From positions 1-63,875 of the IMG/VR virus record IMGVR_UViG_3300031975_002169: a stretch of DNA of 63,875 bases. One strand, given 5' to 3'. Below are positions 1 to 63,875 of the stretch, piece after piece; within the stretch, counting starts at the first letter, position 1; every line of letters starts with the position of its first letter. A model generated the notes under the pieces. That model was not told the DNA's origin and made no database searches. It saw only the letters and a list, made by a program, of their open reading frames with translations. The translations under genes were made by a program, and so were the position numbers. This DNA comes from a virus. Its lineage: Duplodnaviria; Caudoviricetes.

Positions 1-280
1 CGTGATGCTCCGCCTCCGGGAAGGCCAACTGGAGCGACCTGGTGAGGACGCCGCTGCCAGCGACGCACCAGACCTCGCTCGGCTCGAGGTCATCGGCGAC
101 CTCCCTGGCATACCTGGCCAGCTCCCCGATGAACTCTGGGCAATCCACGCCGAACGGCACGTTGAAGGCGCCGCTCTCTTCGGCGTACCCCTTCGCGCGC
201 TTCCGCACCTGCGAGAGGTACCCAGGCGCCACGGTGATGACCTGGGCGCCTGCCGCCTCCGCCGCTTTGGTGATCGGGTG
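1..280. repeat. Terminal direct repeat, copy 1 (circularisation overlap)
   Basis: Identical to 63596-63875 except at positions 92, 179, 245 and 266. Confidence 0.97.
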
Positions 281-1441
281 AGCCTCACCGCGCTGCGCGA
301 CCACGATGGTGGCGCGCTTCCCCACCGCGCGAGCTGCCAGGGTGAGGGCGAACCCGTAGGCGGGACCGCCGTAGACGAACTCCTCGTGCTCCGCCCACAC
401 CGTGCGCATCAGGCGCTCGAGGATCACCTGCTTCGTGCCACCCTCCGTTCCCGCGTTGGTCCACACCGCCTTCCCGTCCATCACGAGCAGCCGGTTCTCC
501 TCGGGGACGGCTGGCCCACTCGGCGCCGAGGCGCTGATGGTGGCCCACTGCTCGCGGTTCGCCGCTACCTGCTCGGCGCGCAGCTCGATCCCGGTGTAGG
601 CGCGCCCCACCAGCGCGCTCACCACACCGCGGACGCTGCCGCCGGCGAACGGGTCCAGCACGGAGCCGCCAGCGGGCGAGAACCAGCGCACCATCAGCTC
701 CGTGAGCACGGGATCGAAGATGCTGGTCCCGCTTCCGATCCAGCCACCGCCCTGCGCCTGGTTCCCGTTGGTGAGCAGCGTGTCGTCGCGCCCCAGCTCG
801 CTCTTGATGCCCAGGCCCAGCCACGCGCCCTTCCGCGCACGCCAGTACCCCTGTCGCGCGTCCAGCACGCTGAACGGGGGAGCGCCGAACCTGGAGGCGA
901 GGGTGGTGTGCGCGGCGTCGCGATCGCCCTCGTCCTGCTCCCGCTGCACCCCCTCCTCGGCGAGGAACGCGTCCAAGGCGTCCGTGTCCCACCCGATCAG
1001 CGTCAGCTCGCTGGGCCCGAAGTCGCTGAGAACGTCGGGGAGGAGCGCCGCATCCCAACGCGAGAACTCGCCTAGACGGTTGTCGGCGATGGCGTAGGCG
1101 CGCGCCTCGTGATCGGTGTGGCGCAGCGGCGTGAAGGGGAGGCGGTCGAACACGGTGGCATCCACCGAATCCGGCAGGTGCGCCACGATGTGCTCGATGG
1201 CGGCGAGACGTGTGTGACCAGCCTCGAGGAAGTTGTCCTCCGCGCGCAGGAGCAGCGCGTTGGTCCAGCCGAAGAACAGCATGGACTCCACGACCTTGGG
1301 GATCGCCTCGGCGTTCAGCCTGGGGTTGTCCTTCCAGGGCCGGATGTCCGCGCGCGCCACCATGGGGACGCCGTCCTCGGCGAGCCCCTTGAGGCTCTCG
1401 ACCAGCCGCTTAAGGCGACCTGCCTTGATCTTCTTCGCCAT
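1..1441 (-). CDS. 5' part of ParB-like / amino-DNA methyltransferase / PLP-enzyme fusion (723 aa in total; continues across the junction to 62865)
   Basis: Manual translation from ATG at 1441 (SD-like AAAGGGA upstream): ParB motifs PWKDNPRLN, AGHTRLAA, AYAIADNRLGE; MTase TSIFDPVLTE, motif I VLDPFAGGSVRG, motif II YTGIELRAEQV; then PLP domain GTEGGTK..EFVYGGPAYG..GKRATIVV; open frame in phase with ORF 62865..63827. Confidence 0.88.
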   Translation of the reverse strand, partial: MAKKIKAGRLKRLVESLKGLAEDGVPMVARADIRPWKDNPRLNAEAIPKVVESMLFFGWTNALLLRAEDNFLEAGHTRLAAIEHIVAHLPDSVDATVFDRLPFTPLRHTDHEARAYAIADNRLGEFSRWDAALLPDVLSDFGPSELTLIGWDTDALDAFLAEEGVQREQDEGDRDAAHTTLASRFGAPPFSVLDARQGYWRARKGAWLGLGIKSELGRDDTLLTNGNQAQGGGWIGSGTSIFDPVLTELMVRWFSPAGGSVLDPFAGGSVRGVVSALVGRAYTGIELRAEQVAANREQWATISASAPSGPAVPEENRLLVMDGKAVWTNAGTEGGTKQVILERLMRTVWAEHEEFVYGGPAYGFALTLAARAVGKRATIVVAQRGEAHPITKAAEAAGAQVITVAPGYLSQVRKRAKGYAEESGAFNVPFGVDCPEFIGELARYAREVADDLEPSEVWCVAGSGVLTRSLQLAFPEAEHH

Positions 1442-1512
1442 GCCGTTTCCGATCCCTTTCAACGCACCAACGCCCCGTCACGGTAGCATGATGGGGCGTT
1501 CGCGCGTCGTTT

Positions 1513-1671
1513 TCAGTGATGTGGGGGTGGTGGTGGCTCGTACCTCGTCAGCCTCCGCCCCAGCGCGTTAGCCGTGTCCGCCACGGTGGCCCCTGCCACC
1601 GCCAGCGCGATGCCACCCAACTCCACGAGCTGGAGGCCACGGTAGAGCCCTACGAGTGCCAGGCGCCTCAC
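1513..1671 (-). CDS. Small hydrophobic hypothetical protein (52 aa)
   Basis: GTG overlapping the upstream stop (GTGA); hydrophobic LVELGGIALAVAGA. Confidence 0.4.
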   Translation of the reverse strand: MRRLALVGLYRGLQLVELGGIALAVAGATVADTANALGRRLTRYEPPPPPHH

Positions 1672-2564
1672 CGGCGCACCGGCCAGTCCCGGCGTCGCAC
1701 GTGCTCCGGCCAGTCCGCCATGTCGGCTCCCTTGGGGTGCTCGGTGACGACGTTGGAGTTGGCGCCCATCTGCTTCACGAAGACGGGGACGCGCGCCCTG
1801 TCGCACGCGAGGATCGCCCACTCCGCCCACTGCACACTGAACGGGCGAGCGTTGGGCCCGCTCTCCCCGCCTACGATCACCCAGTGCGGCAGGTTGGGGC
1901 GGTGCGCGAAGCCGAAGTCGATGGGGCCCAGTGCGGGCTCGTAGCTGATGAAGCGGCGCGCCCCGAGGAGGTGCGTCACGGATGCCAGGGACGGCGCGCG
2001 CAGGTCATAGGCGTTCTGGTCCTCCACGCTGACGCCGACGAGGACGTGGCTCAGGCTCCGCACCTTGAAGTCCCTGGGTGTAGTGGCGCCCATGAGGGTG
2101 GTGGCGCACTGCCTCAGCACCTCCTCGGGGGCCTGGGTGCGGAGGTCAGCCTGGTGCGCGAGCCACGATTGGAAGCTTGCCAGGCGAAGCGCACGCTTGG
2201 TGAGCACCTGGAACTCGTGGTGAGGCGCTCCCGCCATGATGCCGAAGAACCCGGCGATCTCCAGGTAGCTGAGGCTCTCGTGGAAGAGGTCCGACATGGA
2301 GTTGACGAAGATGCGCCTGGGCTTGCGCCACCTGAGCGGGTCGGTGATGTGCTCAGGGACGCGGCGCACGTTGCCGTTCCACTGCGCCTTCGGCTTCCCC
2401 TGAGGGTCCAGGCGCAGGAGGCCCTCGTAGGGCCCACCAGGGCCGGCGAAGCGGCGCGCAGTGGCCTCCGCATAGCAGTGCTCACACCCCGTGGAGATGC
2501 GGGAGCACCCGCGGATCGGGTTCCAGGTGGAGTCGGTCCACTCGATGTTCGACGAGTCAGCCAC
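1668..2564 (-). CDS. Phage Gp37/Gp68 family (DUF5131) radical-SAM-like protein
   Basis: IEWTDSTWNPIRGCSRISTGCEHCYAE (CX6CX2C), IFVNSMSDLFH, FQVLTKR, SYEPALG, WVIVGGESG, VFVKQMG. Confidence 0.92.
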   Translation of the reverse strand: MADSSNIEWTDSTWNPIRGCSRISTGCEHCYAEATARRFAGPGGPYEGLLRLDPQGKPKAQWNGNVRRVPEHITDPLRWRKPRRIFVNSMSDLFHESLSYLEIAGFFGIMAGAPHHEFQVLTKRALRLASFQSWLAHQADLRTQAPEEVLRQCATTLMGATTPRDFKVRSLSHVLVGVSVEDQNAYDLRAPSLASVTHLLGARRFISYEPALGPIDFGFAHRPNLPHWVIVGGESGPNARPFSVQWAEWAILACDRARVPVFVKQMGANSNVVTEHPKGADMADWPEHVRRRDWPVRR

Positions 2565-3054
2565 CCGCCACCTCGCTCACCGGACAGGTGCAGTCCTCGT
2601 CCATGTCGCAGTCCTCGGCGTGCGTGGGGCCGGACTCCTGGCCCATCAGACCCAGCGCAGCGATGAGCGCCTGGAGCGCTTCCTCGGCAGCGGTGAGCCT
2701 GGTGTTCATCGCCGCCAGCTCACGGAGGATCGCCTGGCGCTCGGTGTCCTCCCCGGTGCCCAGAACGCCCATCGCGACCGCGACACGCCAGAGCGCCTCC
2801 AGCTCGGTCGCGCCCGAGGCGAAGGAGCCGCCAGCATCGGCGAGCCATCCGCCCACCGTCCGGCGCAGGAGCACCTCCTGGCACGTGGCCACCTGGAGCG
2901 CCTCGAGCGTCGCCGTTGGGGCGGCGTCCTCCGAGGTGGCGTCCGTTGCAGTGATGGACACGCCGTTGTGCTCGATGCGGATCATGCCTGGGGCCGGCTC
3001 GCTCCACGAGGCGCCCCAGATCGTGTTCAACCAATCAACCCAGCTCTTCGTCAT
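2557..3054 (-). CDS. Hypothetical protein
   Basis: ATGA-coupled ORF starting MTKSWVDW; C-terminal HxxDC..DCTC. Confidence 0.55.
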   Translation of the reverse strand: MTKSWVDWLNTIWGASWSEPAPGMIRIEHNGVSITATDATSEDAAPTATLEALQVATCQEVLLRRTVGGWLADAGGSFASGATELEALWRVAVAMGVLGTGEDTERQAILRELAAMNTRLTAAEEALQALIAALGLMGQESGPTHAEDCDMDEDCTCPVSEVAGG

Positions 3055-3668
3055 CTGACCCTTCCCTTCTGCGCGATGCGCCGATCCAAGTCCTCGATCC
3101 AGCGCACGCACACCGCCGCCACCTGTACCAGCTCACCACGGAGCTTCACAGGATCCGTCTCGTGCATCACCTCCACCACCTCCTCGAGGAGGATCCAGGC
3201 GAACGTGATGCGGTCGTTGTGCTCCGCCCAGTCCCACAAGCGGCGCATCATGCGCATGGGGGGGACGTGCATCGCCGGGCCCTCGCCATCGCCGAACCCG
3301 GTCCCATCCTGGTGGCCATCGTGCCCCCAGAGCATCACCTGGCGCATCCGCTCCTGTAGCACCGGGATCATCGCGGACCTCGCCCGTCGGTGAGAAGCCC
3401 TGTCGCGCACGGAAGCACGCTCGGCGCGTGCGTCGAGGATGTGCGTGGCGCAGATGCCGCAGACGCCGTCCGTGACGCTCGGGTGGGTGCAGTATCCGCA
3501 CTCCAGGTGAGCCAGGCACCCGAACCCGTCCATGTCCGGCAGCTCCTCCCCGCACCTGGGACACGTCATGGTGGGGACCAGCTCCTCGTCCCCAGCCACC
3601 GGACGCGTTGAGCACGCCCCTGGGTGGTACATGGGACGAACGCAGTTGAGGTGGGGGCACGGTGTCAC
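3051..3668 (-). CDS. Cys-rich N-terminus fused to MazG-like NTP pyrophosphohydrolase domain
   Basis: ILLEEVVEV..LRGELVQVAAVCVRWIE (EExxE..E pattern); several CxxC motifs; GTG start coupled to the upstream stop. Confidence 0.65.
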   Translation of the reverse strand: MTPCPHLNCVRPMYHPGACSTRPVAGDEELVPTMTCPRCGEELPDMDGFGCLAHLECGYCTHPSVTDGVCGICATHILDARAERASVRDRASHRRARSAMIPVLQERMRQVMLWGHDGHQDGTGFGDGEGPAMHVPPMRMMRRLWDWAEHNDRITFAWILLEEVVEVMHETDPVKLRGELVQVAAVCVRWIEDLDRRIAQKGRVR

Positions 3669-4060
3669 CGGCGCACCGCCTTCACCCTGGTGCGCATCCA
3701 CTCGGGGGCCACGTCGGCCACCGCCGCAACGGCGTCGCGCTCCAGCCGCTCGAGATCGGCCCTTCGTGCCGCTCGTGGCCACGGGATCACCACGTCCAGC
3801 TCCAGCACCACCGAACCCACGCCAAGCGGCTGGTCGTACCGGAGGCGCACGAGCGTGGCCTCTGGCACGCCTGCAAAGATCGCCCCCACCAGCGTGGGGA
3901 TGGCAGCCTTCGGCACGTGGAACCCTGCGTTCGCCCGCGTGTAGATGGCAGCGGCGCGCGCGTTGCGCTCCGGGTCTGGGCTCGTGGCCAAGAGCCACCC
4001 CATCGCGAAGATCGCCACCACCGCTACCACCGCCACCACTGCTGAGATTACTTCCATCAC
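3665..4060 (-). CDS. Membrane-anchored hypothetical protein
   Basis: N-terminal TM segment VISAVVAVVAVVAIFAMGWLL. Confidence 0.6.
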   Translation of the reverse strand: MMEVISAVVAVVAVVAIFAMGWLLATSPDPERNARAAAIYTRANAGFHVPKAAIPTLVGAIFAGVPEATLVRLRYDQPLGVGSVVLELDVVIPWPRAARRADLERLERDAVAAVADVAPEWMRTRVKAVRR

Positions 4061-4281
4061 GTTTCTCCCTTTCCCCACGCTTTCAGCGCCAGACGCCGAG
4101 CCTCCCTGGTGCACCTGGTGGGGCACCCGCACCCTCGGCCGATCAACCCCCATGGACACGGTTTCACGCCCTCCTCCGCCAGCGTGGTCGCCTTGATGAC
4201 GGCCTGTGCCTGCGTGTAGGCGACCTGGCGCCAGCGCTCCGCCTCGGCCTTCCAGAAGGCCAGTTCCTCGTCCTTGGTCAC
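4057..4281 (-). CDS. Small hypothetical protein (74 aa)
   Basis: Coupled start and stop on both sides; TKDEELAFWKAEAERWR. Confidence 0.5.
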   Translation of the reverse strand: MTKDEELAFWKAEAERWRQVAYTQAQAVIKATTLAEEGVKPCPWGLIGRGCGCPTRCTREARRLALKAWGKGET

Positions 4282-4913
4282 GCTGCCTCGTTTCCGCGTG
4301 CGACCCAGCCTGGGCGCGCCACACGTGAGAAGTACTCCACCCTCGGGCCCCTGCTGACGCGCTCGATCAGCGCGTAACTCTCGGGTGGCTTGCGGGAATG
4401 GATGCGCCTGCCGTTCTCCTTCGGCACAGGGGCGAAGAGCGGGCTCGCCACCCCACGATCGCCACCCCACACCTCGTCGCTCTGGCCCTTGCCGCGCACG
4501 CCGAACAGGAGGATCTCGTGCGCGCCTCGCGCGTACTGGCCGATCCCGATGTCCAGCTTGGGGACGACCCTCTGGCTCACGTAGGGGTCTGGCACCATCA
4601 GGAGCGCGCCCGTCTCGTCGACCTTGACCTTGATCCATGGGTAGGTCCGGACGAATCGGAAGCCGAGCATCGGGTACATGTCCATCCCGCTCTGGAGATA
4701 GTTGTCCGTGACCCAGATCCAGAGGTGGGCATCCTGCGCCGGCGACCACCCCATGGAGCGGATCGCGCCCACCATCGGCTCGGCCACGTTCTTCCCTGGC
4801 TGCCCGAGGGTGGGGTAGTGGTTCTGAGCGCCGCGCCCTCCACCACCGCGCTCGGGCCACGGTGGGTCCGCCAGGTGGCACACGAACTCGGTCTCCCCGA
4901 AGAGGTTCTTCAC
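4278..4913 (-). CDS. MT-A70 family adenine methyltransferase
   Basis: LADPPW, HLWIWVT, HEILLFGVRG, HSRKP, EYFSR..RPGW..RGNE. Confidence 0.9.
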   Translation of the reverse strand: MKNLFGETEFVCHLADPPWPERGGGGRGAQNHYPTLGQPGKNVAEPMVGAIRSMGWSPAQDAHLWIWVTDNYLQSGMDMYPMLGFRFVRTYPWIKVKVDETGALLMVPDPYVSQRVVPKLDIGIGQYARGAHEILLFGVRGKGQSDEVWGGDRGVASPLFAPVPKENGRRIHSRKPPESYALIERVSRGPRVEYFSRVARPGWVARGNEAA

Positions 4914-5230
4914 CGGCGCACCCCAGCGATCTCCGGGTACTCGCCGGCGAGCGCGCCAACGGAGCGCCCGAACACGGCGTCCACCAGCGGCGCCTCAGCC
5001 ACCGCCACATCCTCCTCGCAGGTGGCGCAGAGGTGGGGCCCATCGCCGGGCCCACCCAGCACCGAACCGCAGTCCCGGCAGGTGCACGCGCAGAGGTACA
5101 TGGGAGCAGGCCCCACCTCCTCGCCGCACTCCTCGCACCGCTCCGGTCCGCCATCCTGGCACCCGCAGCTCCCATCATCGTGGATCTTGCTGGCGCACGT
5201 GTCACACCAGCCTTCCCTCGGGTCTTCCAT
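4910..5230 (-). CDS. Cys-rich zinc-binding hypothetical protein
   Basis: Multiple CxxC motifs; SD AAGGGAG upstream. Confidence 0.6.
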   Translation of the reverse strand: MEDPREGWCDTCASKIHDDGSCGCQDGGPERCEECGEEVGPAPMYLCACTCRDCGSVLGGPGDGPHLCATCEEDVAVAEAPLVDAVFGRSVGALAGEYPEIAGVRR

Positions 5231-5287
5231 CGTCGTGTCTCCCTTCCTGCCGACGTCGCCGGCGAGCGCGCGCGCCTGGGGGGCGCC

Positions 5288-5668
5288 CTAGCGTGACGTG
5301 GTCTTCAACGTCCCCAGCGTATTCTCCAGCACCACCCACTCCGCCTCGGTGCGAGCCACGAGCAGGGTCACCGGGATGCCACGCACGAGCAGGTCGTAGC
5401 GATCGCGCCCCCTGGCGACGCTGGCCACCTTTGAGAGGCCCAGGCGAGCCTCCACGTGGACCAGCTCGCGGAGCTTGGTCTCGAGCGGCACCTCCTCCAG
5501 CTCCCCGAAGATGTTGCGCACCTCGCTGGCCCAGCAGTAGAGCGTCCCGCCATCCACCAGATCGGTGGGGGCGGACTGGTCGTCCGCCAGGCGGATGGCC
5601 TTGCAAGTGCCGACCAGGAGGCTGAGCACCTCAGTGGCGGCAGTGCGCGCGACCATGGCTCGGATCAC
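5288..5668 (-). CDS. Hypothetical protein
   Basis: Coupled ORF in the minus-strand operon. Confidence 0.55.
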   Translation of the reverse strand: MIRAMVARTAATEVLSLLVGTCKAIRLADDQSAPTDLVDGGTLYCWASEVRNIFGELEEVPLETKLRELVHVEARLGLSKVASVARGRDRYDLLVRGIPVTLLVARTEAEWVVLENTLGTLKTTSR

Positions 5669-6036
5669 GCTGCGTCCTCCTCGTCGTCCTCGTCCTCGAG
5701 GGCGCGCTCCGCCATGCCGATGACGGCCTGTGCGCGCCCCATGGCCTCAGCCAGCCTGCCCCTGGCCTGCTCCTGGTCACGCGCCTGTGCGTTGGTGTCC
5801 AGCTCCGACACGGCGTCGTGAAGCTCGGAGAGCGCCATCACCGGATCGGTCTCGGGACGCTGCATCAGCTCGACGAGCCGGAGCGCCTTGATCGCGCTCT
5901 TGAGCGCACCCAGCTCGCTCACGTCGAAGCTGAGGTCTTTCCCGCCACCGCGCTTCACGCGCCCGTCCAGATAGGTGGCGCGTCGCTCCAGCACGGCGAT
6001 CCGCGAGCTGATTCTCCGAATCTTGAGTCTACTCAC
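5665..6036 (-). CDS. Hypothetical helical protein with acidic tail
   Basis: Coupled ORF ending EDEDDEEDAA. Confidence 0.6.
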   Translation of the reverse strand: MSRLKIRRISSRIAVLERRATYLDGRVKRGGGKDLSFDVSELGALKSAIKALRLVELMQRPETDPVMALSELHDAVSELDTNAQARDQEQARGRLAEAMGRAQAVIGMAERALEDEDDEEDAA

Positions 6037-6610
6037 CAGCCTGTTCTCCCTTCCTGGCCTTGCGGTTCACCGCCTTGGCCGATGCCATCGTACCACGGCG
6101 AAGCGCCGTCGCCAGCATGAGCTTCACCTGCGTTTCAACCATGAGCAGGTGCGTCCCCTCCACCGTATCACACCCCATGACGCCAGGGATGCGCCGGTGC
6201 GCGTGGAAGCTGTCGTGACACGCGCGGCAGAACGGGACCACGAGCAGGTCGTGCGTCTTCTGGCCCATGCCCCTGGGACCGTAGTGGTGGGGGTCCGAGG
6301 GCGGCGCAGCCCCGCACGCGCAACACGAGCGCCCTCGCACGAACGTGAGGTGCTCCTCGTCGCGCATCGGCGCCTCTGGCTTGGGTTGGGCCTCCATGCG
6401 CGCTGGCCCCCTGTTCACCACCCGCTTGACCGGGGCTGGCGCCTCCCGCTCCGGGCTGGCAGCCACCGAGCGCCCGAAGTCGAGCTTGGCCACCGGGACC
6501 ATGCGCTCCTTCCCGTCAGAGAACCGGACGCGCGCCTTGTCGCCCTTGGTGTAGAGCACGAAGACCTCGCTGGCTCTGCCGGAGAAGTCGCGGAATCGAG
6601 CTTCACTCAT
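6029..6610 (-). CDS. DUF968 / Ref-like HNH-type nuclease
   Basis: HLTFVRGRSCCACG..DPHH..GMGQKTHDLLVVPFCRACHDSFH. Confidence 0.75.
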   Translation of the reverse strand: MSEARFRDFSGRASEVFVLYTKGDKARVRFSDGKERMVPVAKLDFGRSVAASPEREAPAPVKRVVNRGPARMEAQPKPEAPMRDEEHLTFVRGRSCCACGAAPPSDPHHYGPRGMGQKTHDLLVVPFCRACHDSFHAHRRIPGVMGCDTVEGTHLLMVETQVKLMLATALRRGTMASAKAVNRKARKGEQAGE

Positions 6611-6953
6611 CGAAGACCCCGCGGAGCACTTCCTCGACGATGTTGGCGACACCAGCGTGCCCCAGGGCCACGCTGGCAGGGCCGTTCTGGAGGATGTCGG
6701 CGACGCGCTCCACCGCCTGCTTCCTGCCGGCGTCCACCGCGTGCATCAGCACGCGCACGTCCTGCTCCATCTGGCTCAGGTGGGGCTCGAGGGCAGCGTT
6801 CTCCGCTGCCGGCGTCTCGAGCGGCACACCGCCACGCTTGATGATGCGCACGTGGATCGCACGCACGATGCGCCAGCACGTCGCCTCGATGGCCTCTCGG
6901 CTGCTCAGCTCGTCCTGAGCGCCCACCACCTCGTCGTCAGCTAGGGTTCCCAT
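6603..6953 (-). CDS. Hypothetical protein
   Basis: Overlapping ORF in operon. Confidence 0.55.
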   Translation of the reverse strand: MGTLADDEVVGAQDELSSREAIEATCWRIVRAIHVRIIKRGGVPLETPAAENAALEPHLSQMEQDVRVLMHAVDAGRKQAVERVADILQNGPASVALGHAGVANIVEEVLRGVFDE

Positions 6954-7461
6954 CGATCCTCCGGTAGCCTTGGTTCAGGGTGCCCACGCACCCGCATCGC
7001 CGCATCCCGCGATCGATGGCCCCCTGGTGGTCCATCTCGCCGCCCCAGGTGTCTGGCGTCTCAGCGCATGGCCTGGCAGCGACGCGCCCTTGGACCAGGG
7101 CCAGCGCGTAGGCGCGCACCTGGGCCCATCGAGCCCGGTAGAGGCGCCACGGTGGCCACGTCTCGGGCCACCCCTCTGGCTCGTCATCGCCCCAGGTGAG
7201 CCCCCTGGTCCAGATGCAGTTCCCACCCGTGCACTCGCGATCGCCTAGCACGCGCGCGGAGTGCGCACGGAGCCACCCGAGCCGGGCTGACGTCGTGCTC
7301 CCGTGCGCTTCGGTGACCTGCCACACCAGGGCGACGTCAGCGGGTGCGCGGAACCCGGCCTCGTTCACGGCGACCTTGGCCACCGCCAGCGCCAGCTCCC
7401 GCTCCGCGCGCGTCTGCGCAGAGGCGCCACCAGCGGCACCGAGCAGCGCGAGCAGCGTCAC
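6937..7461 (-). CDS. Secreted protein, possibly SleB/Hydrolase_2-like cell-wall hydrolase (start may be 7485)
   Basis: Signal peptide LLALLGAAGGASA-Q; LALAVAKVAVNEAG resembles the LAxxxxxEAxG catalytic helix. Confidence 0.45.
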   Translation of the reverse strand: MTLLALLGAAGGASAQTRAERELALAVAKVAVNEAGFRAPADVALVWQVTEAHGSTTSARLGWLRAHSARVLGDRECTGGNCIWTRGLTWGDDEPEGWPETWPPWRLYRARWAQVRAYALALVQGRVAARPCAETPDTWGGEMDHQGAIDRGMRRCGCVGTLNQGYRRIDGNPS

Positions 7462-8006
7462 GAGCGCGTGAACCACTCGAACCAATCGGCCATCGAAAAC
7501 GTGTCTGCACATGCCTCTCTCCTGTTCCCTTGTTCGTCTACCCATCCGCCCAGCCGCGCGCGTGCGTGCGCGAGTGCGAGCGGTTTCGTGTCGCCCTTCT
7601 GGCGCTTGCCTGTGCGCGGAAGGATGGTCTGCCAGCTCGACGGTGGCACGCTGACCACCTCGAGCACCGGCTTCGCCTGGAGGATGTGGCCCACGATCAC
7701 TCCCGTGGTCCACGCCAGGCGCTTGGTCGTCTTGGGGTTGCTCCCGAAGAACTGGTCCTCGATCACCCACACTTCCACGCCACGCTCGGCGCCCACCGTG
7801 GCGAGGGTTCGGTTGCCGGACCCGTACCCACCCAGCGTGACGCGCTTGTCGGGCGGCCTCGGCCACTCACCCACCCCCACCCCGAGGTCCCAGATGAGCG
7901 CCACCCCCTCGGCGCCAGGATCGATGAACCCGATCGGCACGTTCCTCGGTGTGCCCTGCCGGATGTGCTGGGTGTCTCCCTTGTCGTGGGTGCGGAAAAT
8001 CGTCAT
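7458..8006 (-). CDS. RuvC-like Holliday junction resolvase
   Basis: GFIDPG, VIEDQFFG, LAWTTGVI, VPPSSWQ, K..ALA, ADTFSMA. Confidence 0.75.
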   Translation of the reverse strand: MTIFRTHDKGDTQHIRQGTPRNVPIGFIDPGAEGVALIWDLGVGVGEWPRPPDKRVTLGGYGSGNRTLATVGAERGVEVWVIEDQFFGSNPKTTKRLAWTTGVIVGHILQAKPVLEVVSVPPSSWQTILPRTGKRQKGDTKPLALAHARARLGGWVDEQGNRREACADTFSMADWFEWFTRS

Positions 8007-8620
8007 GCGTCCTCCCTGGGTGGTGGGATCTCGATGGCGCCCAGACCACGCTCGATCAGCTCGTCGTCATCCTCGGGGTGCTCGTCTACGTCCTGGGCTT
8101 GGCGCTCACCGTAGCGCGCATCAGGCGTGAGAAGCGTCATGTCCTTGGAGTGGTATGCGGCGATGCGCTGGGCAGCGAGGTCAGTGCGGATGGGGCCCTC
8201 CAGCTCCAGGTCGAACTCGTCCTTGAGGTGCAACACCACCTCGTGAAGAGCGTCGGCCACCTCCAGCCGGACGAACGTGCGGATCGCACGCATGAGCGCG
8301 AGCATGGCGGCCTCGTTGTGTTGCTCGCTGGCCCACACCATGTCGCGCCAGGCGGACCAGAGGTTGAGCGTGCGCCTGTCCTCCTTGGTGGGTTTGGACT
8401 TGGCCAGCAGGTCCAGGATCGTGTCGTCATCGTCCGGCAGCATCAGCGGGCGCTGAGGCAGGGAGCGACGTCGCCACCGATGCAGGTTGCGGCGGATGGT
8501 GTCCGCCGCCGCGAACTCGGCCACGTCCCGCTTCTCCTGGGGGAGGTCTTTGTTCAGGATCTCGAGCACGAGAGCCCAGCAGAACGCGGCGAACTTGGGG
8601 TCCGCCTTCTTGGTGTCCAT
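8003..8620 (-). CDS. Hypothetical protein
   Basis: ORF from MDTKKADPKF, coupled to downstream start. Confidence 0.6.
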   Translation of the reverse strand: MDTKKADPKFAAFCWALVLEILNKDLPQEKRDVAEFAAADTIRRNLHRWRRRSLPQRPLMLPDDDDTILDLLAKSKPTKEDRRTLNLWSAWRDMVWASEQHNEAAMLALMRAIRTFVRLEVADALHEVVLHLKDEFDLELEGPIRTDLAAQRIAAYHSKDMTLLTPDARYGERQAQDVDEHPEDDDELIERGLGAIEIPPPREDA

Positions 8621-8622
8621 CG

Positions 8623-9219
8623 TCACTTCACTGCTCCCATGGCTGCGAGTTTCTCCTGGAGCTTGGCGTACTCCCTCGCGTTCCCGTTGCGGAGGGCGCG
8701 CTGCATCGCCAGCTCCATGTCCTCGCGCGCAGCATCGCGCGCATCTGCCACCTGACCACCCTGGTCCGATCGGCGCCCAACCCCACCCGCGCGCTCGGCG
8801 AAGGACTCGAGCTTGGCTCCGTTCCGGCAGATCAACGTGAGGTCGTTGTAACCCCCCTCGGCGTGGAACTCGCTGTTCGCCGCGCCGTCGATGGCGCGCT
8901 TGATGTCGGCCTCGGTGTAGCCGTCCTTGAGCCTGGCCATCACCACCCGCTTTCGCTCTGGGGTGGCGCGGCTCCGATCCTTGGCGCACGCGCGCTGCCA
9001 GTAGGCGAAGATGCGCAGCCACGCTGCCTCCAGCGAGGCCTTCGCCTCCTTGGCGTCCGCGCTGTCGCCGGCGTCACCGCTGCCATCCACCTGGTCCGCC
9101 AGGGCGCGCAACTCCTTGACGATGCCGCTGCGACCCAGCTCCCCGGTGAGCAGCCTGCGAACCATGTCCGCCATGGCTGCGCCCACCGCCCTGATGGTGA
9201 TCTGCTCTGTCTCGCTCAT
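8623..9219 (-). CDS. Protein resembling the C-terminal domain of phage replication initiators
   Basis: IFAYWQ..RKRVVMARLKDGYTEADIKRAIDG..FH..YNDLTLICRN..KLESF. Confidence 0.6.
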   Translation of the reverse strand: MSETEQITIRAVGAAMADMVRRLLTGELGRSGIVKELRALADQVDGSGDAGDSADAKEAKASLEAAWLRIFAYWQRACAKDRSRATPERKRVVMARLKDGYTEADIKRAIDGAANSEFHAEGGYNDLTLICRNGAKLESFAERAGGVGRRSDQGGQVADARDAAREDMELAMQRALRNGNAREYAKLQEKLAAMGAVK

Positions 9220-9289
9220 ACCTTCCCTTTCTTGCCCAGCCGGCCCCCCTGGGGGTGATCCCAGGTGGGGCCGGTGTGGGGCTTGGAGC

Positions 9290-9520
9290 CTACTGGATCA
9301 CCTCCGGGAACGCCTTGAGGACGGCCGCACGAGCTGCCTTGTAGGTGGCGAGGGCCGAACCCTCCACCTCCTGCGCGCGCACCAGAACCACGTCGGCACG
9401 CTTGGCAGCGGTCTCGGCTGCCACGCGCTGGCTGGTGGCGATCGAGAGCTGCTCCTTGGCGTGCGTGAGCGACTCCAGCGTGGAGCGGCTCGTCTTGCTG
9501 ATCGGCTTCTTTCGCTTCAT
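9290..9520 (-). CDS. Small basic coiled-coil protein
   Basis: MKRKKPISK..; SD AAGGGAAG upstream. Confidence 0.55.
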   Translation of the reverse strand: MKRKKPISKTSRSTLESLTHAKEQLSIATSQRVAAETAAKRADVVLVRAQEVEGSALATYKAARAAVLKAFPEVIQ

Positions 9521-9608
9521 CGGGTCTTCCCTTCCCTTGCCCCCCACCAACGTGATGGGGGGGTTGCGCACCGCCGCTGGTTGGCAGCGGTGCGCCCCGT
9601 CCCATGGA

Positions 9609-10217
9609 TCAGAACGGGATATCGTCGTCGGTGTAGTCGGGCGAGTCGTCCGGGGGCGGATCGTCGTTACGGCTCCCGCTCCCGTATCCGCCGCCACGAT
9701 CGCCCCAGTCGTCGTCCCTGCCACGTCCAGAGGCGCGCCGCTCCGCGTCGTCCTGCTTCTTCTGCTCGTAGGCGGCGCTCCACTCCTCGAGCACGGCGAT
9801 GTCGCCCTTGCTCAGTTCGTTGCGAGGCCACACGCGAACCAGCTCGCTATCGTAGAGCGTCCGGTCGCGGCCCTCCTTCTTCGTGGTGCGCACGCGAGCC
9901 CGCAACGAGGCGCCCAGGAACAGCTCGTTGAAGTCGTCGTCGTCGAAGGTGAGGTCGCCATCGATCCCGGTGGCCTGGCAGAACCAGAACATCCGATCGG
10001 CGCTCCCCTTCTTCTCCATGTTCGTCCCCATCACGACGAAGGCACTGCGCCCCTTGCTCGGCCCGTGGATCACGGACACACAGAGCTTCACCGCCTTGTC
10101 GCTGAGGCGCTTCCACCACACCACACCGAAGTCGTACTCGCCGTTCGGCGGAGGCCGATCATCGAAGTCACGCTGCTCCTTGGCCTTGTCAGCGTGTGCA
10201 CTGGGGTTCCATGCCAT
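9609..10217 (-). CDS. Single-stranded DNA-binding protein (DUF669-like)
   Basis: PPPNGEYDF N-terminus; acidic C-terminus ending DDDIPF; follows Sak4-like ATPase. Confidence 0.75.
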   Translation of the reverse strand: MAWNPSAHADKAKEQRDFDDRPPPNGEYDFGVVWWKRLSDKAVKLCVSVIHGPSKGRSAFVVMGTNMEKKGSADRMFWFCQATGIDGDLTFDDDDFNELFLGASLRARVRTTKKEGRDRTLYDSELVRVWPRNELSKGDIAVLEEWSAAYEQKKQDDAERRASGRGRDDDWGDRGGGYGSGSRNDDPPPDDSPDYTDDDIPF

Positions 10218-11137
10218 CAGACGTTCTCCTTGCTGCGCCGGCGTCGGCCGGTGGTATTGGGGGCCTCTTCCTCGCGATCCCTGTCTCCGGCTCGCGTGCT
10301 CTCCACGTGCTCGTCGTAGAGGCACGCGCGCACCCACGCATCGAAGTCCGGTGGAGCGAAGTCCGGCAGGGGCCGGAACGGCTTCACCATCACATCGCTG
10401 GGTCCGATGGTCTGGACCTCCCAGGTGAGCACGCGGTCACCGTTCGGGTTCTCCGGGTCCCTGCGCGCGCTGCGTGACAGGATCCCAGCCACGTTGGTGC
10501 ACTGCATCAGCTTCGCCGGGAGGCGTCGCTGGGGCAGTTGGGGGCCGATGAGGCGCGTGCTCTTCCCGTCGCTCGTCTCGGTGACGCGCTCCTCGAGGAT
10601 GGCCAGGAAGAGCACGTGCGCCTCCAGGTCTCGGAACACGCGGAAGAGCCTGGCGCAGCGCGCCTCCAGCTCTGTCCAGTGCCGCTGGGTGAACACGGGG
10701 AGCCCGTCCTCACCTTGCTTGAGCGGCGCGTCCTCCTTGATCTCCTCGTACACCAGCTCGCAGGCGTCCGTGATGCTGTCCACGGACACGCTCCTGGGCT
10801 TGGCTGCCAGCTCCTTGAGGAGCGAGCCGTCCTTGCGGAGGATGCGGAAGGGGCCGTCGCCGGTGTGCGTGTGGAAGGCGCGCACGACGCAGCGGTAGTC
10901 CTCCAGCTTCGTCACCTGGAGGATGTCCGGCATCGGCACACCCAGCTCCCTCGACCGCTTGGCGATCGTCGTGCGCCCCTGGGTCTCGCTGAGGAGCACC
11001 AGGGCGGGGCCTGGCATGGTCACGCTCATGGCGCTCTTCCCTGCGCCGCTGAGCCCGCTCACCAACGCTTTCAGGTGCAGTGTCGGGTCCCGCTGGGGCG
11101 CGGATGACGCCCCCTGGGGTTCGGTATCTTCGTTCAT
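10217..11137 (-). CDS. AAA_24 / Sak4-like recombination ATPase
   Basis: Walker A GLSGAGKS, Walker B VSVDSIT, HVLFLA; lies upstream of SSB and near the exonuclease. Confidence 0.8.
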   Translation of the reverse strand: MNEDTEPQGASSAPQRDPTLHLKALVSGLSGAGKSAMSVTMPGPALVLLSETQGRTTIAKRSRELGVPMPDILQVTKLEDYRCVVRAFHTHTGDGPFRILRKDGSLLKELAAKPRSVSVDSITDACELVYEEIKEDAPLKQGEDGLPVFTQRHWTELEARCARLFRVFRDLEAHVLFLAILEERVTETSDGKSTRLIGPQLPQRRLPAKLMQCTNVAGILSRSARRDPENPNGDRVLTWEVQTIGPSDVMVKPFRPLPDFAPPDFDAWVRACLYDEHVESTRAGDRDREEEAPNTTGRRRRSKENV

Positions 11138-11257
11138 GTCGTCCCTTTCAAGCGACCCTCTCGCGTTGCCACCATGCAACCGATCGGGAAGCCGCTTCCT
11201 ACCTACCAGGACGCTCGCGCCGTCGCCACACTGACAGCGCGAGCGACCCGTTTTTTT

Positions 11258-11944
11258 CTAGAACCCGAGGTCGAGCTGGCGACAGTTCTCGATGAGCCCG
11301 GCGAGCTTGTCCTCCGCCGCCTTCTTGATGCGGAGCGCCTCCTTGCGCTCCTCGATGGCCTCCGCCTTCTTCTCCTCCTTGGTCTGCCAGGCCATCTCGA
11401 CGCCGTAGAGCTTGTTCACCGCCGCATCCACGTCGCCGGAAGCGCGCGCCCCCTCGATGGTCTCCTTGAACGCAGCCTCAGCGCCGTTGATGCCGTTGCG
11501 CACCTTGACCAACGTCTCGCGGTACTTGGCCTGAGCGTCCACCATCTCGTCGTAACGGAGGCACACCAGGCGAGCGATCTTGTCGGCGTCTGGGTGGTCC
11601 CCCAGCTCGGCGCGCAGCGCCTCCTCGACCTCCTCCTTGGTCTTCTTGGGGGCAGCCGGCTTCGGCTTGCTCACGACCTTGAGCGTCCCGCCCTTCGCAG
11701 TGGGCTGGAGTTGGTGGCCTGCCGCCTCCAGCTCCGAGGCGAGCCAGAAGCGCCCCTTCCAGGACACGATGTGGTCCGCGTGGTCGTGCTGGTACTTGCG
11801 GCGAAGCGCCGTCACACCGTTGCGGACCTGGCGCTGGGTGCACTCGAGCGCCTCGGCCACCTGGTCCACCGTGACGCCGTTCCCGTGGCGCACGGTATCC
11901 AGGAGGCGGTCCACGATCAGGATCTCACTCTGGTTCTCTTCCAC
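11258..11944 (-). CDS. Winged-HTH plus coiled-coil protein ending in QLDLGF
   Basis: VTVDQVAEALECTQRQVRNGVTALR (HTH), WKGRFWL wing, Lys/Glu-rich helices. Confidence 0.6.
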   Translation of the reverse strand: MEENQSEILIVDRLLDTVRHGNGVTVDQVAEALECTQRQVRNGVTALRRKYQHDHADHIVSWKGRFWLASELEAAGHQLQPTAKGGTLKVVSKPKPAAPKKTKEEVEEALRAELGDHPDADKIARLVCLRYDEMVDAQAKYRETLVKVRNGINGAEAAFKETIEGARASGDVDAAVNKLYGVEMAWQTKEEKKAEAIEERKEALRIKKAAEDKLAGLIENCRQLDLGF

Positions 11945-11957
11945 GCTGTCCTCGCTT

Positions 11958-13127
11958 TCAGAAGCCCAACGCCTCGTCGGGCCCGTCGTTGTCGCCCTTG
12001 CGCTCTTCCACGATCGGCGCAGCGCGCGCAGCCTCCCGCTCCTCGGGGGAGGTGAGCTGCGCGCGCGCCTCAGTGCTACCAGGATCGGCGCAGATCATCT
12101 CGTACTGACAGCGCCCGCTCCGTGGATTGGTGCAGTGGCTCAGGTTGCGCGTCAGCCGATCGGGGTGGAGGTGGGCGCGCCTGATGTCTCCCGCCGTGAC
12201 GACGAGGTCGGCGACGTAGGCTTCCACCTGGGCCTGTCCGAACCAGGCCTCGTGCTGGCGGAAGTAGGTGTCCGGCCTCCCCTCCAGATCGCGCAGGAGG
12301 CGCTCCTGCGCCTCGGTGACGGGCTCCCCGCGCGCCACCTGGGCATCGAGCGCCGCCTGGTAGACAGCCGCCGTCGTGTCGATCTTCGCCGCACTCACGA
12401 GCCCCGCCTTGGTGTGGGCGGGTTGGTGTGGGTAGGAGCGGCGCATGACGTTGAAGAACACCGTCCCGGTGGTGCCACCAGGCAAGTCGCCTCGCCGTTG
12501 GCCCTCCTGGACCGCCCAGAGGTAGAGGAGCGTCTGGGGGTCACGATCCAGGCGCCTGAGCACGTCATCGGTGCTGGTGGCGAAGCTCTTGTGCTCGTGG
12601 ATCTCGAGCGAGTCCTGGTCTGGGTTGGCCACCACCGCGTCCACGATCCCGCGAGCGCGCGCCTGCACCCCACCAGGCAACGGGTAGTCGAAGCGCCACT
12701 CGGTGGCGACCAGGCGCCGAGCGCCGAAGTCGCGGAGGATGTAGCCGAGCGCGTGCTCCACCATCCACCCGTGCTTCTCGCGCTCGCTGTCGCACTCGGC
12801 CACGAACTCGCCCCACGCCTCCGCAGGCACGCGCGAACGCTCGTTCTGCTGGTACGCTGCCAGCTCCTTCGCGATGCGCTCGCGCGCGTGCTTCGCCAGT
12901 TCGTCCAGCTCGACGGTCGCGCCCATCCCTTGGAGGTACGCGAGGCGCTCGTAGGCAGCCTCGAGCCCGGCGTGAGCCCAGCGACCACGCACCCATGCGC
13001 CAGGTACCACCTTCGTCCTGAGCCCCAGGTGATACTTGAGGCCCCACCGATGTCGGCACGTGAGCCACTCCTCGTTCTCGGAGTGACTCAGCACCACCAG
13101 CCGCTTCTTATCCGCAGGAATCGTCAC
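11958..13127 (-). CDS. PD-(D/E)XK exonuclease (RecB/Cas4-like)
   Basis: LSHSE..TCRHRW, ATEWRF, RGIVDAV, IHEHKS, QTLLY, C-terminal C..C..C. Confidence 0.85.
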   Translation of the reverse strand: MTIPADKKRLVVLSHSENEEWLTCRHRWGLKYHLGLRTKVVPGAWVRGRWAHAGLEAAYERLAYLQGMGATVELDELAKHARERIAKELAAYQQNERSRVPAEAWGEFVAECDSEREKHGWMVEHALGYILRDFGARRLVATEWRFDYPLPGGVQARARGIVDAVVANPDQDSLEIHEHKSFATSTDDVLRRLDRDPQTLLYLWAVQEGQRRGDLPGGTTGTVFFNVMRRSYPHQPAHTKAGLVSAAKIDTTAAVYQAALDAQVARGEPVTEAQERLLRDLEGRPDTYFRQHEAWFGQAQVEAYVADLVVTAGDIRRAHLHPDRLTRNLSHCTNPRSGRCQYEMICADPGSTEARAQLTSPEEREAARAAPIVEERKGDNDGPDEALGF

Positions 13128-13141
13128 GCGCGCCTTCCCTT

Positions 13142-14686
13142 TCACACCCCCATCAGGGTGTCCAACTCGCTGTCGTTCGAGCACCCGATGAAGCTGGCGG
13201 TGTCGCCGCTCCTGATCACATCGGCGGCAGAGCTGGTCTCAGGCGTCTCGATGGCCACCATGTGGACGCGAGCGCCGTCAGCGTGCAACGAGGCCATCGC
13301 GTTGGCGATGCTCACCCTGTCGCTGCACCCATCCGTGACCACCACCACATCCGCCTTCCCGTACTGGGGGCCCTGGATCAGCGAGTGCGCGTGGCTCATT
13401 GCGCGCCCGATGTCGGTGCCACCGCCCTGGAAGTAGGCGAGCGCCTCGGCGAGCTTGGCCATGACCAAGCCATCAGACGCGCGGAAGTGATCGGTGCGCC
13501 CCACGCTGCCAGCGAAGTGGACGAGCGCGAAGTCGCGCTTCCCGGCGATGGCGATCTCCGCCATCACCAGCGCCACCGCCTTGCAGTAGGTGTCGCGCTC
13601 GCCCTTCATCGAGCCGCTCTCGTCGAGGCAGAAGATCACCGGGCCCTTCGCCGCCGCCTCGTTGCCGCGCATCTTGTGGATGCTGGCTGCGCCGTCGTGG
13701 ATGCGCTGCATCAGTCCCAGCTCCAGCATGGGATCGGCCAGCGCACCCAGTTCCGAGGCTGTCAGCCTGGAGATGTCCGACCCGGTGGTCACCTCCACCA
13801 CCTCCTCTGGGATGTGGTTCACCTTGGTCTTCCGCACCCTGCTGGCGTGCACGCGCAGCCGTCCGGCGAGCCTGGCGATCTCGCCGAGCTTCGGGTTGGC
13901 GCGCACCGCCTTCGCCACCTCGCGCAGATCCTTGGGGTCCACCTCGCCCAACCCTGTCCCCAGCCCGAACGCGCGCGCGTCGCTCATCACCTCGTCGATG
14001 GCGTCGTTGGCGCGCTTCACCCCGTGGCGCACCGCCGTCCTCACCGGACCACGCGACCCGGTGAGGTTGCTCATGGCCTGGTCCATCAGCGCGCGTGCGC
14101 GCTGGGCCTCCTCCTGGCGCTCCTTGGTGGGCTCCACACGCGCCATCTCCTCCAAGATGTCCGGGTCGCTGGTGGGGCTCTCGGGCAACGTGACGTTGAG
14201 CGCCTCGAGGAGCGTGTGGGCACCCAGGCCGCTCAGGAAGCTGTCGCCTTCGCACCGATCGCGGAGGCGCTGCCACTCGGGCATCTCGCGAGCGTGGGAG
14301 AGCGCCTCAGCGACGAACCCGCCCAGCGTGCCCTCTGGGGCCGGCAGCGCATCGAGGGAACGATCGTACAGCTCCGCGAAGGTCTCTCGCGTCAGCGGCG
14401 CCCAGGCGGCGTCTCCGCGGAGCTTCAACGCCAGGCCCAGCGCCTCGCCGGCGACGGCCTCCGCCTTCGCCTCGGACCGGGTCCAGCGGTCCACCACGAT
14501 GGTGGCGTCCTGCCCTGTGACCATCGCATCCAGCGCGTCCTCGGTGGGTGCCTTGAGCTGGGCCTGGATGAGCGTGGCCAGTGTTGCCGCGTCCTTCTTC
14601 TTGACGCCGTGCACCCGCAGTTCGCGGTCGCTGATGGCCAGTTTCGCGAAGAAGTCCGGGTCACCGGGGTTGGGGGGGATCGGCAT
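13142..14686 (-). CDS. ViaA-like von Willebrand A domain protein
   Basis: MIDAS VIFCLDESGSM, GGGTD, VVVVTDG; GSDISRLTASEL. Confidence 0.88.
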   Translation of the reverse strand: MPIPPNPGDPDFFAKLAISDRELRVHGVKKKDAATLATLIQAQLKAPTEDALDAMVTGQDATIVVDRWTRSEAKAEAVAGEALGLALKLRGDAAWAPLTRETFAELYDRSLDALPAPEGTLGGFVAEALSHAREMPEWQRLRDRCEGDSFLSGLGAHTLLEALNVTLPESPTSDPDILEEMARVEPTKERQEEAQRARALMDQAMSNLTGSRGPVRTAVRHGVKRANDAIDEVMSDARAFGLGTGLGEVDPKDLREVAKAVRANPKLGEIARLAGRLRVHASRVRKTKVNHIPEEVVEVTTGSDISRLTASELGALADPMLELGLMQRIHDGAASIHKMRGNEAAAKGPVIFCLDESGSMKGERDTYCKAVALVMAEIAIAGKRDFALVHFAGSVGRTDHFRASDGLVMAKLAEALAYFQGGGTDIGRAMSHAHSLIQGPQYGKADVVVVTDGCSDRVSIANAMASLHADGARVHMVAIETPETSSAADVIRSGDTASFIGCSNDSELDTLMGV

Positions 14687-15873
14687 CAGAAGCCCACTTC
14701 CTGCTCGTCGTCCGCCGTCAGCGTGGCCCGGATGCTCTTGGCCGATGCCTGTAGCTCGCGCCCCAGCTCCCGAATGCTCTCCACCGTGACATCGCTCGCC
14801 TTCGCCGCGATGGCGCCATCCAGCGCCTCCTTCACGCGCTTGGCTGCGCCCTTGAGCGCCTGGTGCGCACTGGTGGCCTTGGCCAGCCACGTTCCGTCAT
14901 CGCGCTCGGGCACCGTCTGGAACTTCTCCATCGCGGCGTCGTGGAGGTCCCTGGCCTTCACCAGCCACGGGCTCGCCATCTTGCCCACCACCGTGGCCAC
15001 CGCCTCGCGGTGCTCCGGCTTCTCCCAGAGGACGTGGCTGAGCACGTCGAAGTGCTCCTCGCTCACGGTGTCGTGGCCCATTCGCCATGCGTTGGCCTTG
15101 AGCACGCTCATCGCCGTGACCCACCTGCGTCCGCTGAGCGACACGCCCTCCTTGGCGAGGTTCAGCTTGAGCGTGAACATGCGCTCCGCGATCTGGTGGG
15201 TCACGCGCACCGCGCGCGCCTCAGCCTGAGCGATGCGCAACTCGTCCAGCGTGATGCTCGAGGTCGGGTTCCCGCCCAGCTCCCCACGCACCAGGCGCAT
15301 GAAATCCTCCTGGCCTGCCAACTCGCTCACCACCAGGCGCAGCGCGAAGCGGTCGTAAAGGGCAGCCAGGCCGTCCTCGGCAGGCATCTCGTTGGAGGCG
15401 CCCACCAGGCTCAGCAGCGGCACCTTCACCGGCGTCGCCCCGTTGTGCCACAAGCGCTCGTTCACGATGGTGAGCAGGCTGTTCAGGATGGCGCTGTTCG
15501 CCTTCCAGATCTCGTCCAGGAAGGCCACGTGCGCCTCGGGTAGCTTCCCAGCGGCGACGCGCTCGTAGCGGTCCTCCTTGAGGGCGCGGACGCTGACGGG
15601 GCCGAACACCTCCTCCGGCGTCGAGTACCGCGTGAGCAGCGTCTCGAAGTAGGTGGCTCCGGAGATCGCGCTCGTCCAGGCGCGCACGAGGGCGCTCTTG
15701 CTGGTCCCAGGGGGACCCAGGAGCAGGACGTGGGCGCCAGCCACCGCCGCCACGATCAGCGCCTCGATCTCGTTGTGCCTCTGCGCGAACGCGTTGCTCA
15801 GCTCGTTGTGAATGAACCAGAGCTTCGCGCGAACCAACTCGCTGTCGGCCACATCCTCGGTCTTCTTACCCAT
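14686..15873 (-). CDS. RavA-like MoxR AAA+ ATPase
   Basis: LLGPPGTSKS, LLTRYSTPEEVFGP, FLDEIWKANSAILNSLL, GASNE, ALYDRF. Confidence 0.92.
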   Translation of the reverse strand: MGKKTEDVADSELVRAKLWFIHNELSNAFAQRHNEIEALIVAAVAGAHVLLLGPPGTSKSALVRAWTSAISGATYFETLLTRYSTPEEVFGPVSVRALKEDRYERVAAGKLPEAHVAFLDEIWKANSAILNSLLTIVNERLWHNGATPVKVPLLSLVGASNEMPAEDGLAALYDRFALRLVVSELAGQEDFMRLVRGELGGNPTSSITLDELRIAQAEARAVRVTHQIAERMFTLKLNLAKEGVSLSGRRWVTAMSVLKANAWRMGHDTVSEEHFDVLSHVLWEKPEHREAVATVVGKMASPWLVKARDLHDAAMEKFQTVPERDDGTWLAKATSAHQALKGAAKRVKEALDGAIAAKASDVTVESIRELGRELQASAKSIRATLTADDEQEVGF

Positions 15874-15911
15874 GTTCGCTGTCTCCCTTGCTGCCGAGCA
15901 ACGCGCTCAGC
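15871..15911 (-). promoter_or_regulatory. Hairpin + AGCAAGGGAG leader, copy 1
   Basis: GCTGAGC-GCGTT-GCTCGGC-AGCAAGGGAGACAGCGAAC-ATG. Confidence 0.7.
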
Positions 15912-15951
15912 GTGAGCGAGTACGTAGCATAACGGAGCACCACCGAGCGAC

Positions 15952-15987
15952 AAAAAAATGCCGAGGGCCCGTCAAAAGACCCTCGGC
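15952..15987 (-). terminator. Intrinsic terminator after the 16010..16978 gene
   Basis: GCCGAGGG..CCCTCGGC stem followed by A-T7 on the minus strand. Confidence 0.75.
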
Positions 15988-16009
15988 ACCGATGTCGCGT
16001 GGCTGGCGG

Positions 16010-16978
16010 TCAGGCGAACGCTTCGTCCAGCTCGGCCTCCTTCTGCTCCAGCTCGGAGGCCTTGGTGCCGCTGAGGCCGAGGACGGCGCGCTTGGCCTCA
16101 GCCAGCTCCGCCATCACCTCCTCGCGCAGATCCCCCAGGACAGATGCGTAGAGCGTGCTCCTCGCGGTGAGGGTGTCCAGCCGCTTGATGCGGGTCTGGA
16201 TCACCCGCTCGGGCACCACCGCCTCCGCATCCTTGGCGCCCAGCTCGGCCACGTACCCACGCACCTCGTTGAGCACGCTGCGCGTCTCCGCCACCAGGCT
16301 CGCACGTGCCACCTTCGCCGCACCCTCCAGGTTGCTCTCGTTGGAGAACACCTCGAGGATGGTGACCAGGGTGCCGCTGTCGCCGTTCTCGTGGAGCCAC
16401 GCCTGGAGGGCGCGCAGCCGAGGCATCGCCTCCGGCGTCACGAAGTAGGATCCGCCGCGTCCAGCCAGGCGGAGCCCCGCCAGCATGGGGTCGGTGCGCG
16501 TCCCCGTGAGGGCCCGGACCACGCACGTGCTCACCTCGTCGGTGAGCGCATGGGTGCGCCGCTGCTCGTACCTGGCGCGCACGCGCAGGGCCACCGGATC
16601 CGCCTCGTCCTCCAGGACCATCTCGCCGGTGGCCTTGTCCAGTGTGATGAGGCTGCGCTGCGCGTGCTCCACCTTGCTGTCAGCCACCTCGCGGCGCTCG
16701 TGGACCACCGCGATCTTGAGGCTGTCCTTGGTCTCGCCGACCTCCCGGAGGAGCTGGTCCTTGAGGCCGGTCCGGCTGTCGCTCACACTCAGGCGCGCCA
16801 TGGCCACCGCCCCAGGCGTGGCACCGACCGCCTTCGCGAGGCCCAGGCCGTCGAAGTACTCGCGGAACGCTGCGCGAGGTACGGAGAAACCAGCCAGGCT
16901 CCACATCACGATCGCGCCAATGAGGTTGTCGCCGCCGCCGGCGAGGTGCTTCCCGAGTTGCTCTGTCGTCGTTGCCAT
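16010..16978 (-). CDS. DUF6744-like protein upstream of the MoxR-vWA pair
   Basis: IGAIVMWSL..VPR, LRLAGRGGSYFV, helical C-terminus; family call recalled, not searched. Confidence 0.55.
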   Translation of the reverse strand: MATTTEQLGKHLAGGGDNLIGAIVMWSLAGFSVPRAAFREYFDGLGLAKAVGATPGAVAMARLSVSDSRTGLKDQLLREVGETKDSLKIAVVHERREVADSKVEHAQRSLITLDKATGEMVLEDEADPVALRVRARYEQRRTHALTDEVSTCVVRALTGTRTDPMLAGLRLAGRGGSYFVTPEAMPRLRALQAWLHENGDSGTLVTILEVFSNESNLEGAAKVARASLVAETRSVLNEVRGYVAELGAKDAEAVVPERVIQTRIKRLDTLTARSTLYASVLGDLREEVMAELAEAKRAVLGLSGTKASELEQKEAELDEAFA

Positions 16979-17020
16979 CTTTGGATCCCTTCCCTTTCAG
17001 TGGTTCGTTTCACGTGCAAC

Positions 17021-17038
17021 GGGGGGCCGAAGCCCCCC
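17021..17038 (-). terminator. GC hairpin with UUCG loop (weak terminator or stabiliser)
   Basis: GGGGGGC-TTCG-GCCCCCC immediately after the 17049 stop; poor U tract. Confidence 0.45.
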
Positions 17039-17048
17039 ACTGCGTTCC

Positions 17049-17735
17049 TCAGCGCTTCTTCGGCCAGGCGACCGGGGTCACCTCGGGGAAGTAGCGCGCG
17101 TGGTGCGCATCCCACGCCTCCTGCGTGAAGTAGGTCTTCCCGCGGGCTCCAGGCATCTTCACCATCAGCAGGGTGGTCCCGCTGCGCTGGGAGAAGTGCC
17201 GAACAGGCGCGTTCACGGCGTCGTATGTCATCCCGCGGAGGCGCGCCTCAGCCGCGAAATCCAGGCCGCCAGCGGTGGCAGCCATGGCGAGCAGCTCGTG
17301 CGTGAGGGGGTTCTCCTCGGCGCGGGGCTGTCCCTTTCGAGGGCTCTTCTCCGCCGCCGCCTCGGTGGCGACCTCGGTTTCCGTGGCTTCCTGCGCCGCC
17401 TGTGCAGCGCCCGCCTGTGCAGCGCGCTCGGCCACCTCCGCCTCGTGGCGCTCGGTGAGCGTGGCCACGATGGCCTCCAACGTGGCGATCACGCGCTCCG
17501 CCCAGGGCGCGACCGTCTTCCACTGCTGGGTCTTCCCCATGACGAACGGCCACTCCATCCCGAAGTCGTCCGCAAAGTCCGCGCCCAGCGAGTAGACCGC
17601 CGAGAGGCGCCTGTAGGCCTCCTTCGCGTTGAGGTCCGCAGGGTGCGCTGCGATCTCTCGCGCAGTCTCGAGCACCTTGGTGGCGGTGTTTAGGTTGGTG
17701 GCAGTCGCGCTGATCGTGGTGCTGTTCGTGCTCAT
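17049..17735 (-). CDS. Hypothetical protein, first gene after a putative early promoter
   Basis: Ala/Thr/Glu-rich ORF with SD AAGGGAG. Confidence 0.7.
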   Translation of the reverse strand: MSTNSTTISATATNLNTATKVLETAREIAAHPADLNAKEAYRRLSAVYSLGADFADDFGMEWPFVMGKTQQWKTVAPWAERVIATLEAIVATLTERHEAEVAERAAQAGAAQAAQEATETEVATEAAAEKSPRKGQPRAEENPLTHELLAMAATAGGLDFAAEARLRGMTYDAVNAPVRHFSQRSGTTLLMVKMPGARGKTYFTQEAWDAHHARYFPEVTPVAWPKKR

Positions 17736-17813
17736 GTTCGCTGTCTCCCTTGCTGCCGGCGTCCATCGCCTGGCGAGTCGTCGTCTACCGTGAGCACATC
17801 AGGGAGGCGAGCA
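17733..17813 (-). promoter_or_regulatory. Bipartite promoter TGCTCGC-N19-TAGAC plus leader hairpin, copy 2
   Basis: Boxes at 17807-17813 and 17783-17787; GCCAGGCG-ATGGA-CGCCGGC-AGCAAGGGAG. Confidence 0.7.
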
Positions 17814-18205
17814 AAAACCACCTCGCGGATGCTGATTTCTGACAACGCCAACGAACTGGGGGTCGATCCGTGTGGAGACCCCTGGCGAGCCAGGGCCGGA
17901 CGCCCCCCTCCCCCCCAGCGCGGAGGCCGGGAGGAGCGAGGCGCGGCGATGCCGTGCCCTGGGACCTCGCGGTGACCCAGCATCCTACCTCCCAGATCGG
18001 GTGCTGACGCTGGACGATGCGTGCACCCGCTGCCACGTCCCGCGGAGGCGATCCGGCCGGGAGGTGCGCCCACCTCGAGCACCGTGCCACGCAGCGCCCT
18101 CGCGCCCGAAGTCCGGTGTCGATGGGTGACCCGTATGCCACGGGCAGGGGTAGGAGCCCCTCTGGCCCGAGGGCCAGCAGGGACACATCTACGGGATGAG
18201 CCCTT

Positions 18206-18248
18206 AAAAGGCAACGCCCCCGAGGGGCTCCTACAACCATCGGGGGCG
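18206..18248 (-). terminator. Terminator ending the late/lysis transcript
   Basis: CGCCCCCGA-16 nt loop-TCGGGGGCG followed by TTGCCTTTT. Confidence 0.6.
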
Positions 18249-18293
18249 CTGGGTTCTTACCGTCCGGGCTACCGGCGGGGAACTTCTGCCGTT

Positions 18294-18575
18294 CTACGCT
18301 GGAGGTTCTCCGTCGTCAACCTGCCGGTCATCGCGGATCGCAGGCACGTCGGGACGGCGACGCCGCATCTCCACGCTCACCGCGTCGGCGAGCGCAGGGA
18401 TCAGCACCAGAAGCAGCGCTCCGGCCGCCTCCGCCGTGTCGGTGGAAAGCCCCATGGATGGCCCAGCAGTGGCCACCACCACCGCCACCAGGAACGCCAG
18501 CGCGATCAGCGCGACGCGGAGCTTGTGGGGGATCGTCGGGATGATGCGGCGCGCGGTTTCGCTGGGGTCAGCCAT
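18294..18575 (-). CDS. Putative holin
   Basis: 93 aa, two TM segments, charged C-terminus, in the endolysin cassette. Confidence 0.6.
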   Translation of the reverse strand: MADPSETARRIIPTIPHKLRVALIALAFLVAVVVATAGPSMGLSTDTAEAAGALLLVLIPALADAVSVEMRRRRPDVPAIRDDRQVDDGEPPA

Positions 18576-19125
18576 CTTCGGGCTCCTGTTCGTCGATGAG
18601 CCCGATGGGCCCTGGCGTCATGTAGATGTTGCCCTGGGGTGGGGTGGCGCCGCTGATGCGGCGGAGGCCAGCAGCGATCTCGCGAAGGCGCGGTCCGCCG
18701 ATGGCCCGGTGCAGCTCGTGAAGCTCCTTGGCCAACGCCTCACCCCGCTGCACCTCGGACTTGAGGTCGCGCTGGAGCGCCTCGATGGTGGCGGTCTGGG
18801 CGAGGTTCACCGCCTGGAGGTCGTTGTACTTCACGAGGATGACCTGGTACTTGGTCGCGCACTCGGCCGCCTCCTTCTCGACGGCGTCCATGCGCTTCTC
18901 GCGCTCCCCGTCTCGGTTCTCGAGCGTGGCGATGCGCTGGAGCATCTGCGCCGGCCAGTCCGCGGCGAGCTTGGCCTTCTCCTTGTCGGCGTCGATCGCC
19001 TTGAGGTCGCGCTCGCCCCAGCGTTTGTGCCAGGCCACCCACGCCACCCTCATGGCAGTGATCAGCGCCACCAGCACCGCGAGCAATCCGCCCCCCACCC
19101 CGACCCCTGTGTGGAACTCGTCCAT
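18568..19125 (-). CDS. TM + coiled-coil lysis-cassette protein (start may be 19152)
   Basis: GLLAVLVALITAMRVAWVAW then long heptad region; between endolysin and holin. Confidence 0.6.
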   Translation of the reverse strand: MDEFHTGVGVGGGLLAVLVALITAMRVAWVAWHKRWGERDLKAIDADKEKAKLAADWPAQMLQRIATLENRDGEREKRMDAVEKEAAECATKYQVILVKYNDLQAVNLAQTATIEALQRDLKSEVQRGEALAKELHELHRAIGGPRLREIAAGLRRISGATPPQGNIYMTPGPIGLIDEQEPEDG

Positions 19126-19151
19126 CCTCTGCACTCCTCCAGCCGCCTGCA

Positions 19152-19838
19152 TCAGTACCTCGCAGTCGCCGTCGGATCCCACGCGCGAGGGATTGGACGG
19201 CCGGGACCGATCGTGAAATCTGGGCGCGTGCGGAGGCCGAGCTTGGGGCGCGCGTAGTCCACCACCACTGCCTTCCACAGCTCTTCGCCGGGATCGCTTC
19301 GACGCGTGCGCGAGGACTGCCGGTGGGCGTCCACCCACTCGATCGGCATCCCCTCGGCGCGCCCCTGCTCCACCAGCCAGCACAACGCAGCGCGCGCGGT
19401 TTCCACCGTCAGCTCGTCCGGCGGACCGCTCCAGCGATCCATGTTCCAGACGGTGCGGCGCGCCTCGTTGGGGGCCGTCGCGGGGTCGTCGGCGAGGCCG
19501 CTGTAAAGGCCCTCGATCTCGAGCCCCAGGCTGTAGGGATTGGCCTTGTTCGCGTGGTGCACGAAGGATCGGAGCGGCCTCATGGCCACCACCCACCCCT
19601 CGCGGAATGCCAGCGCGTGGCACGCCACCTTCGCCGTTCGCAGTCGTTGTCCCAGCTCCTCGCCGTTGGCGCGCGCTGAGGCGGCGGAGACGCCGAACTC
19701 GCACGCCGTCTGGTGGAGCACCACCGTCGTGATGGTGGACGGGTCGCGCATCACGGTTTTCCCGCGGATGATGCGGCTCTTTGGCTGGAGCGCTGGGGCG
19801 CGATCACGCCAATCGAAAATCTCCACCACGGGAGCCAT
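19152..19838 (-). CDS. Endolysin, N-acetylmuramoyl-L-alanine amidase (Amidase_2)
   Basis: VVLHQTA, HHAN..N..SLGLEIEG, AHRQ..RRSDPG zinc-amidase pattern. Confidence 0.85.
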   Translation of the reverse strand: MAPVVEIFDWRDRAPALQPKSRIIRGKTVMRDPSTITTVVLHQTACEFGVSAASARANGEELGQRLRTAKVACHALAFREGWVVAMRPLRSFVHHANKANPYSLGLEIEGLYSGLADDPATAPNEARRTVWNMDRWSGPPDELTVETARAALCWLVEQGRAEGMPIEWVDAHRQSSRTRRSDPGEELWKAVVVDYARPKLGLRTRPDFTIGPGRPIPRAWDPTATARY

Positions 19839-19927
19839 GGTGACGGATCTGCTCTTCTGCGTCCAGGGAGTTGCCGTCTCCGAAAACGGGTAGCACTGTC
19901 GAGAACGCCCGTAGGGAGGGGCAGGAA

Positions 19928-20518
19928 ATGGAACCTCAATCGCACATCGGAACCGCGTTTCGCTTCGTCATCGCCGTAGATCTGGCCATCGTGGCCCTGG
20001 TCGTGGCCATCTCATGCTCTGGGTGCGCGGCGTCGCACCTGGACACGGAGGCGCTCAGCGAGGAGCACGCGGACGCCGTAGCCGTGGTTCCGGCAGCTTG
20101 GGAGGAGGCCGGGCTGCCGCCGCTGAGCAGCTCGTGCGCGGCGCAGCTCGAGGACCCGCGCGTTGTCTTCGCCACGAGCGCGGACTTCCGCCTGCTCTGC
20201 GATGGGTGCGCACCCTACGACGCCGGCGACGACGATCCAGCCATGCGCGCGCGCTGCGCTGGGATCCGCCAGCGCGACCCGCTGTTCGGCGCGTGCGTCC
20301 TTGGCGATGGGACCTGGGTCATCCACGAGGAGGCTGACGCTGGCCAGCAGCTCCAGCGCGTCCAGCACGCTGCGATCGTCGCCCTTGCTGCGTGCCAGGG
20401 GGAGCACGCGCCCGCTACGCACCCAACTCGGGGCCCGGTGTGGTGCTCGGCGTGGAGCCGCGCCTGGCACCTGTACCACCGGGTCCCGAGCCCGTGCGCT
20501 ACTCCACCCAGCCGATGA
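19928..20518 (+). CDS. Cys-rich putative lipoprotein, the only convincing plus-strand gene
   Basis: SD GGGAGG/AGGA, hydrophobic VIAVDLAIVALVVAI then SCSGC; fills the gap between two minus-strand genes. Confidence 0.6.
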   Translation: MEPQSHIGTAFRFVIAVDLAIVALVVAISCSGCAASHLDTEALSEEHADAVAVVPAAWEEAGLPPLSSSCAAQLEDPRVVFATSADFRLLCDGCAPYDAGDDDPAMRARCAGIRQRDPLFGACVLGDGTWVIHEEADAGQQLQRVQHAAIVALAACQGEHAPATHPTRGPVWCSAWSRAWHLYHRVPSPCATPPSR

Positions 20519-21947
20519 GGTTGGCGCGCAGATCGGGAGCCGTTCCGCCTGTGTCCACGCGCAGATCGAAGCTCGACGAGAGCACGCAAGGCACACGGAA
20601 GATCACCGAGCCGAAGTCGGCGGTCCCCATGTCGGCCGCGTCGTAGAGATCGGCCGCACCACCTCCAACGGGGACGGCTGCCACCGAGGCGCTCACGTTG
20701 GTGGTGGTGTTCGGCTCGATGAGGACGCGCACCAGGGCCCACTTCGCGGACGCCGGGATGCTGGTCCCGAGGGCCACCGTCACAGGGGCGGTGTAGGGGA
20801 CCGCGCTGGCGATCTGAACGGGCTCGCGCATGAAGACGCGATCGCCCTGGCTCTCGGTCCAGATGAACCCGGTGTTCCCGGAGTTGCGCCGGAAGGCGCC
20901 CACCAGCACACCCAGGCCAGCGGCGACGGTGGGCGTCGAGTAGGGCGCTGGCAGCGTGAGGACGCCACCGTTGCGATTCTCACCCTGGCTGCTGGGCGCC
21001 ACGTGGCTGAGCACGAGGACGCCCTTGCCGGTAGCCGATCCGTCCCGAGGATCGACAGGGCACAGGCCCAGGGCCGACCACGGGCAGAGGTACAGGTAGT
21101 ACCAGGTCGAGGCCGCCAGCGTCGTCGCTGGCGAGAGCACGCCAGCCGCCGAGAGGTCGAGCGCGCCGCTGCGCGCGTACCAGAGGCGACGAGTGCCCTG
21201 GGAGAACACCTCGGCGTCCACGATGGCCGAGCTGCTCGCCGCACCACCAGGACGGTGGCTGGTGATCACGAGCCGATCGCCCTGCTGAGCCAGGATGCTC
21301 GACAGCGAGTCCCTACCGCGCTGGAGCTGGTCCCACATGGGGCGCACGTCGATGAGGTGGGAGGTGAGCACCGCCCCACCGCCAGCAGGGCGGAAGACGA
21401 TGGCGATCGGCACCCAGTCACCGCCGCTGGGCGCTGGCGCGTTCGTCGAGGTCCCCGCGATGAACTGGAAATCGATCTGCTTCTCGATGCGCTTCGTGAG
21501 ACCTGGCGTCGGGACGAACGTCTCGGTGCCCGTATCGTAGATGTCGCGCGTAGCCGTGAGCGCGACCACAGAGGCCACTTGGGCCTCGAGCAGGTACCAG
21601 GTGTCCGATCCGGGAGCCGGCGCGGCCTCGGTGACGGTGCCCAGGTTGGCGCCGAGCCGGTAGGGCGAGTCCAGCGTCCCAGGCACAGGGACGAGCACCG
21701 CCGAGTCCTGGAGCAGCGCACCTGCCGCCACCGCGACGTCGTTGCCGCTCGGCGACACCTCCAGGCCACCGAGCACCACGTTCCGAGGGCTCTCCGAGGG
21801 CCGAGCGCCGAACGAGAAGCTCCTCAGGCCCAGCGCCTCCCGGAACACGTTCATCAGGGTGCGCGCTGCCAACGACTGCCCGTCGTTGAAGTCGCCGCTG
21901 GTGGCGCGCTCGTTGGTGTTGAAGACGATGCTGTCGTTGCCGCTCAT
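20499..21947 (-). CDS. Tail fibre / baseplate-attached virion protein
   Basis: 482 aa beta-rich protein at the end of the baseplate module. Confidence 0.6.
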   Translation of the reverse strand: MSGNDSIVFNTNERATSGDFNDGQSLAARTLMNVFREALGLRSFSFGARPSESPRNVVLGGLEVSPSGNDVAVAAGALLQDSAVLVPVPGTLDSPYRLGANLGTVTEAAPAPGSDTWYLLEAQVASVVALTATRDIYDTGTETFVPTPGLTKRIEKQIDFQFIAGTSTNAPAPSGGDWVPIAIVFRPAGGGAVLTSHLIDVRPMWDQLQRGRDSLSSILAQQGDRLVITSHRPGGAASSSAIVDAEVFSQGTRRLWYARSGALDLSAAGVLSPATTLAASTWYYLYLCPWSALGLCPVDPRDGSATGKGVLVLSHVAPSSQGENRNGGVLTLPAPYSTPTVAAGLGVLVGAFRRNSGNTGFIWTESQGDRVFMREPVQIASAVPYTAPVTVALGTSIPASAKWALVRVLIEPNTTTNVSASVAAVPVGGGAADLYDAADMGTADFGSVIFRVPCVLSSSFDLRVDTGGTAPDLRANLIGWVE

Positions 21948-21954
21948 GGGTGCC

Positions 21955-23235
21955 TCACAGGGTGGTGTCTAGCGCGATCGCGAAGCCGACGCCGCCAGCG
22001 CGAGCAGCGTTGACGGCTGCCCAGGCTGCGCCGATGGTGCCCAGGTAGGTCCAGGGCCGGCCGTCGAAGAAGTTGGTGAGCGTCGCCGGCGTCACGGCGT
22101 CCAGCGCATTGTCGATGTAGCCCGGTGCCGCTGCGTCGAGCGCGAACCCACTCTCGCCCGCGTTCCCCAGGCCCACGCACACCAGGAAGAACCTGGTGAG
22201 CGGCGCGAAGCGCCCTCCGGGGAAAGCGTGGCCACCAGCGTCCAGTGGGCTCACGTCCAGCACCATCCCGAACATGCCAGCCGGGTCCCGCGTCTCCTTG
22301 AGCACCCATGGGATCCCCGCTGGGGTGAGGATGCCGTGGAGAATGCGCATGATGGCCAGGGGGGATACCACATCCGGCAGCTCGCAGATCCGCGACCGGA
22401 ACGAGGCGTCGCTCTCGCCGAGCTGCCGGTAGACCAGCCGGTCTCGGCCGATCGACTCCAGCCACGCGTCCAGCCCACCGGACGCCGCGCTCCCCTGCGT
22501 CACCGTGAGCCCCAGATCCTCGAACTCGAGAACCTCCGCCGTGCCAGCGCCAGCCGCGAGCGCCGCACCCTCCAGCGTGGCCACCTGGCCCAGCACGTCC
22601 ACGATCCGTCGCACCGTCCCGAGGTTGGGCCCCGAGCGGAAGGCGAGGAACTGGCCCACCTGGCCAGCGTGGAAGCGATCCCCGCTCCCAGCATTCGTCA
22701 CCAGCGTGTCCGAGCCCGTCGCCGTGGCATCCGTGACCACCGCGCTACCACGCAGGACGAAGGCAGAGATGCTCCCTGGGCCCACGTTGCCCAGGTAGCC
22801 CACCTGGGTGCAGCGCACCGGGAGCGATACCGATGGCGTACCGGCAGGGAGCGTCGTGGCCTCGCTGACCACGAACTGGAGCCCCTCTCGGTACTCGCCT
22901 CGCGTGTCTCGGTACACCACCACGACAGTGGTCCCCTGGACCAGCTCGATGTCGAAGCTGGCATCCCCGCTGCGCTCCAGGTCCAACGTGGCCACCGCTG
23001 AGGCAGGTCCGCTCGCCGGAGCGCTCTGCTGGAGCGTGTGGGGCTTGAGGTAGTACCGCTGCGTCGTCTCGCGGATCGCCTCGTCCACGCGCGCGAAGAT
23101 GGCGCTATAGGCAGCCACCGTGTCCAGGCCCTCCCCGCCGGACTCCTCCTCCATGGGGCGTGTGTAGGCGCGCGGGAAGAGCCGACGCCAGAGGTCCAGG
23201 TAGTCCGCGTCGGTCCACTGTCGGGGAATCGTCAC
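21955..23235 (-). CDS. Baseplate wedge protein (second J-like subunit)
   Basis: LPVRCTQVGYLGNV, LESIGRDR..RQLGESDASFRSRI. Confidence 0.65.
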   Translation of the reverse strand: MTIPRQWTDADYLDLWRRLFPRAYTRPMEEESGGEGLDTVAAYSAIFARVDEAIRETTQRYYLKPHTLQQSAPASGPASAVATLDLERSGDASFDIELVQGTTVVVVYRDTRGEYREGLQFVVSEATTLPAGTPSVSLPVRCTQVGYLGNVGPGSISAFVLRGSAVVTDATATGSDTLVTNAGSGDRFHAGQVGQFLAFRSGPNLGTVRRIVDVLGQVATLEGAALAAGAGTAEVLEFEDLGLTVTQGSAASGGLDAWLESIGRDRLVYRQLGESDASFRSRICELPDVVSPLAIMRILHGILTPAGIPWVLKETRDPAGMFGMVLDVSPLDAGGHAFPGGRFAPLTRFFLVCVGLGNAGESGFALDAAAPGYIDNALDAVTPATLTNFFDGRPWTYLGTIGAAWAAVNAARAGGVGFAIALDTTL

Positions 23236-23245
23236 CCGACCAAGG

Positions 23246-24361
23246 CTACGTCGCCGGCGTCACCAGATCCAGCCGCGTCCTGATGATCTCTCCCTGACCA
23301 GGCACGATATCGCCCACAGGGACCACCACCGCGTCGTCCAGCACGAGGACACCAGCCACCGCGCGCGCGCTCGTGATGATGAGGCTGCGCTGTAGCGTGG
23401 CCTGCGGATCCAGGCTGTTCACCGCGCTGAGAACTCGCCGGCGCACGGTGTCGAAGGCCAGCGTGCTGTCCACACCCGTGGCGAAGCGGAGGCGCAGCGA
23501 GATGGGCTCGTAGCGAGGCACCGCCGCCACCACATCCACCACGATCCCAGAGGCACGCCACGCACGCAGCCGATCACGGATCTGAGCCGCGAGCGCAGCG
23601 TTGCCAGCCCCGGAGGCGTCCGCGAAGAAGAGCCGGACCCACCCGTTCGGGAACCCATCCTCGTCCAGCAGCTCCTCGGCCACCGCTGCGCGCACGCCAG
23701 AGACGCTGAGCGCGCCCATCTCGATGGCAGCGAGGATCCCGCGACGCGCGCTGGCGAAGAAGCGCTGAGCGCGCGCGCGGTAGCGCGAGTCCGACTCGGA
23801 GTCGTCCCCACCGGCAGCTCGCTCCAGGTTGGTCACCGAGACGCCGGCGACAGGGTTGCGGAGCGCCGTGATCGTTCCCGGATCGACGTTCCCCTGGGGC
23901 CCAGTGACACGGCATCGAGCACGCACCGTCACGGGACCAACGGACGCCGCTGCGATGGTGGCAGCGAACACCGTCTCGAACTCGACCCCAGAGGCCGACC
24001 TGGCCACCGTGCCCACCGCGAACGACTGCGCAGGGCCACCAGGCACCTGGCGCAGCTCGAGGTCCACCACCGCCGCCGTCGCCTCCAGGCGAGGCAGCTC
24101 GTTGGTGAACCGATCCAGGATGAGGCGATCCAGATCCGTCAGCTCGGCACCGCTGAGGAAGTGCGCGCTCAGGCGCGTGGCAAGGTGGCGCACCGCCTCG
24201 TCGCCCATCGCGCTGGCAGCCGCGAGGAGCAGGTTGACATCGCTGCCATCGGTGAAGACCTCCTCCGGGTTCACGCGCCGTCCAGGCGGACGCGCCTGGG
24301 AGCGGCTGATCACCACGTCCGCGCCGATGTTGAACAGGTCGGCTCTGGTGGGCAGGTCCAT
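23246..24361 (-). CDS. Baseplate J-like wedge protein
   Basis: TGPQGNVDPGTIT..VSVTNLERAAGGDDSESDSRYRARA..RGILAAIE..VSGV. Confidence 0.88.
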   Translation of the reverse strand: MDLPTRADLFNIGADVVISRSQARPPGRRVNPEEVFTDGSDVNLLLAAASAMGDEAVRHLATRLSAHFLSGAELTDLDRLILDRFTNELPRLEATAAVVDLELRQVPGGPAQSFAVGTVARSASGVEFETVFAATIAAASVGPVTVRARCRVTGPQGNVDPGTITALRNPVAGVSVTNLERAAGGDDSESDSRYRARAQRFFASARRGILAAIEMGALSVSGVRAAVAEELLDEDGFPNGWVRLFFADASGAGNAALAAQIRDRLRAWRASGIVVDVVAAVPRYEPISLRLRFATGVDSTLAFDTVRRRVLSAVNSLDPQATLQRSLIITSARAVAGVLVLDDAVVVPVGDIVPGQGEIIRTRLDLVTPAT

Positions 24362-24364
24362 CGG

Positions 24365-25228
24365 TCACTCCTCCGTATCGAGGTCCACGGTAGCGCGGAT
24401 CTCGGGGATGAGCGCACCAGAGTCGTCGCGAACGCTGATGCGCACGTCCAGCGTGACTGGTGTGGGCCTGGTGATGGACACCTTGGCCTCCAGGACGCCG
24501 GGCTCGGCGCGCACCTGGGCAGCGATGCGCGACCTCATGCGCCTCACCAGGTCCGGCGTCACCAGCCGCTTCACCTCAGCCGTGAGGCCCACCCCGTAGT
24601 CCGGCAGGTGGAAGAAGCCACCGCGAGCCGTGGTCAGGCGGCGCAGGATGCGCTTTCGCAGGTACGCGACGCCGCTCTCGTTGGCCAGATCGCCCGTCTC
24701 GTCGTAGGCGAGCGCACCGTTGAGCGCGCCCTGCCCAGGCAGGTTGGCCAGGTCGGTGCGCACCTCGCCGCCGATGGGTTGGCTGGGAGCGGGGAGACCC
24801 TTGCGGAACGTGGGAAACAGCGCGCTATCCGCCGAGACGCTGATGGGGTAGCCGTCGAGCGACAGCACGCCTACCACCTCGATCTCGTACTCGGCCTCGG
24901 GATCCAGCGCGGCGTCCGTGTAGACGCGGATCACCCCAGGACCCACCCGCTCCACCCACGTCACGCGCGGGAGCTGCACACCGGCCCCGAGCAACGTGTA
25001 GGCGCTCGCCGTGAGCGCGTCCCCAGGCGCACCATCGCGCTCCGCTCGCGGCTCCAGGTTGAAGCCCACGTCCACGCTGTTCAGCGCGTACTGAGCAGCG
25101 CCCACCACGCCGAACGGCGATGGTGGTGAACCACCCCCACCGCTCACGAAGAACAGCGTGCCGCTGGGCGAGTCGGGGAGCAGACCGTCGAGGTCCGGTG
25201 ACCACACCGTCGTGACGAAGTCAGCCAC
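24365..25228 (-). CDS. gp25/gp46-like sheath-initiator wedge protein with N-terminal Ig-like extension
   Basis: GDLA..GVAYLRKRILRRLTT..GGFFHLPDYGVGL..AEPGV. Confidence 0.7.
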   Translation of the reverse strand: MADFVTTVWSPDLDGLLPDSPSGTLFFVSGGGGSPPSPFGVVGAAQYALNSVDVGFNLEPRAERDGAPGDALTASAYTLLGAGVQLPRVTWVERVGPGVIRVYTDAALDPEAEYEIEVVGVLSLDGYPISVSADSALFPTFRKGLPAPSQPIGGEVRTDLANLPGQGALNGALAYDETGDLANESGVAYLRKRILRRLTTARGGFFHLPDYGVGLTAEVKRLVTPDLVRRMRSRIAAQVRAEPGVLEAKVSITRPTPVTLDVRISVRDDSGALIPEIRATVDLDTEE

Positions 25229-25421
25229 CCTCGCACCTGCCGGACTCGCACCCAGCCACGTCCAACCACCACCCAGGCCCGAAGCTCGTCCGGAGCAGTG
25301 TGACCACGGGAGCGGGTGGCGTCGGCTCGAGGACGGGGATCGCGTACATGGTCACCGACGCCGAGTCAGCCGTCTCGGAGTAGCGTGGTGGGGTCCATGT
25401 GGTCGTCGCGAAGTCAGCCAT
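25221..25421 (-). CDS. Small virion-module protein
   Basis: N-terminus MADFATTTW resembles MADFVTTVW of the next gene. Confidence 0.5.
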   Translation of the reverse strand: MADFATTTWTPPRYSETADSASVTMYAIPVLEPTPPAPVVTLLRTSFGPGWWLDVAGCESGRCEGG

Positions 25422-25428
25422 GGGGGGG

Positions 25429-26403
25429 TCAGAGCGGGGTCACGCCATCAGGCCACGGGACGAGGCAGTTGTCGACGTAGACGTACGCGTCCGTAGCGAG
25501 GTTGGCGGTGTCCGGGTAGTTCCTGAGGACGCCCTTGATCTTGAGCGCGCTCGCGAACCCCTTCCAGCCAGGTTGGCTGGCGACGCCCTGGCGCGCGAAC
25601 ATCGCAGGCATCGCGTTGTCCTCGCTGTCGTATGGGTTGACGCCGACCAGGCTCGCGCTGTTCGTCCCCATGAGCTGGGTGGATCCGCCAGCCGCCGACA
25701 CGGACTGGTAGGGCACCACGAGGCCCATGTCGACGAAGGCCTCGGACCCGGTCCCCTTCATGTACCAGGCGCGATAGTTGGCAGCGGTCGTCCCGAAGGG
25801 GCTCGTGGTGCATCCGCCCACAATGCACGGGTCCGTGTCCGCCGCCGGGAAGCTTCCTGCCGCCAGAGGCTCCAACCAGATGCCACCGTTCGGTGAACCT
25901 CCCGCGTTGGGGGTGCAGAAGCAGTAAAACGCGTACACCCCGCTCACCGCCGCATCCTGAGCGATGCAGTGCGCGCGGTAGGTACCTGGCGAACTGGCGA
26001 ACATCGACCCGAAGCTCGGGCTCGCGTCCGTGCCACCGCCCAGGAGCACCACCTCATCCGTGGCACTCGGCGTGACGGTTGCGGCAGGGGAGCCGCCGCT
26101 GAACCCGGCGGAGTAGGAGTACTTCACGCGCCACTGGTAGTCCGTGCCAGCCGTCGCGCGCTGGAAGCAGAACTGACGGCCGCCCCCAGGTTGCTGCATC
26201 ACGAACCACGCGCGTGCGTTGTTCAGGCCGTTGGTCCCCGCTGCCGGACCCGTGACCTGCGTGCCGCTGGCCGAGTAGGTGGTCCCGTCGGAGTCGCGAA
26301 CCTTGGTCCAGCCAGCCGCCACCAGCGTGGTGATGAGGTTCCAGAGGGCTGCCGCACCGCCGTTCGTCGCGGTGCTCTGGTTCACGCTCGAGATCTTCGC
26401 CAT
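25429..26403 (-). CDS. Virion structural protein (fibre or collar-like)
   Basis: Gly/Ala/Thr-rich 324 aa protein in the baseplate module. Confidence 0.6.
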   Translation of the reverse strand: MAKISSVNQSTATNGGAAALWNLITTLVAAGWTKVRDSDGTTYSASGTQVTGPAAGTNGLNNARAWFVMQQPGGGRQFCFQRATAGTDYQWRVKYSYSAGFSGGSPAATVTPSATDEVVLLGGGTDASPSFGSMFASSPGTYRAHCIAQDAAVSGVYAFYCFCTPNAGGSPNGGIWLEPLAAGSFPAADTDPCIVGGCTTSPFGTTAANYRAWYMKGTGSEAFVDMGLVVPYQSVSAAGGSTQLMGTNSASLVGVNPYDSEDNAMPAMFARQGVASQPGWKGFASALKIKGVLRNYPDTANLATDAYVYVDNCLVPWPDGVTPL

Positions 26404-26434
26404 GGGGCGAGTCTAGCCGGGGACGGCGTCCTCG

Positions 26435-27181
26435 TCACTCTCCCTTGATCTTGCTGCTCAGCGCGTTGGTGAGGCCGGTGCGCAGCGCCGACACCGCCTG
26501 GGTCATCGCAGTGTTGTCCAGCGTCCCGCCACCAGCGATCACGCCAGCGCGCACCAACCCGATCCACGTGGTGAACGACGTGAGGAAGTCGCCGATGGCG
26601 TCCTTCTGCGCGTTGCCGCGAACGAACGCCTGGTTGGGGTCCTGGACGCCCAGCATCAGCGTCCCGTCCGCGAGCACACGGTGGTCCCCCTCCGCACGCA
26701 CGCGGATGTCGCCACCAACCTGCTCGTCCACGTCGCCGGCGAGCACCCGAATCGACGTTGCCAGCGCGTATTCCTCGTCGATGGGCGTCCCGTTCACCTC
26801 GCTCGGGACGGCGCACCCAACGCTCGAGACGAACCCCACGATCACGGGCATCACATCGGGCTCGCCCTCGGGCAGCGCCACCACCACCAGGCAGCCACGA
26901 GGCACCGGATCGGAGGCCGTCTGGCCCTCGGCGCCCACCTGGGATGCGACGCGGCACACCACCGGCCCCTCGCCCTCGAGCGCACCACCGATGAAGTGCA
27001 CGTCCACCAGCCACCCGACAGCGCCATCTTCGCTGTCGGGAGCGCCCCAGCGAATCGCGTCGTCGTCGTCGTCCACGCGCGCCAGGGAGATCCACGTGCG
27101 CGTGTCCACCCCAGGCGCCGAGGCCATGCGCGAGAAGCGCCCCCGGTCCACCGTCCTGCGCTTCGAACTCGGCGTGCTCAT
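26435..27181 (-). CDS. Baseplate central spike (gpV/gp138-like)
   Basis: PVPRGCLVVVALPEGEPD..PVIVG OB-fold signature; ends LSSKIKGE. Confidence 0.7.
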   Translation of the reverse strand: MSTPSSKRRTVDRGRFSRMASAPGVDTRTWISLARVDDDDDAIRWGAPDSEDGAVGWLVDVHFIGGALEGEGPVVCRVASQVGAEGQTASDPVPRGCLVVVALPEGEPDVMPVIVGFVSSVGCAVPSEVNGTPIDEEYALATSIRVLAGDVDEQVGGDIRVRAEGDHRVLADGTLMLGVQDPNQAFVRGNAQKDAIGDFLTSFTTWIGLVRAGVIAGGGTLDNTAMTQAVSALRTGLTNALSSKIKGE

Positions 27182-29187
27182 GCGTCCTCCTGACCCAGTG
27201 TGATCTCCAGCTCCTCCAGCTCGACCACGCGTCTCTCGTACTCCTCCGGCGAGACCACGCCATCCGCGCGAGCCTGGGTGAGGCCCTCGCGCTCCTGCCT
27301 GGCGCGCTCGGCGAATGCCAGCGCGTCCGACTCGGCCACGTCCGTGACCCCCTCCGGGCTGACGACGAACCCCTGGAGCACCGTGCGACTCTGGGTGGAC
27401 GCCACCGAAGCCATCTCGCGCACCTCGAGGAAGTTCTGCCAGTCGCACCCCACCGAGATCCCGGAGTCGGCCGCATACTGGATGCGCACCGTGCCCACAC
27501 GGAAGATCGTCTGGAACTGGGTGGCGTCCTGTAGGCGCGCGAAGCGTTCCGCCACATCCCTGCGCCACCCAACGCGAGCCAGGTACTCCGTGCGAGCCTC
27601 GCGCGTGAGGCTGGCCAACTCCGTGCCGCTGACGAGCGCAGCGCCCGCCGGCGTCCGGCTCTGCTCATCTCGAGCCACCAGGATCTCCACCGCGTCACCT
27701 GGGTGCAGCCGAAGCAGGTCCACCCCCATCACAGGCTGATCCCAGCTCGAGACCTCCTCCGTGTCGAAGCTGCCCTCCAGCTCTTGGCGTCCGATCTGGT
27801 GCCAGATCGCCTCCGCTGCGCGCGCCAGGGAGCCAGGCGCACTGAGCCCGCTCACCACGAAGGTGAGGATGCGATCCTCCGGCGTCGCGCCGCTCGGTGG
27901 CACCTCGTTCGGGCGCGCAGGGCGCGGCGGATCCGTCTCCCCGAAGACGCCCTCACGTGGCGCGCCATCGGGCACTGGGAAGCGCGCCCACCTGGTGCGC
28001 CCCCGATCCTGGTCCACGCACCGGACCTCCACCGTAGGCACCTTCATCCCGCCGAGCTTGCGGCTGAACGACAGCTCCTTGATGTTGCGCCCGTACACCA
28101 TGCGACGCGCGGTGTCGCGATCAGTGTAGAAGGTGCGCGGGTCCACGATGCGGAGCCGGTTGTCCTGCCAGATCGGCACGAGGCCGGTCTGGACGCAGAT
28201 GTCCGTGATGGAGTCCCACACCGTCTGCATCGCGCGACGCCGCGAGCGGGTGCCACCACGCCCTCGCCTGGGGCGCGCGGTGCGTGGCACCGCATCGAGC
28301 GGCACGGGGGCCGTCCCAGGCCCCTCGTACACCACACGCGTCCCGCGCAGCATGGGGAACAGGTCGATGAGGCCCCTGATGCAGTCGTCCAGCGGGAGCG
28401 CCATGTCCAGGCCGAACCCCTGGGGGATCTCCGACTCGATGAGCAGTGCCGAGAGGTCCCTGCACTCCAGCTTGATGGTGTCGCCGTCGTCGCTCCCCAG
28501 CTCCACCGTCCAGGTGTCCACGATGCCCAGGAAGCGGCTGGTCCCAGGCGCCAGCTCATCCGACTCCGCTGGGGCGCGCCCTACGATGGACAGCGGCAGC
28601 TCGTCCGGACCGCGCACGCCTGACATCCCCAGGCTCCAGTCGTCGGCGTCCACGATGCCGAACGTGACCTCGATGCCGCACGAGCGGATGAGGCGCGGAT
28701 CGAAGGGCGCGTCCCGGTGGTCGATCACCACCGAGCAGGTGTCCGCCTCGCGGAGCCCGTTCCGGTCGATCTCCGCGCTGCGCACCATGATGGCGCCGAT
28801 CACGGTGTCGCCATCCGACGTGATGTCCGCCTGGGTCTGCGCAGCGGCGCCAGCCAGGCCGTCCACCTGCGACTCCAGCTCGGCTCGCTGCCGGCGCAGG
28901 TCCGCCAACTCCTCGGCAATGGCCTCCGGCGAGAACAGGTCCCTGGACGACTCCACCACGTTGATGCGCGCCTGGATGGCGTCCAACTCCTCGTTCAGTT
29001 GCTCGCGCGTGCGCCCTCCGGTGCCAGAGAACTCGGGGATATCCGTGACACCATCCGGCGTCACCTCGAACCCCTGGAGGGTGGTGGTGTGGGTGCGCGG
29101 GAGGCGCTCCCGGAGCCCCTCCTCCACCGCCCCACGATCGAAGCGCAGGACCAGGCGCGCCACCGCGCTGGGGTAGACCACGGGCAT
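27178..29187 (-). CDS. Baseplate hub (gpD/gp27-like)
   Basis: RNGLREADTC, FLGIVDTW..IKLECRDLSALL, VYGRNIKELSFSR; located between LysM protein and spike. Confidence 0.7.
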   Translation of the reverse strand: MPVVYPSAVARLVLRFDRGAVEEGLRERLPRTHTTTLQGFEVTPDGVTDIPEFSGTGGRTREQLNEELDAIQARINVVESSRDLFSPEAIAEELADLRRQRAELESQVDGLAGAAAQTQADITSDGDTVIGAIMVRSAEIDRNGLREADTCSVVIDHRDAPFDPRLIRSCGIEVTFGIVDADDWSLGMSGVRGPDELPLSIVGRAPAESDELAPGTSRFLGIVDTWTVELGSDDGDTIKLECRDLSALLIESEIPQGFGLDMALPLDDCIRGLIDLFPMLRGTRVVYEGPGTAPVPLDAVPRTARPRRGRGGTRSRRRAMQTVWDSITDICVQTGLVPIWQDNRLRIVDPRTFYTDRDTARRMVYGRNIKELSFSRKLGGMKVPTVEVRCVDQDRGRTRWARFPVPDGAPREGVFGETDPPRPARPNEVPPSGATPEDRILTFVVSGLSAPGSLARAAEAIWHQIGRQELEGSFDTEEVSSWDQPVMGVDLLRLHPGDAVEILVARDEQSRTPAGAALVSGTELASLTREARTEYLARVGWRRDVAERFARLQDATQFQTIFRVGTVRIQYAADSGISVGCDWQNFLEVREMASVASTQSRTVLQGFVVSPEGVTDVAESDALAFAERARQEREGLTQARADGVVSPEEYERRVVELEELEITLGQEDA

Positions 29188-30257
29188 CAGAGCACCGTCC
29201 GCAAGGCGTCGATCGGGATGGACAGCGGCGGAATCAGCAGGACCGTCCCGGTGGCAGGCGCCGAGTCGTTGAGCCCATTAGCCACCATGAGGCGAGGCCA
29301 CTCGTCCGCCGTCCGGTAGAACCGGAGCGAGATGCGGCGCAGGTCGTCACCCTGCCGCACCGTGTAGACGCCGATCGGGCGAGGGTTGGTGAGCGCGCGC
29401 ATCTGCCTCGCCGTGCGCACCACCTCAGCCCCCATCCGATCCGCCTCCCGACCCAGGCCTCGGCGCCAGCGCTCCACCACCAGCCGATCCGTGACGCCCT
29501 CGTTCTCGGTGGCCTGGGTGACGGGCGTCTCCACGAGGTCCCCCGAGAGGTCCGCCACCTGGTCCCGGATCGTGGTGGCCTGGGCATCCATGCTGAGCGC
29601 GGCGGAGAACGGGATGGTCGCCGACCTCTGCGTCGCGCGGATGGTGTCGAAGACCTGGACCACGCGCTGGCGCGCGTCGCTGATGCGCTGAGCCACCGCC
29701 GCCCGGTAGTCGCGCCTCAGCGTGCTGGGCTGCCGAGCCTGCTGGTCCTGCGTGGCGTCCAGGCGGCGACGAACGGGTGCAGCGGTAGGCGCCTCGTCCG
29801 AGCTGGTACGTGGCACCTCCAGGTCGTCTCGCCCGTACCACACCCACTCCACCGTCCACACGCAGTCGCGCTCGCGGAGCCACTTGATGGACACGTTGGC
29901 GATGATCCCCATCCGCACCAGGGGGCCCCACTCCACGCGCAGCGGGCGTCCGGCTAGCTGGAGGCTCTCCATGGCGGCGACGAGCGCCTGGGCGGGGAAA
30001 TCCTCGGACTCGAGGGGCGTGAACCCGGTGAGCCGCACCTGACCAGTGAGGTGCCTGTCCATCCACTGGCCCGTCATGGTGGTGGGCATCTCCTCGGGGC
30101 CGAGCACCTGGACGGATCCCACCGCGTTCCCGCCGTACCAGGTGACTTTGTTCCGGAGGCGCCTCCCGTAGTCCACGCCACGGTCTGGGACCGCTCGCCC
30201 GTTCAGGCTGATGGAGCGGTCCCCACCAATCTCCTCGATCGTCACCGGAATCGCCAT
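29187..30257 (-). CDS. Tail tube initiator with C-terminal LysM domain
   Basis: YTVRQGDDLRRISLRFY..EWPRLMVANGL..GTVLLIP; follows tape measure. Confidence 0.78.
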   Translation of the reverse strand: MAIPVTIEEIGGDRSISLNGRAVPDRGVDYGRRLRNKVTWYGGNAVGSVQVLGPEEMPTTMTGQWMDRHLTGQVRLTGFTPLESEDFPAQALVAAMESLQLAGRPLRVEWGPLVRMGIIANVSIKWLRERDCVWTVEWVWYGRDDLEVPRTSSDEAPTAAPVRRRLDATQDQQARQPSTLRRDYRAAVAQRISDARQRVVQVFDTIRATQRSATIPFSAALSMDAQATTIRDQVADLSGDLVETPVTQATENEGVTDRLVVERWRRGLGREADRMGAEVVRTARQMRALTNPRPIGVYTVRQGDDLRRISLRFYRTADEWPRLMVANGLNDSAPATGTVLLIPPLSIPIDALRTVL

Positions 30258-30281
30258 GGGGCGAGTGTAGCCGGGCTCGCC

Positions 30282-32270
30282 TCAGCGCGACAGGATGGGG
30301 GCGAACTCGCTGCTCAGTGCACGGTCGGCCTGGCCATCGATCTCCCTGAGGATGCGCACGAGGATCCGGTCTGGGTCCGCCTCGCGGAACTCCTGCCGAA
30401 TCTCCATGTGGTGCACGTTCACCGTGGTCCCTCGGTGCGCCAGGTCATCAGCGTTGGGGACGGCGCTCGTCGCCGCGTCCGCCGCTGCCGCCTCATCGAG
30501 GCCAACATCCTCCGCGCTCAGGCGATTGGGGTCGAAGTAGCGGCGCCACACCGTCCCCATGCCATCAGCGGCAGCCTGTGCGAACGGGATGAGGCCGGTG
30601 CCAGCCATGGCGCGGAAGAAGCCCTCGAGCGCCATCACGATCCCGCCCAACTCCGCGTTCGCGGTGTCCGACATCCCGTTGAGGGCAGCGGCGAACGCGC
30701 TCACCGGCCCGATGACGGCGCGGATGGCCACCGAGGTCATCGCGACGCCCTCGGCGAGACGGTGCGCAGCCCACCGGATGCCGATCACCAGCGCGATCAG
30801 GATTCCGCGCCCCAGCAGCGCGACGAGAGGTTGCAGCTCCAGCCAGAGCATGGAGAAGGCTGCCGAAAGCTCCGCCCACGCTGGGCCCAACTCCCCGTTG
30901 AAGAACGCCAGCCACGCCGCACCATGCTGCTCCATCTCGAGGAAGACGGCTGCTCCGGCCAGCGCAAGGCCAGAGACGGCGCCCAGGGCCACGGTGAGGG
31001 CAGCGAGGCCACCGAGGAGCACAGGAGCCGTCAGAGCAGCCATGACGGCCGCCAGCGCCCCTCCGATCGTGGCGCTCCCCGCTGCGCCGGCAGCGGCAGC
31101 CGTGCCACCCGCTGCCGCTGCGCCACCGCCGAGGAGCTGCGCGAGCTGCGCGATCCCGCCAGCCGCGCCAGCCGCACTCGCCCCACCGCTGATGAGGCTG
31201 CCGATGCCACCCAGAGCCATCCCGCCCAGCATCCGAGCGCCGGAGAGCGCGGCGAAGACCTGAGCGGCGCGACGCAGGTTGTCGACGATCCCGGCGAACC
31301 GCTGCGACACTTCATCCCAGTGCGCCGCCAGCCAGTCCATCCGGCCGATGATCCAGGTGAACACCCCCTCCAGGCTCCCGGCGATGCGCTCCCCGAGCGC
31401 GCGCGCGCCACCCTTGAGCGCGTCGAAGTTGGCCAGGAGGCGCCCCACCACCGTCCGGAGGAACGCCTTGAAGCGCTCCATCACGGGACCGCTGAACGCG
31501 CCACCGATCTCCGACACCACCGAGCGAAGGCTGGAGGTGAGGCCGGCGAGGGAGTTGCCCTGGGCCTGGGCAGCGATGTTGAAGCGCCCGAGGATCTCGT
31601 TGAGCTGCCGGTAGGCCTCCTGCGGGTCCCGGAGCGCCATCTGGTTCCACGCCTCGGTCGTCTGGCTGATCGCGCCCACCGAGCGCAGGGCCGAGAACGT
31701 GCGGACGTCCACGCCAGCGCGCCCCTCGATCATCGCGCGGAAGTCGCGCGACGCCTGGGCGAAATCCTGCCCCAACCCCAGCACGCCAGCAGCGTTGGCC
31801 AGCCGTTGGCTGGTCTCGAGCGCGTCCTCCATGGATCCAGTCGCATGGGCGATGGGTCCCGAGATGTCGGAGAAGATGTTGATGAGATCCTGACCCGTCG
31901 CCGGCGACTGCAAAGCCAACTCGCGGAGCCGATCGATGAACCCATCTGCGCGCCGCTGCGCGTCACCGAAGGGGATGCCCTCGATGTTGGCCGACAGCGC
32001 ACCTATCCGGATGCGCGCCTGCTCGGTCTGGTCGTAGAACTCGACCATCGAGCCACCAGCACGCCGCACCCACCCCGTGAGCGCCTGGAACCCTAGGTAG
32101 CCTGCACCGAAGGCCAGGAGCCCTCGGAACAGGCGCCCACCGATGGACTCGGCCCCCCTGAGGCGCGCGGCGAGACCACCTACCGAATCAGCGAGCCGCT
32201 GGATCACGGACTGCGCGTTCCCCACGCGCATCCGCAGCTCGCCGTACACCTGATAGCTGGTCTTCGCCAT
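30282..32270 (-). CDS. Tape measure protein
   Basis: 662 aa Ala/Gly-rich helical protein with hydrophobic stretches; LRELALQSP; follows chaperones. Confidence 0.8.
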   Translation of the reverse strand: MAKTSYQVYGELRMRVGNAQSVIQRLADSVGGLAARLRGAESIGGRLFRGLLAFGAGYLGFQALTGWVRRAGGSMVEFYDQTEQARIRIGALSANIEGIPFGDAQRRADGFIDRLRELALQSPATGQDLINIFSDISGPIAHATGSMEDALETSQRLANAAGVLGLGQDFAQASRDFRAMIEGRAGVDVRTFSALRSVGAISQTTEAWNQMALRDPQEAYRQLNEILGRFNIAAQAQGNSLAGLTSSLRSVVSEIGGAFSGPVMERFKAFLRTVVGRLLANFDALKGGARALGERIAGSLEGVFTWIIGRMDWLAAHWDEVSQRFAGIVDNLRRAAQVFAALSGARMLGGMALGGIGSLISGGASAAGAAGGIAQLAQLLGGGAAAAGGTAAAAGAAGSATIGGALAAVMAALTAPVLLGGLAALTVALGAVSGLALAGAAVFLEMEQHGAAWLAFFNGELGPAWAELSAAFSMLWLELQPLVALLGRGILIALVIGIRWAAHRLAEGVAMTSVAIRAVIGPVSAFAAALNGMSDTANAELGGIVMALEGFFRAMAGTGLIPFAQAAADGMGTVWRRYFDPNRLSAEDVGLDEAAAADAATSAVPNADDLAHRGTTVNVHHMEIRQEFREADPDRILVRILREIDGQADRALSSEFAPILSR

Positions 32271-32278
32271 GCGCTAGC

Positions 32279-32910
32279 CTACTTCTTCGGGCTCTCCTTT
32301 TCCAGAATCGCCGACAGCGCCTTCACCAGAGCGATCACGAAGCTCTTGGGCTGGTTGGCCAACGTCACGGCGTCCTGGTGACCATACCGCGCGCTGTAGG
32401 CGAGCAGCTTGATGAGGGTGGCGTGTTGCTCGGACGGCGATCCCTTGCGCCTGTGCGCCAGGGCCAACTCGTAGAGCATCGAGCGACCGCCACCCCCACC
32501 GCTCAGCCGTTTCCCTCCTCGCCCCCGCCCTCCTCGGTCTCCTCACCGAGCATGACGCGCGCGTAGTGGGTGGACACGATGTTGCGCCCGCGCTGCCCCA
32601 GCGCCTCCCAGAGCCACTCCCGGTGAGCCGTCTTGACCACGGGCTCGCCGTTGAAGCTGTAGATGCTCCGCTGCGCCATCATGAGGCCGAGGCGCGCGCC
32701 GTCGTTCCCCTTGGTCGCCTTGATGATGGCCATCTCCTCGCGCGTGCTCAGCTCGCGCACCGTGATGGTGAACGGAGCGGGGAAGACGCCCGGACGGCAC
32801 TGCTCCGGTTGCAGCTCCACCGTCTCGGAGTTGCGCGGCATGTCGCGCACCGAGCCGTCCTCCACCTTGCTGGTCCACTCCTGGAACACGTCGTCGAGCT
32901 TGAAACTCAT
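32279..32910 (-). CDS. Tail assembly chaperone GT (via -1 frameshift at GGGAAAC, 32509-32515)
   Basis: -1 shift gives GKRLSGGGGGRS in frame with ORF 32279..32479. Confidence 0.72.
32503..32910 (-). CDS. Tail assembly chaperone G
   Basis: 135 aa from MSFKLDD; ITVRELSTREE; between tube and tape measure; ends EGNG. Confidence 0.78.
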   Translation of the reverse strand: MSFKLDDVFQEWTSKVEDGSVRDMPRNSETVELQPEQCRPGVFPAPFTITVRELSTREEMAIIKATKGNDGARLGLMMAQRSIYSFNGEPVVKTAHREWLWEALGQRGRNIVSTHYARVMLGEETEEGGGEEGNG

Positions 32911-33068
32911 GCTGATCTCCCTTGCGTGGCACCGCCCATCGCAGTGCTCGCCGCCATCGTGACGGAAAAGCGAACGCCTCGCCAGGACCATCCCAACGAG
33001 GCGCTCGGGCACCGACCGAGGCAGTGCACTATCGCGACGCCGCAACGTGGCGAGCGGCGCGCGAGTCC

Positions 33069-33506
33069 CTACGAGTAGAGGAAGCGGCCGTCCTCCGCCT
33101 CCCACTCGATGTCCAGCGTGACGAACTCGTCCCGGCCACCCACCTGCACAGGCATGTCCGAGAAGAAGATGTTGTCGAACGCGGCACGCACGCGCGAGCC
33201 ATCGGCCAGCGCCAGCGTGCTGGTGATGTTGAACTGGTCGCTGGCTGGACGCCGGCGCTGCGAGCGGTCCTTGGCGCGCTCGATGAACCGGAACGCCTCC
33301 TGCGCCTCGATCTGCACCTGCATCCGCCCCCTGGTCCCCTTGAAGATGTCGTCCTTGCGGTCCGACGTCTCCCCGAGGAGCCCCTGAGTCAAGATGTCGA
33401 AGCGGAAGACGAACTCCGCGCTCACGACGTCCCCGAGACCCTGCTCCTCGCCGTCCGGTCCTACGACGGCGAAGGCGGTCTCCTGGCCCTTCAATCTCTG
33501 CGACAT
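33069..33506 (-). CDS. Tail tube protein
   Basis: 145 aa beta-rich protein directly after sheath. Confidence 0.75.
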   Translation of the reverse strand: MSQRLKGQETAFAVVGPDGEEQGLGDVVSAEFVFRFDILTQGLLGETSDRKDDIFKGTRGRMQVQIEAQEAFRFIERAKDRSQRRRPASDQFNITSTLALADGSRVRAAFDNIFFSDMPVQVGGRDEFVTLDIEWEAEDGRFLYS

Positions 33507-33526
33507 GGTGGTACCTCGGCCCCTTC

Positions 33527-35707
33527 TTAGCTCGTGCTGATGACGGTGTTCTCGCCGATCTCAGTGCGAATCGTGATCGCATCGAGGCTCGAGAGGGTGC
33601 GCACCTGGGTGAGGAGCACGAAGACCCCCAGCGCCAGACGCTCCGGTGTGTTGCCACCGACGCCGTCGAGCCGGTAGTCCTCGATCCGCGCCAGGTCGGG
33701 CGAGTTGACGCTCAGGAGGCCGCTGAGGAAGCTGTCCTCGGCAGCCGTGAGCGCCTCGCGGCGCGTCAGCCTGTTCAGCTTCTTGCTGTACGGCTTCGCC
33801 ACACGCGCCATCGAATCCTGGATGAAGTCCGCCATCTTGCGGCGCGCGATGGTGGTGCGCCCCGAGGTGAGGCTGGACGTGACGCCGCTCTGGTACTGGG
33901 GGCCATCGTCCGGATCCACGATCGGCGCGCAGATGCCCACCGCCTTGAAGAGCTTGTAATCGGCGATGGTCAGGTCGCGCCCCACGTTCTCCACCTCGAA
34001 GAACGCGTCGATGAGGTCGGTGGCCTGAGCCGGGTTCTCCTCCGGGTTCAGGCGCGCGCACAGGGTGGCCAGCGGCGTGTCACCGCCCACCGTGATCACC
34101 CCGTCATCCGTGAACCCCAGGCCACCGGCCGAGCCGCGGATGGCGATCTCCGGGACGCGGAGCTTCCAGCCGGGATAGGTGTAGAACAGGCCGTCGTCCC
34201 GGTAGGAGGCCACATCGGTGCGCGCGGTGTCCGGCGACACACCCAGCGCAGCGCGCCCGATGAACTTGCGGCTCGTGAGGCCGCCCTCGCGCGCCTGCCG
34301 CTGGTTGTCGAGGCCGGCGGCCATGGTGACAGCGGTGCGCCGAGCGCTGACCATGTAGTCCGCCTCGCGCGCAGGGTTGCGCGCGTAGGCGAGCGTCGCG
34401 TCCATGGCTGCCTCGTACCGGATGTCCATCTGGGCATCCGTGAGCGCCACCGTGAGCGCGATCGGGTTGCTGCACCCCAGGTCCGTGAAGCTCGGCTGGT
34501 CGGTGAGGGTGTCCACCGCCAGCGCAGCCCCGCCCAGAGCCGTCCCGTCGTCCAGCGCAGGGCGCACCTTCACCGCCACCGCTGCCGCCGAGGCCTCCGC
34601 GAAGCTGACAGCCTGGGTGGTGACCCACGTGGTCACGCCATCGGTGACGCGCGCACCGGCAGGGAGCGTCCCGCCATCGTGATCCGTCGCTGCCGCCGAG
34701 GTGGTGGGGAGCCCGAGCGCCGCCTGGATCGCGCCCGCCGTGATCTGGATGGTGCCCGAGTCCTCGCACACGCGAACGAACCCATCCTCGGTCACGCGCG
34801 CGCTCACACCGGCCGAGCCCCAGCCAGCGGTCCCGTTGAAGATCGCCACCAGCTCCGCCGCCGTCACGGCGTCGATGTTGCCCACGTTGCCGGTCCCGGC
34901 AGCCGAGAGCGCGGCGAACCCACCCAGGCGCGTGAGCGTGCCGGTCGTGACCTCCTCGATGACGATCCGGCCGGAGAGGCCCAGGATGAGGCCGGTGAGC
35001 CGGAGGTTGCCCGAGGAGTTGCTGGCGATGGTGGAGCCGAGAACCGCGTTGATGCGCGACACGATGGTGGCGATCACGCTCTCGGTGCCCAGGAACGACA
35101 CCAGGACGGGCGCGTTCCCATCGACGGTGATGCGCAGCGCGTCGCCCGCGTTCATCCCGGTGGGCGCGCCGCTCGCGGTGAGCACCGCTGCCGCTGCCGC
35201 CAGCGCCGTGGTCGCACCACCAGGCGTCGCCGTCATGGTGTCGCCCGCCGTGAGGTCGAACGGACCGCGCGACGTCCCGGTGACGCACGCCAGCGGCGTG
35301 AGCTGCACCTGACCAACGCTGTCGTCCACCCGAGCGATCATCAGGCGACGCGAGCGGAGCCCCTTGAGCTTGAGGTACCCGTTGCCGTTCCACAGCTCGC
35401 CGCCACCGCGACGCGCGACCGGGTCCTGGCTCGGGGTGCCACCCCGCACGAAGCCGAAGGAGCCGAACTTCTGCGCGAAGTCCTGGGGCCCGACGACCTC
35501 CTGGACCTGGGTGTTGTAGGGGACCGCTCCCAAGCTGTCGCCGCCGGCAGCGTAGGGGCCGTCCTCGAACTGGCCCACCACCAGGACCGCACCCGTGCCC
35601 ACTCCCGTGGAGGGCGCAGGGGGGGCCAGGTCCACCACGTTGACGGCCTCGATCTCGAGTAGCTGCTCGAGGGTGGGATCCTGATTGTATCGGCGGACGA
35701 AGACCAT
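33527..35707 (-). CDS. Contractile tail sheath protein with inserted domains
   Basis: VVGQFEDGP..QDFAQKFG; C-terminal QSGVTS..IARRKMADFIQDS..IRTEIGE. Confidence 0.82.
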   Translation of the reverse strand: MVFVRRYNQDPTLEQLLEIEAVNVVDLAPPAPSTGVGTGAVLVVGQFEDGPYAAGGDSLGAVPYNTQVQEVVGPQDFAQKFGSFGFVRGGTPSQDPVARRGGGELWNGNGYLKLKGLRSRRLMIARVDDSVGQVQLTPLACVTGTSRGPFDLTAGDTMTATPGGATTALAAAAAVLTASGAPTGMNAGDALRITVDGNAPVLVSFLGTESVIATIVSRINAVLGSTIASNSSGNLRLTGLILGLSGRIVIEEVTTGTLTRLGGFAALSAAGTGNVGNIDAVTAAELVAIFNGTAGWGSAGVSARVTEDGFVRVCEDSGTIQITAGAIQAALGLPTTSAAATDHDGGTLPAGARVTDGVTTWVTTQAVSFAEASAAAVAVKVRPALDDGTALGGAALAVDTLTDQPSFTDLGCSNPIALTVALTDAQMDIRYEAAMDATLAYARNPAREADYMVSARRTAVTMAAGLDNQRQAREGGLTSRKFIGRAALGVSPDTARTDVASYRDDGLFYTYPGWKLRVPEIAIRGSAGGLGFTDDGVITVGGDTPLATLCARLNPEENPAQATDLIDAFFEVENVGRDLTIADYKLFKAVGICAPIVDPDDGPQYQSGVTSSLTSGRTTIARRKMADFIQDSMARVAKPYSKKLNRLTRREALTAAEDSFLSGLLSVNSPDLARIEDYRLDGVGGNTPERLALGVFVLLTQVRTLSSLDAITIRTEIGENTVISTS

Positions 35708-35777
35708 GCTCTGCGCTCCTCTCGACCCCCGTGTGGAGGGGTAGACGGAAGGAGAGTAGCGCAGCCGAGACGGCCCG

Positions 35778-36479
35778 TCACTCTTGCTCGGGAACCAGCT
35801 CCTCGGTGGGGCCGATCGCCACCAGGGACACGATGGGCTGGAGCATCGTGGCGCAGCGCAACTCCACGCTGTCGATGTTCACGTTGACGCTCACGATGGC
35901 GCGCCGCTCGTTGGCCCACACCGGATCCGTCTCATCGACGCGACGGTATCCGAGGAGCTGCGCACGCACCGGGAGGCAGTAGTACATCGGCGTCCCGGTG
36001 AGCATCAGGCGAGACGTGGCCTCGCCAGGTGAGAAGGCGCTCACCAGCCGCGCCAGAATCGCCTCCCGCTGCGCCACGTTGGTGGCCCAGACGTCGATCT
36101 GCATCGTGGCGTCCGCCTCGCCGAGCTTCCACAGGCACGTCCCGGCAATGCCCTTGTCCTCGCAGTCGTAGCGCCCCCACGTGTCCTCGAGCGCGCTGGG
36201 TCCGCCGAGCTTGTGGGCGAGGATCGGCACCTCGGACATGCTCAGCGTGGCGCAGGGGTAGGGTGGCTGCGAACCCGGATCGGGCCACTCGTCCAGGACC
36301 GCCTCGAAGCGGAACTGCGTGCTCGGGACAGGCGTGGTCCCGCCGTTGCCGTTGATGGCGAACTCGAGCCCCTCCAGGTAGGCGCGCATCACCACCGCCA
36401 TCGCCTGCTCCGGGTCGATCGCATCGGTGGGGACGCGCACGCCGAACTCGTCGTTCATCAGGATGGGGGTCCCGGTCAT
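35778..36479 (-). CDS. Tail terminator / neck protein
   Basis: Position before sheath; EWPD..YPCAT, MQIDVWA. Confidence 0.55.
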   Translation of the reverse strand: MTGTPILMNDEFGVRVPTDAIDPEQAMAVVMRAYLEGLEFAINGNGGTTPVPSTQFRFEAVLDEWPDPGSQPPYPCATLSMSEVPILAHKLGGPSALEDTWGRYDCEDKGIAGTCLWKLGEADATMQIDVWATNVAQREAILARLVSAFSPGEATSRLMLTGTPMYYCLPVRAQLLGYRRVDETDPVWANERRAIVSVNVNIDSVELRCATMLQPIVSLVAIGPTEELVPEQE

Positions 36480-36946
36480 CACACCTTCTCCAGCTCGGCA
36501 GCCACCATCGCCTCGATCTCGGGGCGCGCCTGCTCCCAAGCGTCGCGGAAGTAGAACCTGGGGCGCGTCCCGCGCAAGGCGATGGCGCGCTGGACGGCGA
36601 AGGCGATGGAGCGCGCCTGCCGATCGTCGCGGGCGAGCCCCTTGGTCTTCACCCAGTCGATGAGCGGCTGGAGCGGTGGACGGTGCGGACGGGTGCCCTC
36701 CTCCACGAAGCCAGCGTGCGGCGCGTCCACGGTGACCAACGCCCCATCGGGGACGAGCGACACGCCTACGGACGCCGCGAGCTGCCCACTCGCCACCGCG
36801 TTGGTCTCGCGGATCTTCTCGACCACGACGCCCTTGAGCCGCTGCGCGCCGAGGCGGAACCCCTTCACCATCGCCTTCTCCAGCTCAGGCACCAGGGCAA
36901 CGACCTGGCGCTGGAACTGCGTCAGCGTCATCCGCTTGACGGTCAT
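36479..36946 (-). CDS. HK97 gp10-like tail completion protein
   Basis: VASGQLAAS..APHAGFVEEGTRPH..GTRPRFYFRDA. Confidence 0.78.
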   Translation of the reverse strand: MTVKRMTLTQFQRQVVALVPELEKAMVKGFRLGAQRLKGVVVEKIRETNAVASGQLAASVGVSLVPDGALVTVDAPHAGFVEEGTRPHRPPLQPLIDWVKTKGLARDDRQARSIAFAVQRAIALRGTRPRFYFRDAWEQARPEIEAMVAAELEKV

Positions 36947-37515
36947 CGCGGCGTCCAGGGCTCCGGTGGACGCCGAGGGTTGCCGTTGGGCGCCATCCTG
37001 TCGTCCTGGGCCCGGATGGACACCACCCACTCGAACCGCATCTGGTCGAGGTAGGGAGCGCCAGCGATCACGAAGCGGCGACGCGCCTGCGGATCGCCAT
37101 CGGCAAAGCGACCGTCTGCCACCACCTCCAGGAAGGCCTCCTCGCCGGGCCCCAGGGCGCGCGGGAAGAGCTTCGTCACCTCGGCCTCGGTGTAGCGCGG
37201 GGAGATCTTGCGGAGCCGCGCCTCGCCGCGCTCCGGGCTGCCAGCGTCCTTGGGGGCTCGGCGGAGGTTGCCGAAGTCCACCACCGGAGACGGGACGATC
37301 TCGGTGCGCGACACCACGGTGGCCTCGCCGCGCCCCTTGGCGCCACCGCTCCAGCGGAGCACCACCGACCACACGCGATAGGGTGCCAGGCCGAGGCCAG
37401 CGACGAGCGCGCGCGCATCGTCCACCACCGCCCCCAGCTCGGCCGCCAGGCTGCTCTCGGCCTCCCACTCGTCGAGGCCGCCAGGGACGCCGCTGGTGTT
37501 GGGTCGCTCAGCCAC
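36943..37515 (-). CDS. Head closure / head-tail joining protein
   Basis: Position in the neck module; 190 aa. Confidence 0.5.
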   Translation of the reverse strand: MAERPNTSGVPGGLDEWEAESSLAAELGAVVDDARALVAGLGLAPYRVWSVVLRWSGGAKGRGEATVVSRTEIVPSPVVDFGNLRRAPKDAGSPERGEARLRKISPRYTEAEVTKLFPRALGPGEEAFLEVVADGRFADGDPQARRRFVIAGAPYLDQMRFEWVVSIRAQDDRMAPNGNPRRPPEPWTPR

Positions 37516-37518
37516 GGA

Positions 37519-37965
37519 TCACCCGATGATGCGAGCGTTGACGCCGCCCGCGCTGGTGGCCCCCTGGTACTCGACCTGCGAGTACGGGTTCGGCACGACG
37601 CCGAGCTGGTCGGCCACGCGCAGCGTCCAGAATCGGAGCTGCTCGGTGAGCTGGGTGAACTCGGTGGCGTTCAGCGTGACCTCACCGACGCGGCTCGCCT
37701 TGAGCCTCGTGCGAGACTCCGCCATCTGGCACTCCACGCCGAGCGCGCGACACAGGTCGGTGCGCACGCGCGCGCGCGCCTCGGGCCGGATGCGGTGGAA
37801 CGCATCGAATACCAGGAAAAGCGGCTGGCTCGCCGCCGGATACCCGAGCTGGATGCTCTGCGCGAGCGCAGCCCAGTTGGGATACCCGAGGAGGCGGAGA
37901 ATCGAGTCCTTCTCCGCCTCCGTGAAGACGCTGGTGTCGTTGCCTGGGTCCTGCGCGCTGCTCAT
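37519..37965 (-). CDS. Head-tail adaptor
   Basis: FTEAEKDSILRLLGYP; helical 148 aa protein after the capsid gene. Confidence 0.55.
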   Translation of the reverse strand: MSSAQDPGNDTSVFTEAEKDSILRLLGYPNWAALAQSIQLGYPAASQPLFLVFDAFHRIRPEARARVRTDLCRALGVECQMAESRTRLKASRVGEVTLNATEFTQLTEQLRFWTLRVADQLGVVPNPYSQVEYQGATSAGGVNARIIG

Positions 37966-38010
37966 GGGGCGTCCTCCGCCCCGCTAGCGTACCAGGCCCA
38001 GGCCCAGGCG

Positions 38011-38544
38011 TCAGGCGCGGTCGACTAGCTCGAGCTGGATGCCGCACCGGCGCAGCATGTCCAGGTCGTGCGTGATGGAGGTCACGCGCGCGCCATCGTT
38101 GATGACCACGAGGCGCTGATCGATCGGCACGCGTCCACCCTTGACGACGCGGAAGACCTCGGTGTGGGGCACCGAGGCGAGGTCGCCACGGGACACGCCA
38201 CGATCGAGCATCGAGAGGTGCTTCTGGCTCCCGAACTTGTAGTTCTTGGGGAGGCGGCGACCCACCTGCTCCTCGATGACCTCCTTGCGAGGCGCGAGCT
38301 TCCGCAGATCGTCTCGGCTGATGGGCACCGCGCGCTCGGGCACCGGCGACACGGGGACGCCCAGGAGCCTGGCGTCGTCCGGAGCCGCCTCGTCATCGGC
38401 CGGAGCCGGCAGGGTGGGGGCCACGACGGCCTCAGCGGCCTCGCTGGGCGCGGACTCGGTGGCCTCGGTGGTGGTGCCAGCAGTGGGCTCGTCGCCTTCC
38501 TTGGCGTTCTTCTCGGTGACAGGAGCGGATCGGGAGCGGGCCAT
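38011..38544 (-). CDS. Hypothetical head-module protein
   Basis: SD GGAGG; low-complexity N-terminus. Confidence 0.6.
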   Translation of the reverse strand: MARSRSAPVTEKNAKEGDEPTAGTTTEATESAPSEAAEAVVAPTLPAPADDEAAPDDARLLGVPVSPVPERAVPISRDDLRKLAPRKEVIEEQVGRRLPKNYKFGSQKHLSMLDRGVSRGDLASVPHTEVFRVVKGGRVPIDQRLVVINDGARVTSITHDLDMLRRCGIQLELVDRA

Positions 38545-38588
38545 GAGTACCTCCAGGGGGGAACGGGTGAATCCTAGCCTACTCGAGA

Positions 38589-38631
38589 CGGAAAGACGAA
38601 GCCCCCCGTGCCTGGGAAGGCGCGAGGGGCT
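38589..38631 (-). terminator. Terminator after the major capsid gene
   Basis: Imperfect AGCCCC..GGGGCT stem then TCGTCTTTCC. Confidence 0.55.
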
Positions 38632-38652
38632 CCGAGAAGCTGAGCGCGCGGC

Positions 38653-40038
38653 CTACGCGTGCTCGATCACGACGGCGCGCTTGTAGGTGGCGAGGCCACC
38701 CGTGCTCCCGTCGGTGGGGGTGGGGAAGTCGCCGCTCCAGCTCCACGAGCTGGTGACGATCTGCTGGAGCGCATCCTGGGGCGCGCGGATGATGTAGCGG
38801 ACGCGGTCCACCATCACCACGACGCCACCGTTGACCATCGCAGGCATGTCGCTGACGCGACCCTGGACGCCGGCAGGCGTGATGAAGGCAGCGGCCTCGT
38901 CCACGTACTTCTCGTACAGAGCGCCAGCGCCCAGCACGAGGGTTCGACGGATCTGGATGCCCGTCTGGTTGCGGACCTCGGCGCCGATGTCGGGAGCCTC
39001 CTCCGCCGAACCGCCGCCACCGCTGGTGTCCACCAGGGAGCCGACGTTGGTGCGGATCGGGTTCTCGCGGTTCCGGTAGAAGCGCGCGCCCACCAGGTCG
39101 CCGATGATCAGCTCGCGGTAACGAACGTCGTCGGGGAGGCTCTGGTTGAGGCGCTGGAACGCGGGGTCCTGGAAGATCTGCGCCTCGCCCTGGGGCGAGA
39201 GGTGCACGTGGTAGAACCCGTCCTCGAAGGTGGGGACGTTGTTCTCGCGGAGGATGGCGATCGCGTTGATGACGGTCTGGAGCGTGAGGATCTCCGTGCC
39301 GGTCAGCGCGTCCACCGTGGCGCCACCGCCCTCGCGCAGGAGGGTGGGACGGAAGTCGCTGAACACGCCAGCGCGCAGGGCCAGGCCAGCGCCCAGGGCG
39401 GAGGCGAGGTCGAGGATGCCAGGGCCGAACGGCTCGTTCGGGTCCAGCGGCGTCGCGCCGATGACCTGGTTCGTGGCGCCACCCGTGAAGGTGACGGGGA
39501 TGGGCGCACCGGCGGAGACCGGGACGATGGTCCCGTTCGCCTGCACCTCGGCGAAGCCGTTGAGGCTTGCGACCACGAGCTGCGTCGCGCCGATGCCAGC
39601 CGCCAGGATGAGCACCGTGTTCCCGCCCAGGTACGAGCGGTACAGCGGGTCACGCGCCGAGCGGTTCATGTACTGGCCAGCGTGGAGGCCGAGCTTCTTG
39701 GTGTCCTCGATGAACGTGGACGCCAGCGACACGAAGCTGGTGGGCATGTGCGTGTCGATCGACTTGCCGTGCTGGGCAGCCGTCGCGCGCCACTGCTCCA
39801 CGGGGTAGCTCCCGCGCGAGGGGTCGGAGCCCGGCGTGAGGGGGCGGATGTCCACCTCCATGAGGCCGGTGCGGGTGAAGATCTGCGTCTCACCCAGGTT
39901 GGCAGGCCACCGCTCGGGGCGAGCCTCGTCCCGGTAGAGGAGGTTCGGGAACAGCGCGTCCCGGAACTCCCGCACCAGGGTCCGATCCTGGATGATGCTC
40001 GCCAGCTCCGGCGCGAAACCCTGTAGCGAAATCGTCAT
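38653..40038 (-). CDS. Major capsid protein (N4-gp56-like, HK97 fold)
   Basis: 461 aa after scaffold; FRDALFPNLLYR, LRENNVP..GFYHVHLSP, IIRAPQDALQQ..SWSW, KRAVVIEHA. Confidence 0.82.
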   Translation of the reverse strand: MTISLQGFAPELASIIQDRTLVREFRDALFPNLLYRDEARPERWPANLGETQIFTRTGLMEVDIRPLTPGSDPSRGSYPVEQWRATAAQHGKSIDTHMPTSFVSLASTFIEDTKKLGLHAGQYMNRSARDPLYRSYLGGNTVLILAAGIGATQLVVASLNGFAEVQANGTIVPVSAGAPIPVTFTGGATNQVIGATPLDPNEPFGPGILDLASALGAGLALRAGVFSDFRPTLLREGGGATVDALTGTEILTLQTVINAIAILRENNVPTFEDGFYHVHLSPQGEAQIFQDPAFQRLNQSLPDDVRYRELIIGDLVGARFYRNRENPIRTNVGSLVDTSGGGGSAEEAPDIGAEVRNQTGIQIRRTLVLGAGALYEKYVDEAAAFITPAGVQGRVSDMPAMVNGGVVVMVDRVRYIIRAPQDALQQIVTSSWSWSGDFPTPTDGSTGGLATYKRAVVIEHA

Positions 40039-40156
40039 GTGCCCTGTTCTCCCGTTTTCCTTCGAAAATGCCGTGCGCCCCGAGGTGGTCCCGACTGTTT
40101 ACCGCCGTCGTGCGCGTTCGGAGGGGCAGACGAATCCTATCGCGGCGGAGAACACC

Positions 40157-40197
40157 AAGCAAGAAGCCCCGACGACCACGTGGGATCGCCGGGGCTC
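40157..40197 (-). terminator. Terminator between scaffold and capsid genes
   Basis: AGCCCCGGCGATC..GGTCGTCGGGGCT then TCTTGCTT. Confidence 0.55.
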
Positions 40198-40219
40198 ATG
40201 TGCGTGAAAACGCCTGATT

Positions 40220-40963
40220 TCAGGTCGTTCCGTACCTCTGGCGCTTGTACTCAGCGTACTCGGCCGGGGTCATGGACATGGTGTCCTTCGGCGCAGGACG
40301 CCCGTTCTGCGACTGGTCCGCAGGCGGCGTCACCGCGTTGGGTGTGGTGGTGGTGCTGTTCGCCGGAGGCGCTGCTGGCGCTGCCGGTGTGCCCTCGAGG
40401 CCGAAGCGGACGCGCTCGGTGGGCTTCTTCAACTCCTCGGCGAGCCACGCCTTGCGATCCTCGGGCTTCGCCAGCCCCAGGCGATACGTCACGTACCCCA
40501 CGTCGCGGATCCCATGCTCGGCGGCGAGCCTGGTGATCTCCAGCTCCTCCCTGGCTGCCGCTGCCGCTGCCTCCGCCGTCTCCGCGCGCGCCTTGGCCTC
40601 CTGCGCCTCCTGCGCAGCGCGCTCGCTGGCGCTCAGCTCCGCCTTCTTCCGCTCGGCCGCCTCCGCCTTGAGGCGCTCCAGCTCGGCGAGTTGGTCCTTC
40701 GCCTTGTCGGGATCCACCCCCAACTCACGGAGCTGCGCGCGAGCCGCCTGAGCGACGCGCTGGTTGAACGCCTCCGCGTTGGGGAACGTGATGGGCTCGG
40801 GAGCCGGTGGCGTCCCAGCAGGTGGCGGAGTGTTCGGTGGAGTCGCCGGTGGCTGGTTCGCCGGTGGTGTCCCACCCGCACCGCCGCCACCACCGCCGCC
40901 GCCACCACTGCCCTCGCCAGCGGCGGACATCAGTGCGCTCATCATCATCAGCTTTCGAAGCAT
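40220..40963 (-). CDS. Capsid scaffolding protein
   Basis: Gly/Pro-rich N-terminus, coiled coil KAELSASERA, C-terminal MSMTPAEYAEYK. Confidence 0.8.
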   Translation of the reverse strand: MLRKLMMMSALMSAAGEGSGGGGGGGGGAGGTPPANQPPATPPNTPPPAGTPPAPEPITFPNAEAFNQRVAQAARAQLRELGVDPDKAKDQLAELERLKAEAAERKKAELSASERAAQEAQEAKARAETAEAAAAAAREELEITRLAAEHGIRDVGYVTYRLGLAKPEDRKAWLAEELKKPTERVRFGLEGTPAAPAAPPANSTTTTPNAVTPPADQSQNGRPAPKDTMSMTPAEYAEYKRQRYGTT

Positions 40964-41092
40964 TCTCCTGGATCCCTTCCCGGCTCTTCCCGCTGCCGTT
41001 CGCGTGGCTGAGACGATAGCACGGGAGACGGAAAGCGAAGGGCCCCGATCGCCAGCGCGACCGAGGCCCTTGGGGTGGGGCTGGTGGGTGGA

Positions 41093-41749
41093 CTACAGCG
41101 CGACGGTGTCGCCCATCTTGCTGGCGACCGAGGCCGGCGCAGAGCCGGTGCCAGGGACCGGCAGGAAGACGAGCGTGGCGCGCGTCACCGCATCGGCGAT
41201 GAGGAACTGGACCGCAGCGCCGGTGTTCGCGAGCGCCGCCTGTCCGGTGGTGGGCGCACCACCGCGAGCGATCACGGTGGCAGCCCCGACGACGGTGCCA
41301 GCGGTGGCCGTCGCGGAGAGCAGCGCGAACGCCTCGTACCCCTGGGGCAGCGCAGCGACGCCGGTGCCAGGAACGACCGCGACGTCAGCCGTGATGGGCG
41401 CCTGCTCGTGGCTGTAGTACGCCAGCTCCACCTCGGGGTCCGAGCCAGCGGTGTGGATGATGACGTTGCCGGTGGGGGTGACCTTGCACTGGTTCGCGGC
41501 GAGGGTGGCGCCCTCGTTCACCGGCTCCTTGAAGCCAGCGTTCGCGCCGCTGCGCAGGAAGCAGGAGACGATTCCAACGGCCTTCTCGCCATCGGGCAGA
41601 ACCACCGTCCCGGAGACCGACTGGGCCACGATGCGGCGCAGGAGGCCACGGAACGCGGCACCGCCCTTCGCCGTCTGGATGGCGGCCGGGAGCTTGTTCG
41701 GGTTGGCCTCGTCGAGGACCGTCTGGAGGGTGCGTGAGAGAAGGGTCAT
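41093..41749 (-). CDS. Putative virion decoration protein
   Basis: Ala/Gly/Thr/Val-rich; SD AAGCGAG; followed by a terminator at about 41030-41071. Confidence 0.55.
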   Translation of the reverse strand: MTLLSRTLQTVLDEANPNKLPAAIQTAKGGAAFRGLLRRIVAQSVSGTVVLPDGEKAVGIVSCFLRSGANAGFKEPVNEGATLAANQCKVTPTGNVIIHTAGSDPEVELAYYSHEQAPITADVAVVPGTGVAALPQGYEAFALLSATATAGTVVGAATVIARGGAPTTGQAALANTGAAVQFLIADAVTRATLVFLPVPGTGSAPASVASKMGDTVAL

Positions 41750-41809
41750 GTGCGCGCGCTCGCTTTCTTTTGGGTTTCACCCCAGCTCTGGAGGGGTCAT
41801 GGCGGGGAC

Positions 41810-42535
41810 CTACATCGTCTCGCGACCGCCCGCAACGATCGTGATGGACCCCTGACCGCTCACCTGCAATCGCGCAGGAGATGCGCTCCGGGGGAACTCG
41901 TTGATGAAGAGGCCCTGGACGTCCACGTCCGCCCCAGCTCCAGAAGCCGAGCCGCTGAGGCCGAGCGTCCCGGCCCCAGTGCCACCCGTGACGGTGACGG
42001 TGGCATCCTCGCCGGTGCCCAGGCCACGGACCTCGAGCTGGCCATCGCTGCGCACCGTGGCGCGCGGTGTGGCCAAGCCAGCGAGTGCGCACGCAGCGTT
42101 GATGCGCGCGGCGCACTGGGCAGCCGTCTGGTCCCCTGCCAGGAAGGCCACGCTCACCGCCACGGTGGCGGAGCCCGGCGTCACGAAGCTGAGGTCCAGC
42201 GTCTCACCGCCGGCGAAGCTCGTGGGGAAGGTGCCACCAGTGCCCACCAGCACCGCCTCGTCTGCGCCGATGCGGAGGCGGAACGGCGACTGCGTTCGCA
42301 CCATCAGGAACTCGATGGCAGCCAGGTCGTCCAGGATGTCCATCTCGTCCCAGGCCGCCCCCACGGCCCCAGCGGTGAGCACCTGGATCGGCTTGGCCGT
42401 CGCGATGATCGTGTTGTAGCTCTTGGGGCACCCCTCGCCGAGAGCCTTGACGAGCGTGTCCGCACCTGCCCCCGAGAGGCAGTCGGCCGAGCCACGCACC
42501 ATGAGCGACCCGCGGATTTCCAGTTGTCCTGACAC
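41810..42535 (-). CDS. Putative virion structural protein sharing a domain with the sheath
   Basis: VAFLAGDQTAAQCAARINAA..DGQLEVRGLGTG resembles the sheath insert. Confidence 0.55.
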   Translation of the reverse strand: MSGQLEIRGSLMVRGSADCLSGAGADTLVKALGEGCPKSYNTIIATAKPIQVLTAGAVGAAWDEMDILDDLAAIEFLMVRTQSPFRLRIGADEAVLVGTGGTFPTSFAGGETLDLSFVTPGSATVAVSVAFLAGDQTAAQCAARINAACALAGLATPRATVRSDGQLEVRGLGTGEDATVTVTGGTGAGTLGLSGSASGAGADVDVQGLFINEFPRSASPARLQVSGQGSITIVAGGRETM

Positions 42536-42569
42536 GCTTGCTCCTCAGTGAGATGGTGGGGCCGGAGCC

Positions 42570-42764
42570 CTACTTACCGCCGCCGCTGGGCGGGGTCAGG
42601 GTCTTGCCACCGGCAGCCTTGGTGCCAGCCGCGTCGCCGTTGCCTCGCGGCATCGGGGTCGCGTCACGCGTGGCGCTCCCGTTGCCGGGGAACAGCGCGC
42701 TCTTGCGCACCGGGTTCACACCAGCGGGACGCCCGCTCCCCGCACCGTTCATTCCGTCATCCAT
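42570..42764 (-). CDS. Small Gly/Pro-rich protein
   Basis: Strong SD GGAGGTG and upstream TACGCT. Confidence 0.5.
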   Translation of the reverse strand: MDDGMNGAGSGRPAGVNPVRKSALFPGNGSATRDATPMPRGNGDAAGTKAAGGKTLTPPSGGGK

Positions 42765-44433
42765 GGATCACCTCCGACGGGATGGAGCGTAGCGCGGGGA
42801 GCAGGGGGCGTCTACCGTCGCCGAGTGCGCGGAGGTTGCGCGAGCGGGCGATTGGGGTCCTCGCGCACCTCCGCCATCTTCACCACCGGCAGCGCGCCGC
42901 TCAGCGCACGCTCCGCCTCCTTGAGCTGGAGGTGCACCAACTCCAGGCCCAGCCGCATGTCCTCCACCGTGCCCTTCGCGGTGGCAGCCTCCACGATCTG
43001 CTCACAGAGCCCGATCGCCGAGCGCATCGAGCCCTTCACGTAAGCTCGGATCATCTGGTCTTCCGTCACCGACATCTCGCCTCCTTGGGGCTCGCGCCCT
43101 CGTCCATCTTGATGCGCTCCACGCGCCCCCCAGGGTAGACGCGCACCAGAGGCACGTCGTCGTGATCCTCGCTGGTGAGCACCACCAGCCACGCCGTCTC
43201 GCGCCCGCTGGGCAGCCAGCGCACCCTCCCGGCGATGCGCTCGGCGCACGCGTTGTCGTACTGGGCATCGGCCGCACCGCGCGCGAAGTCCACCGCCAGA
43301 TCCCACGCATCCGGCGAGACGCCCACGCAGTAGCGAGGGCGCGAATCACCAGGCGCGAGCACGATGAACGTCGAACTCATGACGCCACCGCCGGCTCACC
43401 CAACTCGCGCTCCCAGGGACCGCGGATCTGCCCCAGGCGCCCATCCTCCGCCAGGAGCGCCGGGAGCGCCGCCACCACCTCGCCGAGCGCGTAGGTGCCG
43501 CGGTCACCGCCAGAGCCCCCCGTGTAGCGCCAGCGCGCCCCCGTCTCAGCCACGTGGAGCGTCGCCACGTAGCGAGTCCCCTCGTCGGGCGAGACCAACG
43601 CCAAGCGCCACCCAGCGCCCTCGAGCGCCACCCAGCCGCGACCCTGGTGCATCCGCCACTTCCTGCGCATCATCATTCGTCCCTTCCCTTCGGCGCAGTG
43701 TGGAAGGCGTCCATCGCCTCCCGCCACTGGTGATCCGTGATCGTACCACCAGCCACCTCGTCGGCCTTCGCCGCGAAGCGGTCCGCAGCATCGAGCGCCG
43801 CGCCGCACTCCGCCTGCGTCTCAGGCGTGCTGGGCCACGCGTACTGATGCCGATCGGCGTCGGTGCGCGCGAGGTGCTGGAGCCAGAGCCACACGCGAGC
43901 GCGCTGCGCGCCCTGGTCGGTGGCCTCGGTGGTGCTGGTGGTGCTCACGACCACCTAAGCCCCGCCGAGGCTGCGCCAGGGCGGGGCTAGGTGGGCTCAC
44001 TCGGGCCTCAGCAGGAGGCCGCTCCGAACACCAGCCACTCGCTGACCTTCGCCCCACGCTTGACGCGGATGGCGAAGGCAGGGCCCCACTTGTCCATCCC
44101 GCGATCGGTGTAGTGATCGGCCACCGCTGCCGCACGCGCAGCGCGCTTCGCCGAGGACTTGGTCTTGAGGGTGCGCAAGGCAGCCTTCGTCCGCGCGCGC
44201 TCAGCCGCCTGCTCCGGGCCTCGGCGCCCCTTGAGGGCCACCAGGCGCAACTCCAGGTCGTTGCGCGCGCTGTAGACCTCGTTCTCGAGGTTCAGCTCAC
44301 GTACCTCGCTCTTCTCGGCGAGGGTCCCGGTGTACCCACCGTGTCCGTGCTCCCAGCGGGCCTGGCGCACCGCCTCGTCGAACGCCGTCGCGAGGTTCGC
44401 ACCCTTGATCGTCTCCTGAAAGTAGCTGGCTCC

Positions 44434-44514
44434 CATTTTTCTGTCTCCCTTGCTGTCAGCGCCCTGCGCGCTGACGAGGATGTGTCTACCTGACGCCACG
44501 CAGGTGAGCGAGCA
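44434..44514 (-). promoter_or_regulatory. Bipartite promoter plus leader hairpin, copy 3
   Basis: TGCTCGC (44508-44514)-N19-TAGAC (44484-44488); GTCAGCGC-GCAGG-GCGCTGAC-AGCAAGGGAG. Confidence 0.72.
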
Positions 44515-44541
44515 TTATTTCGGCTCGCGTGCGTTTTTTTT

Positions 44542-44904
44542 CTACCCCTCCGCTGCACCCACCGCCATGGCGAGGCGCTCGATGCGGCGACAGGCGCGCT
44601 CCACCGCTACCGCTGAGCGAATCGCAGCCCAGCTCCACCCCAGATACTCTGGTGGCGGTGGCTTGCCTTGGTTGCTCTGGAGGGCTCGGCTGGGAGGCAA
44701 TTCGACCACCATCGCGGTGGCACGAGACACCTCGTAACCACGCCACTCCTCCATCAGCGGCTCCAGGCTGGCGATGATCCGGTGCTCCATACGACGGAGC
44801 ACCGCCCTGTCGCACCGCATCACCCGTGCGACGCGCCGCTGGGGCACCCCCTCGGGGTGCGCTGCCAGCTCCGCCCACACCACGTCCCAACTCGGATCGA
44901 TCAC
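44542..44904 (-). CDS. HTH protein, sigma region 4-like
   Basis: GVPQRRVARVMRCDRAVLRRMEHRIIASL resembles the sigma-4 HTH pattern. Confidence 0.45.
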   Translation of the reverse strand: MIDPSWDVVWAELAAHPEGVPQRRVARVMRCDRAVLRRMEHRIIASLEPLMEEWRGYEVSRATAMVVELPPSRALQSNQGKPPPPEYLGWSWAAIRSAVAVERACRRIERLAMAVGAAEG

Positions 44905-45280
44905 GCCTTCCTCGCCTTCTGGGCGCGCTGATGCGCCCTGAGAAACGCCACGAGAGCGCGGTCGAGCGCACGCCAACGCGCACGCTCGGCCACCTTCCGC
45001 ATCGCCTCCCGCTGCTCCACGCGGAGTAGGGTGGCGATCTGGTCGCTGTAGTCCCGCATCACACCCCCCCTTCGTTGCGCACCACGAAGCGGCAGCCGGG
45101 GTTCACCTTCTCGAGGTAGGCGACCTTCACGTTGGCGAGGAACTCGTTGGAGCAGCGCGCCATCGGCTGGGCCTTGCTCACGCTTCCGTCCTTGTTCACG
45201 CTGCGAATCACCCAGGGGCGCTCGGCGTCGCTGCGATCCTTGCGTCCGGCCTCAAGTGCACGAAAAGCGGTCGTGGTCTT

Positions 45281-45357
45281 CATCGTTCCTGGCTCCCTTG
45301 CTGCCAGCACCGCGCTGGCTCCCCTTGTCTACGAACTTCCCGTCGGGATGGCGAGCA
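45281..45357 (-). promoter_or_regulatory. Bipartite promoter plus leader hairpin, copy 4
   Basis: TGCTCGC (45351-45357)-N19-TAGAC (45327-45331); GCCAGC-GCGGT-GCTGGC-AGCAAGGGAG. Confidence 0.72.
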
Positions 45358-45383
45358 TTATTTTGCTCGGCATAGCATTATTC

Positions 45384-46523
45384 TCAGCGACCCCCAGTTC
45401 TGCTGGCGATTCGTGCGCCAGCGGCGTCGCGCTCTGCTCGGATAGCGCGCGCACGCGCCAGGACGGCCTCCTCCTGGGCTGGCGTGAGCTGTCCGGTGGC
45501 TGAGGCGGCGAGGGCGCTCCTGATGTCGGTGGGCTCGGGGCGCGTGCTGGGTGTGTTCGGCCACTCGGGGCGCCACGGGATCACCACCTCGCGATCGTTG
45601 GGGCGTGCGGGTGGGTGCTGGTAGCGGCGTCCAGCGCCGTCCACGAACTCCTCCCGCAGACCGCGAACCTGGCCATGTACCGCCAGGGAGTCCGGTGCGA
45701 CGCGGTTGTCCATCATGGCGAGGATCTTCTTCTGCCCACCGGGGAGGTGCTCCTCCTGCTGATGCATCACCTCCATCGAGCTGGCGTTCTGCGCGAAGGC
45801 GATCTCGGTGCGCACCAGGCGCGCAGCCCAGTACCGATGGCGCGAGAACAGGCCCTCCGGGATGTTGGCCACCTGGGTGCGGACCACGCGTCCGCCTACC
45901 ACGCGAGCCCGGAGGCTGACGTTGGGCCCCCTGGGTCCGCCGAGGCGCTGTAGCTCGTCGATCATCTCGGACTGGGAGGCGCCACGCAGGAGGCCAGCCT
46001 GGAGCACCTCCTCGACCTGGCGCGCGATGATGGCTCCGTAGCGGTCCATGGAAGTGGGGATGCGTCGGAGCAGCGCACCGCTCACCGTCCGCTCCGCGCG
46101 CGCCAGGCCCGTCACCTCGTCCAGCATCAGGGGGCGCGAGACGCCGGTGAACGCCTCCTCGAGCGCTGCCATGTGGCGCACGCTGGAGCCGTAGCTGGCG
46201 CGCACCGTGGCCATCGCGGCGTCGTGCGTGATGCCGCTCATGCGCGCCTCCGTGTAGGCCGTCACGAGCCGCACCTGGTGCCTGTAGCTCTGGAGCGACG
46301 CTCCGGTGAAGCGAGCCGATGGCCCCCCGTGTAGGCGCGCCTCGCGGCGCAGTCGCCGCTCCAGGTCGCGGTCGGCCTGGCGCAGCATCCGGACGACCTG
46401 GCGAGTGGCCACGCGCCCAGGCCCCTGGCGCATGTCGAAGCCCCGCTCGGCGCGCAGGAGGATCTCCTGGAGCACCGCCTCAGCGCGCGCGATGCGGTCG
46501 AGCAGCGGTAGGGGGGCAGCCAT
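45384..46523 (-). CDS. Minor head morphogenesis protein (SPP1 gp7 / Mu F-like)
   Basis: AARLVRTEIAFAQN, DNRVAPDSLAVHGQVR..F..HPPARPNDREVV. Confidence 0.85.
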   Translation of the reverse strand: MAAPLPLLDRIARAEAVLQEILLRAERGFDMRQGPGRVATRQVVRMLRQADRDLERRLRREARLHGGPSARFTGASLQSYRHQVRLVTAYTEARMSGITHDAAMATVRASYGSSVRHMAALEEAFTGVSRPLMLDEVTGLARAERTVSGALLRRIPTSMDRYGAIIARQVEEVLQAGLLRGASQSEMIDELQRLGGPRGPNVSLRARVVGGRVVRTQVANIPEGLFSRHRYWAARLVRTEIAFAQNASSMEVMHQQEEHLPGGQKKILAMMDNRVAPDSLAVHGQVRGLREEFVDGAGRRYQHPPARPNDREVVIPWRPEWPNTPSTRPEPTDIRSALAASATGQLTPAQEEAVLARARAIRAERDAAGARIASRTGGR

Positions 46524-46538
46524 CGCCCAACCCTACCA

Positions 46539-48155
46539 TCAGACCTTCGTCTTGGCCTCGACCTCGTCCTCTTCGTCCGGGTCGCCGGGGAGCTTGGCGC
46601 TGGCCTCTGTCACGCGCGTGATGGACTCCACCTCGCGCTCCATGGCGCGCTCCCCATCCGCCTCGATCGCTGCCAGCTCGGCGTCCACGTCCTCCACGCC
46701 GAACAGGTCCGCCACCGCCTTGAGGCTGGTCTTGTGGCTGAGAACAGGCTTCCCGCCGTTCGCCGACATCACGCTTGCCGCTGCCGCTTGCTTGTCGGTC
46801 CAGGTGGGAGCGAAGTAGGTGGGCCACGTGAGCGTCACCGTCTCGCCGCTGCCGAGCTTGGGGGTGCGCAGCTCCTTGGCGACGTCCCCTGGCTCCCCAT
46901 CCTCCGAGGCGCTCGCCTCCAGCACAGGGCGGAGCTTCACCGACTCCGGTGGCAGCGTGCGCGCCTGCCGAAGCAGGCCCTCGAGTGTGCGTGTGATGCC
47001 TGGTCCGTACACCTCGCGCAGCTCGTCGCACCTGGCCGTCTGGGGGGCGTAGAGCAGGCGGAGGGCCGCTGCGCTCTGCGCCGCGCCGCTGATCTTCTCG
47101 GCGTCCGCGTCGATGACCTGGGAGGCGGCGAGCACACCAGCGCGCACCTGAGCCGCCGTCTCAGCGGCGGTGCGCGCGGCGTCGCCCTTGACCTCCAGGT
47201 AGTCCGCGCCACCAGGGGCGAAGATCGCGTGACCCTGGCCCTTCTTCACGACGCCAGGGTTGTTCCGCCGCTCGTCCTTGATCACCAACGTGGGATCCGC
47301 GTTGGCGAGGACGCCCTTGCTGGCGCCGCTGACGAGACGGTTGATCTCGTCCATGTTCGGGCCCTGCTCGTGGTAGTCGCACTCGCCGTCCACGCGCTCG
47401 GTGTCGCTGGTGTTCTGGATCCAAGCCACCGGACAAGCGTCGCCGGGGACCAGGGCGAAGCGGCTGGGCTCCACGCGCGAGCGCCAGTAGGGGAGGTTCG
47501 CGATCTCGGCCGGGACGGCGTCCCAGACGATGTCCTGGGTGGGGTCCCAGTACCGGACGTACCAGAACGAGCGGTCGGTGTAGGTCTTGGCGTCCTCGTC
47601 CCAGACGCGCGTCTGGTAGGAATACGCCTTCACGCACGCCAGCGGGATGAGGTCGTTGCGATCCGCCCAGGCCAAGACCTGGCAGTGCTTCGCGTTGTGC
47701 ACCTCGATCACGGGCTTCCCGTTGGAGAAGCCCCAGGAGAGCACCACCGAGCCCACACTGCCGCCCTTCCGGCGAGCCTCGATCATGCGAGGCCAGAGCT
47801 TGGCGTCGCGCGCGCACGCGCGCACCCAGGCCTCTGTCTCCTCGTCGCCATCCACCGTGATCTGCGGCGTGTTCCCGCTGCCGAAGAGCATGTTCGTGAG
47901 GCGCCCCACGATGGTGCGCGCCACGGGGACGGTGGTGCTGGGGCACCGCTCCGAGAGCGGCACGTACCAGCCAGGCTTGATCGCCGCTTCCTCGCCGAGC
48001 CCGCGGAAGTAGCCGTTCCAGTCGTACTTCTTCCCGTCGTCCTGGGTGCAGCGGTAGTAAGACTCCTGGCGATCGAGGCGCTGGAGACGCGCCTGGTCCA
48101 TCAGCTCGGGGAGCCGCGCGTTGGGGATCATCGGGGGCAGGGGGGACAGCGCCAC
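46539..48155 (-). CDS. Portal protein
   Basis: 538 aa directly upstream of gp7-like; ARTIVGRLTNMLFG, SGAAQSAAALRLLY, LTWPTYF, ELAAIEAD. Confidence 0.82.
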   Translation of the reverse strand: MALSPLPPMIPNARLPELMDQARLQRLDRQESYYRCTQDDGKKYDWNGYFRGLGEEAAIKPGWYVPLSERCPSTTVPVARTIVGRLTNMLFGSGNTPQITVDGDEETEAWVRACARDAKLWPRMIEARRKGGSVGSVVLSWGFSNGKPVIEVHNAKHCQVLAWADRNDLIPLACVKAYSYQTRVWDEDAKTYTDRSFWYVRYWDPTQDIVWDAVPAEIANLPYWRSRVEPSRFALVPGDACPVAWIQNTSDTERVDGECDYHEQGPNMDEINRLVSGASKGVLANADPTLVIKDERRNNPGVVKKGQGHAIFAPGGADYLEVKGDAARTAAETAAQVRAGVLAASQVIDADAEKISGAAQSAAALRLLYAPQTARCDELREVYGPGITRTLEGLLRQARTLPPESVKLRPVLEASASEDGEPGDVAKELRTPKLGSGETVTLTWPTYFAPTWTDKQAAAASVMSANGGKPVLSHKTSLKAVADLFGVEDVDAELAAIEADGERAMEREVESITRVTEASAKLPGDPDEEDEVEAKTKV

Positions 48156-48167
48156 GGGGGCCTCCTA

Positions 48168-48362
48168 TCAGGGGGTCTCGCCGAACTTCGCCTTGAACTC
48201 GGCGTCGCGCTTGCGGCGATTCTCCGCCACCTCATCCCGACGACTGCGGATGTCGCGCTCGATGGCGTCCGGCTCCTCGCCAGCCTGAATCCGCTCGGCG
48301 ATCCACTCGCCGGCAGCGAGCAGGAGCCGAAGGATGGTGAAAACGGTGTTCGCGGTGTCCAT
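48168..48362 (-). CDS. Small amphipathic protein coupled to the lipoprotein gene
   Basis: MDTANTVFTILRLLLAAGEWI; TGATG overlap. Confidence 0.55.
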   Translation of the reverse strand: MDTANTVFTILRLLLAAGEWIAERIQAGEEPDAIERDIRSRRDEVAENRRKRDAEFKAKFGETP

Positions 48363-48799
48363 CAGCCGATCCTCCCGAGCACGAGTTGGAACGCTTCCCA
48401 CGCTGCTTTCGCAGATGCGGCAGCCGACGCGGTGGCAGCCAGCGCCTCGGCGAGGGCTGCCTCCGTGATCTCGCCTCGGCGAAAGGCGTCAGCGGCAGCG
48501 CGCCCCAACGTCTGAGCATCGCGCACCGCTTCGAAGGCCTCCACCAGCACGTCACAGGCCTCGCGCGCCGCACGCAGCGCCTCGCGCGCCTGGGCCACCT
48601 CCTCGGGGCGGTGCGCGGCGATGATCTCGCCCTCCACCCGATCGCAGGTGCGGACGCTCAGCTCGTAGGCTGGGTCCACCACATCCGTGACGGTGTTCAG
48701 CGCCTCGTCGATGCCGTTCGCGGTGTGCTGGGCGGAGCCGCACCCAGCGAGGAGGCACAGGGCCAGGAGGGCGGCGATGGGGGTGTGTGCGTTTCGCAT
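48362..48799 (-). CDS. Lipoprotein, helical
   Basis: Lipobox LLALCLLAG-C. Confidence 0.75.
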   Translation of the reverse strand: MRNAHTPIAALLALCLLAGCGSAQHTANGIDEALNTVTDVVDPAYELSVRTCDRVEGEIIAAHRPEEVAQAREALRAAREACDVLVEAFEAVRDAQTLGRAAADAFRRGEITEAALAEALAATASAAASAKAAWEAFQLVLGRIG

Positions 48800-48833
48800 C
48801 GGACGAGGCTACCACGAGCCGTCGTCCAGCGCC

Positions 48834-50291
48834 TCAGAGCGGAGTGGGGTTGTCGCGCACGCCGTAGGTAGCGGCCGTCCCGCTGCGCGTGAGGCTGGTG
48901 GCGCCCACGAACGGAGCCCAGGTGGCTCCGGGATCGCCACCATCCACACGCCAAGCGTTCGTCCAGTCCCCACCACTGGGGATGGACTCGAGCCGGCGAG
49001 ACTCCAGACACGCCTCGCTCAGCTCCCGCACCTCATCAGCGTTCAGGAGGCGCGTGACGTAGGCCGCCCCGTGAACGAAGCCACCCGTGTCGATGCCGTG
49101 CTGGTAGGCACCATCAGCCGCCGCACCGATCGACAGGTTGCCACCGGCCGTCTGGCCCGTCACCGCCGACGTGAAGAAGGCGACGTGCCGCTGCCCGTTG
49201 ATCCAGAGGATCGCCGTCGTGTTTCCGAACTCGTCGTAATTGAAGACAACCACGACCACGCAGAACTTGAGCCCGACGTCCGCCCCCGAATACTCGAACG
49301 TGCGGAGCGTACCGCCGCCGTCGTACATGCTCACACCCAGGCGCGTGACCACGTCCGCCGTGAAGTTGCCCGAGTAGCGGATCCCGAATCCGCCCACCCC
49401 GTTGATGGTCCCCATGACCCAACGGTTATTGAAGCTCGTCGAGACGGTGTTCGAGCCCACACGGACCACGGCGCACACCGTGTGCTGGTTCACCGCGTTC
49501 AAGGGGTCGCTGCCGAACCTGTAGTGACGCGTCGTGGAGAGCCCGGTGATCTCCTCCACCGAGGGGCCACCCCCCGAGGGCGTCACGCCAACGATGTCGG
49601 TCCCAACTCGGCCGAGCAACTCGCCATCGGCCACCGAACCCATGGTGAGCAGCGTGCCTCCGCTGATAGTGGAGCGGAGCCCACGAACGTCGGGAGAGGC
49701 CGGTGTGCCACCGAGCTGCCCAGCGACATCCGCCTTGTTCGCCACCAACGTGCCGAGGGTGTCAAGAGCACCGCTCACGCCAGCACCGGAGACGCCTGAA
49801 TCGTTGGTGACCTGGGACGCAGCGTAGTCGCCGCCGGCAGCCGCTACGGCCCCAGTGCGTCCGAACACGCTGCTCACGGAGCTGGGGATCGTACTGGGCA
49901 CCCAGGCCGAGCCGTTCCAGATGAGCGCCTGTCCGTTGGTGGGTGCGGCGGCGGAGATGGCGCGACCCTGGAGGCGCTCCACCGTGTTCGCCGCCGCTGG
50001 CCCTGTGGCATCCCCACCCAGCACGGTGGCACCGCCGCCACCGATGGCGCCTGCCGCTAGGAGCAGCGACACCAGGTCGCCGTCGCGGCTCTGGAGGCTG
50101 AGCTGCCGCCGGAAGGCTGCGACGGGAGCAGCCATCGTCCCTGACGTGTAGAGCACCAGAGGGCAGCCAGTGGCCTGGAGCCCTGGCACCGAGTACTCGG
50201 CGTCCGAGATGACGCGCCCAGCCTTGAGCAGCGTGGTGCGACCGTCGCCGGTGGGAGCGAAGCAGTCCTCGAGAACCAGATAGTCGGCCAT
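48834..50291 (-). CDS. Fibre-like virion protein with C-terminal LamG/concanavalin-like domain
   Basis: LGGDATG..TVERLQG, PTNGQALIWNGSAWVP, VSSVFGRTGAV fibre motifs; LWING..LSIGA..YVTRLLNADEV. Confidence 0.7.
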   Translation of the reverse strand: MADYLVLEDCFAPTGDGRTTLLKAGRVISDAEYSVPGLQATGCPLVLYTSGTMAAPVAAFRRQLSLQSRDGDLVSLLLAAGAIGGGGATVLGGDATGPAAANTVERLQGRAISAAAPTNGQALIWNGSAWVPSTIPSSVSSVFGRTGAVAAAGGDYAASQVTNDSGVSGAGVSGALDTLGTLVANKADVAGQLGGTPASPDVRGLRSTISGGTLLTMGSVADGELLGRVGTDIVGVTPSGGGPSVEEITGLSTTRHYRFGSDPLNAVNQHTVCAVVRVGSNTVSTSFNNRWVMGTINGVGGFGIRYSGNFTADVVTRLGVSMYDGGGTLRTFEYSGADVGLKFCVVVVVFNYDEFGNTTAILWINGQRHVAFFTSAVTGQTAGGNLSIGAAADGAYQHGIDTGGFVHGAAYVTRLLNADEVRELSEACLESRRLESIPSGGDWTNAWRVDGGDPGATWAPFVGATSLTRSGTAATYGVRDNPTPL

Positions 50292-50325
50292 GTGGCCAGC
50301 CTATCATCGCCCGAGGGCGCGCGCC

Positions 50326-51663
50326 TTAGTACGCGCCGATCGCAGTCGGGAGCGCAGTTCCGCCGCGCTGCGTGCTGAACCCGCCCACGTGGTTACCCAG
50401 GTCGCTGGCGCTAGTGAGCGCCCCGGTGCCACTCACCGTCATCTCGAGACCGGTGCCAGCACCACCGCCACGCAGGACGCACCCTTGGACCGCCGGCGAG
50501 GTGACAGGGCGAGCAGCATCGGGGCTCGCGAAGCGCACACCGCCGCTCGCCCCAGCGGCAGCCACCACGGTGGTGTCGCGCACCTGGGCGGCGATGAGGC
50601 CAGCGTTGCCGAAGAAGTCCAGGTTGACGCCCCAGCCGCTATCCACCGTGATGTCGCACCCGCTCACCTTGGTGCCCACCACATCACCGCCGACCACCAC
50701 GAAGAGCACGCCAGCAACGCGCGATCGGTGGATCGTGCTCCCGACGCACGAGTTGAACGACCCCTCGCCCAGCTCCACACCGATATCCACCTGGTTCGCC
50801 GCGCCGCTGTCGCCGAAGATGCAGTTCTCGATGCGGTTGCGCTGCCCGGTGGCCTGAGCGGCCGTCGCCACCGAACCGGCGCCGAGTGCGACGCTCGAGT
50901 AGGTGCGCAAGCGGCACGCGTTGAGCAACGCACCGTTATCCGTCATGCGCAGCATCGTCCAGAAGCCAGGGAAGTTGGAGACGGTCCCAGCGGACGCCTG
51001 GCAGGCGATGAGACAGCGCACCAAGCGTGCGCCGCCTGACACGTTGATGAAGCGGTTGGCGTCGCCGTCGAGCAGCGCACCACCAGGGTTCGAAGCCATC
51101 GTGATGGCCAAACGCTCCATGAGCCCAGCCACCTGGAGGGCCAGCATCTCACCCGAGGAGGGGAGCACCAGGCGTGTTCGATCGCCCTCGCCGCGAACCG
51201 CCACCGAGCCGTCCACCACGGTGGGTCCAGCCGCACCACTCGGTCGCAGCTCGTAGTCCCCTCGGAGCACGTAGACGCCACCACCCGTCACTACCGCATC
51301 GGCGAGCGCGTCGCGGTACGCGTCGCCGTCCCCGGTGTCCAGGTGCGTGCACGAGTCGCTCGTGTCGCCCGCTGGGGCGTTGCCCACCACGTAGAGCGGC
51401 GTGTGAGCATCCCCAGCCGGCCCGGACAGCGCACCGGATGCGGACAGGAGCCCCACCAGCGACCTGGTGGTGGGCGCCTGGATGTATCGAGCGAGCGCCG
51501 TGGCTGCCGGAGACCCATCCGTGAAGGCGAGCAGTGGGATGCCTTGCGCCTGGAGGTTGGGGATGTCCACCTGACCATCGTCGAGGAGCTGCCCAGCACG
51601 GAGCACCATGGGCCCGGTGGGGAGGTTGTAGACAGCGTCGTCGATCACGATGTAGCGCGCCAT
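50326..51663 (-). CDS. Spike/fibre protein with pectin-lyase-like beta-helix
   Basis: DALADAVVTGGGVYVLRGDYEL..VAVRGEGDRTRL then IENC/VSGC/VRDT repeats. Confidence 0.68.
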   Translation of the reverse strand: MARYIVIDDAVYNLPTGPMVLRAGQLLDDGQVDIPNLQAQGIPLLAFTDGSPAATALARYIQAPTTRSLVGLLSASGALSGPAGDAHTPLYVVGNAPAGDTSDSCTHLDTGDGDAYRDALADAVVTGGGVYVLRGDYELRPSGAAGPTVVDGSVAVRGEGDRTRLVLPSSGEMLALQVAGLMERLAITMASNPGGALLDGDANRFINVSGGARLVRCLIACQASAGTVSNFPGFWTMLRMTDNGALLNACRLRTYSSVALGAGSVATAAQATGQRNRIENCIFGDSGAANQVDIGVELGEGSFNSCVGSTIHRSRVAGVLFVVVGGDVVGTKVSGCDITVDSGWGVNLDFFGNAGLIAAQVRDTTVVAAAGASGGVRFASPDAARPVTSPAVQGCVLRGGGAGTGLEMTVSGTGALTSASDLGNHVGGFSTQRGGTALPTAIGAY

Positions 51664-51699
51664 GGTCCCGAGCCTATCAGTGCTCGGCCCTCGCTGCCA

Positions 51700-53337
51700 T
51701 CACCGGAAGAGAGGGTCCGCCTGTCGCGGGTCCTGCTCCCCATCACCAGCCTCGAGCCCCTCGATGTAGATGCGCGCCTCCTCGCGGGCGAACCAGCTCG
51801 CCATCAGCCTGTCGCCGGTGTGCGACTTGGGGGTGTACCCACGCATCTCGCGGATCCATGCGCGGATCTCGTCGTTGGCTGGCTCGCCCCCCTGGGTGGC
51901 AGGGATCACCCAGCGCGTCGCGCGCATCTCCACCGCCATCGTCTCCACACCGAAGTCCTCGGAGTGCTTCCCGCGCTTGCCGGTGCTGGTGGTGCTGAAC
52001 GGGATCACCGGGACGCCGCGCCCCTGCGCGAACTGGGCGATGAACGCCTGGGCAGCCACGGACTCCACCACGACGGTGCTCTGGTAGCGGATGTGGTGCT
52101 GGACGATGCGCTGGACGATCTCGGGGCCCTGCCAGCGCCCCGATTCGACGTTGACCACCAGGTAGCGTCGGTCCGGCAGGATGGCGATCGTGAAGAGCAC
52201 CGTGAGGTCGCTGTCCTCGTCCTGGCCCACCCCGAGGTCGACGCCGGTGTAGCAGGGGAGCAGCGGGCCTCCCCAGAAGGCCGTCGGTGCCTCGTCCAGG
52301 AAGCCACGCCCGAGCCCTTGCGCCAGGCAGGCGCGAATCCACGCCTCCTGGAATCGCGACGAGGCGTCCGAGTACGGCTTGCAGAGCCGCTTCCGCGCGA
52401 ACGCGGACGGCGTCATGTTGGCTGCGTCCTCCCGCAGCTCCTCCACCGGAATCGCCTCGGGCCAGAGCGCCTCCCAGCGGTCCTCTGGCGCCTCCGGGTT
52501 CAGGACGGCGCTCCAGACCTGCATCCCCCACGCTGGCCTCGAGCCCAGCGTGTGGAGCAGGTCTTCCTCGTGCCACGGCGTCCCTATGCACCAGACGCGG
52601 AAGCGCGTCTTGTCCCCCTGCGCGCGCGACTTGCGCCCCCTGGGGCCCTTGCGCGTGAAGACCTTGGTGTCGAACCAGCTCAGCGTCTTGGCGCGCTGCT
52701 CGGGGCTGGACGTGTTCTCCATGTCCAGCACATCATCGAGCACCACCACGTCCAGGCGTGCGCCCGTGATCGCCTTGGAGCCCGCACCGTAGGCGGCGAC
52801 GCTGGGATCCTTGGCGATGGTGGTGCGCGCGACGGTGCACTCGTGCGCGTTCCACTTCGCGCCCTTCTTCGGCACCAGGTGCGGGAAGACCTCGCGGACC
52901 CTGGGGTTGTGGAGGATGTGCGCCTGGACCTGCGCCAGCCGATCCATCGCCTGCCCATCGGTGGCGCAGATGATGGCGATGCGCGCGTTCGGGTTCTTCC
53001 CGAGGTGGTAGAGGATCCGTCCGACGATCTGCTGGGTCTTGCCGTGACCCACAGGCGCCATGATCACGCCGTAGCGGTTGCGGTCGAAGAACGCCTGCCA
53101 CTCCTCGTGATAGTCGGCGTTCTCGATGCTGTCGCCGGACTCCTCGTCCGGCATCGCGTACTCGATGAACGCGCTGGCGCCCACCACCGCATCCGGGAAG
53201 CCAACGATCTCCTCCCCGCGCGCCTGCCGGAGGTGGAGCTGACGCAGCGCCCGCGTTCGCTCCACCAACTCGGGCGCGCTGAGCTTCTCCAGCTCGACCC
53301 AGGGTGCAACCTCCTGGAGCGTCAGGAGCGAGGTCAC
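51700..53337 (-). CDS. terL: Terminase large subunit
   Basis: Walker A APVGHGKT, ITGARLDVVVLDD, IGTPWHEEDL, nuclease GVDLG..D, HTGDRLMASW. Confidence 0.93.
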   Translation of the reverse strand: MTSLLTLQEVAPWVELEKLSAPELVERTRALRQLHLRQARGEEIVGFPDAVVGASAFIEYAMPDEESGDSIENADYHEEWQAFFDRNRYGVIMAPVGHGKTQQIVGRILYHLGKNPNARIAIICATDGQAMDRLAQVQAHILHNPRVREVFPHLVPKKGAKWNAHECTVARTTIAKDPSVAAYGAGSKAITGARLDVVVLDDVLDMENTSSPEQRAKTLSWFDTKVFTRKGPRGRKSRAQGDKTRFRVWCIGTPWHEEDLLHTLGSRPAWGMQVWSAVLNPEAPEDRWEALWPEAIPVEELREDAANMTPSAFARKRLCKPYSDASSRFQEAWIRACLAQGLGRGFLDEAPTAFWGGPLLPCYTGVDLGVGQDEDSDLTVLFTIAILPDRRYLVVNVESGRWQGPEIVQRIVQHHIRYQSTVVVESVAAQAFIAQFAQGRGVPVIPFSTTSTGKRGKHSEDFGVETMAVEMRATRWVIPATQGGEPANDEIRAWIREMRGYTPKSHTGDRLMASWFAREEARIYIEGLEAGDGEQDPRQADPLFR

Positions 53338-55423
53338 GCCGCTGCGATCGCCCTGGTGAAGCTCAGCGTGGCCTCAGCCGCCGAGGCAGCGTGGGCACCC
53401 CTCACCAGGAGCCACGCCTCAGGCACGACCTCGCCGGCGAGCCCCAGGTCGTGCCGCTCGGCGCACGCCACCCCGCACGCCGCACCACCCGTGTGGGTGG
53501 CGACGAGCACCTGGGCATCCAGGCGGAGGGGTATCTGGCACGAAACGCAGCGCACGGGGTTCCTGGGGAGCAACTTCATGGGCTCCCCAGGTCATAGCAC
53601 GTGCGTTTCAGGCCGTCATCTCCCCTGGCGCAGTGCTACCGCCTCGACGGCTGCGATCAGCGGAGCGCACGTCTCGCAGTCCCGGTCCACCTCGCTGGTG
53701 TTGGCCACGTAGGTGCGCGCCGCACCCAGGACGGCCACCAGCTCGCGCACCCTGTTCTCCACCTGGCGCTCAGCCAGCATGGCGTGAGGCGACCCAGGCT
53801 CGAAGCTCGCGTGAGCCCGCACCAGGCGCATCACCTCCTCCACCTCGCTCACTTCACCCTCGCGGTCACGGGCAGCTTCGGCCAGAGTTCTTCGGGGATG
53901 TCGCCACCGCTCCAGACGTTGTGGCTCACGATGCGGGTGCCATCCAGCAGCTCGAACTCGAAGCGCTGCCCACCGAAGCCGAGGCCGTCCCTGGACCCGC
54001 CTGGCGCTGGCTCCTTGCCGATCGTGTAGAGGAAGCGCCTGGGGCCCCGCTCCACGATCACAGTGTTGGGACCCCTGGGCTCGAGGAAGTGGTGGCAGGT
54101 GAAGCACGACGTGCGCTTGGCGCCACCTAGCAGGTGATCGTCGTTGTATGGGCGATGGCATTCCGGGCACTCCTGGAGCATCGCCCCAGCCACCTTCGCC
54201 GACTTGGCTGGGCACCAGGCAGGCACCGATCCGTGCACGAACGCGACGCGCACCTCCGGCCTCCTGCCCAACACCGCGAGCACAGGGTGGCGGCAGAGGC
54301 GCCCCTGGCGATCGTTATCCACCGAGTGGTCGCACTCCTTGGAGCACTCCTCCCGCACGCCGCTTCCAGCGCACGGGGAGCACTGCTCTAGCGGCGCGTC
54401 GCCCAGGTTGCCCCACGGCTCCCGCTTCCCACGCCCATCGCACGCTGCGCAGACCATGATGTGCGGCGCGCTCACGAGATGCCTCCCTTGGCCAACTCGC
54501 TGAGGGTGCGGCGCAGCTCCGCGCTCTCCAGCTCCGCCTTCTTCGCCCTGGCCACCCAGGAACGCACCTGGTGCTCCAGCGCAGCGCGCTCGGCCACGAG
54601 CACCGCGTGCTCGTGCTTCGGCATCGCCCCCAGCGTGCGAGCCACACTGTTCATCCCGGAGAGGATGTCAGGGTAGTGCTCGTCGGTGACCACGGTGGCC
54701 GTCCAGACCCGATCCTCGGGGCGCTTCGCCGTCTCGTCCACCACCACCAACGCGAGGCTCTGCCAGGGCCCCAGCATCAGCCTCGCCGTCACGTGGTGGA
54801 GCACCATCTCCTTGGCGTCCTCGTCGCGCATCATCGCGCGCGTGGTCTGAACGCCATCGGGGTGGTCCTCCTCGGTGTTCGGCGTGAAGGTGGCGATGGT
54901 GCGGCAGGTGGGGCAACACACCGTCCCGTCGTGCGAGCGCACGCCGCTCTCGCCGCTCCAGCCGCACCCAGGGCACCCATACGTCCCGGCGCTCACGTGG
55001 ACACCTCGGCCGCCCTGGACACGGCCTCCGCCATGGCCTTGTCGAAGTCCGCGTTGAACCCGACGAGGTTCCCGCCCACCGCGCGATGCAGGATCACGGA
55101 CCAGATCCCGAATCGGCGTCGCGCGCTCACCGCGACCACACCCAACCCCCTCAGCGTCTTGTTCACGAGGCCACCTCGAGCGCCCCGTTAGCAAGGAGCG
55201 CCCTCACCACCTCTTCGCCGCTAACGGTGAAGTGGTGCAGCGTGTTGGGGTTGTCGATCACGCAGATGATCAGCGAGACGCCGCCGGCTCCGCACGTGCT
55301 CCCTATCGTGAGTCCTCGACCATCGGGCAGCGTCCCGTTCGCCCCATGAATCTGGAGGAACATCCTGTTGGGTGGCGCCTTGCGCACGCTCACCTGAGCC
55401 ACCGCCTCGTCCAGCTTTTCTCC

Positions 55424-55462
55424 CATCGTCGTCTCCCTTTGCTGCCACGGAACCGCCGTGGC
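55424..55462 (-). promoter_or_regulatory. Leader hairpin + AGCAAAGGGAG, copy 5
   Basis: GCCACGG-CGGTT-CCGTGGC-AGCAAAGGGAGACGACG-ATG; TTGCTC-N17-TACAAC upstream. Confidence 0.65.
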
Positions 55463-56099
55463 TCGGAACGCTCAGGTTGTACCGCTCCTGAGCTTGTCGA
55501 GCAACTCCCTGGCGATGGCCAGGCGCTCGTCCTTCGGGAGCGCGTTGATGCGCTCCGCCGTCACGTGGTTGTCCGCCGGCGAGTTGGGTACCATGCGCGC
55601 TGGGTTGCGCGGATCCTGCGCCCAGCGGCGAGCGTGTGGTGGGCAGAGATGCTTCCCTGCCGCCGGCTCGGAGGCGCACTTGGCGCAGAGCTTGGCGTCG
55701 CATGTCTTGCCAGCCTTGCGCCCCGTGAACTTCCAGTCGCAGAGCAGCGTCGCCAGCCTCCCGCACTCCGAGCACGGGGGCCGGCGACGCCCGCGCGAGC
55801 AGACGATGCCGATCGCCTTCCCGTCGTCGCTGTAGAGCGTGTCGCAGGTCACGCCCTCAACGCCTCCCTGCGCCGCGCCTCGTAGGAGGCGCGCTCACCG
55901 CCGTCCAGGGGCAGACCTGCGCGCGCGTAGTGCCTGAGCACGTGTTCCCAGGGGAAGTCGCGCGGGAGGTAGCGCAGCTCGCACGCCACCTCGTGGCAGG
56001 ACATGCCGTGACGAAGCCTGGAGTCCACGTTGCCGAACCCCGAACACTCGAGCGCATCGGGCTGGAACGCCTCTGGCACCGCCAGCACGCCGAAGCGGG

Positions 56100-56582
56100 T
56101 CACAGTGGGATCCTCCCGTACTTGACCGCGCTCTCCATGGCCTGTCGCGCCACATCCGGAGGCAGCCGGAAGAGGCCCTGAGCGCCCTTGTACGGGATCG
56201 GCGGGATGGCCACGCGCTCGCCGAGCAGCCAGCCCACCGGCCCACACCAGAACGGGTCCTCATGCAACCGCTCCAGCTTGGTGCGCACCTCCGCCGCTCC
56301 GGGCCCAGCGGCAGCCACGATGCGCGTGGTCCCCCTGTCGTCCCGGTACCCCAGCACGCGAGCGAGGCCCACGATGCCCGTGGGGCACTCGTCAGCGGGT
56401 GGCACGGGGGGGAGCACACCAGCCGCCGGCTCCCAGCCGCCGAAGTCGTACCGGAGCCCGGAGTGGAGCGCGATGCGGCAGCCGACGACATCGGCGTGAG
56501 GTGGCCATCCCCGGTTCTCCACCGTCTTGGCCCCGCTGAGGATGAGGTGTGCCCAGGGGCGCCAGAGCGACAGCGCCTTCAC
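56100..56582 (-). CDS. ASCH domain protein
   Basis: KALSLWRPWAHLILSGAKTVENRGW..IALHSG..GIVG..W..GPVGW..PIPYKGAQGLF. Confidence 0.88.
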   Translation of the reverse strand: MKALSLWRPWAHLILSGAKTVENRGWPPHADVVGCRIALHSGLRYDFGGWEPAAGVLPPVPPADECPTGIVGLARVLGYRDDRGTTRIVAAAGPGAAEVRTKLERLHEDPFWCGPVGWLLGERVAIPPIPYKGAQGLFRLPPDVARQAMESAVKYGRIPL

Positions 56583-57877
56583 CGCGTCTTCTCCGGTGCG
56601 GGTCCGGGGTCCCTGAACCCATCGAGCGCAGCGTGAGCGGCGTGCGCCCTGCCCTCGAGGAGGCGCACGCGCTCCGCCCAGCGCTTCACCTCGGCCTCCA
56701 GCTCGCGCACCCGCTGCTCAGCCCGGATCGCACGCACCAGGGCTGCCTCCAGCTCGTCCTTCGGCTTGTCGGCCTTCGCCTCGGCCGCCTCGTGCGCTGG
56801 CACCACGAGGAACGCGTAGTGAGTCGGGGAGTTGGCCTGGATGGTCTCGAGCTGGTTCCTCGCCTTGGCCTCGGTGGGGAACTCCGTGGCGTGCTCCCGC
56901 ACCGTCCAGACGCCCTGGCCCCAGTACGTCCCGTCGTTCACCCGCTGGACGCAGTAGGTGGGTGGCGCCTCACGTGGCTCGTAGTGGCGATCTACCGAGA
57001 GGGGTCGGTGCACCAGGTCCAGCAGGACCACGCACCACCGCTCCCGGCTCTTCGCGATGGAGGCCTCGTAGGTGTCCGTGACCTGGTCGTAGCTGAGGAT
57101 CTCCGCGCGCTCGCCGGCGAGGAACGTGGTGCCAGACGGTGGCCTGCGGAGGGTGTGGACGCTCCCCACCGCGAGCGTGGGGGGGTCTGCGATCACGGAG
57201 AGCACGTGATCGCGCGGCACACGCACCGAGAGGCCGTTGGTCAGGAGCACCAACACCTCCGCGTCGTCATCCTGGGGCGAGCCGTCCACGAGCCCAGGCC
57301 CGTGCACGCCTGACGGGTGAGTCCGCACGAAGACCTCTGTACCGTTCCTGAGTCGCTTTTCCGTCGTCATCAATCCTCCTCGATGTTCCACGATCCCACG
57401 CTGCTCCCGTTGGCGTCCGTGATGGTGCGCGAGTGCACCGGCCGGAGCTGGCCACGGTGAGCCAAGAGCTGCTCCTGTATGTCGTGGAGGAGCGCCGCGA
57501 TGTCAGCGCCGGTCTTCGCCCCACGGGTCCCCATGTCGATCTCCACCTTGAATCGGCGATTCATTTGTGGCCCCAGCCGCATCGTCCGCAGTGCCCACCA
57601 AGGCTGGGTTGGAAGTCGTGCTCGTCCCCGGTCGTGCTCCCAGGGCACCGGCGGCTCTTGGTGACGGGGAGCTGGCTCACCAGGTGAGCCCCCCACGCCA
57701 TGGCCAGGCCCAGTCGCGAGCGGAGGCTGGCGATGGACACCGCCTGCATCCGCACCCCCAACTCGAGGGCAGCGGCCTCGGCGAGCGCCTTGTCGCGCTG
57801 CGCCTGGCACTGCGCAGCGTAGAGGGCGAAGCCCAGCGAGAGCAGGGCCATAAGCCCCGCCATCACCCACGCAGCCG

Positions 57878-58330
57878 TCACGAGGGCACCGAGCTTTCCA
57901 GCCACGCGCCCAAGAGGTCGAGCACCTCGCGAGCCTCGCGCTCCTGCCCAGCTTGCATCAGCTCGAACATGGTGCCGCTCCAGCCGTCCTCCATGGCCTC
58001 GTCGCAGTAGGCGAGGCGGATGTTGCTGGACGCGAGCCAGGCGCAGAGGTCCGCCGTCATGTCGTCCACCATCCCCAGGTGGCTGGGCTCTAGGTCGCCC
58101 AGCTCGGTGCCAGGGTCCGCCGCCGCAAACGCGTCGAGGCCGCTCTTGATCATCTCGTACCGATGGTCGTCGGGCCCGAACTCGCCGTGTGCGTCCAGCA
58201 CCAACTCGATCGCCCAATCTGGGCGCCCATCCATCAGCGTCCAGAAGGGGTCGCCGTTGTCGCGTGAGCGGCAGACCATCAGCGAGCGGGCCGTCGCTGC
58301 GCGCGCGATCATTGCTTTCGTGATCTCCAT
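57878..58330 (-). CDS. Acidic protein, possible Ocr-like DNA mimic
   Basis: About 29 D/E versus 11 K/R; VDDMTADLCAWLAS..YCDEAMED..LMQAGQ..E pattern. Confidence 0.4.
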   Translation of the reverse strand: MEITKAMIARAATARSLMVCRSRDNGDPFWTLMDGRPDWAIELVLDAHGEFGPDDHRYEMIKSGLDAFAAADPGTELGDLEPSHLGMVDDMTADLCAWLASSNIRLAYCDEAMEDGWSGTMFELMQAGQEREAREVLDLLGAWLESSVPS

Positions 58331-60151
58331 CGTTCTTCCCTTTCTTGCGGCGCGCAGTGCGCCACTGGTGTGCTCGTACCAGGCGTCCAGGCCCGTCGCT
58401 ACTCCTTGGCGCTGACGCCGGCGAAGGCGCAGAGGGCCCGGTGGTGCTCGGCGGACAACCCCAGGCGCTCCCTGGCACCTGGGCGGTCGAGGATGGCCCA
58501 GAGGGCGCGCAGCCCACCACGCACCAGGCGCTCGTCGCGCATCACGCGCTCGACGTGCTGGTTGGCGAACTTCCGCCCCAGGGGGCGCGTGTCGTCCTCG
58601 CAGGTTTCCACGGAGCTTCCCTCGGAGGTTCCCTCGGAGCCGGCGCGCTGCGCCGCCACATCAACGGCTCGCAGGCGCGCCAGCTCCGCATCGTCGATCA
58701 CCGACCAGCCCATCCAGCCCATCACATCTCCTCGAGGATCCGTACCCGATTCCGGTGCGTGTCGCTATCTGGTGCATCGCTCAGCCACTCCGTGAGGAGC
58801 GTGCGACCATCGTCGGTGAGTGTTCCTCGTAGCACCATCACCACCGAGTCGTCCACGTTGGTGAGGCACCCAGGGCACCCCACCTCGCCGGTGTTCCTGG
58901 TGAACGGTCGGTTGCACGTGGGGCAGTGCGCACCCTCGCTCCCGTCGAATGGCCCCTCCTCGCAGTGCGGGCACTCGCGGATCACCACCGCGTCGTCGTC
59001 CACGTAGGCGTCGTCGCACGAGAGGCACACCACCAGGGTGGTCCCCTCGCGCACTGCCGCCTGAATGGCCTCGGCAACCTGGCTCTCAGCCTCGGCGCGC
59101 TTGGCCTGGGCCTCCTGGCGCTTGGTGGCCTCCTGGGCCTCCCGCTGAGCCAGCTCTGCGTCGGTAGGGGCAGGCGCCAGTCCGGGGACGTCTGGCAGCG
59201 TCAGCCCAGGAGGGGCCTGGAGCTGCTCGGTCCAGAACTCGGCCCCATCGGGCATGGTGTTCCCCGACGACCACCCGTACCCATCGTCGGTGTCCGTGTG
59301 GAACCCAGCGCCGAACATCACGGTGCTCCGCACCGCCAGCACGGGCTCCAGCCTGGAGCAGTGCGCGCGGAAGTCCTGCCAGCGCACCAGGGCGAGCCCG
59401 TACTCCGGGCCCCACCCATCTCGGCGCGGCTCGGCGCGGAACCAGTATCGACCCGGCGTCGCAGGGACGCCCTTCTTCCACTCACCCATCGTGATTCCCT
59501 TTCTTCGGCTCATTCCAGTGCCAGAGCGCGGCTCGGATGCGCTCCATGGCCCCCTCTCGCTGCTCAGCAGTGAGGCGCACCGTGCCGAGGCCGTTGCGCG
59601 TTGCCGTGCGCTGGATCGAGTCCGGGTCGGTGAGCGACGTCGCGGCATCCACCACCTCGGTGAACGTCGCCGCATCCAGCATCACGGCATTCGCCGCAAT
59701 CGCGAGCGCGACCTTGTTGGGGTAGTACAGGATCAGCTCGTGCCATAGCTCGCGCTGGCGCTCGGCGAGCGTGCTCACGCTGCCACCGCCGCCTTCGCGC
59801 CGATCATCAGCGCGTAGCGCGATCGGGTGTCCACGTAGGCCGTCGTCCAGTATCCGAGCCTGCGGAGGCGCGCTGCGCACGCTGCCCTCGAGGCCTCGCA
59901 GTTGAAGCCGAGGTGCGCGCCGCTCATCGGTCCGCCGCCCTCGCGGCGCCAGCACGGGGTCAGGATGATCATCGCCCCTCCGAAACCACGCCGTCGAGGC
60001 GGATCAGCTCCAGCCTGATGCGGTAGCTCTGCCCATCGCGAGCCACGATCACCAGGCGCGAGGCCGGGAGCACGGTGGTGATGCGCCACTTGCCGGGGTA
60101 GCGCTCGTTCAGGATCTCGCAGTAGGCACCCACAGGCGGCATCGGCGTCTT

Positions 60152-60231
60152 CATGGCCTTGGCTCCCTTGCTGCCTCGGCACTGCGCCGGGGCTCGATGG
60201 TCGTAGCGGAGGCCGGCGACGAAGGCGAGCA
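60152..60231 (-). promoter_or_regulatory. Bipartite promoter plus leader hairpin, copy 6
   Basis: TGCTCGC (60225-60231)-N19-TACGA; GCCCCGGC-GCAGT-GCCGAGGC-AGCAAGGGAG. Confidence 0.68.
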
Positions 60232-60261
60232 CAATCTGCCAACGTCGCCGATTTTTCTGCC

Positions 60262-60600
60262 TCACCCCCTCCGACGCCGAGCAGCCCACATCTCGGCCTC
60301 CTCGAGCCTGGTGAGGACCAGCGCCTTCTCGCGGCTGTTCGGCAGGTCCGCCGCTGCGTTCTGCGCGCGGGCGATCGCCTCGTCCACGCTGCACCCCACC
60401 ACCGCCACCGCGGCTGCTTCCCAGGCAGCCCTCACCTCGGGGCCCACACTGGGCCACGGGGGGATCACCTTGCCGTCGTGCGTCAGGCCGCCCTTCGCTT
60501 CGTTGTACGCCTCGAAGGCGATCTGCCCCTTCGTCATCTGGACGTCCCCACCATCCTCGGCATGGCTGGGCTCGCACAACGGGTGTCTCGCGTCGTTCAT
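60262..60600 (-). CDS. Protein with C-terminal Acb2/Tad1-like helical hairpin
   Basis: LPNSREKALVLTRLEEAEMWA. Confidence 0.6.
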   Translation of the reverse strand: MNDARHPLCEPSHAEDGGDVQMTKGQIAFEAYNEAKGGLTHDGKVIPPWPSVGPEVRAAWEAAAVAVVGCSVDEAIARAQNAAADLPNSREKALVLTRLEEAEMWAARRRRG

Positions 60601-61000
60601 CGCTTCTTCTTTCCCTTTCCGGTGACCTTCTGGCCACCCTCGCTGATGAGTAGCAGCGCAGCCCCGAGACGGCCAGCCAGCTCCACCGGGATGGCGTAAC
60701 CCCGCTTCGGCTCGCCGCCGGGCTCCATCACGGGCATCAGCGCCACGCAGCCGTCGTCCATCTCGAAGACGCCGATGCCAGCCACCGTGATGACGTAGCT
60801 CTCGTCCGACAACTCGGCGTCGTCCGCCGGGCCTGCCGCCTCCATACCTTGGAGCTTTCGGCGCTTCCGGTGCGCCGCCAGGTCCGCCACGGGGGCGATC
60901 CGTGAGCGTTTCTCGGTCGTTTTCGTCGATTGTGCCCCCGTCTGAGGGGTCTCGGGGCCTTTATGCTTCGTGCTCATCCCGTTTTGCTCCTGGCGTTATG

Positions 61001-61564
61001 CTACGCGTCTTCCGCGTCGTCGGTGGAGTTCTTTGCTGCGAGCGAGGCAGGCAGTCTGCCCGTTTGGAGGTACGTGACGAGGTCTGCGGAGGAGAGGCCG
61101 TCCATGGTGCCCCCTGAGGCGGAGACCATGGGGATGATGGGGAGCGGCTGGGGCGCGCGACGCTCATCCACGGCGTCCAGGTCGCGGAGCTGCTTCACGA
61201 GTGCGCCGATGGCGGCGAGGTCTGGTGAGGCGATGGTGGCGACCTTGCCGGTGCTGGGGTTGATGACGGGGTTCCCCTGGGCGTCCTTGACGACCTTCTG
61301 GCGCTGCCAGGCATGGGCGAGCGCCTCGTTGAGGGTGGCGCGGAGGCCGTCCCTGCGTGCGAGCTGGGCGCCTGGTGCGGCGTCGTTCTCCTCCTCGCGC
61401 CAGCGACGCCGGACCTCGGCGATGTACTTCCAGCCGGTGCGGGCGTTGATGGCGAACTTGTCCTGGAGGTGGGCGATGACCAGGCCAGGGCGACGGAGGC
61501 GCACCAGGGCGGTGCTGGTGTCCTGGATGCGCTGCTCGTAGTCGTCTCGCTTCTTACGAGGCAT
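61001..61564 (-). CDS. Putative terminase small subunit
   Basis: N-terminal HTH (LQDKFAINARTGWKYIAEVR), helical core, beta-hairpin, DLAAIGALVKQLRDL, DGLSSADL tail. Confidence 0.5.
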   Translation of the reverse strand: MPRKKRDDYEQRIQDTSTALVRLRRPGLVIAHLQDKFAINARTGWKYIAEVRRRWREEENDAAPGAQLARRDGLRATLNEALAHAWQRQKVVKDAQGNPVINPSTGKVATIASPDLAAIGALVKQLRDLDAVDERRAPQPLPIIPMVSASGGTMDGLSSADLVTYLQTGRLPASLAAKNSTDDAEDA

Positions 61565-62875
61565 CGTGGTCCCCTTCCGTGTGCAGCCGGTGCTGAACCA
61601 GGGAGGTGGCGCCCACGAGCTGCCAGAGCTGCTCGTGGCCCTGGACGAGCCCGAAGTAGGTGGCGACGCCCCTGCCTTCGGACAGGACCACGGCGAGCGC
61701 GACGTTGGTGACGCGCCCAGCCTCCACCTCAGCCGCCACCTGGCGCAGCCGCTCGGCGATCGCCAGCCTGTCCGCCGTGCCGCAGTCCAGCTTGATGACG
61801 CGCCCGCTGCACCAGGACGCGTGCTCACCGGCGCTTCCGCAACACTCGAGGATCCCAGCGGTCTCGTTGGTGGTGGGGAACGAGACATCGCCGCAAGCCG
61901 AGCAGCGCGCCCACCCGTTGCCCTGGTCGACCACCTCTGGGTGGGTGCACTCGACGTTATGAGGCATCGGGCGCCTCGCGCAGGGTGGCATCCGTGACGT
62001 TGGTGAGCATGATGGTGGCGACCCCAGCGCCCACATCGTAGGCGCCCTCGATCGCCGGCGCAGTGCACCACTCGGGGCCCTGGGGGTGCACTGCGATCCC
62101 CAGCTCCTCGAGGATCAGCTTGAGCCGGTTCGCCTCGGACACTAGGTCCACCGGGCTCACCACCGCCACCACATGCGGGAAGGGGAGCGCGCCCTCCATC
62201 TGGCCCTTCCCGTTGCCGGAGTCGGTGGTCTTGTACCCCAGCGCGCGGAGCAACGCGACGACGCACACCATGCCAGTGGGCAGGTCGACCGGTGAGTGCG
62301 CGGAGCAGACGTAGCCCTCCTTGGGGTGTCTGGCGATCTTGGCGCACCCAGTGCACCCATACGCAGCCCCGCCCCTGCCGAGGTACATGGCTTTACTGAT
62401 CACGTGTGCGCCCCTTTCAGCTCCTCGTATGCGGCGATCATCCCCGCTACGTCGCCCTCAGCCATGGCCTTCGCCGCCGCATCGAGCGCCGCCCTCATCC
62501 ACGTGACGGCGAAGATCCCGGCAGGGCCGATCTCCAGGTAGACGGGGATCACCTCGTCGCGCACGCGCGCCATCTCCTTGGGAAGCTCGGTTCCCAGGCT
62601 CTTCGTCTCCTCGTCCATCACGACACCGCCCTTTCAACGCGCTTCTCCGACCGGAACGACAGGATGCAGCCTAGCCCATCCCTCACCGTGAGCTTGGTGG
62701 GCACCCAGGCGACCTGGTGGTGGGGCCACATCTCGAGCACACCGCCCACCTCCACCACGACCCCATGAGGCGTCACCTGTAGGAGCTGGGCGCTGGTGAG
62801 GCGCACCATGGTGGAGCTGGTGGTGAACCCGCGACCCACCGGCTCCACGCGCGTCACCGTGACCTCAGCCTTCAT
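61554..62875 (-). other. Four small hypothetical CDS (61554-61967, 61957-62403, 62400-62621, 62618-62875)
   Basis: Overlapping ORFs linking the ParB-MTase-PLP gene to the putative TerS. Confidence 0.6.
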
Positions 62876-63875
62876 CGCCCGTCTCCTGGTCTGGGATGGT
62901 GAAGTCCGGCGTCCCGCACGCCTCGGTCGCCAGCTTGGGGTCGCCCTTGACGAAGATGAGGACGTTCTGGTGGCCCTTGCCGAGCTTGCGGGATGCCTCG
63001 AAGATTTTGCCGCTTCGGCGAGGCAGCGACCCCACCGGCGTCACCAGGACGGCCTCGTTGTAGAACCGCGCTCCTGCCGCTTCGAAGGCACGGATGGTGT
63101 CCGGGACGAACCCCAGATAGGCGCCATCGGGCCCACGCACCTCCCCCACCACCCACACGAGGAAGCGGTTCGGCTTGAGCGCCTGGACGGCCGCCTGGAT
63201 GATGGCTCCGTAGGCTGGGCGGAACTCGGGGTAGGCGAGCGTGCTGAGATCGCGCTCGTCGTCGCTGTAACGCTCGAGGTCAGCGTAGGGTGGGCAGCTC
63301 AGCACCAGATCGAAGCTCTCGTCCACCAGGTCCAGGAGGTCTCGGCTGTCGCCCTCGATCCAGCGCGCGCTCCCGTGCGCAGTGCCGCTGGGCGCGGAGC
63401 CACCCACATCGCCGGCGACGTTCCACAGGAGCGCGCCTGGGGCGGCCTCCTCCTGGAAGAAGCGCCACGCCTTGGCGTCGTAGTTCGAGGCGCTGGCGAA
63501 CGGTGGCTTGATCTTGGCGTCCTGCGCGAACTTCTCGGGTGCCTTATGGACCGTGGCGCTCCCGGTGTCGGAGCCCTCCTTGCCCACCACGATGGCGTGA
63601 TGCTCCGCCTCCGGGAAGGCCAACTGGAGCGACCTGGTGAGGACGCCGCTGCCAGCGACGCACCAGACCTCGCTCGGCTCGAGGTCGTCGGCGACCTCCC
63701 TGGCATACCTGGCCAGCTCCCCGATGAACTCTGGGCAATCCACGCCGAACGGCACGTTGAAGGCGCCGCTCTCCTCGGCGTACCCCTTCGCGCGCTTCCG
63801 CACCTGCGAGAGGTACCCAGGCGCCACGGTGATGACCTGAGCGCCTGCCGCCTCCGCCGCCTTGGTGATCGGGTG
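62865..63875 (-). CDS. 3' part of the ParB-MTase-PLP fusion: end of PLP fold-II domain, then catalytic half of an N4/N6 MTase
   Basis: EVWCVAGSGVLTRSL (Gly-rich phosphate loop), NYDAKAW, LLWNVAG; then motif III WIEGDS and motif IV DLVLSCPPY (63285-63299), FYNEAVL, KLGKGHQNVLIFVKGDP. Confidence 0.88.
   Translation of the reverse strand, partial: HPITKAAEAAGAQVITVAPGYLSQVRKRAKGYAEESGAFNVPFGVDCPEFIGELARYAREVADDLEPSEVWCVAGSGVLTRSLQLAFPEAEHHAIVVGKEGSDTGSATVHKAPEKFAQDAKIKPPFASASNYDAKAWRFFQEEAAPGALLWNVAGDVGGSAPSGTAHGSARWIEGDSRDLLDLVDESFDLVLSCPPYADLERYSDDERDLSTLAYPEFRPAYGAIIQAAVQALKPNRFLVWVVGEVRGPDGAYLGFVPDTIRAFEAAGARFYNEAVLVTPVGSLPRRSGKIFEASRKLGKGHQNVLIFVKGDPKLATEACGTPDFTIPDQETGDEG
63596..63875. 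repeat. Terminal direct repeat, copy 2
   Basis: Matches 1-280 with 4 mismatches (63687, 63774, 63840, 63861). Confidence 0.97.

What the first reader, a model, noticed from the sequence alone, without database searches (positions are those of the whole stretch)
1..1441. ParB-fused DNA methyltransferase with a PLP-dependent enzyme inserted inside its catalytic domain: candidate new DNA base hypermodification system
SEEN: joining the ends gives one 723-aa minus-strand ORF (1441 to 1, then 63595 to 62865) that the ORF track misses. Domain order is ParB-like (NPR, GHTR, ADNR); MTase motifs I-II (DPFAGGS, GIELR); a roughly 230-aa insert (GGTK with Lys337 at nt 431-433, EFVYGGPAYG, GKRATIVV, GYLS, PFG, VAGSG, NYDAKAW, WNVA); then MTase motifs III-IV (GDS, SCPPY). 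KNOWN: this insert pattern fits fold-type II PLP enzymes and, from recall, the phage family that includes the thymidine-hypermodification decarboxylases M6 gp52 and ViI gp226. ParB-MTase genes near terminase genes have been proposed to modify DNA in connection with packaging. INFERENCE: I see none of the usual partners (dUMP hydroxymethylase, 5hmU kinase, amino acid:DNA transferase), so the PLP domain probably acts on an adduct made by its own host domain. One option is SAM-derived aminocarboxypropyl transfer to A or C followed by decarboxylation or elimination.
Basis: partly seen in the sequence, partly recalled or inferred. Interest (0 to 1): 0.92.

Follow-up and report, generated by a model that had tools for sequence, protein, structure and literature searches.

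The report
PLP enzyme inside phage DNA methylase
A phage gene that runs across the two ends of this record encodes a DNA-methylase-like enzyme with a small vitamin-B6 enzyme in one loop; that enzyme is related to ones that trim amino acids attached to phage DNA, which points to an undescribed way of decorating DNA bases.

Summary
The window ends overlap by 280 bp (276 identical; the 4 differences are synonymous). An independently assembled 63,625-bp contig and database protein P0001 give the same 723-aa minus-strand ORF. Its order is: ParB-like domain, amino-MTase motifs I-II, a 237-aa fold-type II PLP domain, then MTase motifs III-IV (CPPY).

The insert belongs to phrog_7093. That family includes phage M6 gp52, a proven PLP decarboxylase of amino acids tethered to DNA bases. 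Lys337 aligns with gp52 Lys36.

The pairing recurs. This PLP protein is present in 48 of 80 related viral loci and 40 of 79 bacterial (prophage) loci. It occurs as an insert, as a separate gene just downstream or upstream, or between split ParB and MTase genes. The insert arose at least twice. The window has no 5-hmU pathway genes.

A two-enzyme DNA-modification module is therefore well supported, but its chemistry is not. My best guess (about 0.35) is SAM-derived aminocarboxypropyl transfer to a base amine, followed by decarboxylation. Three points count against it:
- MTase motifs are identical in complete phages that lack the PLP gene.
- The insert sits on low-confidence linkers at a permissive junction.
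- The window's own PLP domain lacks the RDD motif.

My literature searches found no description.

The parts
1..1441 (-). 5' part of the 723-aa ORF (residues 1-480 and the first base of codon 481); ATG at 1439-1441
62865..63595 (-). 3' part of the ORF (rest of codon 481 to residue 723, stop TGA at 62865-62867)
63596..63875 (.). terminal overlap: a second copy of window 1-280 (276/280 identical, 4 synonymous differences); marks a circular or circularly permuted genome with a 63,595-bp unit
1037..1369 (-). ParB/Srx-like N-terminal domain (residues 25-135; NPR, GHTR, ADNR)
   Evidence: PHROG phrog_15396 E 2.2e-25 and phrog_620 E 1.1e-24; Foldseek BFVD hits to ParB proteins; Pfam ParB_N not reported for P0001 itself
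776..895 (-). conserved module PPFSVLD..W..RK..W..LGI.SE.GR (residues 183-222). In split relatives it stays with the ParB ORF. A disordered linker follows (224-239, pLDDT<50).
527..724 (-). MTase N half (residues 240-305): FDPV helix, motif I DPFAGGS (nt 635-655), motif II GIELR, helix alphaB
   Evidence: Pfam PF01555 profile 170-217, 37.9 bits for P0001; invariant columns
1..508 (-). PLP (PALP) insert, first part (residues 312-480): GGTK with Lys337 at 431-433, GSG loop at 50-58
63393..63595 (-). PLP insert, second part (residues 481-548): Y519-D-A-K522 at 63471-63482, WNVAG
62892..63374 (-). MTase C half (residues 555-715): motif III GDS, motif IV SCPPY (CPPY at 63285-63296), motifs V-VIII
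   Evidence: Pfam PF01555 profile 2-110; phrog_12517 profile 156-313; invariant D563, C581, P582, P583

Best explanation
One real 723-aa phage enzyme with three parts: a ParB-like DNA-targeting domain, an amino-type (N6-A/N4-C class) SAM methylase core with motif IV CPPY, and a compact PLP enzyme of the M6 gp52 family spliced into the loop between MTase motifs II and III. It is the fused form of a widespread phage and prophage module (ParB, MTase core and mini-PLP enzyme) that usually sits ahead of the packaging genes.

Shown: the architecture, the homologies, the recurrence of the pairing in several gene orders, and the absence of the 5-hmU route.

Inferred mechanism: the MTase-like core flips out a base and transfers the 3-amino-3-carboxypropyl group of SAM (not, or not only, the methyl) to its exocyclic amine. 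The PLP domain (Schiff base at Lys337) then decarboxylates this DNA-tethered alpha-amino acid, as gp52 does on thymine adducts. That would leave a cationic 3-aminopropyl base. The ParB domain would confine the reaction to phage DNA around packaging.

The confidence given (0.35) is for this chemistry. That the protein is a genuine ParB-MTase with an inserted gp52-family PLP domain, coupled in function, I put at about 0.9.
For: - ORF and junction.
- MTase: PF01555 at 37.9 bits (cut-off 26.7) for P0001. DPFAGGS, acidic motif II, GDS and CPPY are invariant or nearly so in 64 aligned relatives.
- PLP fold: AF2 model with pLDDT 87.6. The Foldseek PDB hits listed at ranks 1-49 are all fold-type II PLP enzymes, for example 1j0a with TM 0.57 and rmsd 3.5. 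PALP passes Pfam's cut-off in relatives P0002 (55.5 bits) and P0115 (44 bits).
- gp52 kinship: M6 gp52 matches phrog_7093 at E 2e-159. The window's two insert pieces hit the same family at E 9e-16 and 7e-21. hhalign of A1 against gp52 gives probability 97.8%, E 7.7e-13, over 218 columns. K337 aligns with K36, and the motifs PF(P)....YD.KAW and FWN.G are shared. tblastn with a free-standing neighbour PLP protein finds M6 and 37 other Pseudomonas phage records with the same 24-25% match to the gp52 region.
- gp52 and ViI gp226 decarboxylate C-alpha-GlyT and O-SerT in DNA (PMC8989533, passages read).
- Catalytic residues kept: Lys in 79 of 80 PLP-bearing relatives by pattern, with the 80th having GSK. 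G462, S463 and K522 are invariant.
- Coupling: PLP present in 48 of 80 IMG/VR loci (about 22 inserts, 22 separate ORFs directly downstream, 2 upstream, 1 at 1.3 kb, 1 separate ORF on a cut contig). PLP present in 40 of 79 genome loci (3 inserts, 34 downstream, 3 between a ParB ORF and an MTase-core ORF). In L047 the GTG start of the PLP gene overlaps the MTase stop (GTGA).
- PLP tree: two deep clades, both with inserts. The window's insert is nested (97 SH-aLRT) among separate-gene forms, so there were at least 2 insertions at the same site.
- No other amino-acid source: no Thymidylat_synt match, no M6 gp51 or gp54 homologue, and no such family among 63 window ORFs.
- No further gene with a family match is tied to the PLP-bearing loci; those identified are terminase and portal, and two small clusters seen only there (a 202-aa ORF in 8 loci, a 274-aa opposite-strand ORF in 10 of 11) have no Pfam match.
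- From recall, not tested here: class I MTase folds are known to transfer aminocarboxypropyl or aminopropyl groups (TYW2, spermidine synthase).
Against: - The MTase catalytic motifs are the same in relatives with and without the PLP protein. No alignment column separates 46 PLP-linked from 22 PLP-less MTases; the largest frequency difference is 0.6. The two kinds are intermixed on the MTase tree (quick tree with a weak backbone).
- Ten of 10 PLP-less records searched whole have no PLP gene anywhere, and 6 of them are rated 100% complete (positive control). The MTase therefore works alone, and the simplest reading is that it methylates.
- A prophage ParB-MTase, BCE_0392, gave m6dA in E. coli by LC-MS (PMC3459991). 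I could not verify that it belongs to this CPPY family.
- The insert is joined by two linkers with pLDDT<50 (309-314, 548-550), and pTM is only 0.56. No fixed two-site geometry is predicted.
- The window's own PLP domain has TNA where 94% of 80 relatives have RDD. R and D there are invariant in 41 free-standing representatives.
- P0001's PALP score (32.3 bits) is under Pfam's cut-off of 35.
- No aminocarboxypropyl or aminopropyl DNA base is reported in the papers I could search.
Confidence: 0.35

Rival explanations
1. Ordinary methylation plus a cofactor-level PLP role. The CPPY core simply makes m6A (or m4C) on phage DNA. The gp52-like enzyme acts on a nucleoside-tethered amino acid that is not on DNA, namely SAM or SAH. 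It might decarboxylate or break down SAH to relieve product inhibition during a burst of methylation. Or it might alter or deplete SAM to blunt SAM-dependent host defences.
For: - MTase motifs are unchanged and there are no discriminating columns between PLP-linked and PLP-less relatives.
- Complete PLP-less phages exist, so the PLP protein is an optional accessory.
- m6dA is reported for the ParB-MTase BCE_0392 (PMC3459991).
- SAM and SAH are, like gp52's substrates, alpha-amino acids hung on a nucleoside (inference).
- Flexible linkers suit a partner that needs only to be nearby.
Against: - The only characterised members of the PLP family act on DNA-borne substrates.
- No precedent known to me for a PLP enzyme that clears SAH.
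- A SAM-destroying domain fused to a SAM-using one is self-defeating.
- Repeated independent fusions, twice into the same loop, suggest more than loose metabolic help.
Confidence: 0.3
2. The PLP domain is itself the transferase. As a fold-type II beta- or gamma-replacement enzyme it forms an aminoacrylate (from Ser, O-acetyl- or O-phospho-Ser, or Cys) or a vinylglycine-type intermediate (from SAM). The amine of a base flipped out by the MTase core attacks this intermediate, giving an alanyl or aminocarboxypropyl base. The MTase core serves as the base-flipping scaffold.
For: - The closest solved folds include O-phosphoserine and O-acetylserine sulfhydrylases.
- From recall: cysteine-synthase-like enzymes alkylate free nucleobase-like heterocycles (willardiine, lupinic acid).
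- Tight pairing with a base-flipping enzyme.
Against: - The characterised relatives are decarboxylases.
- At the place of the substrate-carboxylate 'asparagine loop' of the sulfhydrylases (TSGNT), this family has PaeGgAQ.
- The SAM-binding motifs of the MTase are fully kept, which a mere scaffold would not need.
Confidence: 0.12
3. The insert in this particular phage is a non-catalytic relic: a structural or DNA-contacting module at the place where alpha-class methylases carry their target-recognition domain. The protein would then be just a methylase.
For: - The window's subclade has lost the RDD motif that is otherwise nearly invariant.
- Its PALP score is below Pfam's cut-off.
- The insertion site is a permissive junction.
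Against: - Lys337, the GSG loop, Y519, K522 and WN are all retained.
- The 4 strain differences inside the insert are all synonymous.
- The model is confident across the insert (pLDDT mostly >90).
- RDD-less relatives (P0003, P0037, P0040, P0050) keep the same residues.
Confidence: 0.08
4. Assembly artefact: the joined ORF does not exist in any real molecule.
For: IMG/VR classes the record as linear with CheckV completeness 72%. The overlap is not exact.
Against: - An independent assembler's 63,625-bp contig carries the junction internally, and a contig from a second sample crosses window position 1.
- P0001 is in the database as one protein.
- Contiguous homologues have the same order.
- All 4 overlap differences are synonymous.
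Confidence: 0.01

Closest known systems
Phage M6 gp52 (and ViI gp226): PLP-dependent decarboxylases of amino-acid:nucleobase conjugates in DNA (PMC8989533)
   Same: Same PHROG family (phrog_7093). Profile match at probability 97.8%. The Schiff-base Lys is aligned (K337 with K36). Shared C-terminal motifs PF....YD.KAW and FWN.G. Compact size, about 235-280 aa.
   Different: gp52 is a free-standing protein in a cluster with a 5-hmdU kinase, an amino-acid:DNA transferase, a radical SAM isomerase and a thymidylate-synthase homologue. None of those is in this window. Identity is only about 17-25%. gp226 was not compared here.
ParB-methylase fusions of the phage ParB-terminase locus, e.g. B. cereus prophage BCE_0392 (PMC3459991, PMC3592412, PMC4738411)
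   Same: N-terminal ParB-like domain fused to an amino-MTase, encoded ahead of the packaging genes. Terminase large subunit and portal lie directly downstream in related loci. In the window, TerL is 9.5 kb downstream on the same strand.
   Different: The described examples carry no PLP domain. BCE_0392 is reported to make weak m6dA and to nick DNA. I could not check whether it has the CPPY motif.
Erythrobacter phage vB_EliS-R6L ORF1 (KY006853); also ZS04, Microcystis phage Mae-JY30, Pseudanabaena phage Pam4
   Same: In R6L and ZS04 the match covers 94-95% of P0001 at 43-44% identity as one annotated methylase gene. Mae-JY30 (ParB and methylase annotated as separate features) and Pam4 carry the same parts; their layout was not checked. 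In R6L the gene likewise lies at the record's end.
   Different: Annotated only as 'DNA modification methylase' with a CcrM-like domain. The PLP insert is not mentioned in the R6L paper (passages read). No DNA chemistry is reported.
SAM aminocarboxypropyl and aminopropyl transferases (TYW2, Tsr3, TapT, spermidine synthase). From recall, except TapT (abstract in the listing).
   Same: What the proposed first step would work like: nucleophilic attack on C-gamma of SAM, with MTA leaving. Some of these enzymes have a class I MTase fold.
   Different: All known examples act on RNA or small molecules. No sequence kinship was tested. Nothing here shows that the CPPY core binds SAM in the required pose.
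ParB-dependent phage T-dioxygenases (PMC13229309)
   Same: A ParB-like protein recruited to a phage DNA base-modifying enzyme, often near terminase genes (passages).
   Different: There ParB is a separate activator of an Fe/2OG dioxygenase. Here it is fused to, or encoded just ahead of, a SAM enzyme. No Tet_JBP match in the window (which had no positive control).

Membership tests
N6/N4 amino DNA methyltransferase (Pfam PF01555) | Profile score over the curated cut-off | tested here: met
   P0001 scores 37.9 bits against a cut-off of 26.7. The two halves match profile 170-217 and 2-110, so the order is circularly permuted relative to the model.
N6/N4 amino DNA methyltransferase (Pfam PF01555) | SAM-binding motifs I (FxGxG type), II (acidic residue) and III (Asp) | tested here: met
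   DPFAGGS, GI(E/D)LR and GDS. D263, P264, F265, G267, G268 and D563 are invariant in 64 relatives.
N6/N4 amino DNA methyltransferase (Pfam PF01555) | Motif IV (D/N/S)PP(Y/F) | tested here: inconclusive
   PPY is invariant, but the first residue is Cys (CPPY) in this protein and in all 120 relatives examined. In the two solved MTases aligned at this motif, S or D stands there.
N6/N4 amino DNA methyltransferase (Pfam PF01555) | Transfers a methyl group to DNA | not testable with these tools
   The only data are for BCE_0392 (weak m6dA; PMC3459991), whose membership in this family is unverified.
Fold-type II PLP enzymes (Pfam PF00291 PALP) | Profile score over the curated cut-off | tested here: not met
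   P0001 scores 32.3 bits against a cut-off of 35. Relatives P0002 (55.5) and P0115 (44) pass.
Fold-type II PLP enzymes (Pfam PF00291 PALP) | The fold | tested here: met
   AF2 model with pLDDT 87.6. The Foldseek PDB hits listed at ranks 1-49 are all fold-type II PLP enzymes, with E as low as 1e-9.
Fold-type II PLP enzymes (Pfam PF00291 PALP) | Schiff-base lysine and glycine-rich phosphate loop | tested here: met
   Lys337 (GGTK) is kept in all 80 PLP-bearing relatives, 79 by pattern plus one GSK. The GSG loop aligns with the GTGG loop of O-acetylserine sulfhydrylase. G462 and S463 are invariant.
Fold-type II PLP enzymes (Pfam PF00291 PALP) | Binds PLP | not testable with these tools
   Needs purified protein.
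gp52/gp226 family of DNA-acting PLP decarboxylases (phrog_7093) | Family profile match | tested here: met
   E 8.9e-16 and 7.2e-21 for the two window pieces. gp52 itself scores 2e-159, and free-standing neighbours score 6e-55 to 4e-28. hhalign probability 97.8%.
gp52/gp226 family of DNA-acting PLP decarboxylases (phrog_7093) | Genomic partners: 5-hmU source, 5-hmdU kinase, amino-acid:DNA transferase | tested here: not met
   No Thymidylat_synt match (control positive in 10 of 14 genomes). No M6 gp51 or gp54 homologue (single-sequence searches). No Tet_JBP match (no positive control). None among 63 ORFs scanned.
gp52/gp226 family of DNA-acting PLP decarboxylases (phrog_7093) | Decarboxylates a DNA-tethered alpha-amino acid | not testable with these tools
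   Inferred from homology only.
ParB/Srx N-terminal domain | Profile match and GxxR motif | tested here: inconclusive
   PHROG ParB families match at E 2e-25 and 1e-24, and BFVD ParB folds match. Pfam ParB_N is not reported for P0001 at E<=0.1. No PDB sequence hit. GHTR is present.
ParB-terminase-locus methylases (Iyer et al., PMC4738411) | Encoded beside the terminase and packaging genes | tested here: inconclusive
   In related loci TerL and portal lie directly downstream. In the window TerL (51700-53337) is 9.5 kb downstream on the same strand, with many small ORFs between.
ACC deaminase / D-cysteine desulfhydrase family (TIGR01275) | Family score over cut-off | tested here: not met
   Relatives score 26-33 bits against a cut-off of 289. 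P0001 has no hit at all. It is only the nearest cellular subfamily by motif and fold (1j0a).

The most novel reading that the evidence does not exclude
The CPPY 'methylases' of the phage ParB-terminase locus do not (only) methylate. They transfer the aminocarboxypropyl arm of SAM onto an exocyclic amine of adenine or cytosine in phage DNA. Where the gp52-like PLP enzyme is present, the adduct is decarboxylated to a cationic 3-aminopropyl base.

That would be the first SAM-derived amino-alkyl hypermodification of DNA. It would also be the first gp52-type pathway not built on 5-hydroxymethyluracil, written by a single polypeptide and carried by hundreds of phages and prophages.
Probability: 0.3. 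Interest if true: 0.92.

Novelty: new variant of a known kind. Interest (0 to 1): 0.8.

Why it matters
Known phage DNA hypermodifications that use gp52-type PLP enzymes all start from 5-hydroxymethyluracil and need a kinase and an amino-acid:DNA transferase. Here the same PLP family is tied to a SAM enzyme instead, with no other partner. The tie takes several forms: fusion, insertion (at least twice), overlapping start and stop codons, and conserved adjacency.

If the pair makes a new base, three things follow:
- It extends hypermodification to purines or cytosine by a two-step, one-protein route.
- It gives a compact tool for site-directed amino-alkylation of DNA.
- It explains a large class of 'methylases' next to terminase genes whose activity has been hard to detect.

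The question is directly testable. The module is in cultured phages (R6L, ZS04, Mae-JY30, Pam4) and in prophages of cultured Alphaproteobacteria.

If the enzyme turns out only to methylate, the PLP partner still needs an explanation, and the finding becomes a curiosity of domain architecture.

Tried and rejected
- **Complex prediction.** I folded a free-standing PLP protein with its neighbouring MTase core (L047 pair, alignments A4 and A5). Result: no verdict (scores 0.11 and 0.23, mark 0.32; controls not run). This is not evidence either way.
- **Distance between the two active sites.** The model's coordinates are not given to the script box, so I could not measure Lys337 to CPPY.
- **DUF5131 as a third partner.** The upstream neighbour (1668-2564) has no homologue in any of the 80 viral loci by tblastn at 1e-4. 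Rejected as a conserved partner.
- **A conserved third gene.** Clustering of 4,428 ORFs from the 80 loci gave spurious overlapping frames, terminase and portal, plus two small clusters seen only or almost only in PLP-bearing loci (a 202-aa ORF, 8 loci; a 274-aa opposite-strand ORF, 10 of 11) that have no Pfam match and may reflect related phages or a shadow frame.
- **Specificity-determining positions in the MTase.** None found.
- **ParB domain against PDB sequences.** Nothing significant.
- **Tet_JBP search of the window.** Empty, but the control rang nowhere, so it is weak.
- **BCE_0392.** I could not obtain its sequence, so its m6dA result is only possibly relevant.
- **ViI gp226.** Not fetched. 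Kinship rests on the paper's statement that it is homologous to gp52.
- **Literature.** None returned a paper describing a PLP domain in or beside a DNA methylase, or an aminocarboxypropyl or aminopropyl DNA base. The library lacks most subscription journals.
- **MTase tree.** The careful tree did not finish in time. The quick tree was used, and its backbone is weak.
- **Read evidence.** The runs are kept as contigs only, all from one study, and the best holder may be the source sample.
Full report
**The ORF and the junction**

The window is a whole IMG/VR virus record of 63,875 bp with 69% G+C. Its first 280 bases recur at 63596-63875 with 276 identical.

Two minus-strand frames run off the ends: 2..1462 (open at its 3' end) and 62865..63875 (open at its 5' end). 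A protein search with the first piece returned P0001, 723 aa and 100% identical. P0001 begins with the translation of 2-1441(-) and ends with that of 62868-63875(-).

The four differences between the two copies of the overlap are all synonymous in this frame. That is what two strains of one coding sequence would give.

Contigs from public runs support the junction. A 63,625-bp contig made by another assembler carries window 1-1500 at its internal positions 20605-22104. A 1,852-bp contig from a second sample of the same study runs 889 bases past window position 1. The first run may be the source sample, and all runs come from one study, so this is a second assembler rather than a second discovery. 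63,625 equals the 63,595-bp unit plus 30 bases; I read the 30 as an assembler end overlap (recalled k=31, shown by no call).

**Domain order**

- Residues 25-135 are ParB-like. PHROG ParB families match at E 2e-25 and 1e-24, and ParB folds match in BFVD. Pfam's ParB_N model does not report P0001 itself.
- Residues 183-222 form a very conserved module (PPFSVLD..W..RK..W..LGI.SE.GR). A disordered linker follows.
- Residues 240-305 carry MTase motif I (DPFAGGS) and motif II (GIELR).
- Residues 555-715 carry motif III (GDS), motif IV (SCPPY) and the rest of the core.
- Pfam PF01555 passes its cut-off at 37.9 bits. The two halves match the model in swapped order (profile 170-217, then 2-110).
- A PHROG family of insert-free relatives (phrog_12517) matches up to profile position 152 before the insert and from position 156 after it. 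This fixes the insertion point to a few residues.
- The insert lies after helix alphaB and before strand beta3. In the alignments to solved beta-class methylases, their chains begin shortly before the GD-PPY stretch and end just after motifs I-II. So this is a naturally permissive junction.

**The insert is a PLP enzyme**

- Residues 312-548 hit Pfam PALP at 32.3 bits, just under the cut-off of 35. Relatives P0002 and P0115 pass at 55.5 and 44 bits.
- An AlphaFold2 model built on 64 relatives has mean pLDDT 87.6. The insert is mostly above 90.
- The Foldseek hits listed at ranks 1-49 in the PDB are all fold-type II PLP enzymes: O-phosphoserine sulfhydrylase, diaminopropionate ammonia-lyase, the Pyrococcus ACC-deaminase homologue 1j0a (TM 0.57, rmsd 3.5), D-cysteine desulfhydrase and others.
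- Lys337 (nt 431-433) sits in GGTK. A lysine at this place is present in all 80 PLP-bearing relatives among the top 120 hits (79 by pattern, one as GSK).
- G462, S463 (the phosphate loop, aligned with GTGG of O-acetylserine sulfhydrylase) and K522 are invariant. Y519 is nearly so.
- Caveat specific to this window: positions 328-330 read TNA where 94% of relatives have RDD. R and the second D are invariant in 41 free-standing representatives. The window belongs to a small subclade (with P0003, P0037, P0040, P0050) that has lost this motif but keeps everything else.

**Kinship with the DNA-acting decarboxylases**

I fetched M6 gp52 (annotated 'threonine dehydratase').

- It is the type of PHROG family phrog_7093 (E 2e-159), the same family that both window pieces hit (8.9e-16 and 7.2e-21).
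- A profile of 64 relatives aligns to gp52 over 218 columns with probability 97.8% and E 7.7e-13. It places Lys337 on gp52 Lys36 and shows the shared C-terminal motifs PF....YD.KAW and FWN.G.
- The paper on thymidine hypermodification names K36 as the likely aldimine lysine. It shows that purified gp52 and gp226 are yellow PLP proteins that decarboxylate C-alpha-glycinyl-thymine and O-serinyl-thymine in DNA, and that gp226 was modelled on 1j0a (PMC8989533, passages read).
- In the cultured-phage collection, a free-standing member of the family found only the four methylase-linked phages and 38 M6-like or related phages (42 records).
- I did not compare gp226 itself.

**The pairing is widespread and takes several forms**

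- Of the 120 best protein relatives, 80 carry the PLP domain at the same place.
- A scan of IMG/VR found at least 581 loci with the family's motifs, and I examined the best 80. An HMM of the insert finds the PLP protein in 48 of these 80. The layouts are: about 22 in-frame inserts, 22 separate ORFs of about 215-250 aa directly downstream, 2 directly upstream, 1 at 1.3 kb downstream, and 1 separate ORF on a cut contig.
- In L047 the GTG start of the PLP gene overlaps the methylase stop (GTGA), the usual sign of coupled translation.
- In one genome per bacterial species, 366 loci were found. Of the best 79, 40 have the PLP protein: 3 as inserts, 34 downstream, and 3 between a ParB ORF and an MTase-core ORF. 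These include cultured Sinorhizobium, Gemmobacter, Thioclava, Pseudorhodobacter, Puniceibacterium and Rhizobium strains.
- A profile search of 1.84 billion representatives gives 2,537 family members at E<=0.001. Of the best 150, 111 are free-standing proteins of about 235 aa. The rest are fusions: inserted, C-terminal or N-terminal to the methylase, or joined to YunG or DUF3102 domains.
- On a tree of the PLP domains there are two deep clades. One ('GGK', closer in motif to ACC deaminase) is made up of inserts only. In the other ('GGTK') most members are separate genes, and the window's insert sits inside a 97%-supported group that also holds downstream and upstream forms. The same loop of the methylase was therefore invaded at least twice.
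- Such repeated fusion is strong evidence that the two enzymes work together.

**What else is, and is not, nearby**

- In related loci the next genes are terminase large subunits (three different families) and portals. This matches the 'ParB-terminase locus' whose methylases were predicted to modify DNA during packaging (PMC4738411).
- In the window TerL is at 51700-53337 and the portal at 46539-48155. Both are on the same strand, 9.5 kb and more downstream.
- No further gene with a family match is tied to the PLP protein; two small clusters seen only or almost only in PLP-bearing loci have no Pfam match.
- The window has no thymidylate-synthase homologue, no homologue of M6 gp51 or gp54 and no Tet_JBP match (weak because there was no positive control). 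Among 63 ORFs scanned against Pfam there is no radical SAM, kinase or transferase of the 5-hmU pathways.

**How it most likely works**

gp52-type enzymes need a primary alpha-amino acid hung on a nucleobase. In this module the only bound molecule that could supply one is SAM.

My best single mechanism has two steps. First, the MTase-like core transfers the aminocarboxypropyl arm of SAM to the exocyclic amine of a flipped-out adenine or cytosine. Second, the PLP domain decarboxylates it to an aminopropyl group. Class I MTase folds that do such transfers are known (TYW2, spermidine synthase; recalled, not tested).

I put this at about 0.35 because several results pull the other way:
- The catalytic motifs are the same with and without the PLP partner.
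- No alignment column separates 46 PLP-linked from 22 PLP-less cores.
- The two kinds are intermixed on the (weakly resolved) MTase tree.
- Ten of 10 PLP-less records searched whole, six of them rated 100% complete, have no PLP gene (positive control). So the core is self-sufficient, and the economical reading is that it methylates.
- A prophage ParB-methylase, BCE_0392, gave weak but LC-MS-verified m6dA in E. coli. An earlier study saw no transfer of tritiated methyl in vitro, according to the same paper (PMC3459991). I could not check whether it is a CPPY member.
- The insert is joined through two short stretches with pLDDT<50, and pTM is 0.56. No fixed channel between the two sites is predicted.

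**Rival readings**

- Plain methylation, with the PLP enzyme acting on SAM or SAH: 0.3.
- The PLP domain as a beta- or gamma-replacement transferase onto the flipped base: 0.12.
- A non-catalytic relic in this RDD-less subclade: 0.08.
- The remainder is unknown chemistry.

**Novelty**

The parts are known families, and ParB-methylase fusions near terminases are known. The same architecture sits in cultured phages, labelled simply as a methylase. The R6L paper calls ORF1 a CcrM-like DNA modification methylase and does not mention the PLP part.

I did not find, in ten full-text searches, any description of a gp52-type PLP enzyme coupled to a SAM methylase, or of an aminocarboxypropyl or aminopropyl DNA base. 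The library misses most subscription journals, and supplements were closed.

I class it as a new variant of a known kind. It has a real chance (about 0.3) of being a new hypermodification pathway.

Noticed in passing
window 1668-2564 (-): DUF5131 (phage gp37/gp68) protein, Pfam E 2e-62 and phrog_2045 E 2e-73, with a C-x6-C-x2-C motif near the N terminus and a faint hit to 'radical SAM mobile pair protein A'. It lies 227 nt upstream of the methylase gene. No homologue turned up in any of the 80 related viral loci.
   Followed up: partly
window 4278-4913 (-): A second DNA methylase of the MT-A70 type (Pfam E 7e-12; phrog_359 E 4e-27), so the phage carries at least two methylase-like genes.
   Followed up: no
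window 1-63875 (ORFs not mapped): One or more ORFs match MoxR/AAA_5 (bpMoxR E 1e-56) and VWA domains (VWA_CoxE, VWA_2). This is a MoxR-VWA pair inside a phage genome. PD-(D/E)XK nuclease, DUF968 and two baseplate J proteins are also present (tally).
   Followed up: no
L107 3839-6418; also L101, L138, L088: In many prophages the 'ParB-methylase' is two ORFs. ORF1 is ParB plus the PPFSVLD..RK..GR module. ORF2 is the methylase core, in another frame. The split falls at the linker that is disordered in the window's protein. 27 of 79 genome loci show this ParB-MTn | MTc pattern.
   Followed up: partly
L091 3806-6165; also L143, L153: The PLP gene lies between the ParB ORF and the methylase-core ORF. 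This is a fourth gene order for the same three parts.
   Followed up: partly
P0193, P0187, P0150 (YunG); P0152, P0163 (DUF3102): The same mini-PLP domain is also fused to YunG-like and DUF3102 domains of unknown function. These contexts could help to define its substrate.
   Followed up: no
window 446-454 (residues 330-328): The window's PLP domain reads TNA where 94% of 80 relatives have RDD (RED in gp52). Five other relatives share the loss.
   Followed up: partly
window 63285-63296 and all relatives: Motif IV is CPPY, not D/N/SPPY, in all 120 relatives examined, with or without the PLP protein. A cysteine at the position that normally contacts the target amine is unusual and unexplained.
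   Followed up: partly
KY006853 (Erythrobacter phage R6L) record start: The homologous gene is also cut by the start of that GenBank record ('<3..2423', 830 aa in the paper's table). As here, the record's end falls inside this gene.
   Followed up: no

Follow-up and report, generated by a model that had tools for sequence, protein, structure and literature searches.

A repeated unit of promoter, covarying hairpin and ribosome-binding site heads six gene clusters in an uncultured marine phage

In an uncultured marine phage, six gene clusters are headed by a common module of promoter, short hairpin and strong ribosome-binding site. What does this repeat consist of, and does it act through the shape of its RNA, through a partner that reads it, or as DNA? 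We addressed these questions in the window, the whole 63,875-nt stretch of DNA analysed here, and in related phage genomes.

Hairpin and Shine-Dalgarno motif

An earlier note on the window had described a minus-strand leader in six copies, in which a hairpin with a 5-nt loop precedes a short motif and an ATG, and this description held. Exact AGCAAGGGAG occurs five times in the window, only on the minus strand, and the sixth copy is AGCAAAGGGAG (Table 1). The hairpin adjoins the motif in 6/6 units, with the arms already listed, stems of 6-8 bp and loops of 5 nt. When up to one mismatch is allowed, AGCAAGGGAG has 16 matches against 5.4 expected, a number attained in 0/100 shuffles. The motif is closely spaced from the ATG, but the gap ranges from 6 to 9 nt rather than from 7 to 9 nt as first reported. 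It is a Shine-Dalgarno (SD) site in the AAGGGA style usual for this phage, many other genes of which have AAGGGA-type SDs with no hairpin. Beyond the SD core, the six units share a 5' AGC, a 3' MCAG and a GCC/GGC stem base, and the conservation of AGC and MCAG exceeds what rRNA pairing needs.

Table 1. Positions of the cassette parts and further hairpin copies in the window
Unit	Span	Strand	Feature
15873	15957-15990	minus	Intrinsic-terminator-like hairpin, 14 pairs, and T run, immediately upstream of unit
15873	15921-15950	minus	-35 TCGCTC (15945-15950), 18 nt, -10 TACGTA (15921-15926), 9 nt to hairpin
15873	15893-15911	minus	Hairpin GCTGAGC-gcgtt-GCTCGGC, 7 bp, one U-G
15873	15871-15892	minus	SD AGCAAGGGAG (15883-15892), 9 nt, ATG of MoxR-type ATPase gene (14686-15873)
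17735	17782-17810	minus	-35 TCGCCT, 17 nt, -10 TAGACG, 7 nt to hairpin; upstream T run
17735	17755-17774	minus	Hairpin GCCAGGCG-atgga-CGCCGGC, 7 bp, bulged A
17735	17733-17754	minus	SD AGCAAGGGAG (17745-17754), 9 nt, ATG of 228-aa ORF without family match
44436	44483-44511	minus	AAATAATGC, -35 TCGCTC, 17 nt, -10 TAGACA, 7 nt to hairpin
44436	44455-44475	minus	Hairpin GTCAGCGC-gcagg-GCGCTGAC, perfect 8 bp
44436	44434-44454	minus	SD AGCAAGGGAG (44445-44454), 8 nt, ATG of 142-aa ORF without homologue in relatives
45283	45326-45354	minus	AAAATAATGC, -35 TCGCCA, 17 nt, -10 TAGACA, 6 nt to hairpin
45283	45303-45319	minus	Hairpin GCCAGC-gcggt-GCTGGC, 6 bp
45283	45281-45302	minus	SD AGCAAGGGAG (45293-45302), 9 nt, ATG of 74-aa ORF without homologue in relatives
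55426	55476-55504	minus	-35 TTGCTC, 17 nt, -10 TACAAC, 13 nt to hairpin
55426	55444-55462	minus	Hairpin GCCACGG-cggtt-CCGTGGC, 7 bp
55426	55424-55443	minus	SD AGCAAAGGGAG (55433-55443), 6 nt, ATG of 87-aa ORF
60154	60200-60228	minus	-35 TCGCCT, 17 nt, -10 TACGAC, 6 nt to hairpin
60154	60173-60193	minus	Hairpin GCCCCGGC-gcagt-GCCGAGGC, 7 bp and one C/A mismatch
60154	60152-60172	minus	SD AGCAAGGGAG (60163-60172), 8 nt, ATG of 61-aa ORF (59969-60154)
5230	5228-5263	minus	Looser copy, no promoter boxes: hairpin GCCGGC-gac-GTCGGC (5249-5263), AGGAAGGGAG (5239-5248), 8 nt, ATG 5230
32910	32908-32947	minus	Extra copy: hairpin GCACTGC-gatgg-GCGGTGC (32929-32947), 2 nt, CGCAAGGGAG (32917-32926), 6 nt, ATG 32910

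Hairpins with such 5-nt loops end at only 2.2% of minus-strand positions; their presence at 6/6 motif sites is therefore far beyond chance. Stems are perfect, with one G-U permitted, in three units (7, 8 and 6 bp), and another has a perfect 7-bp stem, while unit 17735 has a bulged A and unit 60154 a C/A mismatch. All six loops differ in sequence, and in 3/6 copies the loop could close to 3 nt by pairing of its two end bases (G..T). The stems covary, as had been proposed: two-sided changes affect 5/7 pairs, pairing holds in 97.6% of cells, compared with 71% for shuffles, and the covariation score was attained by 0/500 shuffles. A covariance model built from only two copies retrieved the other four at ranks 3, 5, 6 and 7 window-wide; the looser copy at 5230, also mentioned in the earlier note and confirmed here, ranked 8. 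The hairpin leader has no match in Rfam. In the predicted transcripts, the SD is unpaired with a probability of only 0.36-0.88, and the minimum-energy fold loses the hairpin in 1/6.

Contrary to the earlier note, not every gene block behind a unit is non-structural. The block behind unit 55426 runs into the large terminase gene (51700-53337). Units 45283 and 44436 do stand in front of small accessory ORFs, but they lie between conserved MuF-like and head genes, inside a nine-ORF island free of homologues. The extra copy at ATG 32910 follows the TTTTCCGTCAC motif of structural-gene intergenic regions.

Promoter-like boxes upstream of the hairpin

Each unit begins with an A/T run, followed by a -35-like T[CT]GC box, a spacer of 17 nt (18 in one unit), a -10-like TA box and then the hairpin; both boxes are found in 6/6 units. 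The fixed spacing of these boxes in each unit indicates that the repeated unit is more than an RNA leader, namely a promoter-leader cassette. The earlier reading as a structured cis-regulatory leader was right in that the element is strand-specific and lies in the 5' leader of the genes, but it had missed this upstream promoter. The pattern TYGCY-N18-TASRM, which was derived post hoc from the units themselves, has 8 matches against 1.08 expected, and 0/100 shuffles attain 8; 5/8 are cassette units, and another precedes the capsid gene. Measured against E. coli promoters the boxes are weak: they have 3-4/6 matches at -35 and never a T at the last -10 position. A generic sigma-70 consensus scan of the unit regions returned 0 promoters.

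Between the -10 hexamer and the hairpin lie 6-7 nt in 4/6 units, and 9 and 13 nt in the two others. Judging from promoter geometry, the hairpin onset would thus be at or near the usual +1 position. The hairpin cannot be exactly 5'-terminal in every case, because both the hairpin-SD unit at 5230 and the ATPase leader in the related genome G002 are without recognisable promoter boxes of their own, and because gaps of 9-14 nt past the -10 box exist (G002, units 55426 and 15873). The boxes of unit 55426 overlap the upstream ORF 55472-55852, falling within its 3' end. An upstream terminator is present only at unit 15873, where its T run also provides the A/T tract that precedes the -35 box.

Cassettes in related phages

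Four related uncultured phages (capsid 53-60% identical) have the same cassette layout with different box, stem and SD sequences. G001 (capsid 55% identical) carries 8 cassettes with 5 different stems, each cassette consisting of a T run, a TTGCCA-like -35 box, exactly 17 nt, a [CT]A.... -10 box, 5-9 nt, a hairpin, GAAGGAGAAG and ATG. A strict scan found 10 cassettes on the coding strand of G001, with 2 on the opposite strand and 0-1 in shuffled sequences; for G003 the corresponding counts were 4, 0 and 0-2. Counted by motif only, a hairpin is present at 7/8 start-linked GAAGGAGAAG sites in G001, 5/5 AGCAAGG sites in G002, 4/6 sites in G003, and 4/5 in G004, plus a long imperfect palindrome; in each of these four genomes, the motifs have 0 occurrences on the non-coding strand. 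The orthologous MoxR ATPase gene has a hairpin-SD leader, with differing stems, in G000, G002, G003 and G004. No such cassettes were found in the relatives G005 and G009. The sources label the capsid relatives 'N4-gp56 family'.

Across 22 units from five phages, in which the relatives' units were chosen partly for having a hairpin and the alignment was fitted to the model, two-sided changes affect 7/7 pairs and 97.7% of cells are paired against 62% when shuffled, a result attained by 0/500 shuffles. The compensatory changes within the genome and across relatives thus support the hairpin as a selected structure, and we propose that selection acts on its shape only and not on its sequence.

These comparisons bear on whether the hairpin acts during transcription, as a boxB- or put-like antitermination site or as a pause or attenuation signal for RNA polymerase or a phage N-like protein. 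The hairpin is promoter-proximal, the six window copies share a pentaloop, and a terminator stands immediately upstream of one unit. However, all loop sequences differ, loop length varies from 3 to 7 nt in the relatives, and there is no U tract behind the hairpin. An SD lies within 0-3 nt of every copy, at a gene start, which antitermination does not need, and the 6-8 sites per genome include promoterless ones within operons. We therefore regard such a role, including the boxB-like site that the earlier note had listed, as very improbable.

Could the repeat act mainly as DNA, either as a recombination hot-spot that shuffles accessory genes, as proposed for the T4-type PeSL, or as an extruded promoter hairpin like those of N4 early promoters? 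In 5/6 units the first gene lacks a homologue in six related genomes, two units sit in the homologue-free island, PeSLs likewise combine A/T tract, sigma-70-like promoter, SD and start codon near variable ORFs (PMC4122927), and the family name of the capsid relatives recalls N4. However, only 33/80 ORFs overall have homologues, so that 1/6 is no significant depletion, and recombination requires sequence identity, whereas these stems diverge yet stay paired, pointing to selection on structure. The window contains no ORF longer than about 790 aa and no RNA polymerase family match by PHROGs or Pfam, which indicates that an N4-type virion polymerase is absent, and ordinary two-box promoters stand upstream of the hairpin. 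We give a DNA-level role little probability.

Proposed function and known systems

With moderate confidence, we read the ~85-nt unit as a self-contained expression cassette comprising a sigma-70-type promoter, a near-5' hairpin that serves as protector and ribosome-site insulator, and a strong SD. Behind the A/T tract, the host RNA polymerase would read the -35 T[CT]GCnn and -10 TA[GC]nnn boxes across the 17(18)-nt spacer and would start the transcript at, or a few bases from, the short GC-rich hairpin, with the strong SD AGCAAGGGAG directly after it and the ATG 6-9 nt on. The hairpin most likely works physically: the stem-loop may protect the short leader (36-43 nt predicted) against 5'-end-dependent decay, and as an insulator it may stop sequence further upstream from base-pairing with the ribosome site. 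Strong and predictable expression would then follow for any gene placed behind the cassette. Of the roles suggested earlier, the 5' stabiliser or translational enhancer agrees best with this stabilising or insulating effect, which we infer, as we do the transcription start site. In bacterial mRNAs, 5' stem-loops are described among the features that protect from RNases, although the same source reports that a stem-loop too near the SD lowered the stability of one B. subtilis mRNA (PMC7509114). On this reading, the cassette would be a portable expression head. The module itself is real, but among the expression signals of phages it is of a rather ordinary kind.

Alternatively, the hairpin and its single-stranded flank, GGC-AGCAAGGGAG-MCAG, may be the site of a trans-acting factor, an RNA-binding protein or nuclease from phage or host that controls a set of mRNAs jointly at the ribosome site, like T4 RegA/RegB or the Aca2-type HTH proteins that bind 5'-UTR hairpins. 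The conservation past the SD core would suit such a factor, as would a flank motif that varies among relatives while the layout stays constant, which co-evolution of site and factor would predict. A precedent is T4 RegB, which cleaves GGAG in early-mRNA SDs at sites determined by sequence context (PMC3014915), and 47/83 ORFs lack a Pfam match, which leaves room for a factor. On the other hand, neither stems nor loops are conserved (six distinct loops in the window, loop lengths of 3-7 nt in relatives), which leaves the phage-protein binding site of the earlier note unsupported if it is taken as sequence-specific hairpin binding; PHROGs and Pfam yielded no RNA-binding, RegA/RegB-like or Aca-like family in the window; and the flank is largely an extended SD of the AAGGGA type that serves many hairpin-less genes. 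A trans-acting factor is thus unlikely, in our view, and we retain the expression cassette as the preferred reading.

Among the closest known systems, the PeSL (promoter-early stem-loop) cassettes of T4-type phages, reportedly described by Arbiol et al. in 2010, are also short, repeated composite modules. As characterised by Comeau et al. (2014), they share with our cassette the A/T-rich tract, sigma-70-like -35/-10 boxes with a 17-nt spacer, SD and downstream start codon, as well as multiple copies, lineage-specific box sequences and a frequent position before variable small ORFs (PMC4122927). Their stem-loop, however, is a terminator upstream of the promoter (PMC4122927), whereas the covarying cassette hairpin follows the -10 box in the leader and abuts the SD; an upstream terminator occurs here at unit 15873 only. 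A recombination role has been proposed for PeSLs in T4-type phages.

Lambda-type nut sites likewise carry, in boxB, a small RNA hairpin that lies close to the promoter and has a loop of five bases. Lambda boxB has a conserved loop sequence read by N protein and a boxA partner. In the cassettes, by contrast, the loops all differ, their length varies in relatives and the hairpins are tied to gene starts.

The start-associated sequences (SAS) and ESAS of cluster K mycobacteriophages, the analogy drawn in the earlier note, match in layout. As described by Pope et al. (2011), SAS is likewise a conserved, asymmetric, SD-containing sequence that many genes have a few nucleotides ahead of their start codon, mostly ATG, in a single orientation and absent from most other phages, and the ESAS subset has an inverted repeat immediately upstream (PMC3203893). 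The analogy ends at the sequence level: SAS, 5'-GGGATAGGAGCCC, differs from the cassette motif, and the ESAS arms, 17 bp long, are conserved in sequence within a subcluster and do not covary in that account (PMC3203893), whereas the cassette arms, 6-8 nt long, are unconserved and covarying. Because the departures among ESAS arms give no support to RNA pairing, the authors favour a DNA-binding protein (PMC3203893). Unlike SAS/ESAS, the cassette includes its own promoter.

Phage T7 provides another parallel in its phi10/gene 10 leader, a 5'-terminal stem-loop stabiliser. The E. coli ompA leader is said to be an mRNA stabiliser of the same type (Emory, Bouvet and Belasco, 1992). Both place a short stem-loop at or near the 5' end of a short leader, with an efficient ribosome site next to it, and both function by structure and not by sequence, as we propose for the cassette. 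They are single leaders mapped by experiment, whereas the 5' end of the cassette is placed by promoter geometry only. In the cassette, unlike these leaders, the hairpin touches the SD without a spacer, and the unit forms a multi-copy family across a phage lineage.

Hairpins adjoining the start-linked motif

The six minus-strand cassettes (units 15873, 17735, 44436, 45283, 55426 and 60154, each named by the coordinate of its ATG) share the SD-containing motif AGCAAGGGAG, of which five exact copies are found in the window, all on the minus strand; the sixth copy is AGCAAAGGGAG. With up to one mismatch allowed, the motif has 16 matches against 5.4 expected, a number reached in none of 100 shuffles. 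All six copies lie 6–9 nt upstream of an ATG, a slightly wider range than the 7–9 nt of the earlier note, and each adjoins a hairpin with exactly the arms listed there. Four stems are perfect, with 6, 7, 7 and 8 bp when G-U pairs are allowed, and the two imperfect stems carry one bulged A and one C/A mismatch. Since a hairpin of comparable quality with a 5-nt loop ends at only 2.2% of minus-strand positions, the presence of hairpins at all six motif sites is beyond chance.

The arms are 6–8 nt long with no conserved inner sequence, and the six loops all differ (GCGTT, ATGGA, GCAGG, GCGGT, CGGTT and GCAGT). They can all be drawn as pentaloops, as had been claimed, but the outer G and T could pair in three copies, which would leave a 3-nt loop. 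The boxB-like antitermination site that had been proposed is unlikely because the loops vary, with no conserved loop sequence in the window and loop lengths of 3–7 nt in relatives, and because the element is tied to the SD.

Because MAFFT alignments of such short hairpins were structurally wrong, a covariance model was used instead. Built from two copies, the model placed the remaining four at ranks 3, 5, 6 and 7 across the whole window. When the six copies were aligned to the model, 97.6% of the cells were paired compared with 71% in shuffles, two-sided changes were present in five of the seven pairs, and the covariation score was reached by none of 500 shuffles; this alignment is fitted to the model, and the six sites were picked by the flanking motif alone, without using the hairpins. 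Shifting the pairing partner by 1–3 columns lowered the pairing to 22–54%. The observation that the stems vary in sequence and stay paired is thus borne out. The copy ahead of ATG 5230 is real and looser, as had been noted, when ranked by covariance model, and another hairpin with an SD precedes ATG 32910. No match to the Rfam curated covariance models was obtained at gathering score over the whole window on both strands. Four DNA runs of one seawater study, and no RNA run among those listed, contained near-identical sequence; the DNA runs showed two single-base differences over 44300–60300, both outside the units, and population-level covariation was absent among these runs.

Hairpins of 7–10 bp also adjoin variant SD sequences (AAGAAAGGGAAG, CAAGGGAAGGGAAG, GGAAAGGGAAAG and GAAAGGGAAG) at other genes on the minus strand, where they lack both the AGCAAGGGAG flank and the promoter boxes. 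Of 50 candidate starts led by an SD, 11 had a perfect hairpin of at least 7 bp ending no more than 8 nt away, against 7.4% expected per random window.

The motif itself is a Shine-Dalgarno site. AAGGGA(G/A) is found at the proper distance ahead of many other genes of this phage, and AGCAAGGGAG can pair through one G-U pair with the CCUCC tail of 16S rRNA, which we take to be the usual anti-SD. In the six predicted transcripts, the leaders are 36–43 nt long, the minimum-energy fold retains the hairpin in five, and the predicted unpaired probability of the SD ranges from 0.36 to 0.88, which is not decisive. Conserved sequestration of the SD by an anti-SD stretch was rejected, as short complementary stretches occur in some copies only and are inconsistent among copies.

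Putative promoter boxes and genome context

Upstream of all six hairpins, we found a T[CT]GC[CT]N hexamer followed after 17 nt (18 nt in unit 15873) by a TA[GC]NNN hexamer, with an A/T run ahead of the first hexamer in most units. The second hexamer is separated from the hairpin by 6, 6, 7 and 7 nt in four units and by 9 and 13 nt in the other two. A pattern derived from these boxes matches the window 8 times against 1.08 expected, and 8 matches were reached in none of 100 shuffles; five of the matches are cassette units, and the pattern is post hoc in that it was written from the units' own boxes. A scan with the generic E. coli-type σ70 consensus detected no promoter in the unit regions. With a pattern written after the fact and an empty generic scan, the promoter reading would be weak on the window genome alone. 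A strong terminator lies immediately upstream of unit 15873, the only unit with one.

A sixth pattern match, TTGCTT-17-TAGGAT, is located ~100 nt upstream of the major capsid gene; it is a better σ70-like promoter with the same −35 type and has no hairpin-SD cassette behind it. A further match, TCGCTC-17-TACGA, lies within an ORF, again with no cassette behind it, and could be a chance match or an internal promoter. An inverted repeat, GCGAGC-N8-9-GCTCGC, surrounds the −35 box in three of the six units. By eye, the GG/GC spacing of the upstream box does not suit σ54, and that reading was therefore rejected. A second repeated signal is found in the intergenic regions of the structural genes, where CTTTCCGTCTC comes after a strong terminator-like hairpin, and TAGGATTC occurs twice near these sites. 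These repeats may be late promoters or terminator tails; genome-wide, the CTTTCCGTCTC 11-mer with two mismatches is not enriched (14 matches against 16.6 expected), and only its intergenic placement is notable.

The window is an entire IMG/VR virus record (63,875 bases, 69% G+C), and those of its genes that have high third-position G+C are nearly all on the minus strand. The first 280 bases recur at the other end and a ParB/methyltransferase-like gene spans the two ends; therefore, the window is a complete genome, terminally redundant or circularly permuted, though it is filed as linear in IMG/VR. From high to low coordinates, the gene order begins with small ORFs without a family match, including an Acb2/Tad1-like protein, followed by the large terminase, portal and MuF-like protein, a block of small ORFs, the scaffold and major capsid, the tail and baseplate genes and an amidase, and finally the MoxR ATPase, a VWA protein, a PD-(D/E)XK exonuclease, a Sak4-like protein, replication genes, an HNH protein and methylases. 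A tRNA/tmRNA search of the window returned none. Neither a sigma factor nor an RNA polymerase family turned up in PHROGs or Pfam, although 47 of the 83 window ORFs lack a Pfam match. An N4-type hairpin promoter was ruled out: there is no giant polymerase gene (the longest ORFs are ~790 aa or less), the family searches gave no RNA polymerase, and the hairpin is preceded by a two-box promoter.

Coordinates of features in the window
Feature	Position	Strand	Remark
Terminal repeat	1–280 and 63596–63875		4 mismatches
ParB/methyltransferase-like gene	1–1462 and 62865–63875	minus	spans record ends
ORF related to a small protein in relatives	5665–6036
Hairpin adjoining variant SD	9532–9560	minus	approximate
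ORF holding a pattern match	11258–11944
Pattern match TCGCTC-17-TACGA	11550–11577	minus
Hairpin adjoining variant SD	13137–13160	minus	approximate
MoxR ATPase and VWA pair	13142–15873	minus
CTTTCCGTCTC site	32959–32969	minus	two of the four CTTTCCGTCTC sites exact, two with two mismatches
CTTTCCGTCTC site	35742–35752	minus
TAGGATTC	38569–38576
CTTTCCGTCTC site	38585–38595	minus
Major capsid gene	38653–40038
TAGGATTC	40132–40139
Pattern match TTGCTT-17-TAGGAT	40135–40162	minus
CTTTCCGTCTC site	41025–41035	minus
Nine-ORF island	42764–45283	minus
Large terminase gene	51700–53337
Single-base difference, seawater runs	54746
Hairpin adjoining variant SD	58337–58365	minus	approximate
Single-base difference, seawater runs	59985
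Acb2/Tad1-like ORF	60262–60600	minus	112 aa
Hairpin adjoining variant SD	60609–60640	minus	approximate

The Acb2/Tad1-like ORF, directly upstream of cassette 60154, matches the hairpin domain PF24729 narrowly above the cut-off (E 1.4e-6) and may encode an anti-CBASS or anti-Thoeris sponge-like protein. The MoxR-type AAA ATPase (bpMoxR domain, E 1e-56) and the VWA-domain protein form a pair with a cassette at its head; it is kept in five of six related phage genomes and is a conserved module unusual for a phage replication region. Cassettes 45283 and 44436 lie in an island of nine small ORFs without a homologue in the six related genomes, between the conserved MuF-like gene and a conserved 241-aa head-region gene, and the island looks like moron-type insertions with their own promoters.

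The location of these two units within the island is compatible with a role at the DNA level, namely the gene shuffling that has been proposed for the PeSL cassettes of T4-type phages. Against this, homologues are found for one of the six cassette-led genes compared with 33 of 80 ORFs overall (5/6 and 47/80 without homologues, respectively), a depletion that lacks significance, and selection for pairing points to a strand that folds.

Cassettes in related phages

Several searches found only distant relatives. A Megablast of 20 kb of the window against GenBank phages gave no match, and tblastn with the large terminase gave 14 records only, all partially covered and below 60% identity. When viral, metagenome and genome contigs were scanned with the ATPase, the scans returned only relatives of at most 46% identity in which the motif is absent, and single-protein scans of IMG/VR returned one 44% relative for the capsid and nothing for the terminase; on loci from these capsid and terminase scans, Model R1 gave only weak, chance-level matches. 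A search of IMG/VR for exact GGCAGCAAGGGAG-N6-9-ATG yielded 104 stretches with one match apiece, which were judged to be chance, as none has the cassette hairpin geometry or several copies.

A capsid search of a large protein collection, on the other hand, identified more than 100 proteins of 52–86% identity, many on contigs of 55–68 kb, and by this sequence relationship the window phage belongs to a big uncultured family. Some of these proteins are labelled 'N4-gp56 family major capsid protein' in their sources, and one carries a Polyangiaceae MAG label, which hints weakly at a Myxococcota host. Protein alignment of the capsid relatives led to 61 IMG/VR loci, and six near-complete records were fetched (G001–G005 and G009). 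Despite the absence of the exact window motif from the 61 loci and the fetched records, the cassette architecture is present in related records. An A/T-rich 8-mer repeat search in the relatives found the G001 cassettes only.

The G001 genome (capsid 55% identical), complete with terminal repeats, contains eight cassettes, whose hairpins show five stem sequences in all. In each, a T run is followed by a TTGCCA-like −35, exactly 17 nt and a [CT]A.... −10, and then, after 5–9 nt, by a 6–7 bp hairpin, GG[AC], GAAGGAGAAG, 4–7 nt and ATG. In G003 (59%), six units, three from the scan and three read by eye, have AG[CGA]CAAGGAG or a related SD behind 5–6 bp hairpins, with TTGCnn-16/17-[TC]Annnn boxes upstream. 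All five start-linked AGCAAGG(G)A sites of G002 (60%) have a hairpin ahead, and in two of these units clear TGGACA/TAGACG-16-TAAGAT/TAGAGT promoters were seen by eye 12–14 nt upstream of the hairpin. G004 (53%) contains four or five units in which a hairpin is joined to GAAAGGGAA. Cassette counts in G005 and G009 are not above background.

A strict scan gave 10 units on the coding strand, 2 on the other and 0–1 in shuffles for G001; 4, 0 and 0–2 for G003; and 3, 0 and 0–1 for the window (perfect stems and a 5–8 nt gap only). When counted by motif alone, hairpins accompany 7/8 start-linked sites in G001, 5/5 in G002, 4/6 in G003 and 4/5 in G004, which has one long imperfect palindrome in addition, and the motifs, chosen after the units had been seen, have no occurrence on the non-coding strand of these four relatives. 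A looser SD regular expression gave weaker enrichment in the window and G001–G004 (binomial p 0.04 to 4e-5) and none in G005 and G009.

Homologous genes can carry different stems. The MoxR ATPase gene has an SD-adjoining hairpin leader in four genomes, with the stem GCTGAGC/GCTCGGC in the window, GCCGC/GCGGC in G002, GCGCC/GGCGC in G003 and a long imperfect palindrome in G004; a small protein related to a window ORF (Table) lies behind cassettes with differing stems in G001 and G003. Model R1 recovered 22 of 32 offered small loci from five phages at E ≤0.45 and missed ten. In these 22 units, 97.7% of the cells are paired compared with 62% in shuffles, all seven pairs have two-sided changes, and double changes occupy 40 cells against 12.6 in shuffles, a value reached in none of 500; the covariation is inflated and not an unbiased test, as the relatives' units were picked partly for their hairpin and the alignment was fitted to the model. 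The set shows stems that diverge freely with their pairing maintained. The folding strand is not revealed by the G-U pairs (4 cells) or non-pairs (3 cells). The earlier note had suggested looking into related phages, and four of them have cassettes of their own.

In G003, the starts at 2206 and 4538 share an identical 3' leader and first codons, AGCCAAGGAGAGACCCAG-ATG-ACCCAGA, ahead of different proteins, which suggests a recent copying of the leader plus gene start. Co-occurrence of the window genes g6502, g6036 and g32910 with cassette-bearing relatives was set aside as it is confounded by relatedness.

Role of the cassette and known elements

Across these genomes, the boxes are supported as putative promoter elements: box 1 as the −35 element (TTGCnn in G001 and G003; TCGCnn or TTGCTC in the window) and box 2 as the −10 element with an invariant A at the second position and a 17-nt spacer. 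In standard σ70 geometry, transcription starts ~7 nt past the −10 hexamer. For four of the window units and for the G001 units, the start would fall on the first one or two hairpin bases; for the others, it would precede the hairpin by a few bases.

Most likely, the unit would serve as a portable expression head: its hairpin would guard the 5' end of the transcript and shield the SD from upstream sequence, because a structure-only 5' hairpin directly before a strong ribosome site resembles 5'-terminal stabilisers. Stem-loops and 5' UTRs are among the features protecting mRNAs from RNases, and RNases E, J and Y depend on a 5' monophosphate, according to the sections of PMC7509114 on these topics. 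The 5230 unit and the G002 ATPase leader have no promoter of their own and some hairpins lie 9–14 nt from the −10 box, which speaks against a purely 5'-terminal role. In such units, the hairpin may insulate the ribosome site or give protection following upstream processing.

A trans-acting factor reading the hairpin and flank is unlikely: conservation of the flank reaches past the SD core and its sequence varies from phage to phage, as such a factor might impose, but neither loops nor stems are conserved and PHROGs/Pfam offered no candidate protein family. It is quite unlikely that the shape-only hairpin at the ribosome site is a lineage-wide mark by which a phage or host factor distinguishes phage early/accessory mRNAs. 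If so, marked mRNAs might escape a shut-off nuclease or RNA-targeting defence or get preferential ribosome loading, and the flank would co-evolve with the factor in each phage.

The cassette combines a putative promoter, a 5' hairpin and a ribosome site in one compact module, a clean natural example of a hairpin kept by structure alone and a testable natural counterpart to engineered 5'-hairpin/RBS insulators. It would define early/accessory-gene promoters and leaders in a large unstudied family of uncultured high-GC phages of ~55–68 kb, and cassette maps could help to place gene starts and operons when related metagenomic phages are annotated. The cassette is solidly real, conserved across the phage lineage and mechanistically plausible, and would not surprise a specialist.

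Full-text literature searches aimed at analogues found no paper on this phage family or the cassette, and such a negative argues weakly for absence. The T7 gene 10 leader is a single 5'-terminal stem-loop leader. Another is the ompA leader, cited in PMC7509114. The loose analogy with mycobacteriophage SAS drawn in the earlier note holds for the start-linked layout, as in cluster K, with 6–9 nt before the ATG here, but not for the sequence: the passages on SAS in PMC3203893 give a 13-bp consensus, GGGATAGGAGCCC, 3–8 nt ahead of the start codon, which differs from AGCAAGGGAG. The ESAS, as described there, are imperfect inverted repeats of 17 bp that follow a conserved consensus and depart from it in ways that do not preserve RNA pairing, and a protein binding to the DNA is favoured for them (PMC3203893), whereas the window hairpins have short arms, unconserved inner sequence and compensatory change in most pairs.

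The PeSL, which joins an A/T tract, a promoter, an SD and a start codon, has its stem-loop upstream of the promoter (PMC4122927). All six window units and the G001 and G003 cassettes share with it the A/T tract, σ70-like −35 and −10 boxes at ~17-nt spacing, SD and start codon; in contrast to the PeSL stem-loop on the terminator side, the hairpin here lies 6–13 nt downstream of the −10 box. The cassette is no new kind of biology, as similar promoter-leader repeats are known in T4-type and cluster K phages, and the PeSL cassettes are the nearest described elements, followed by SAS/ESAS and then by the single 5'-terminal stem-loop leaders.
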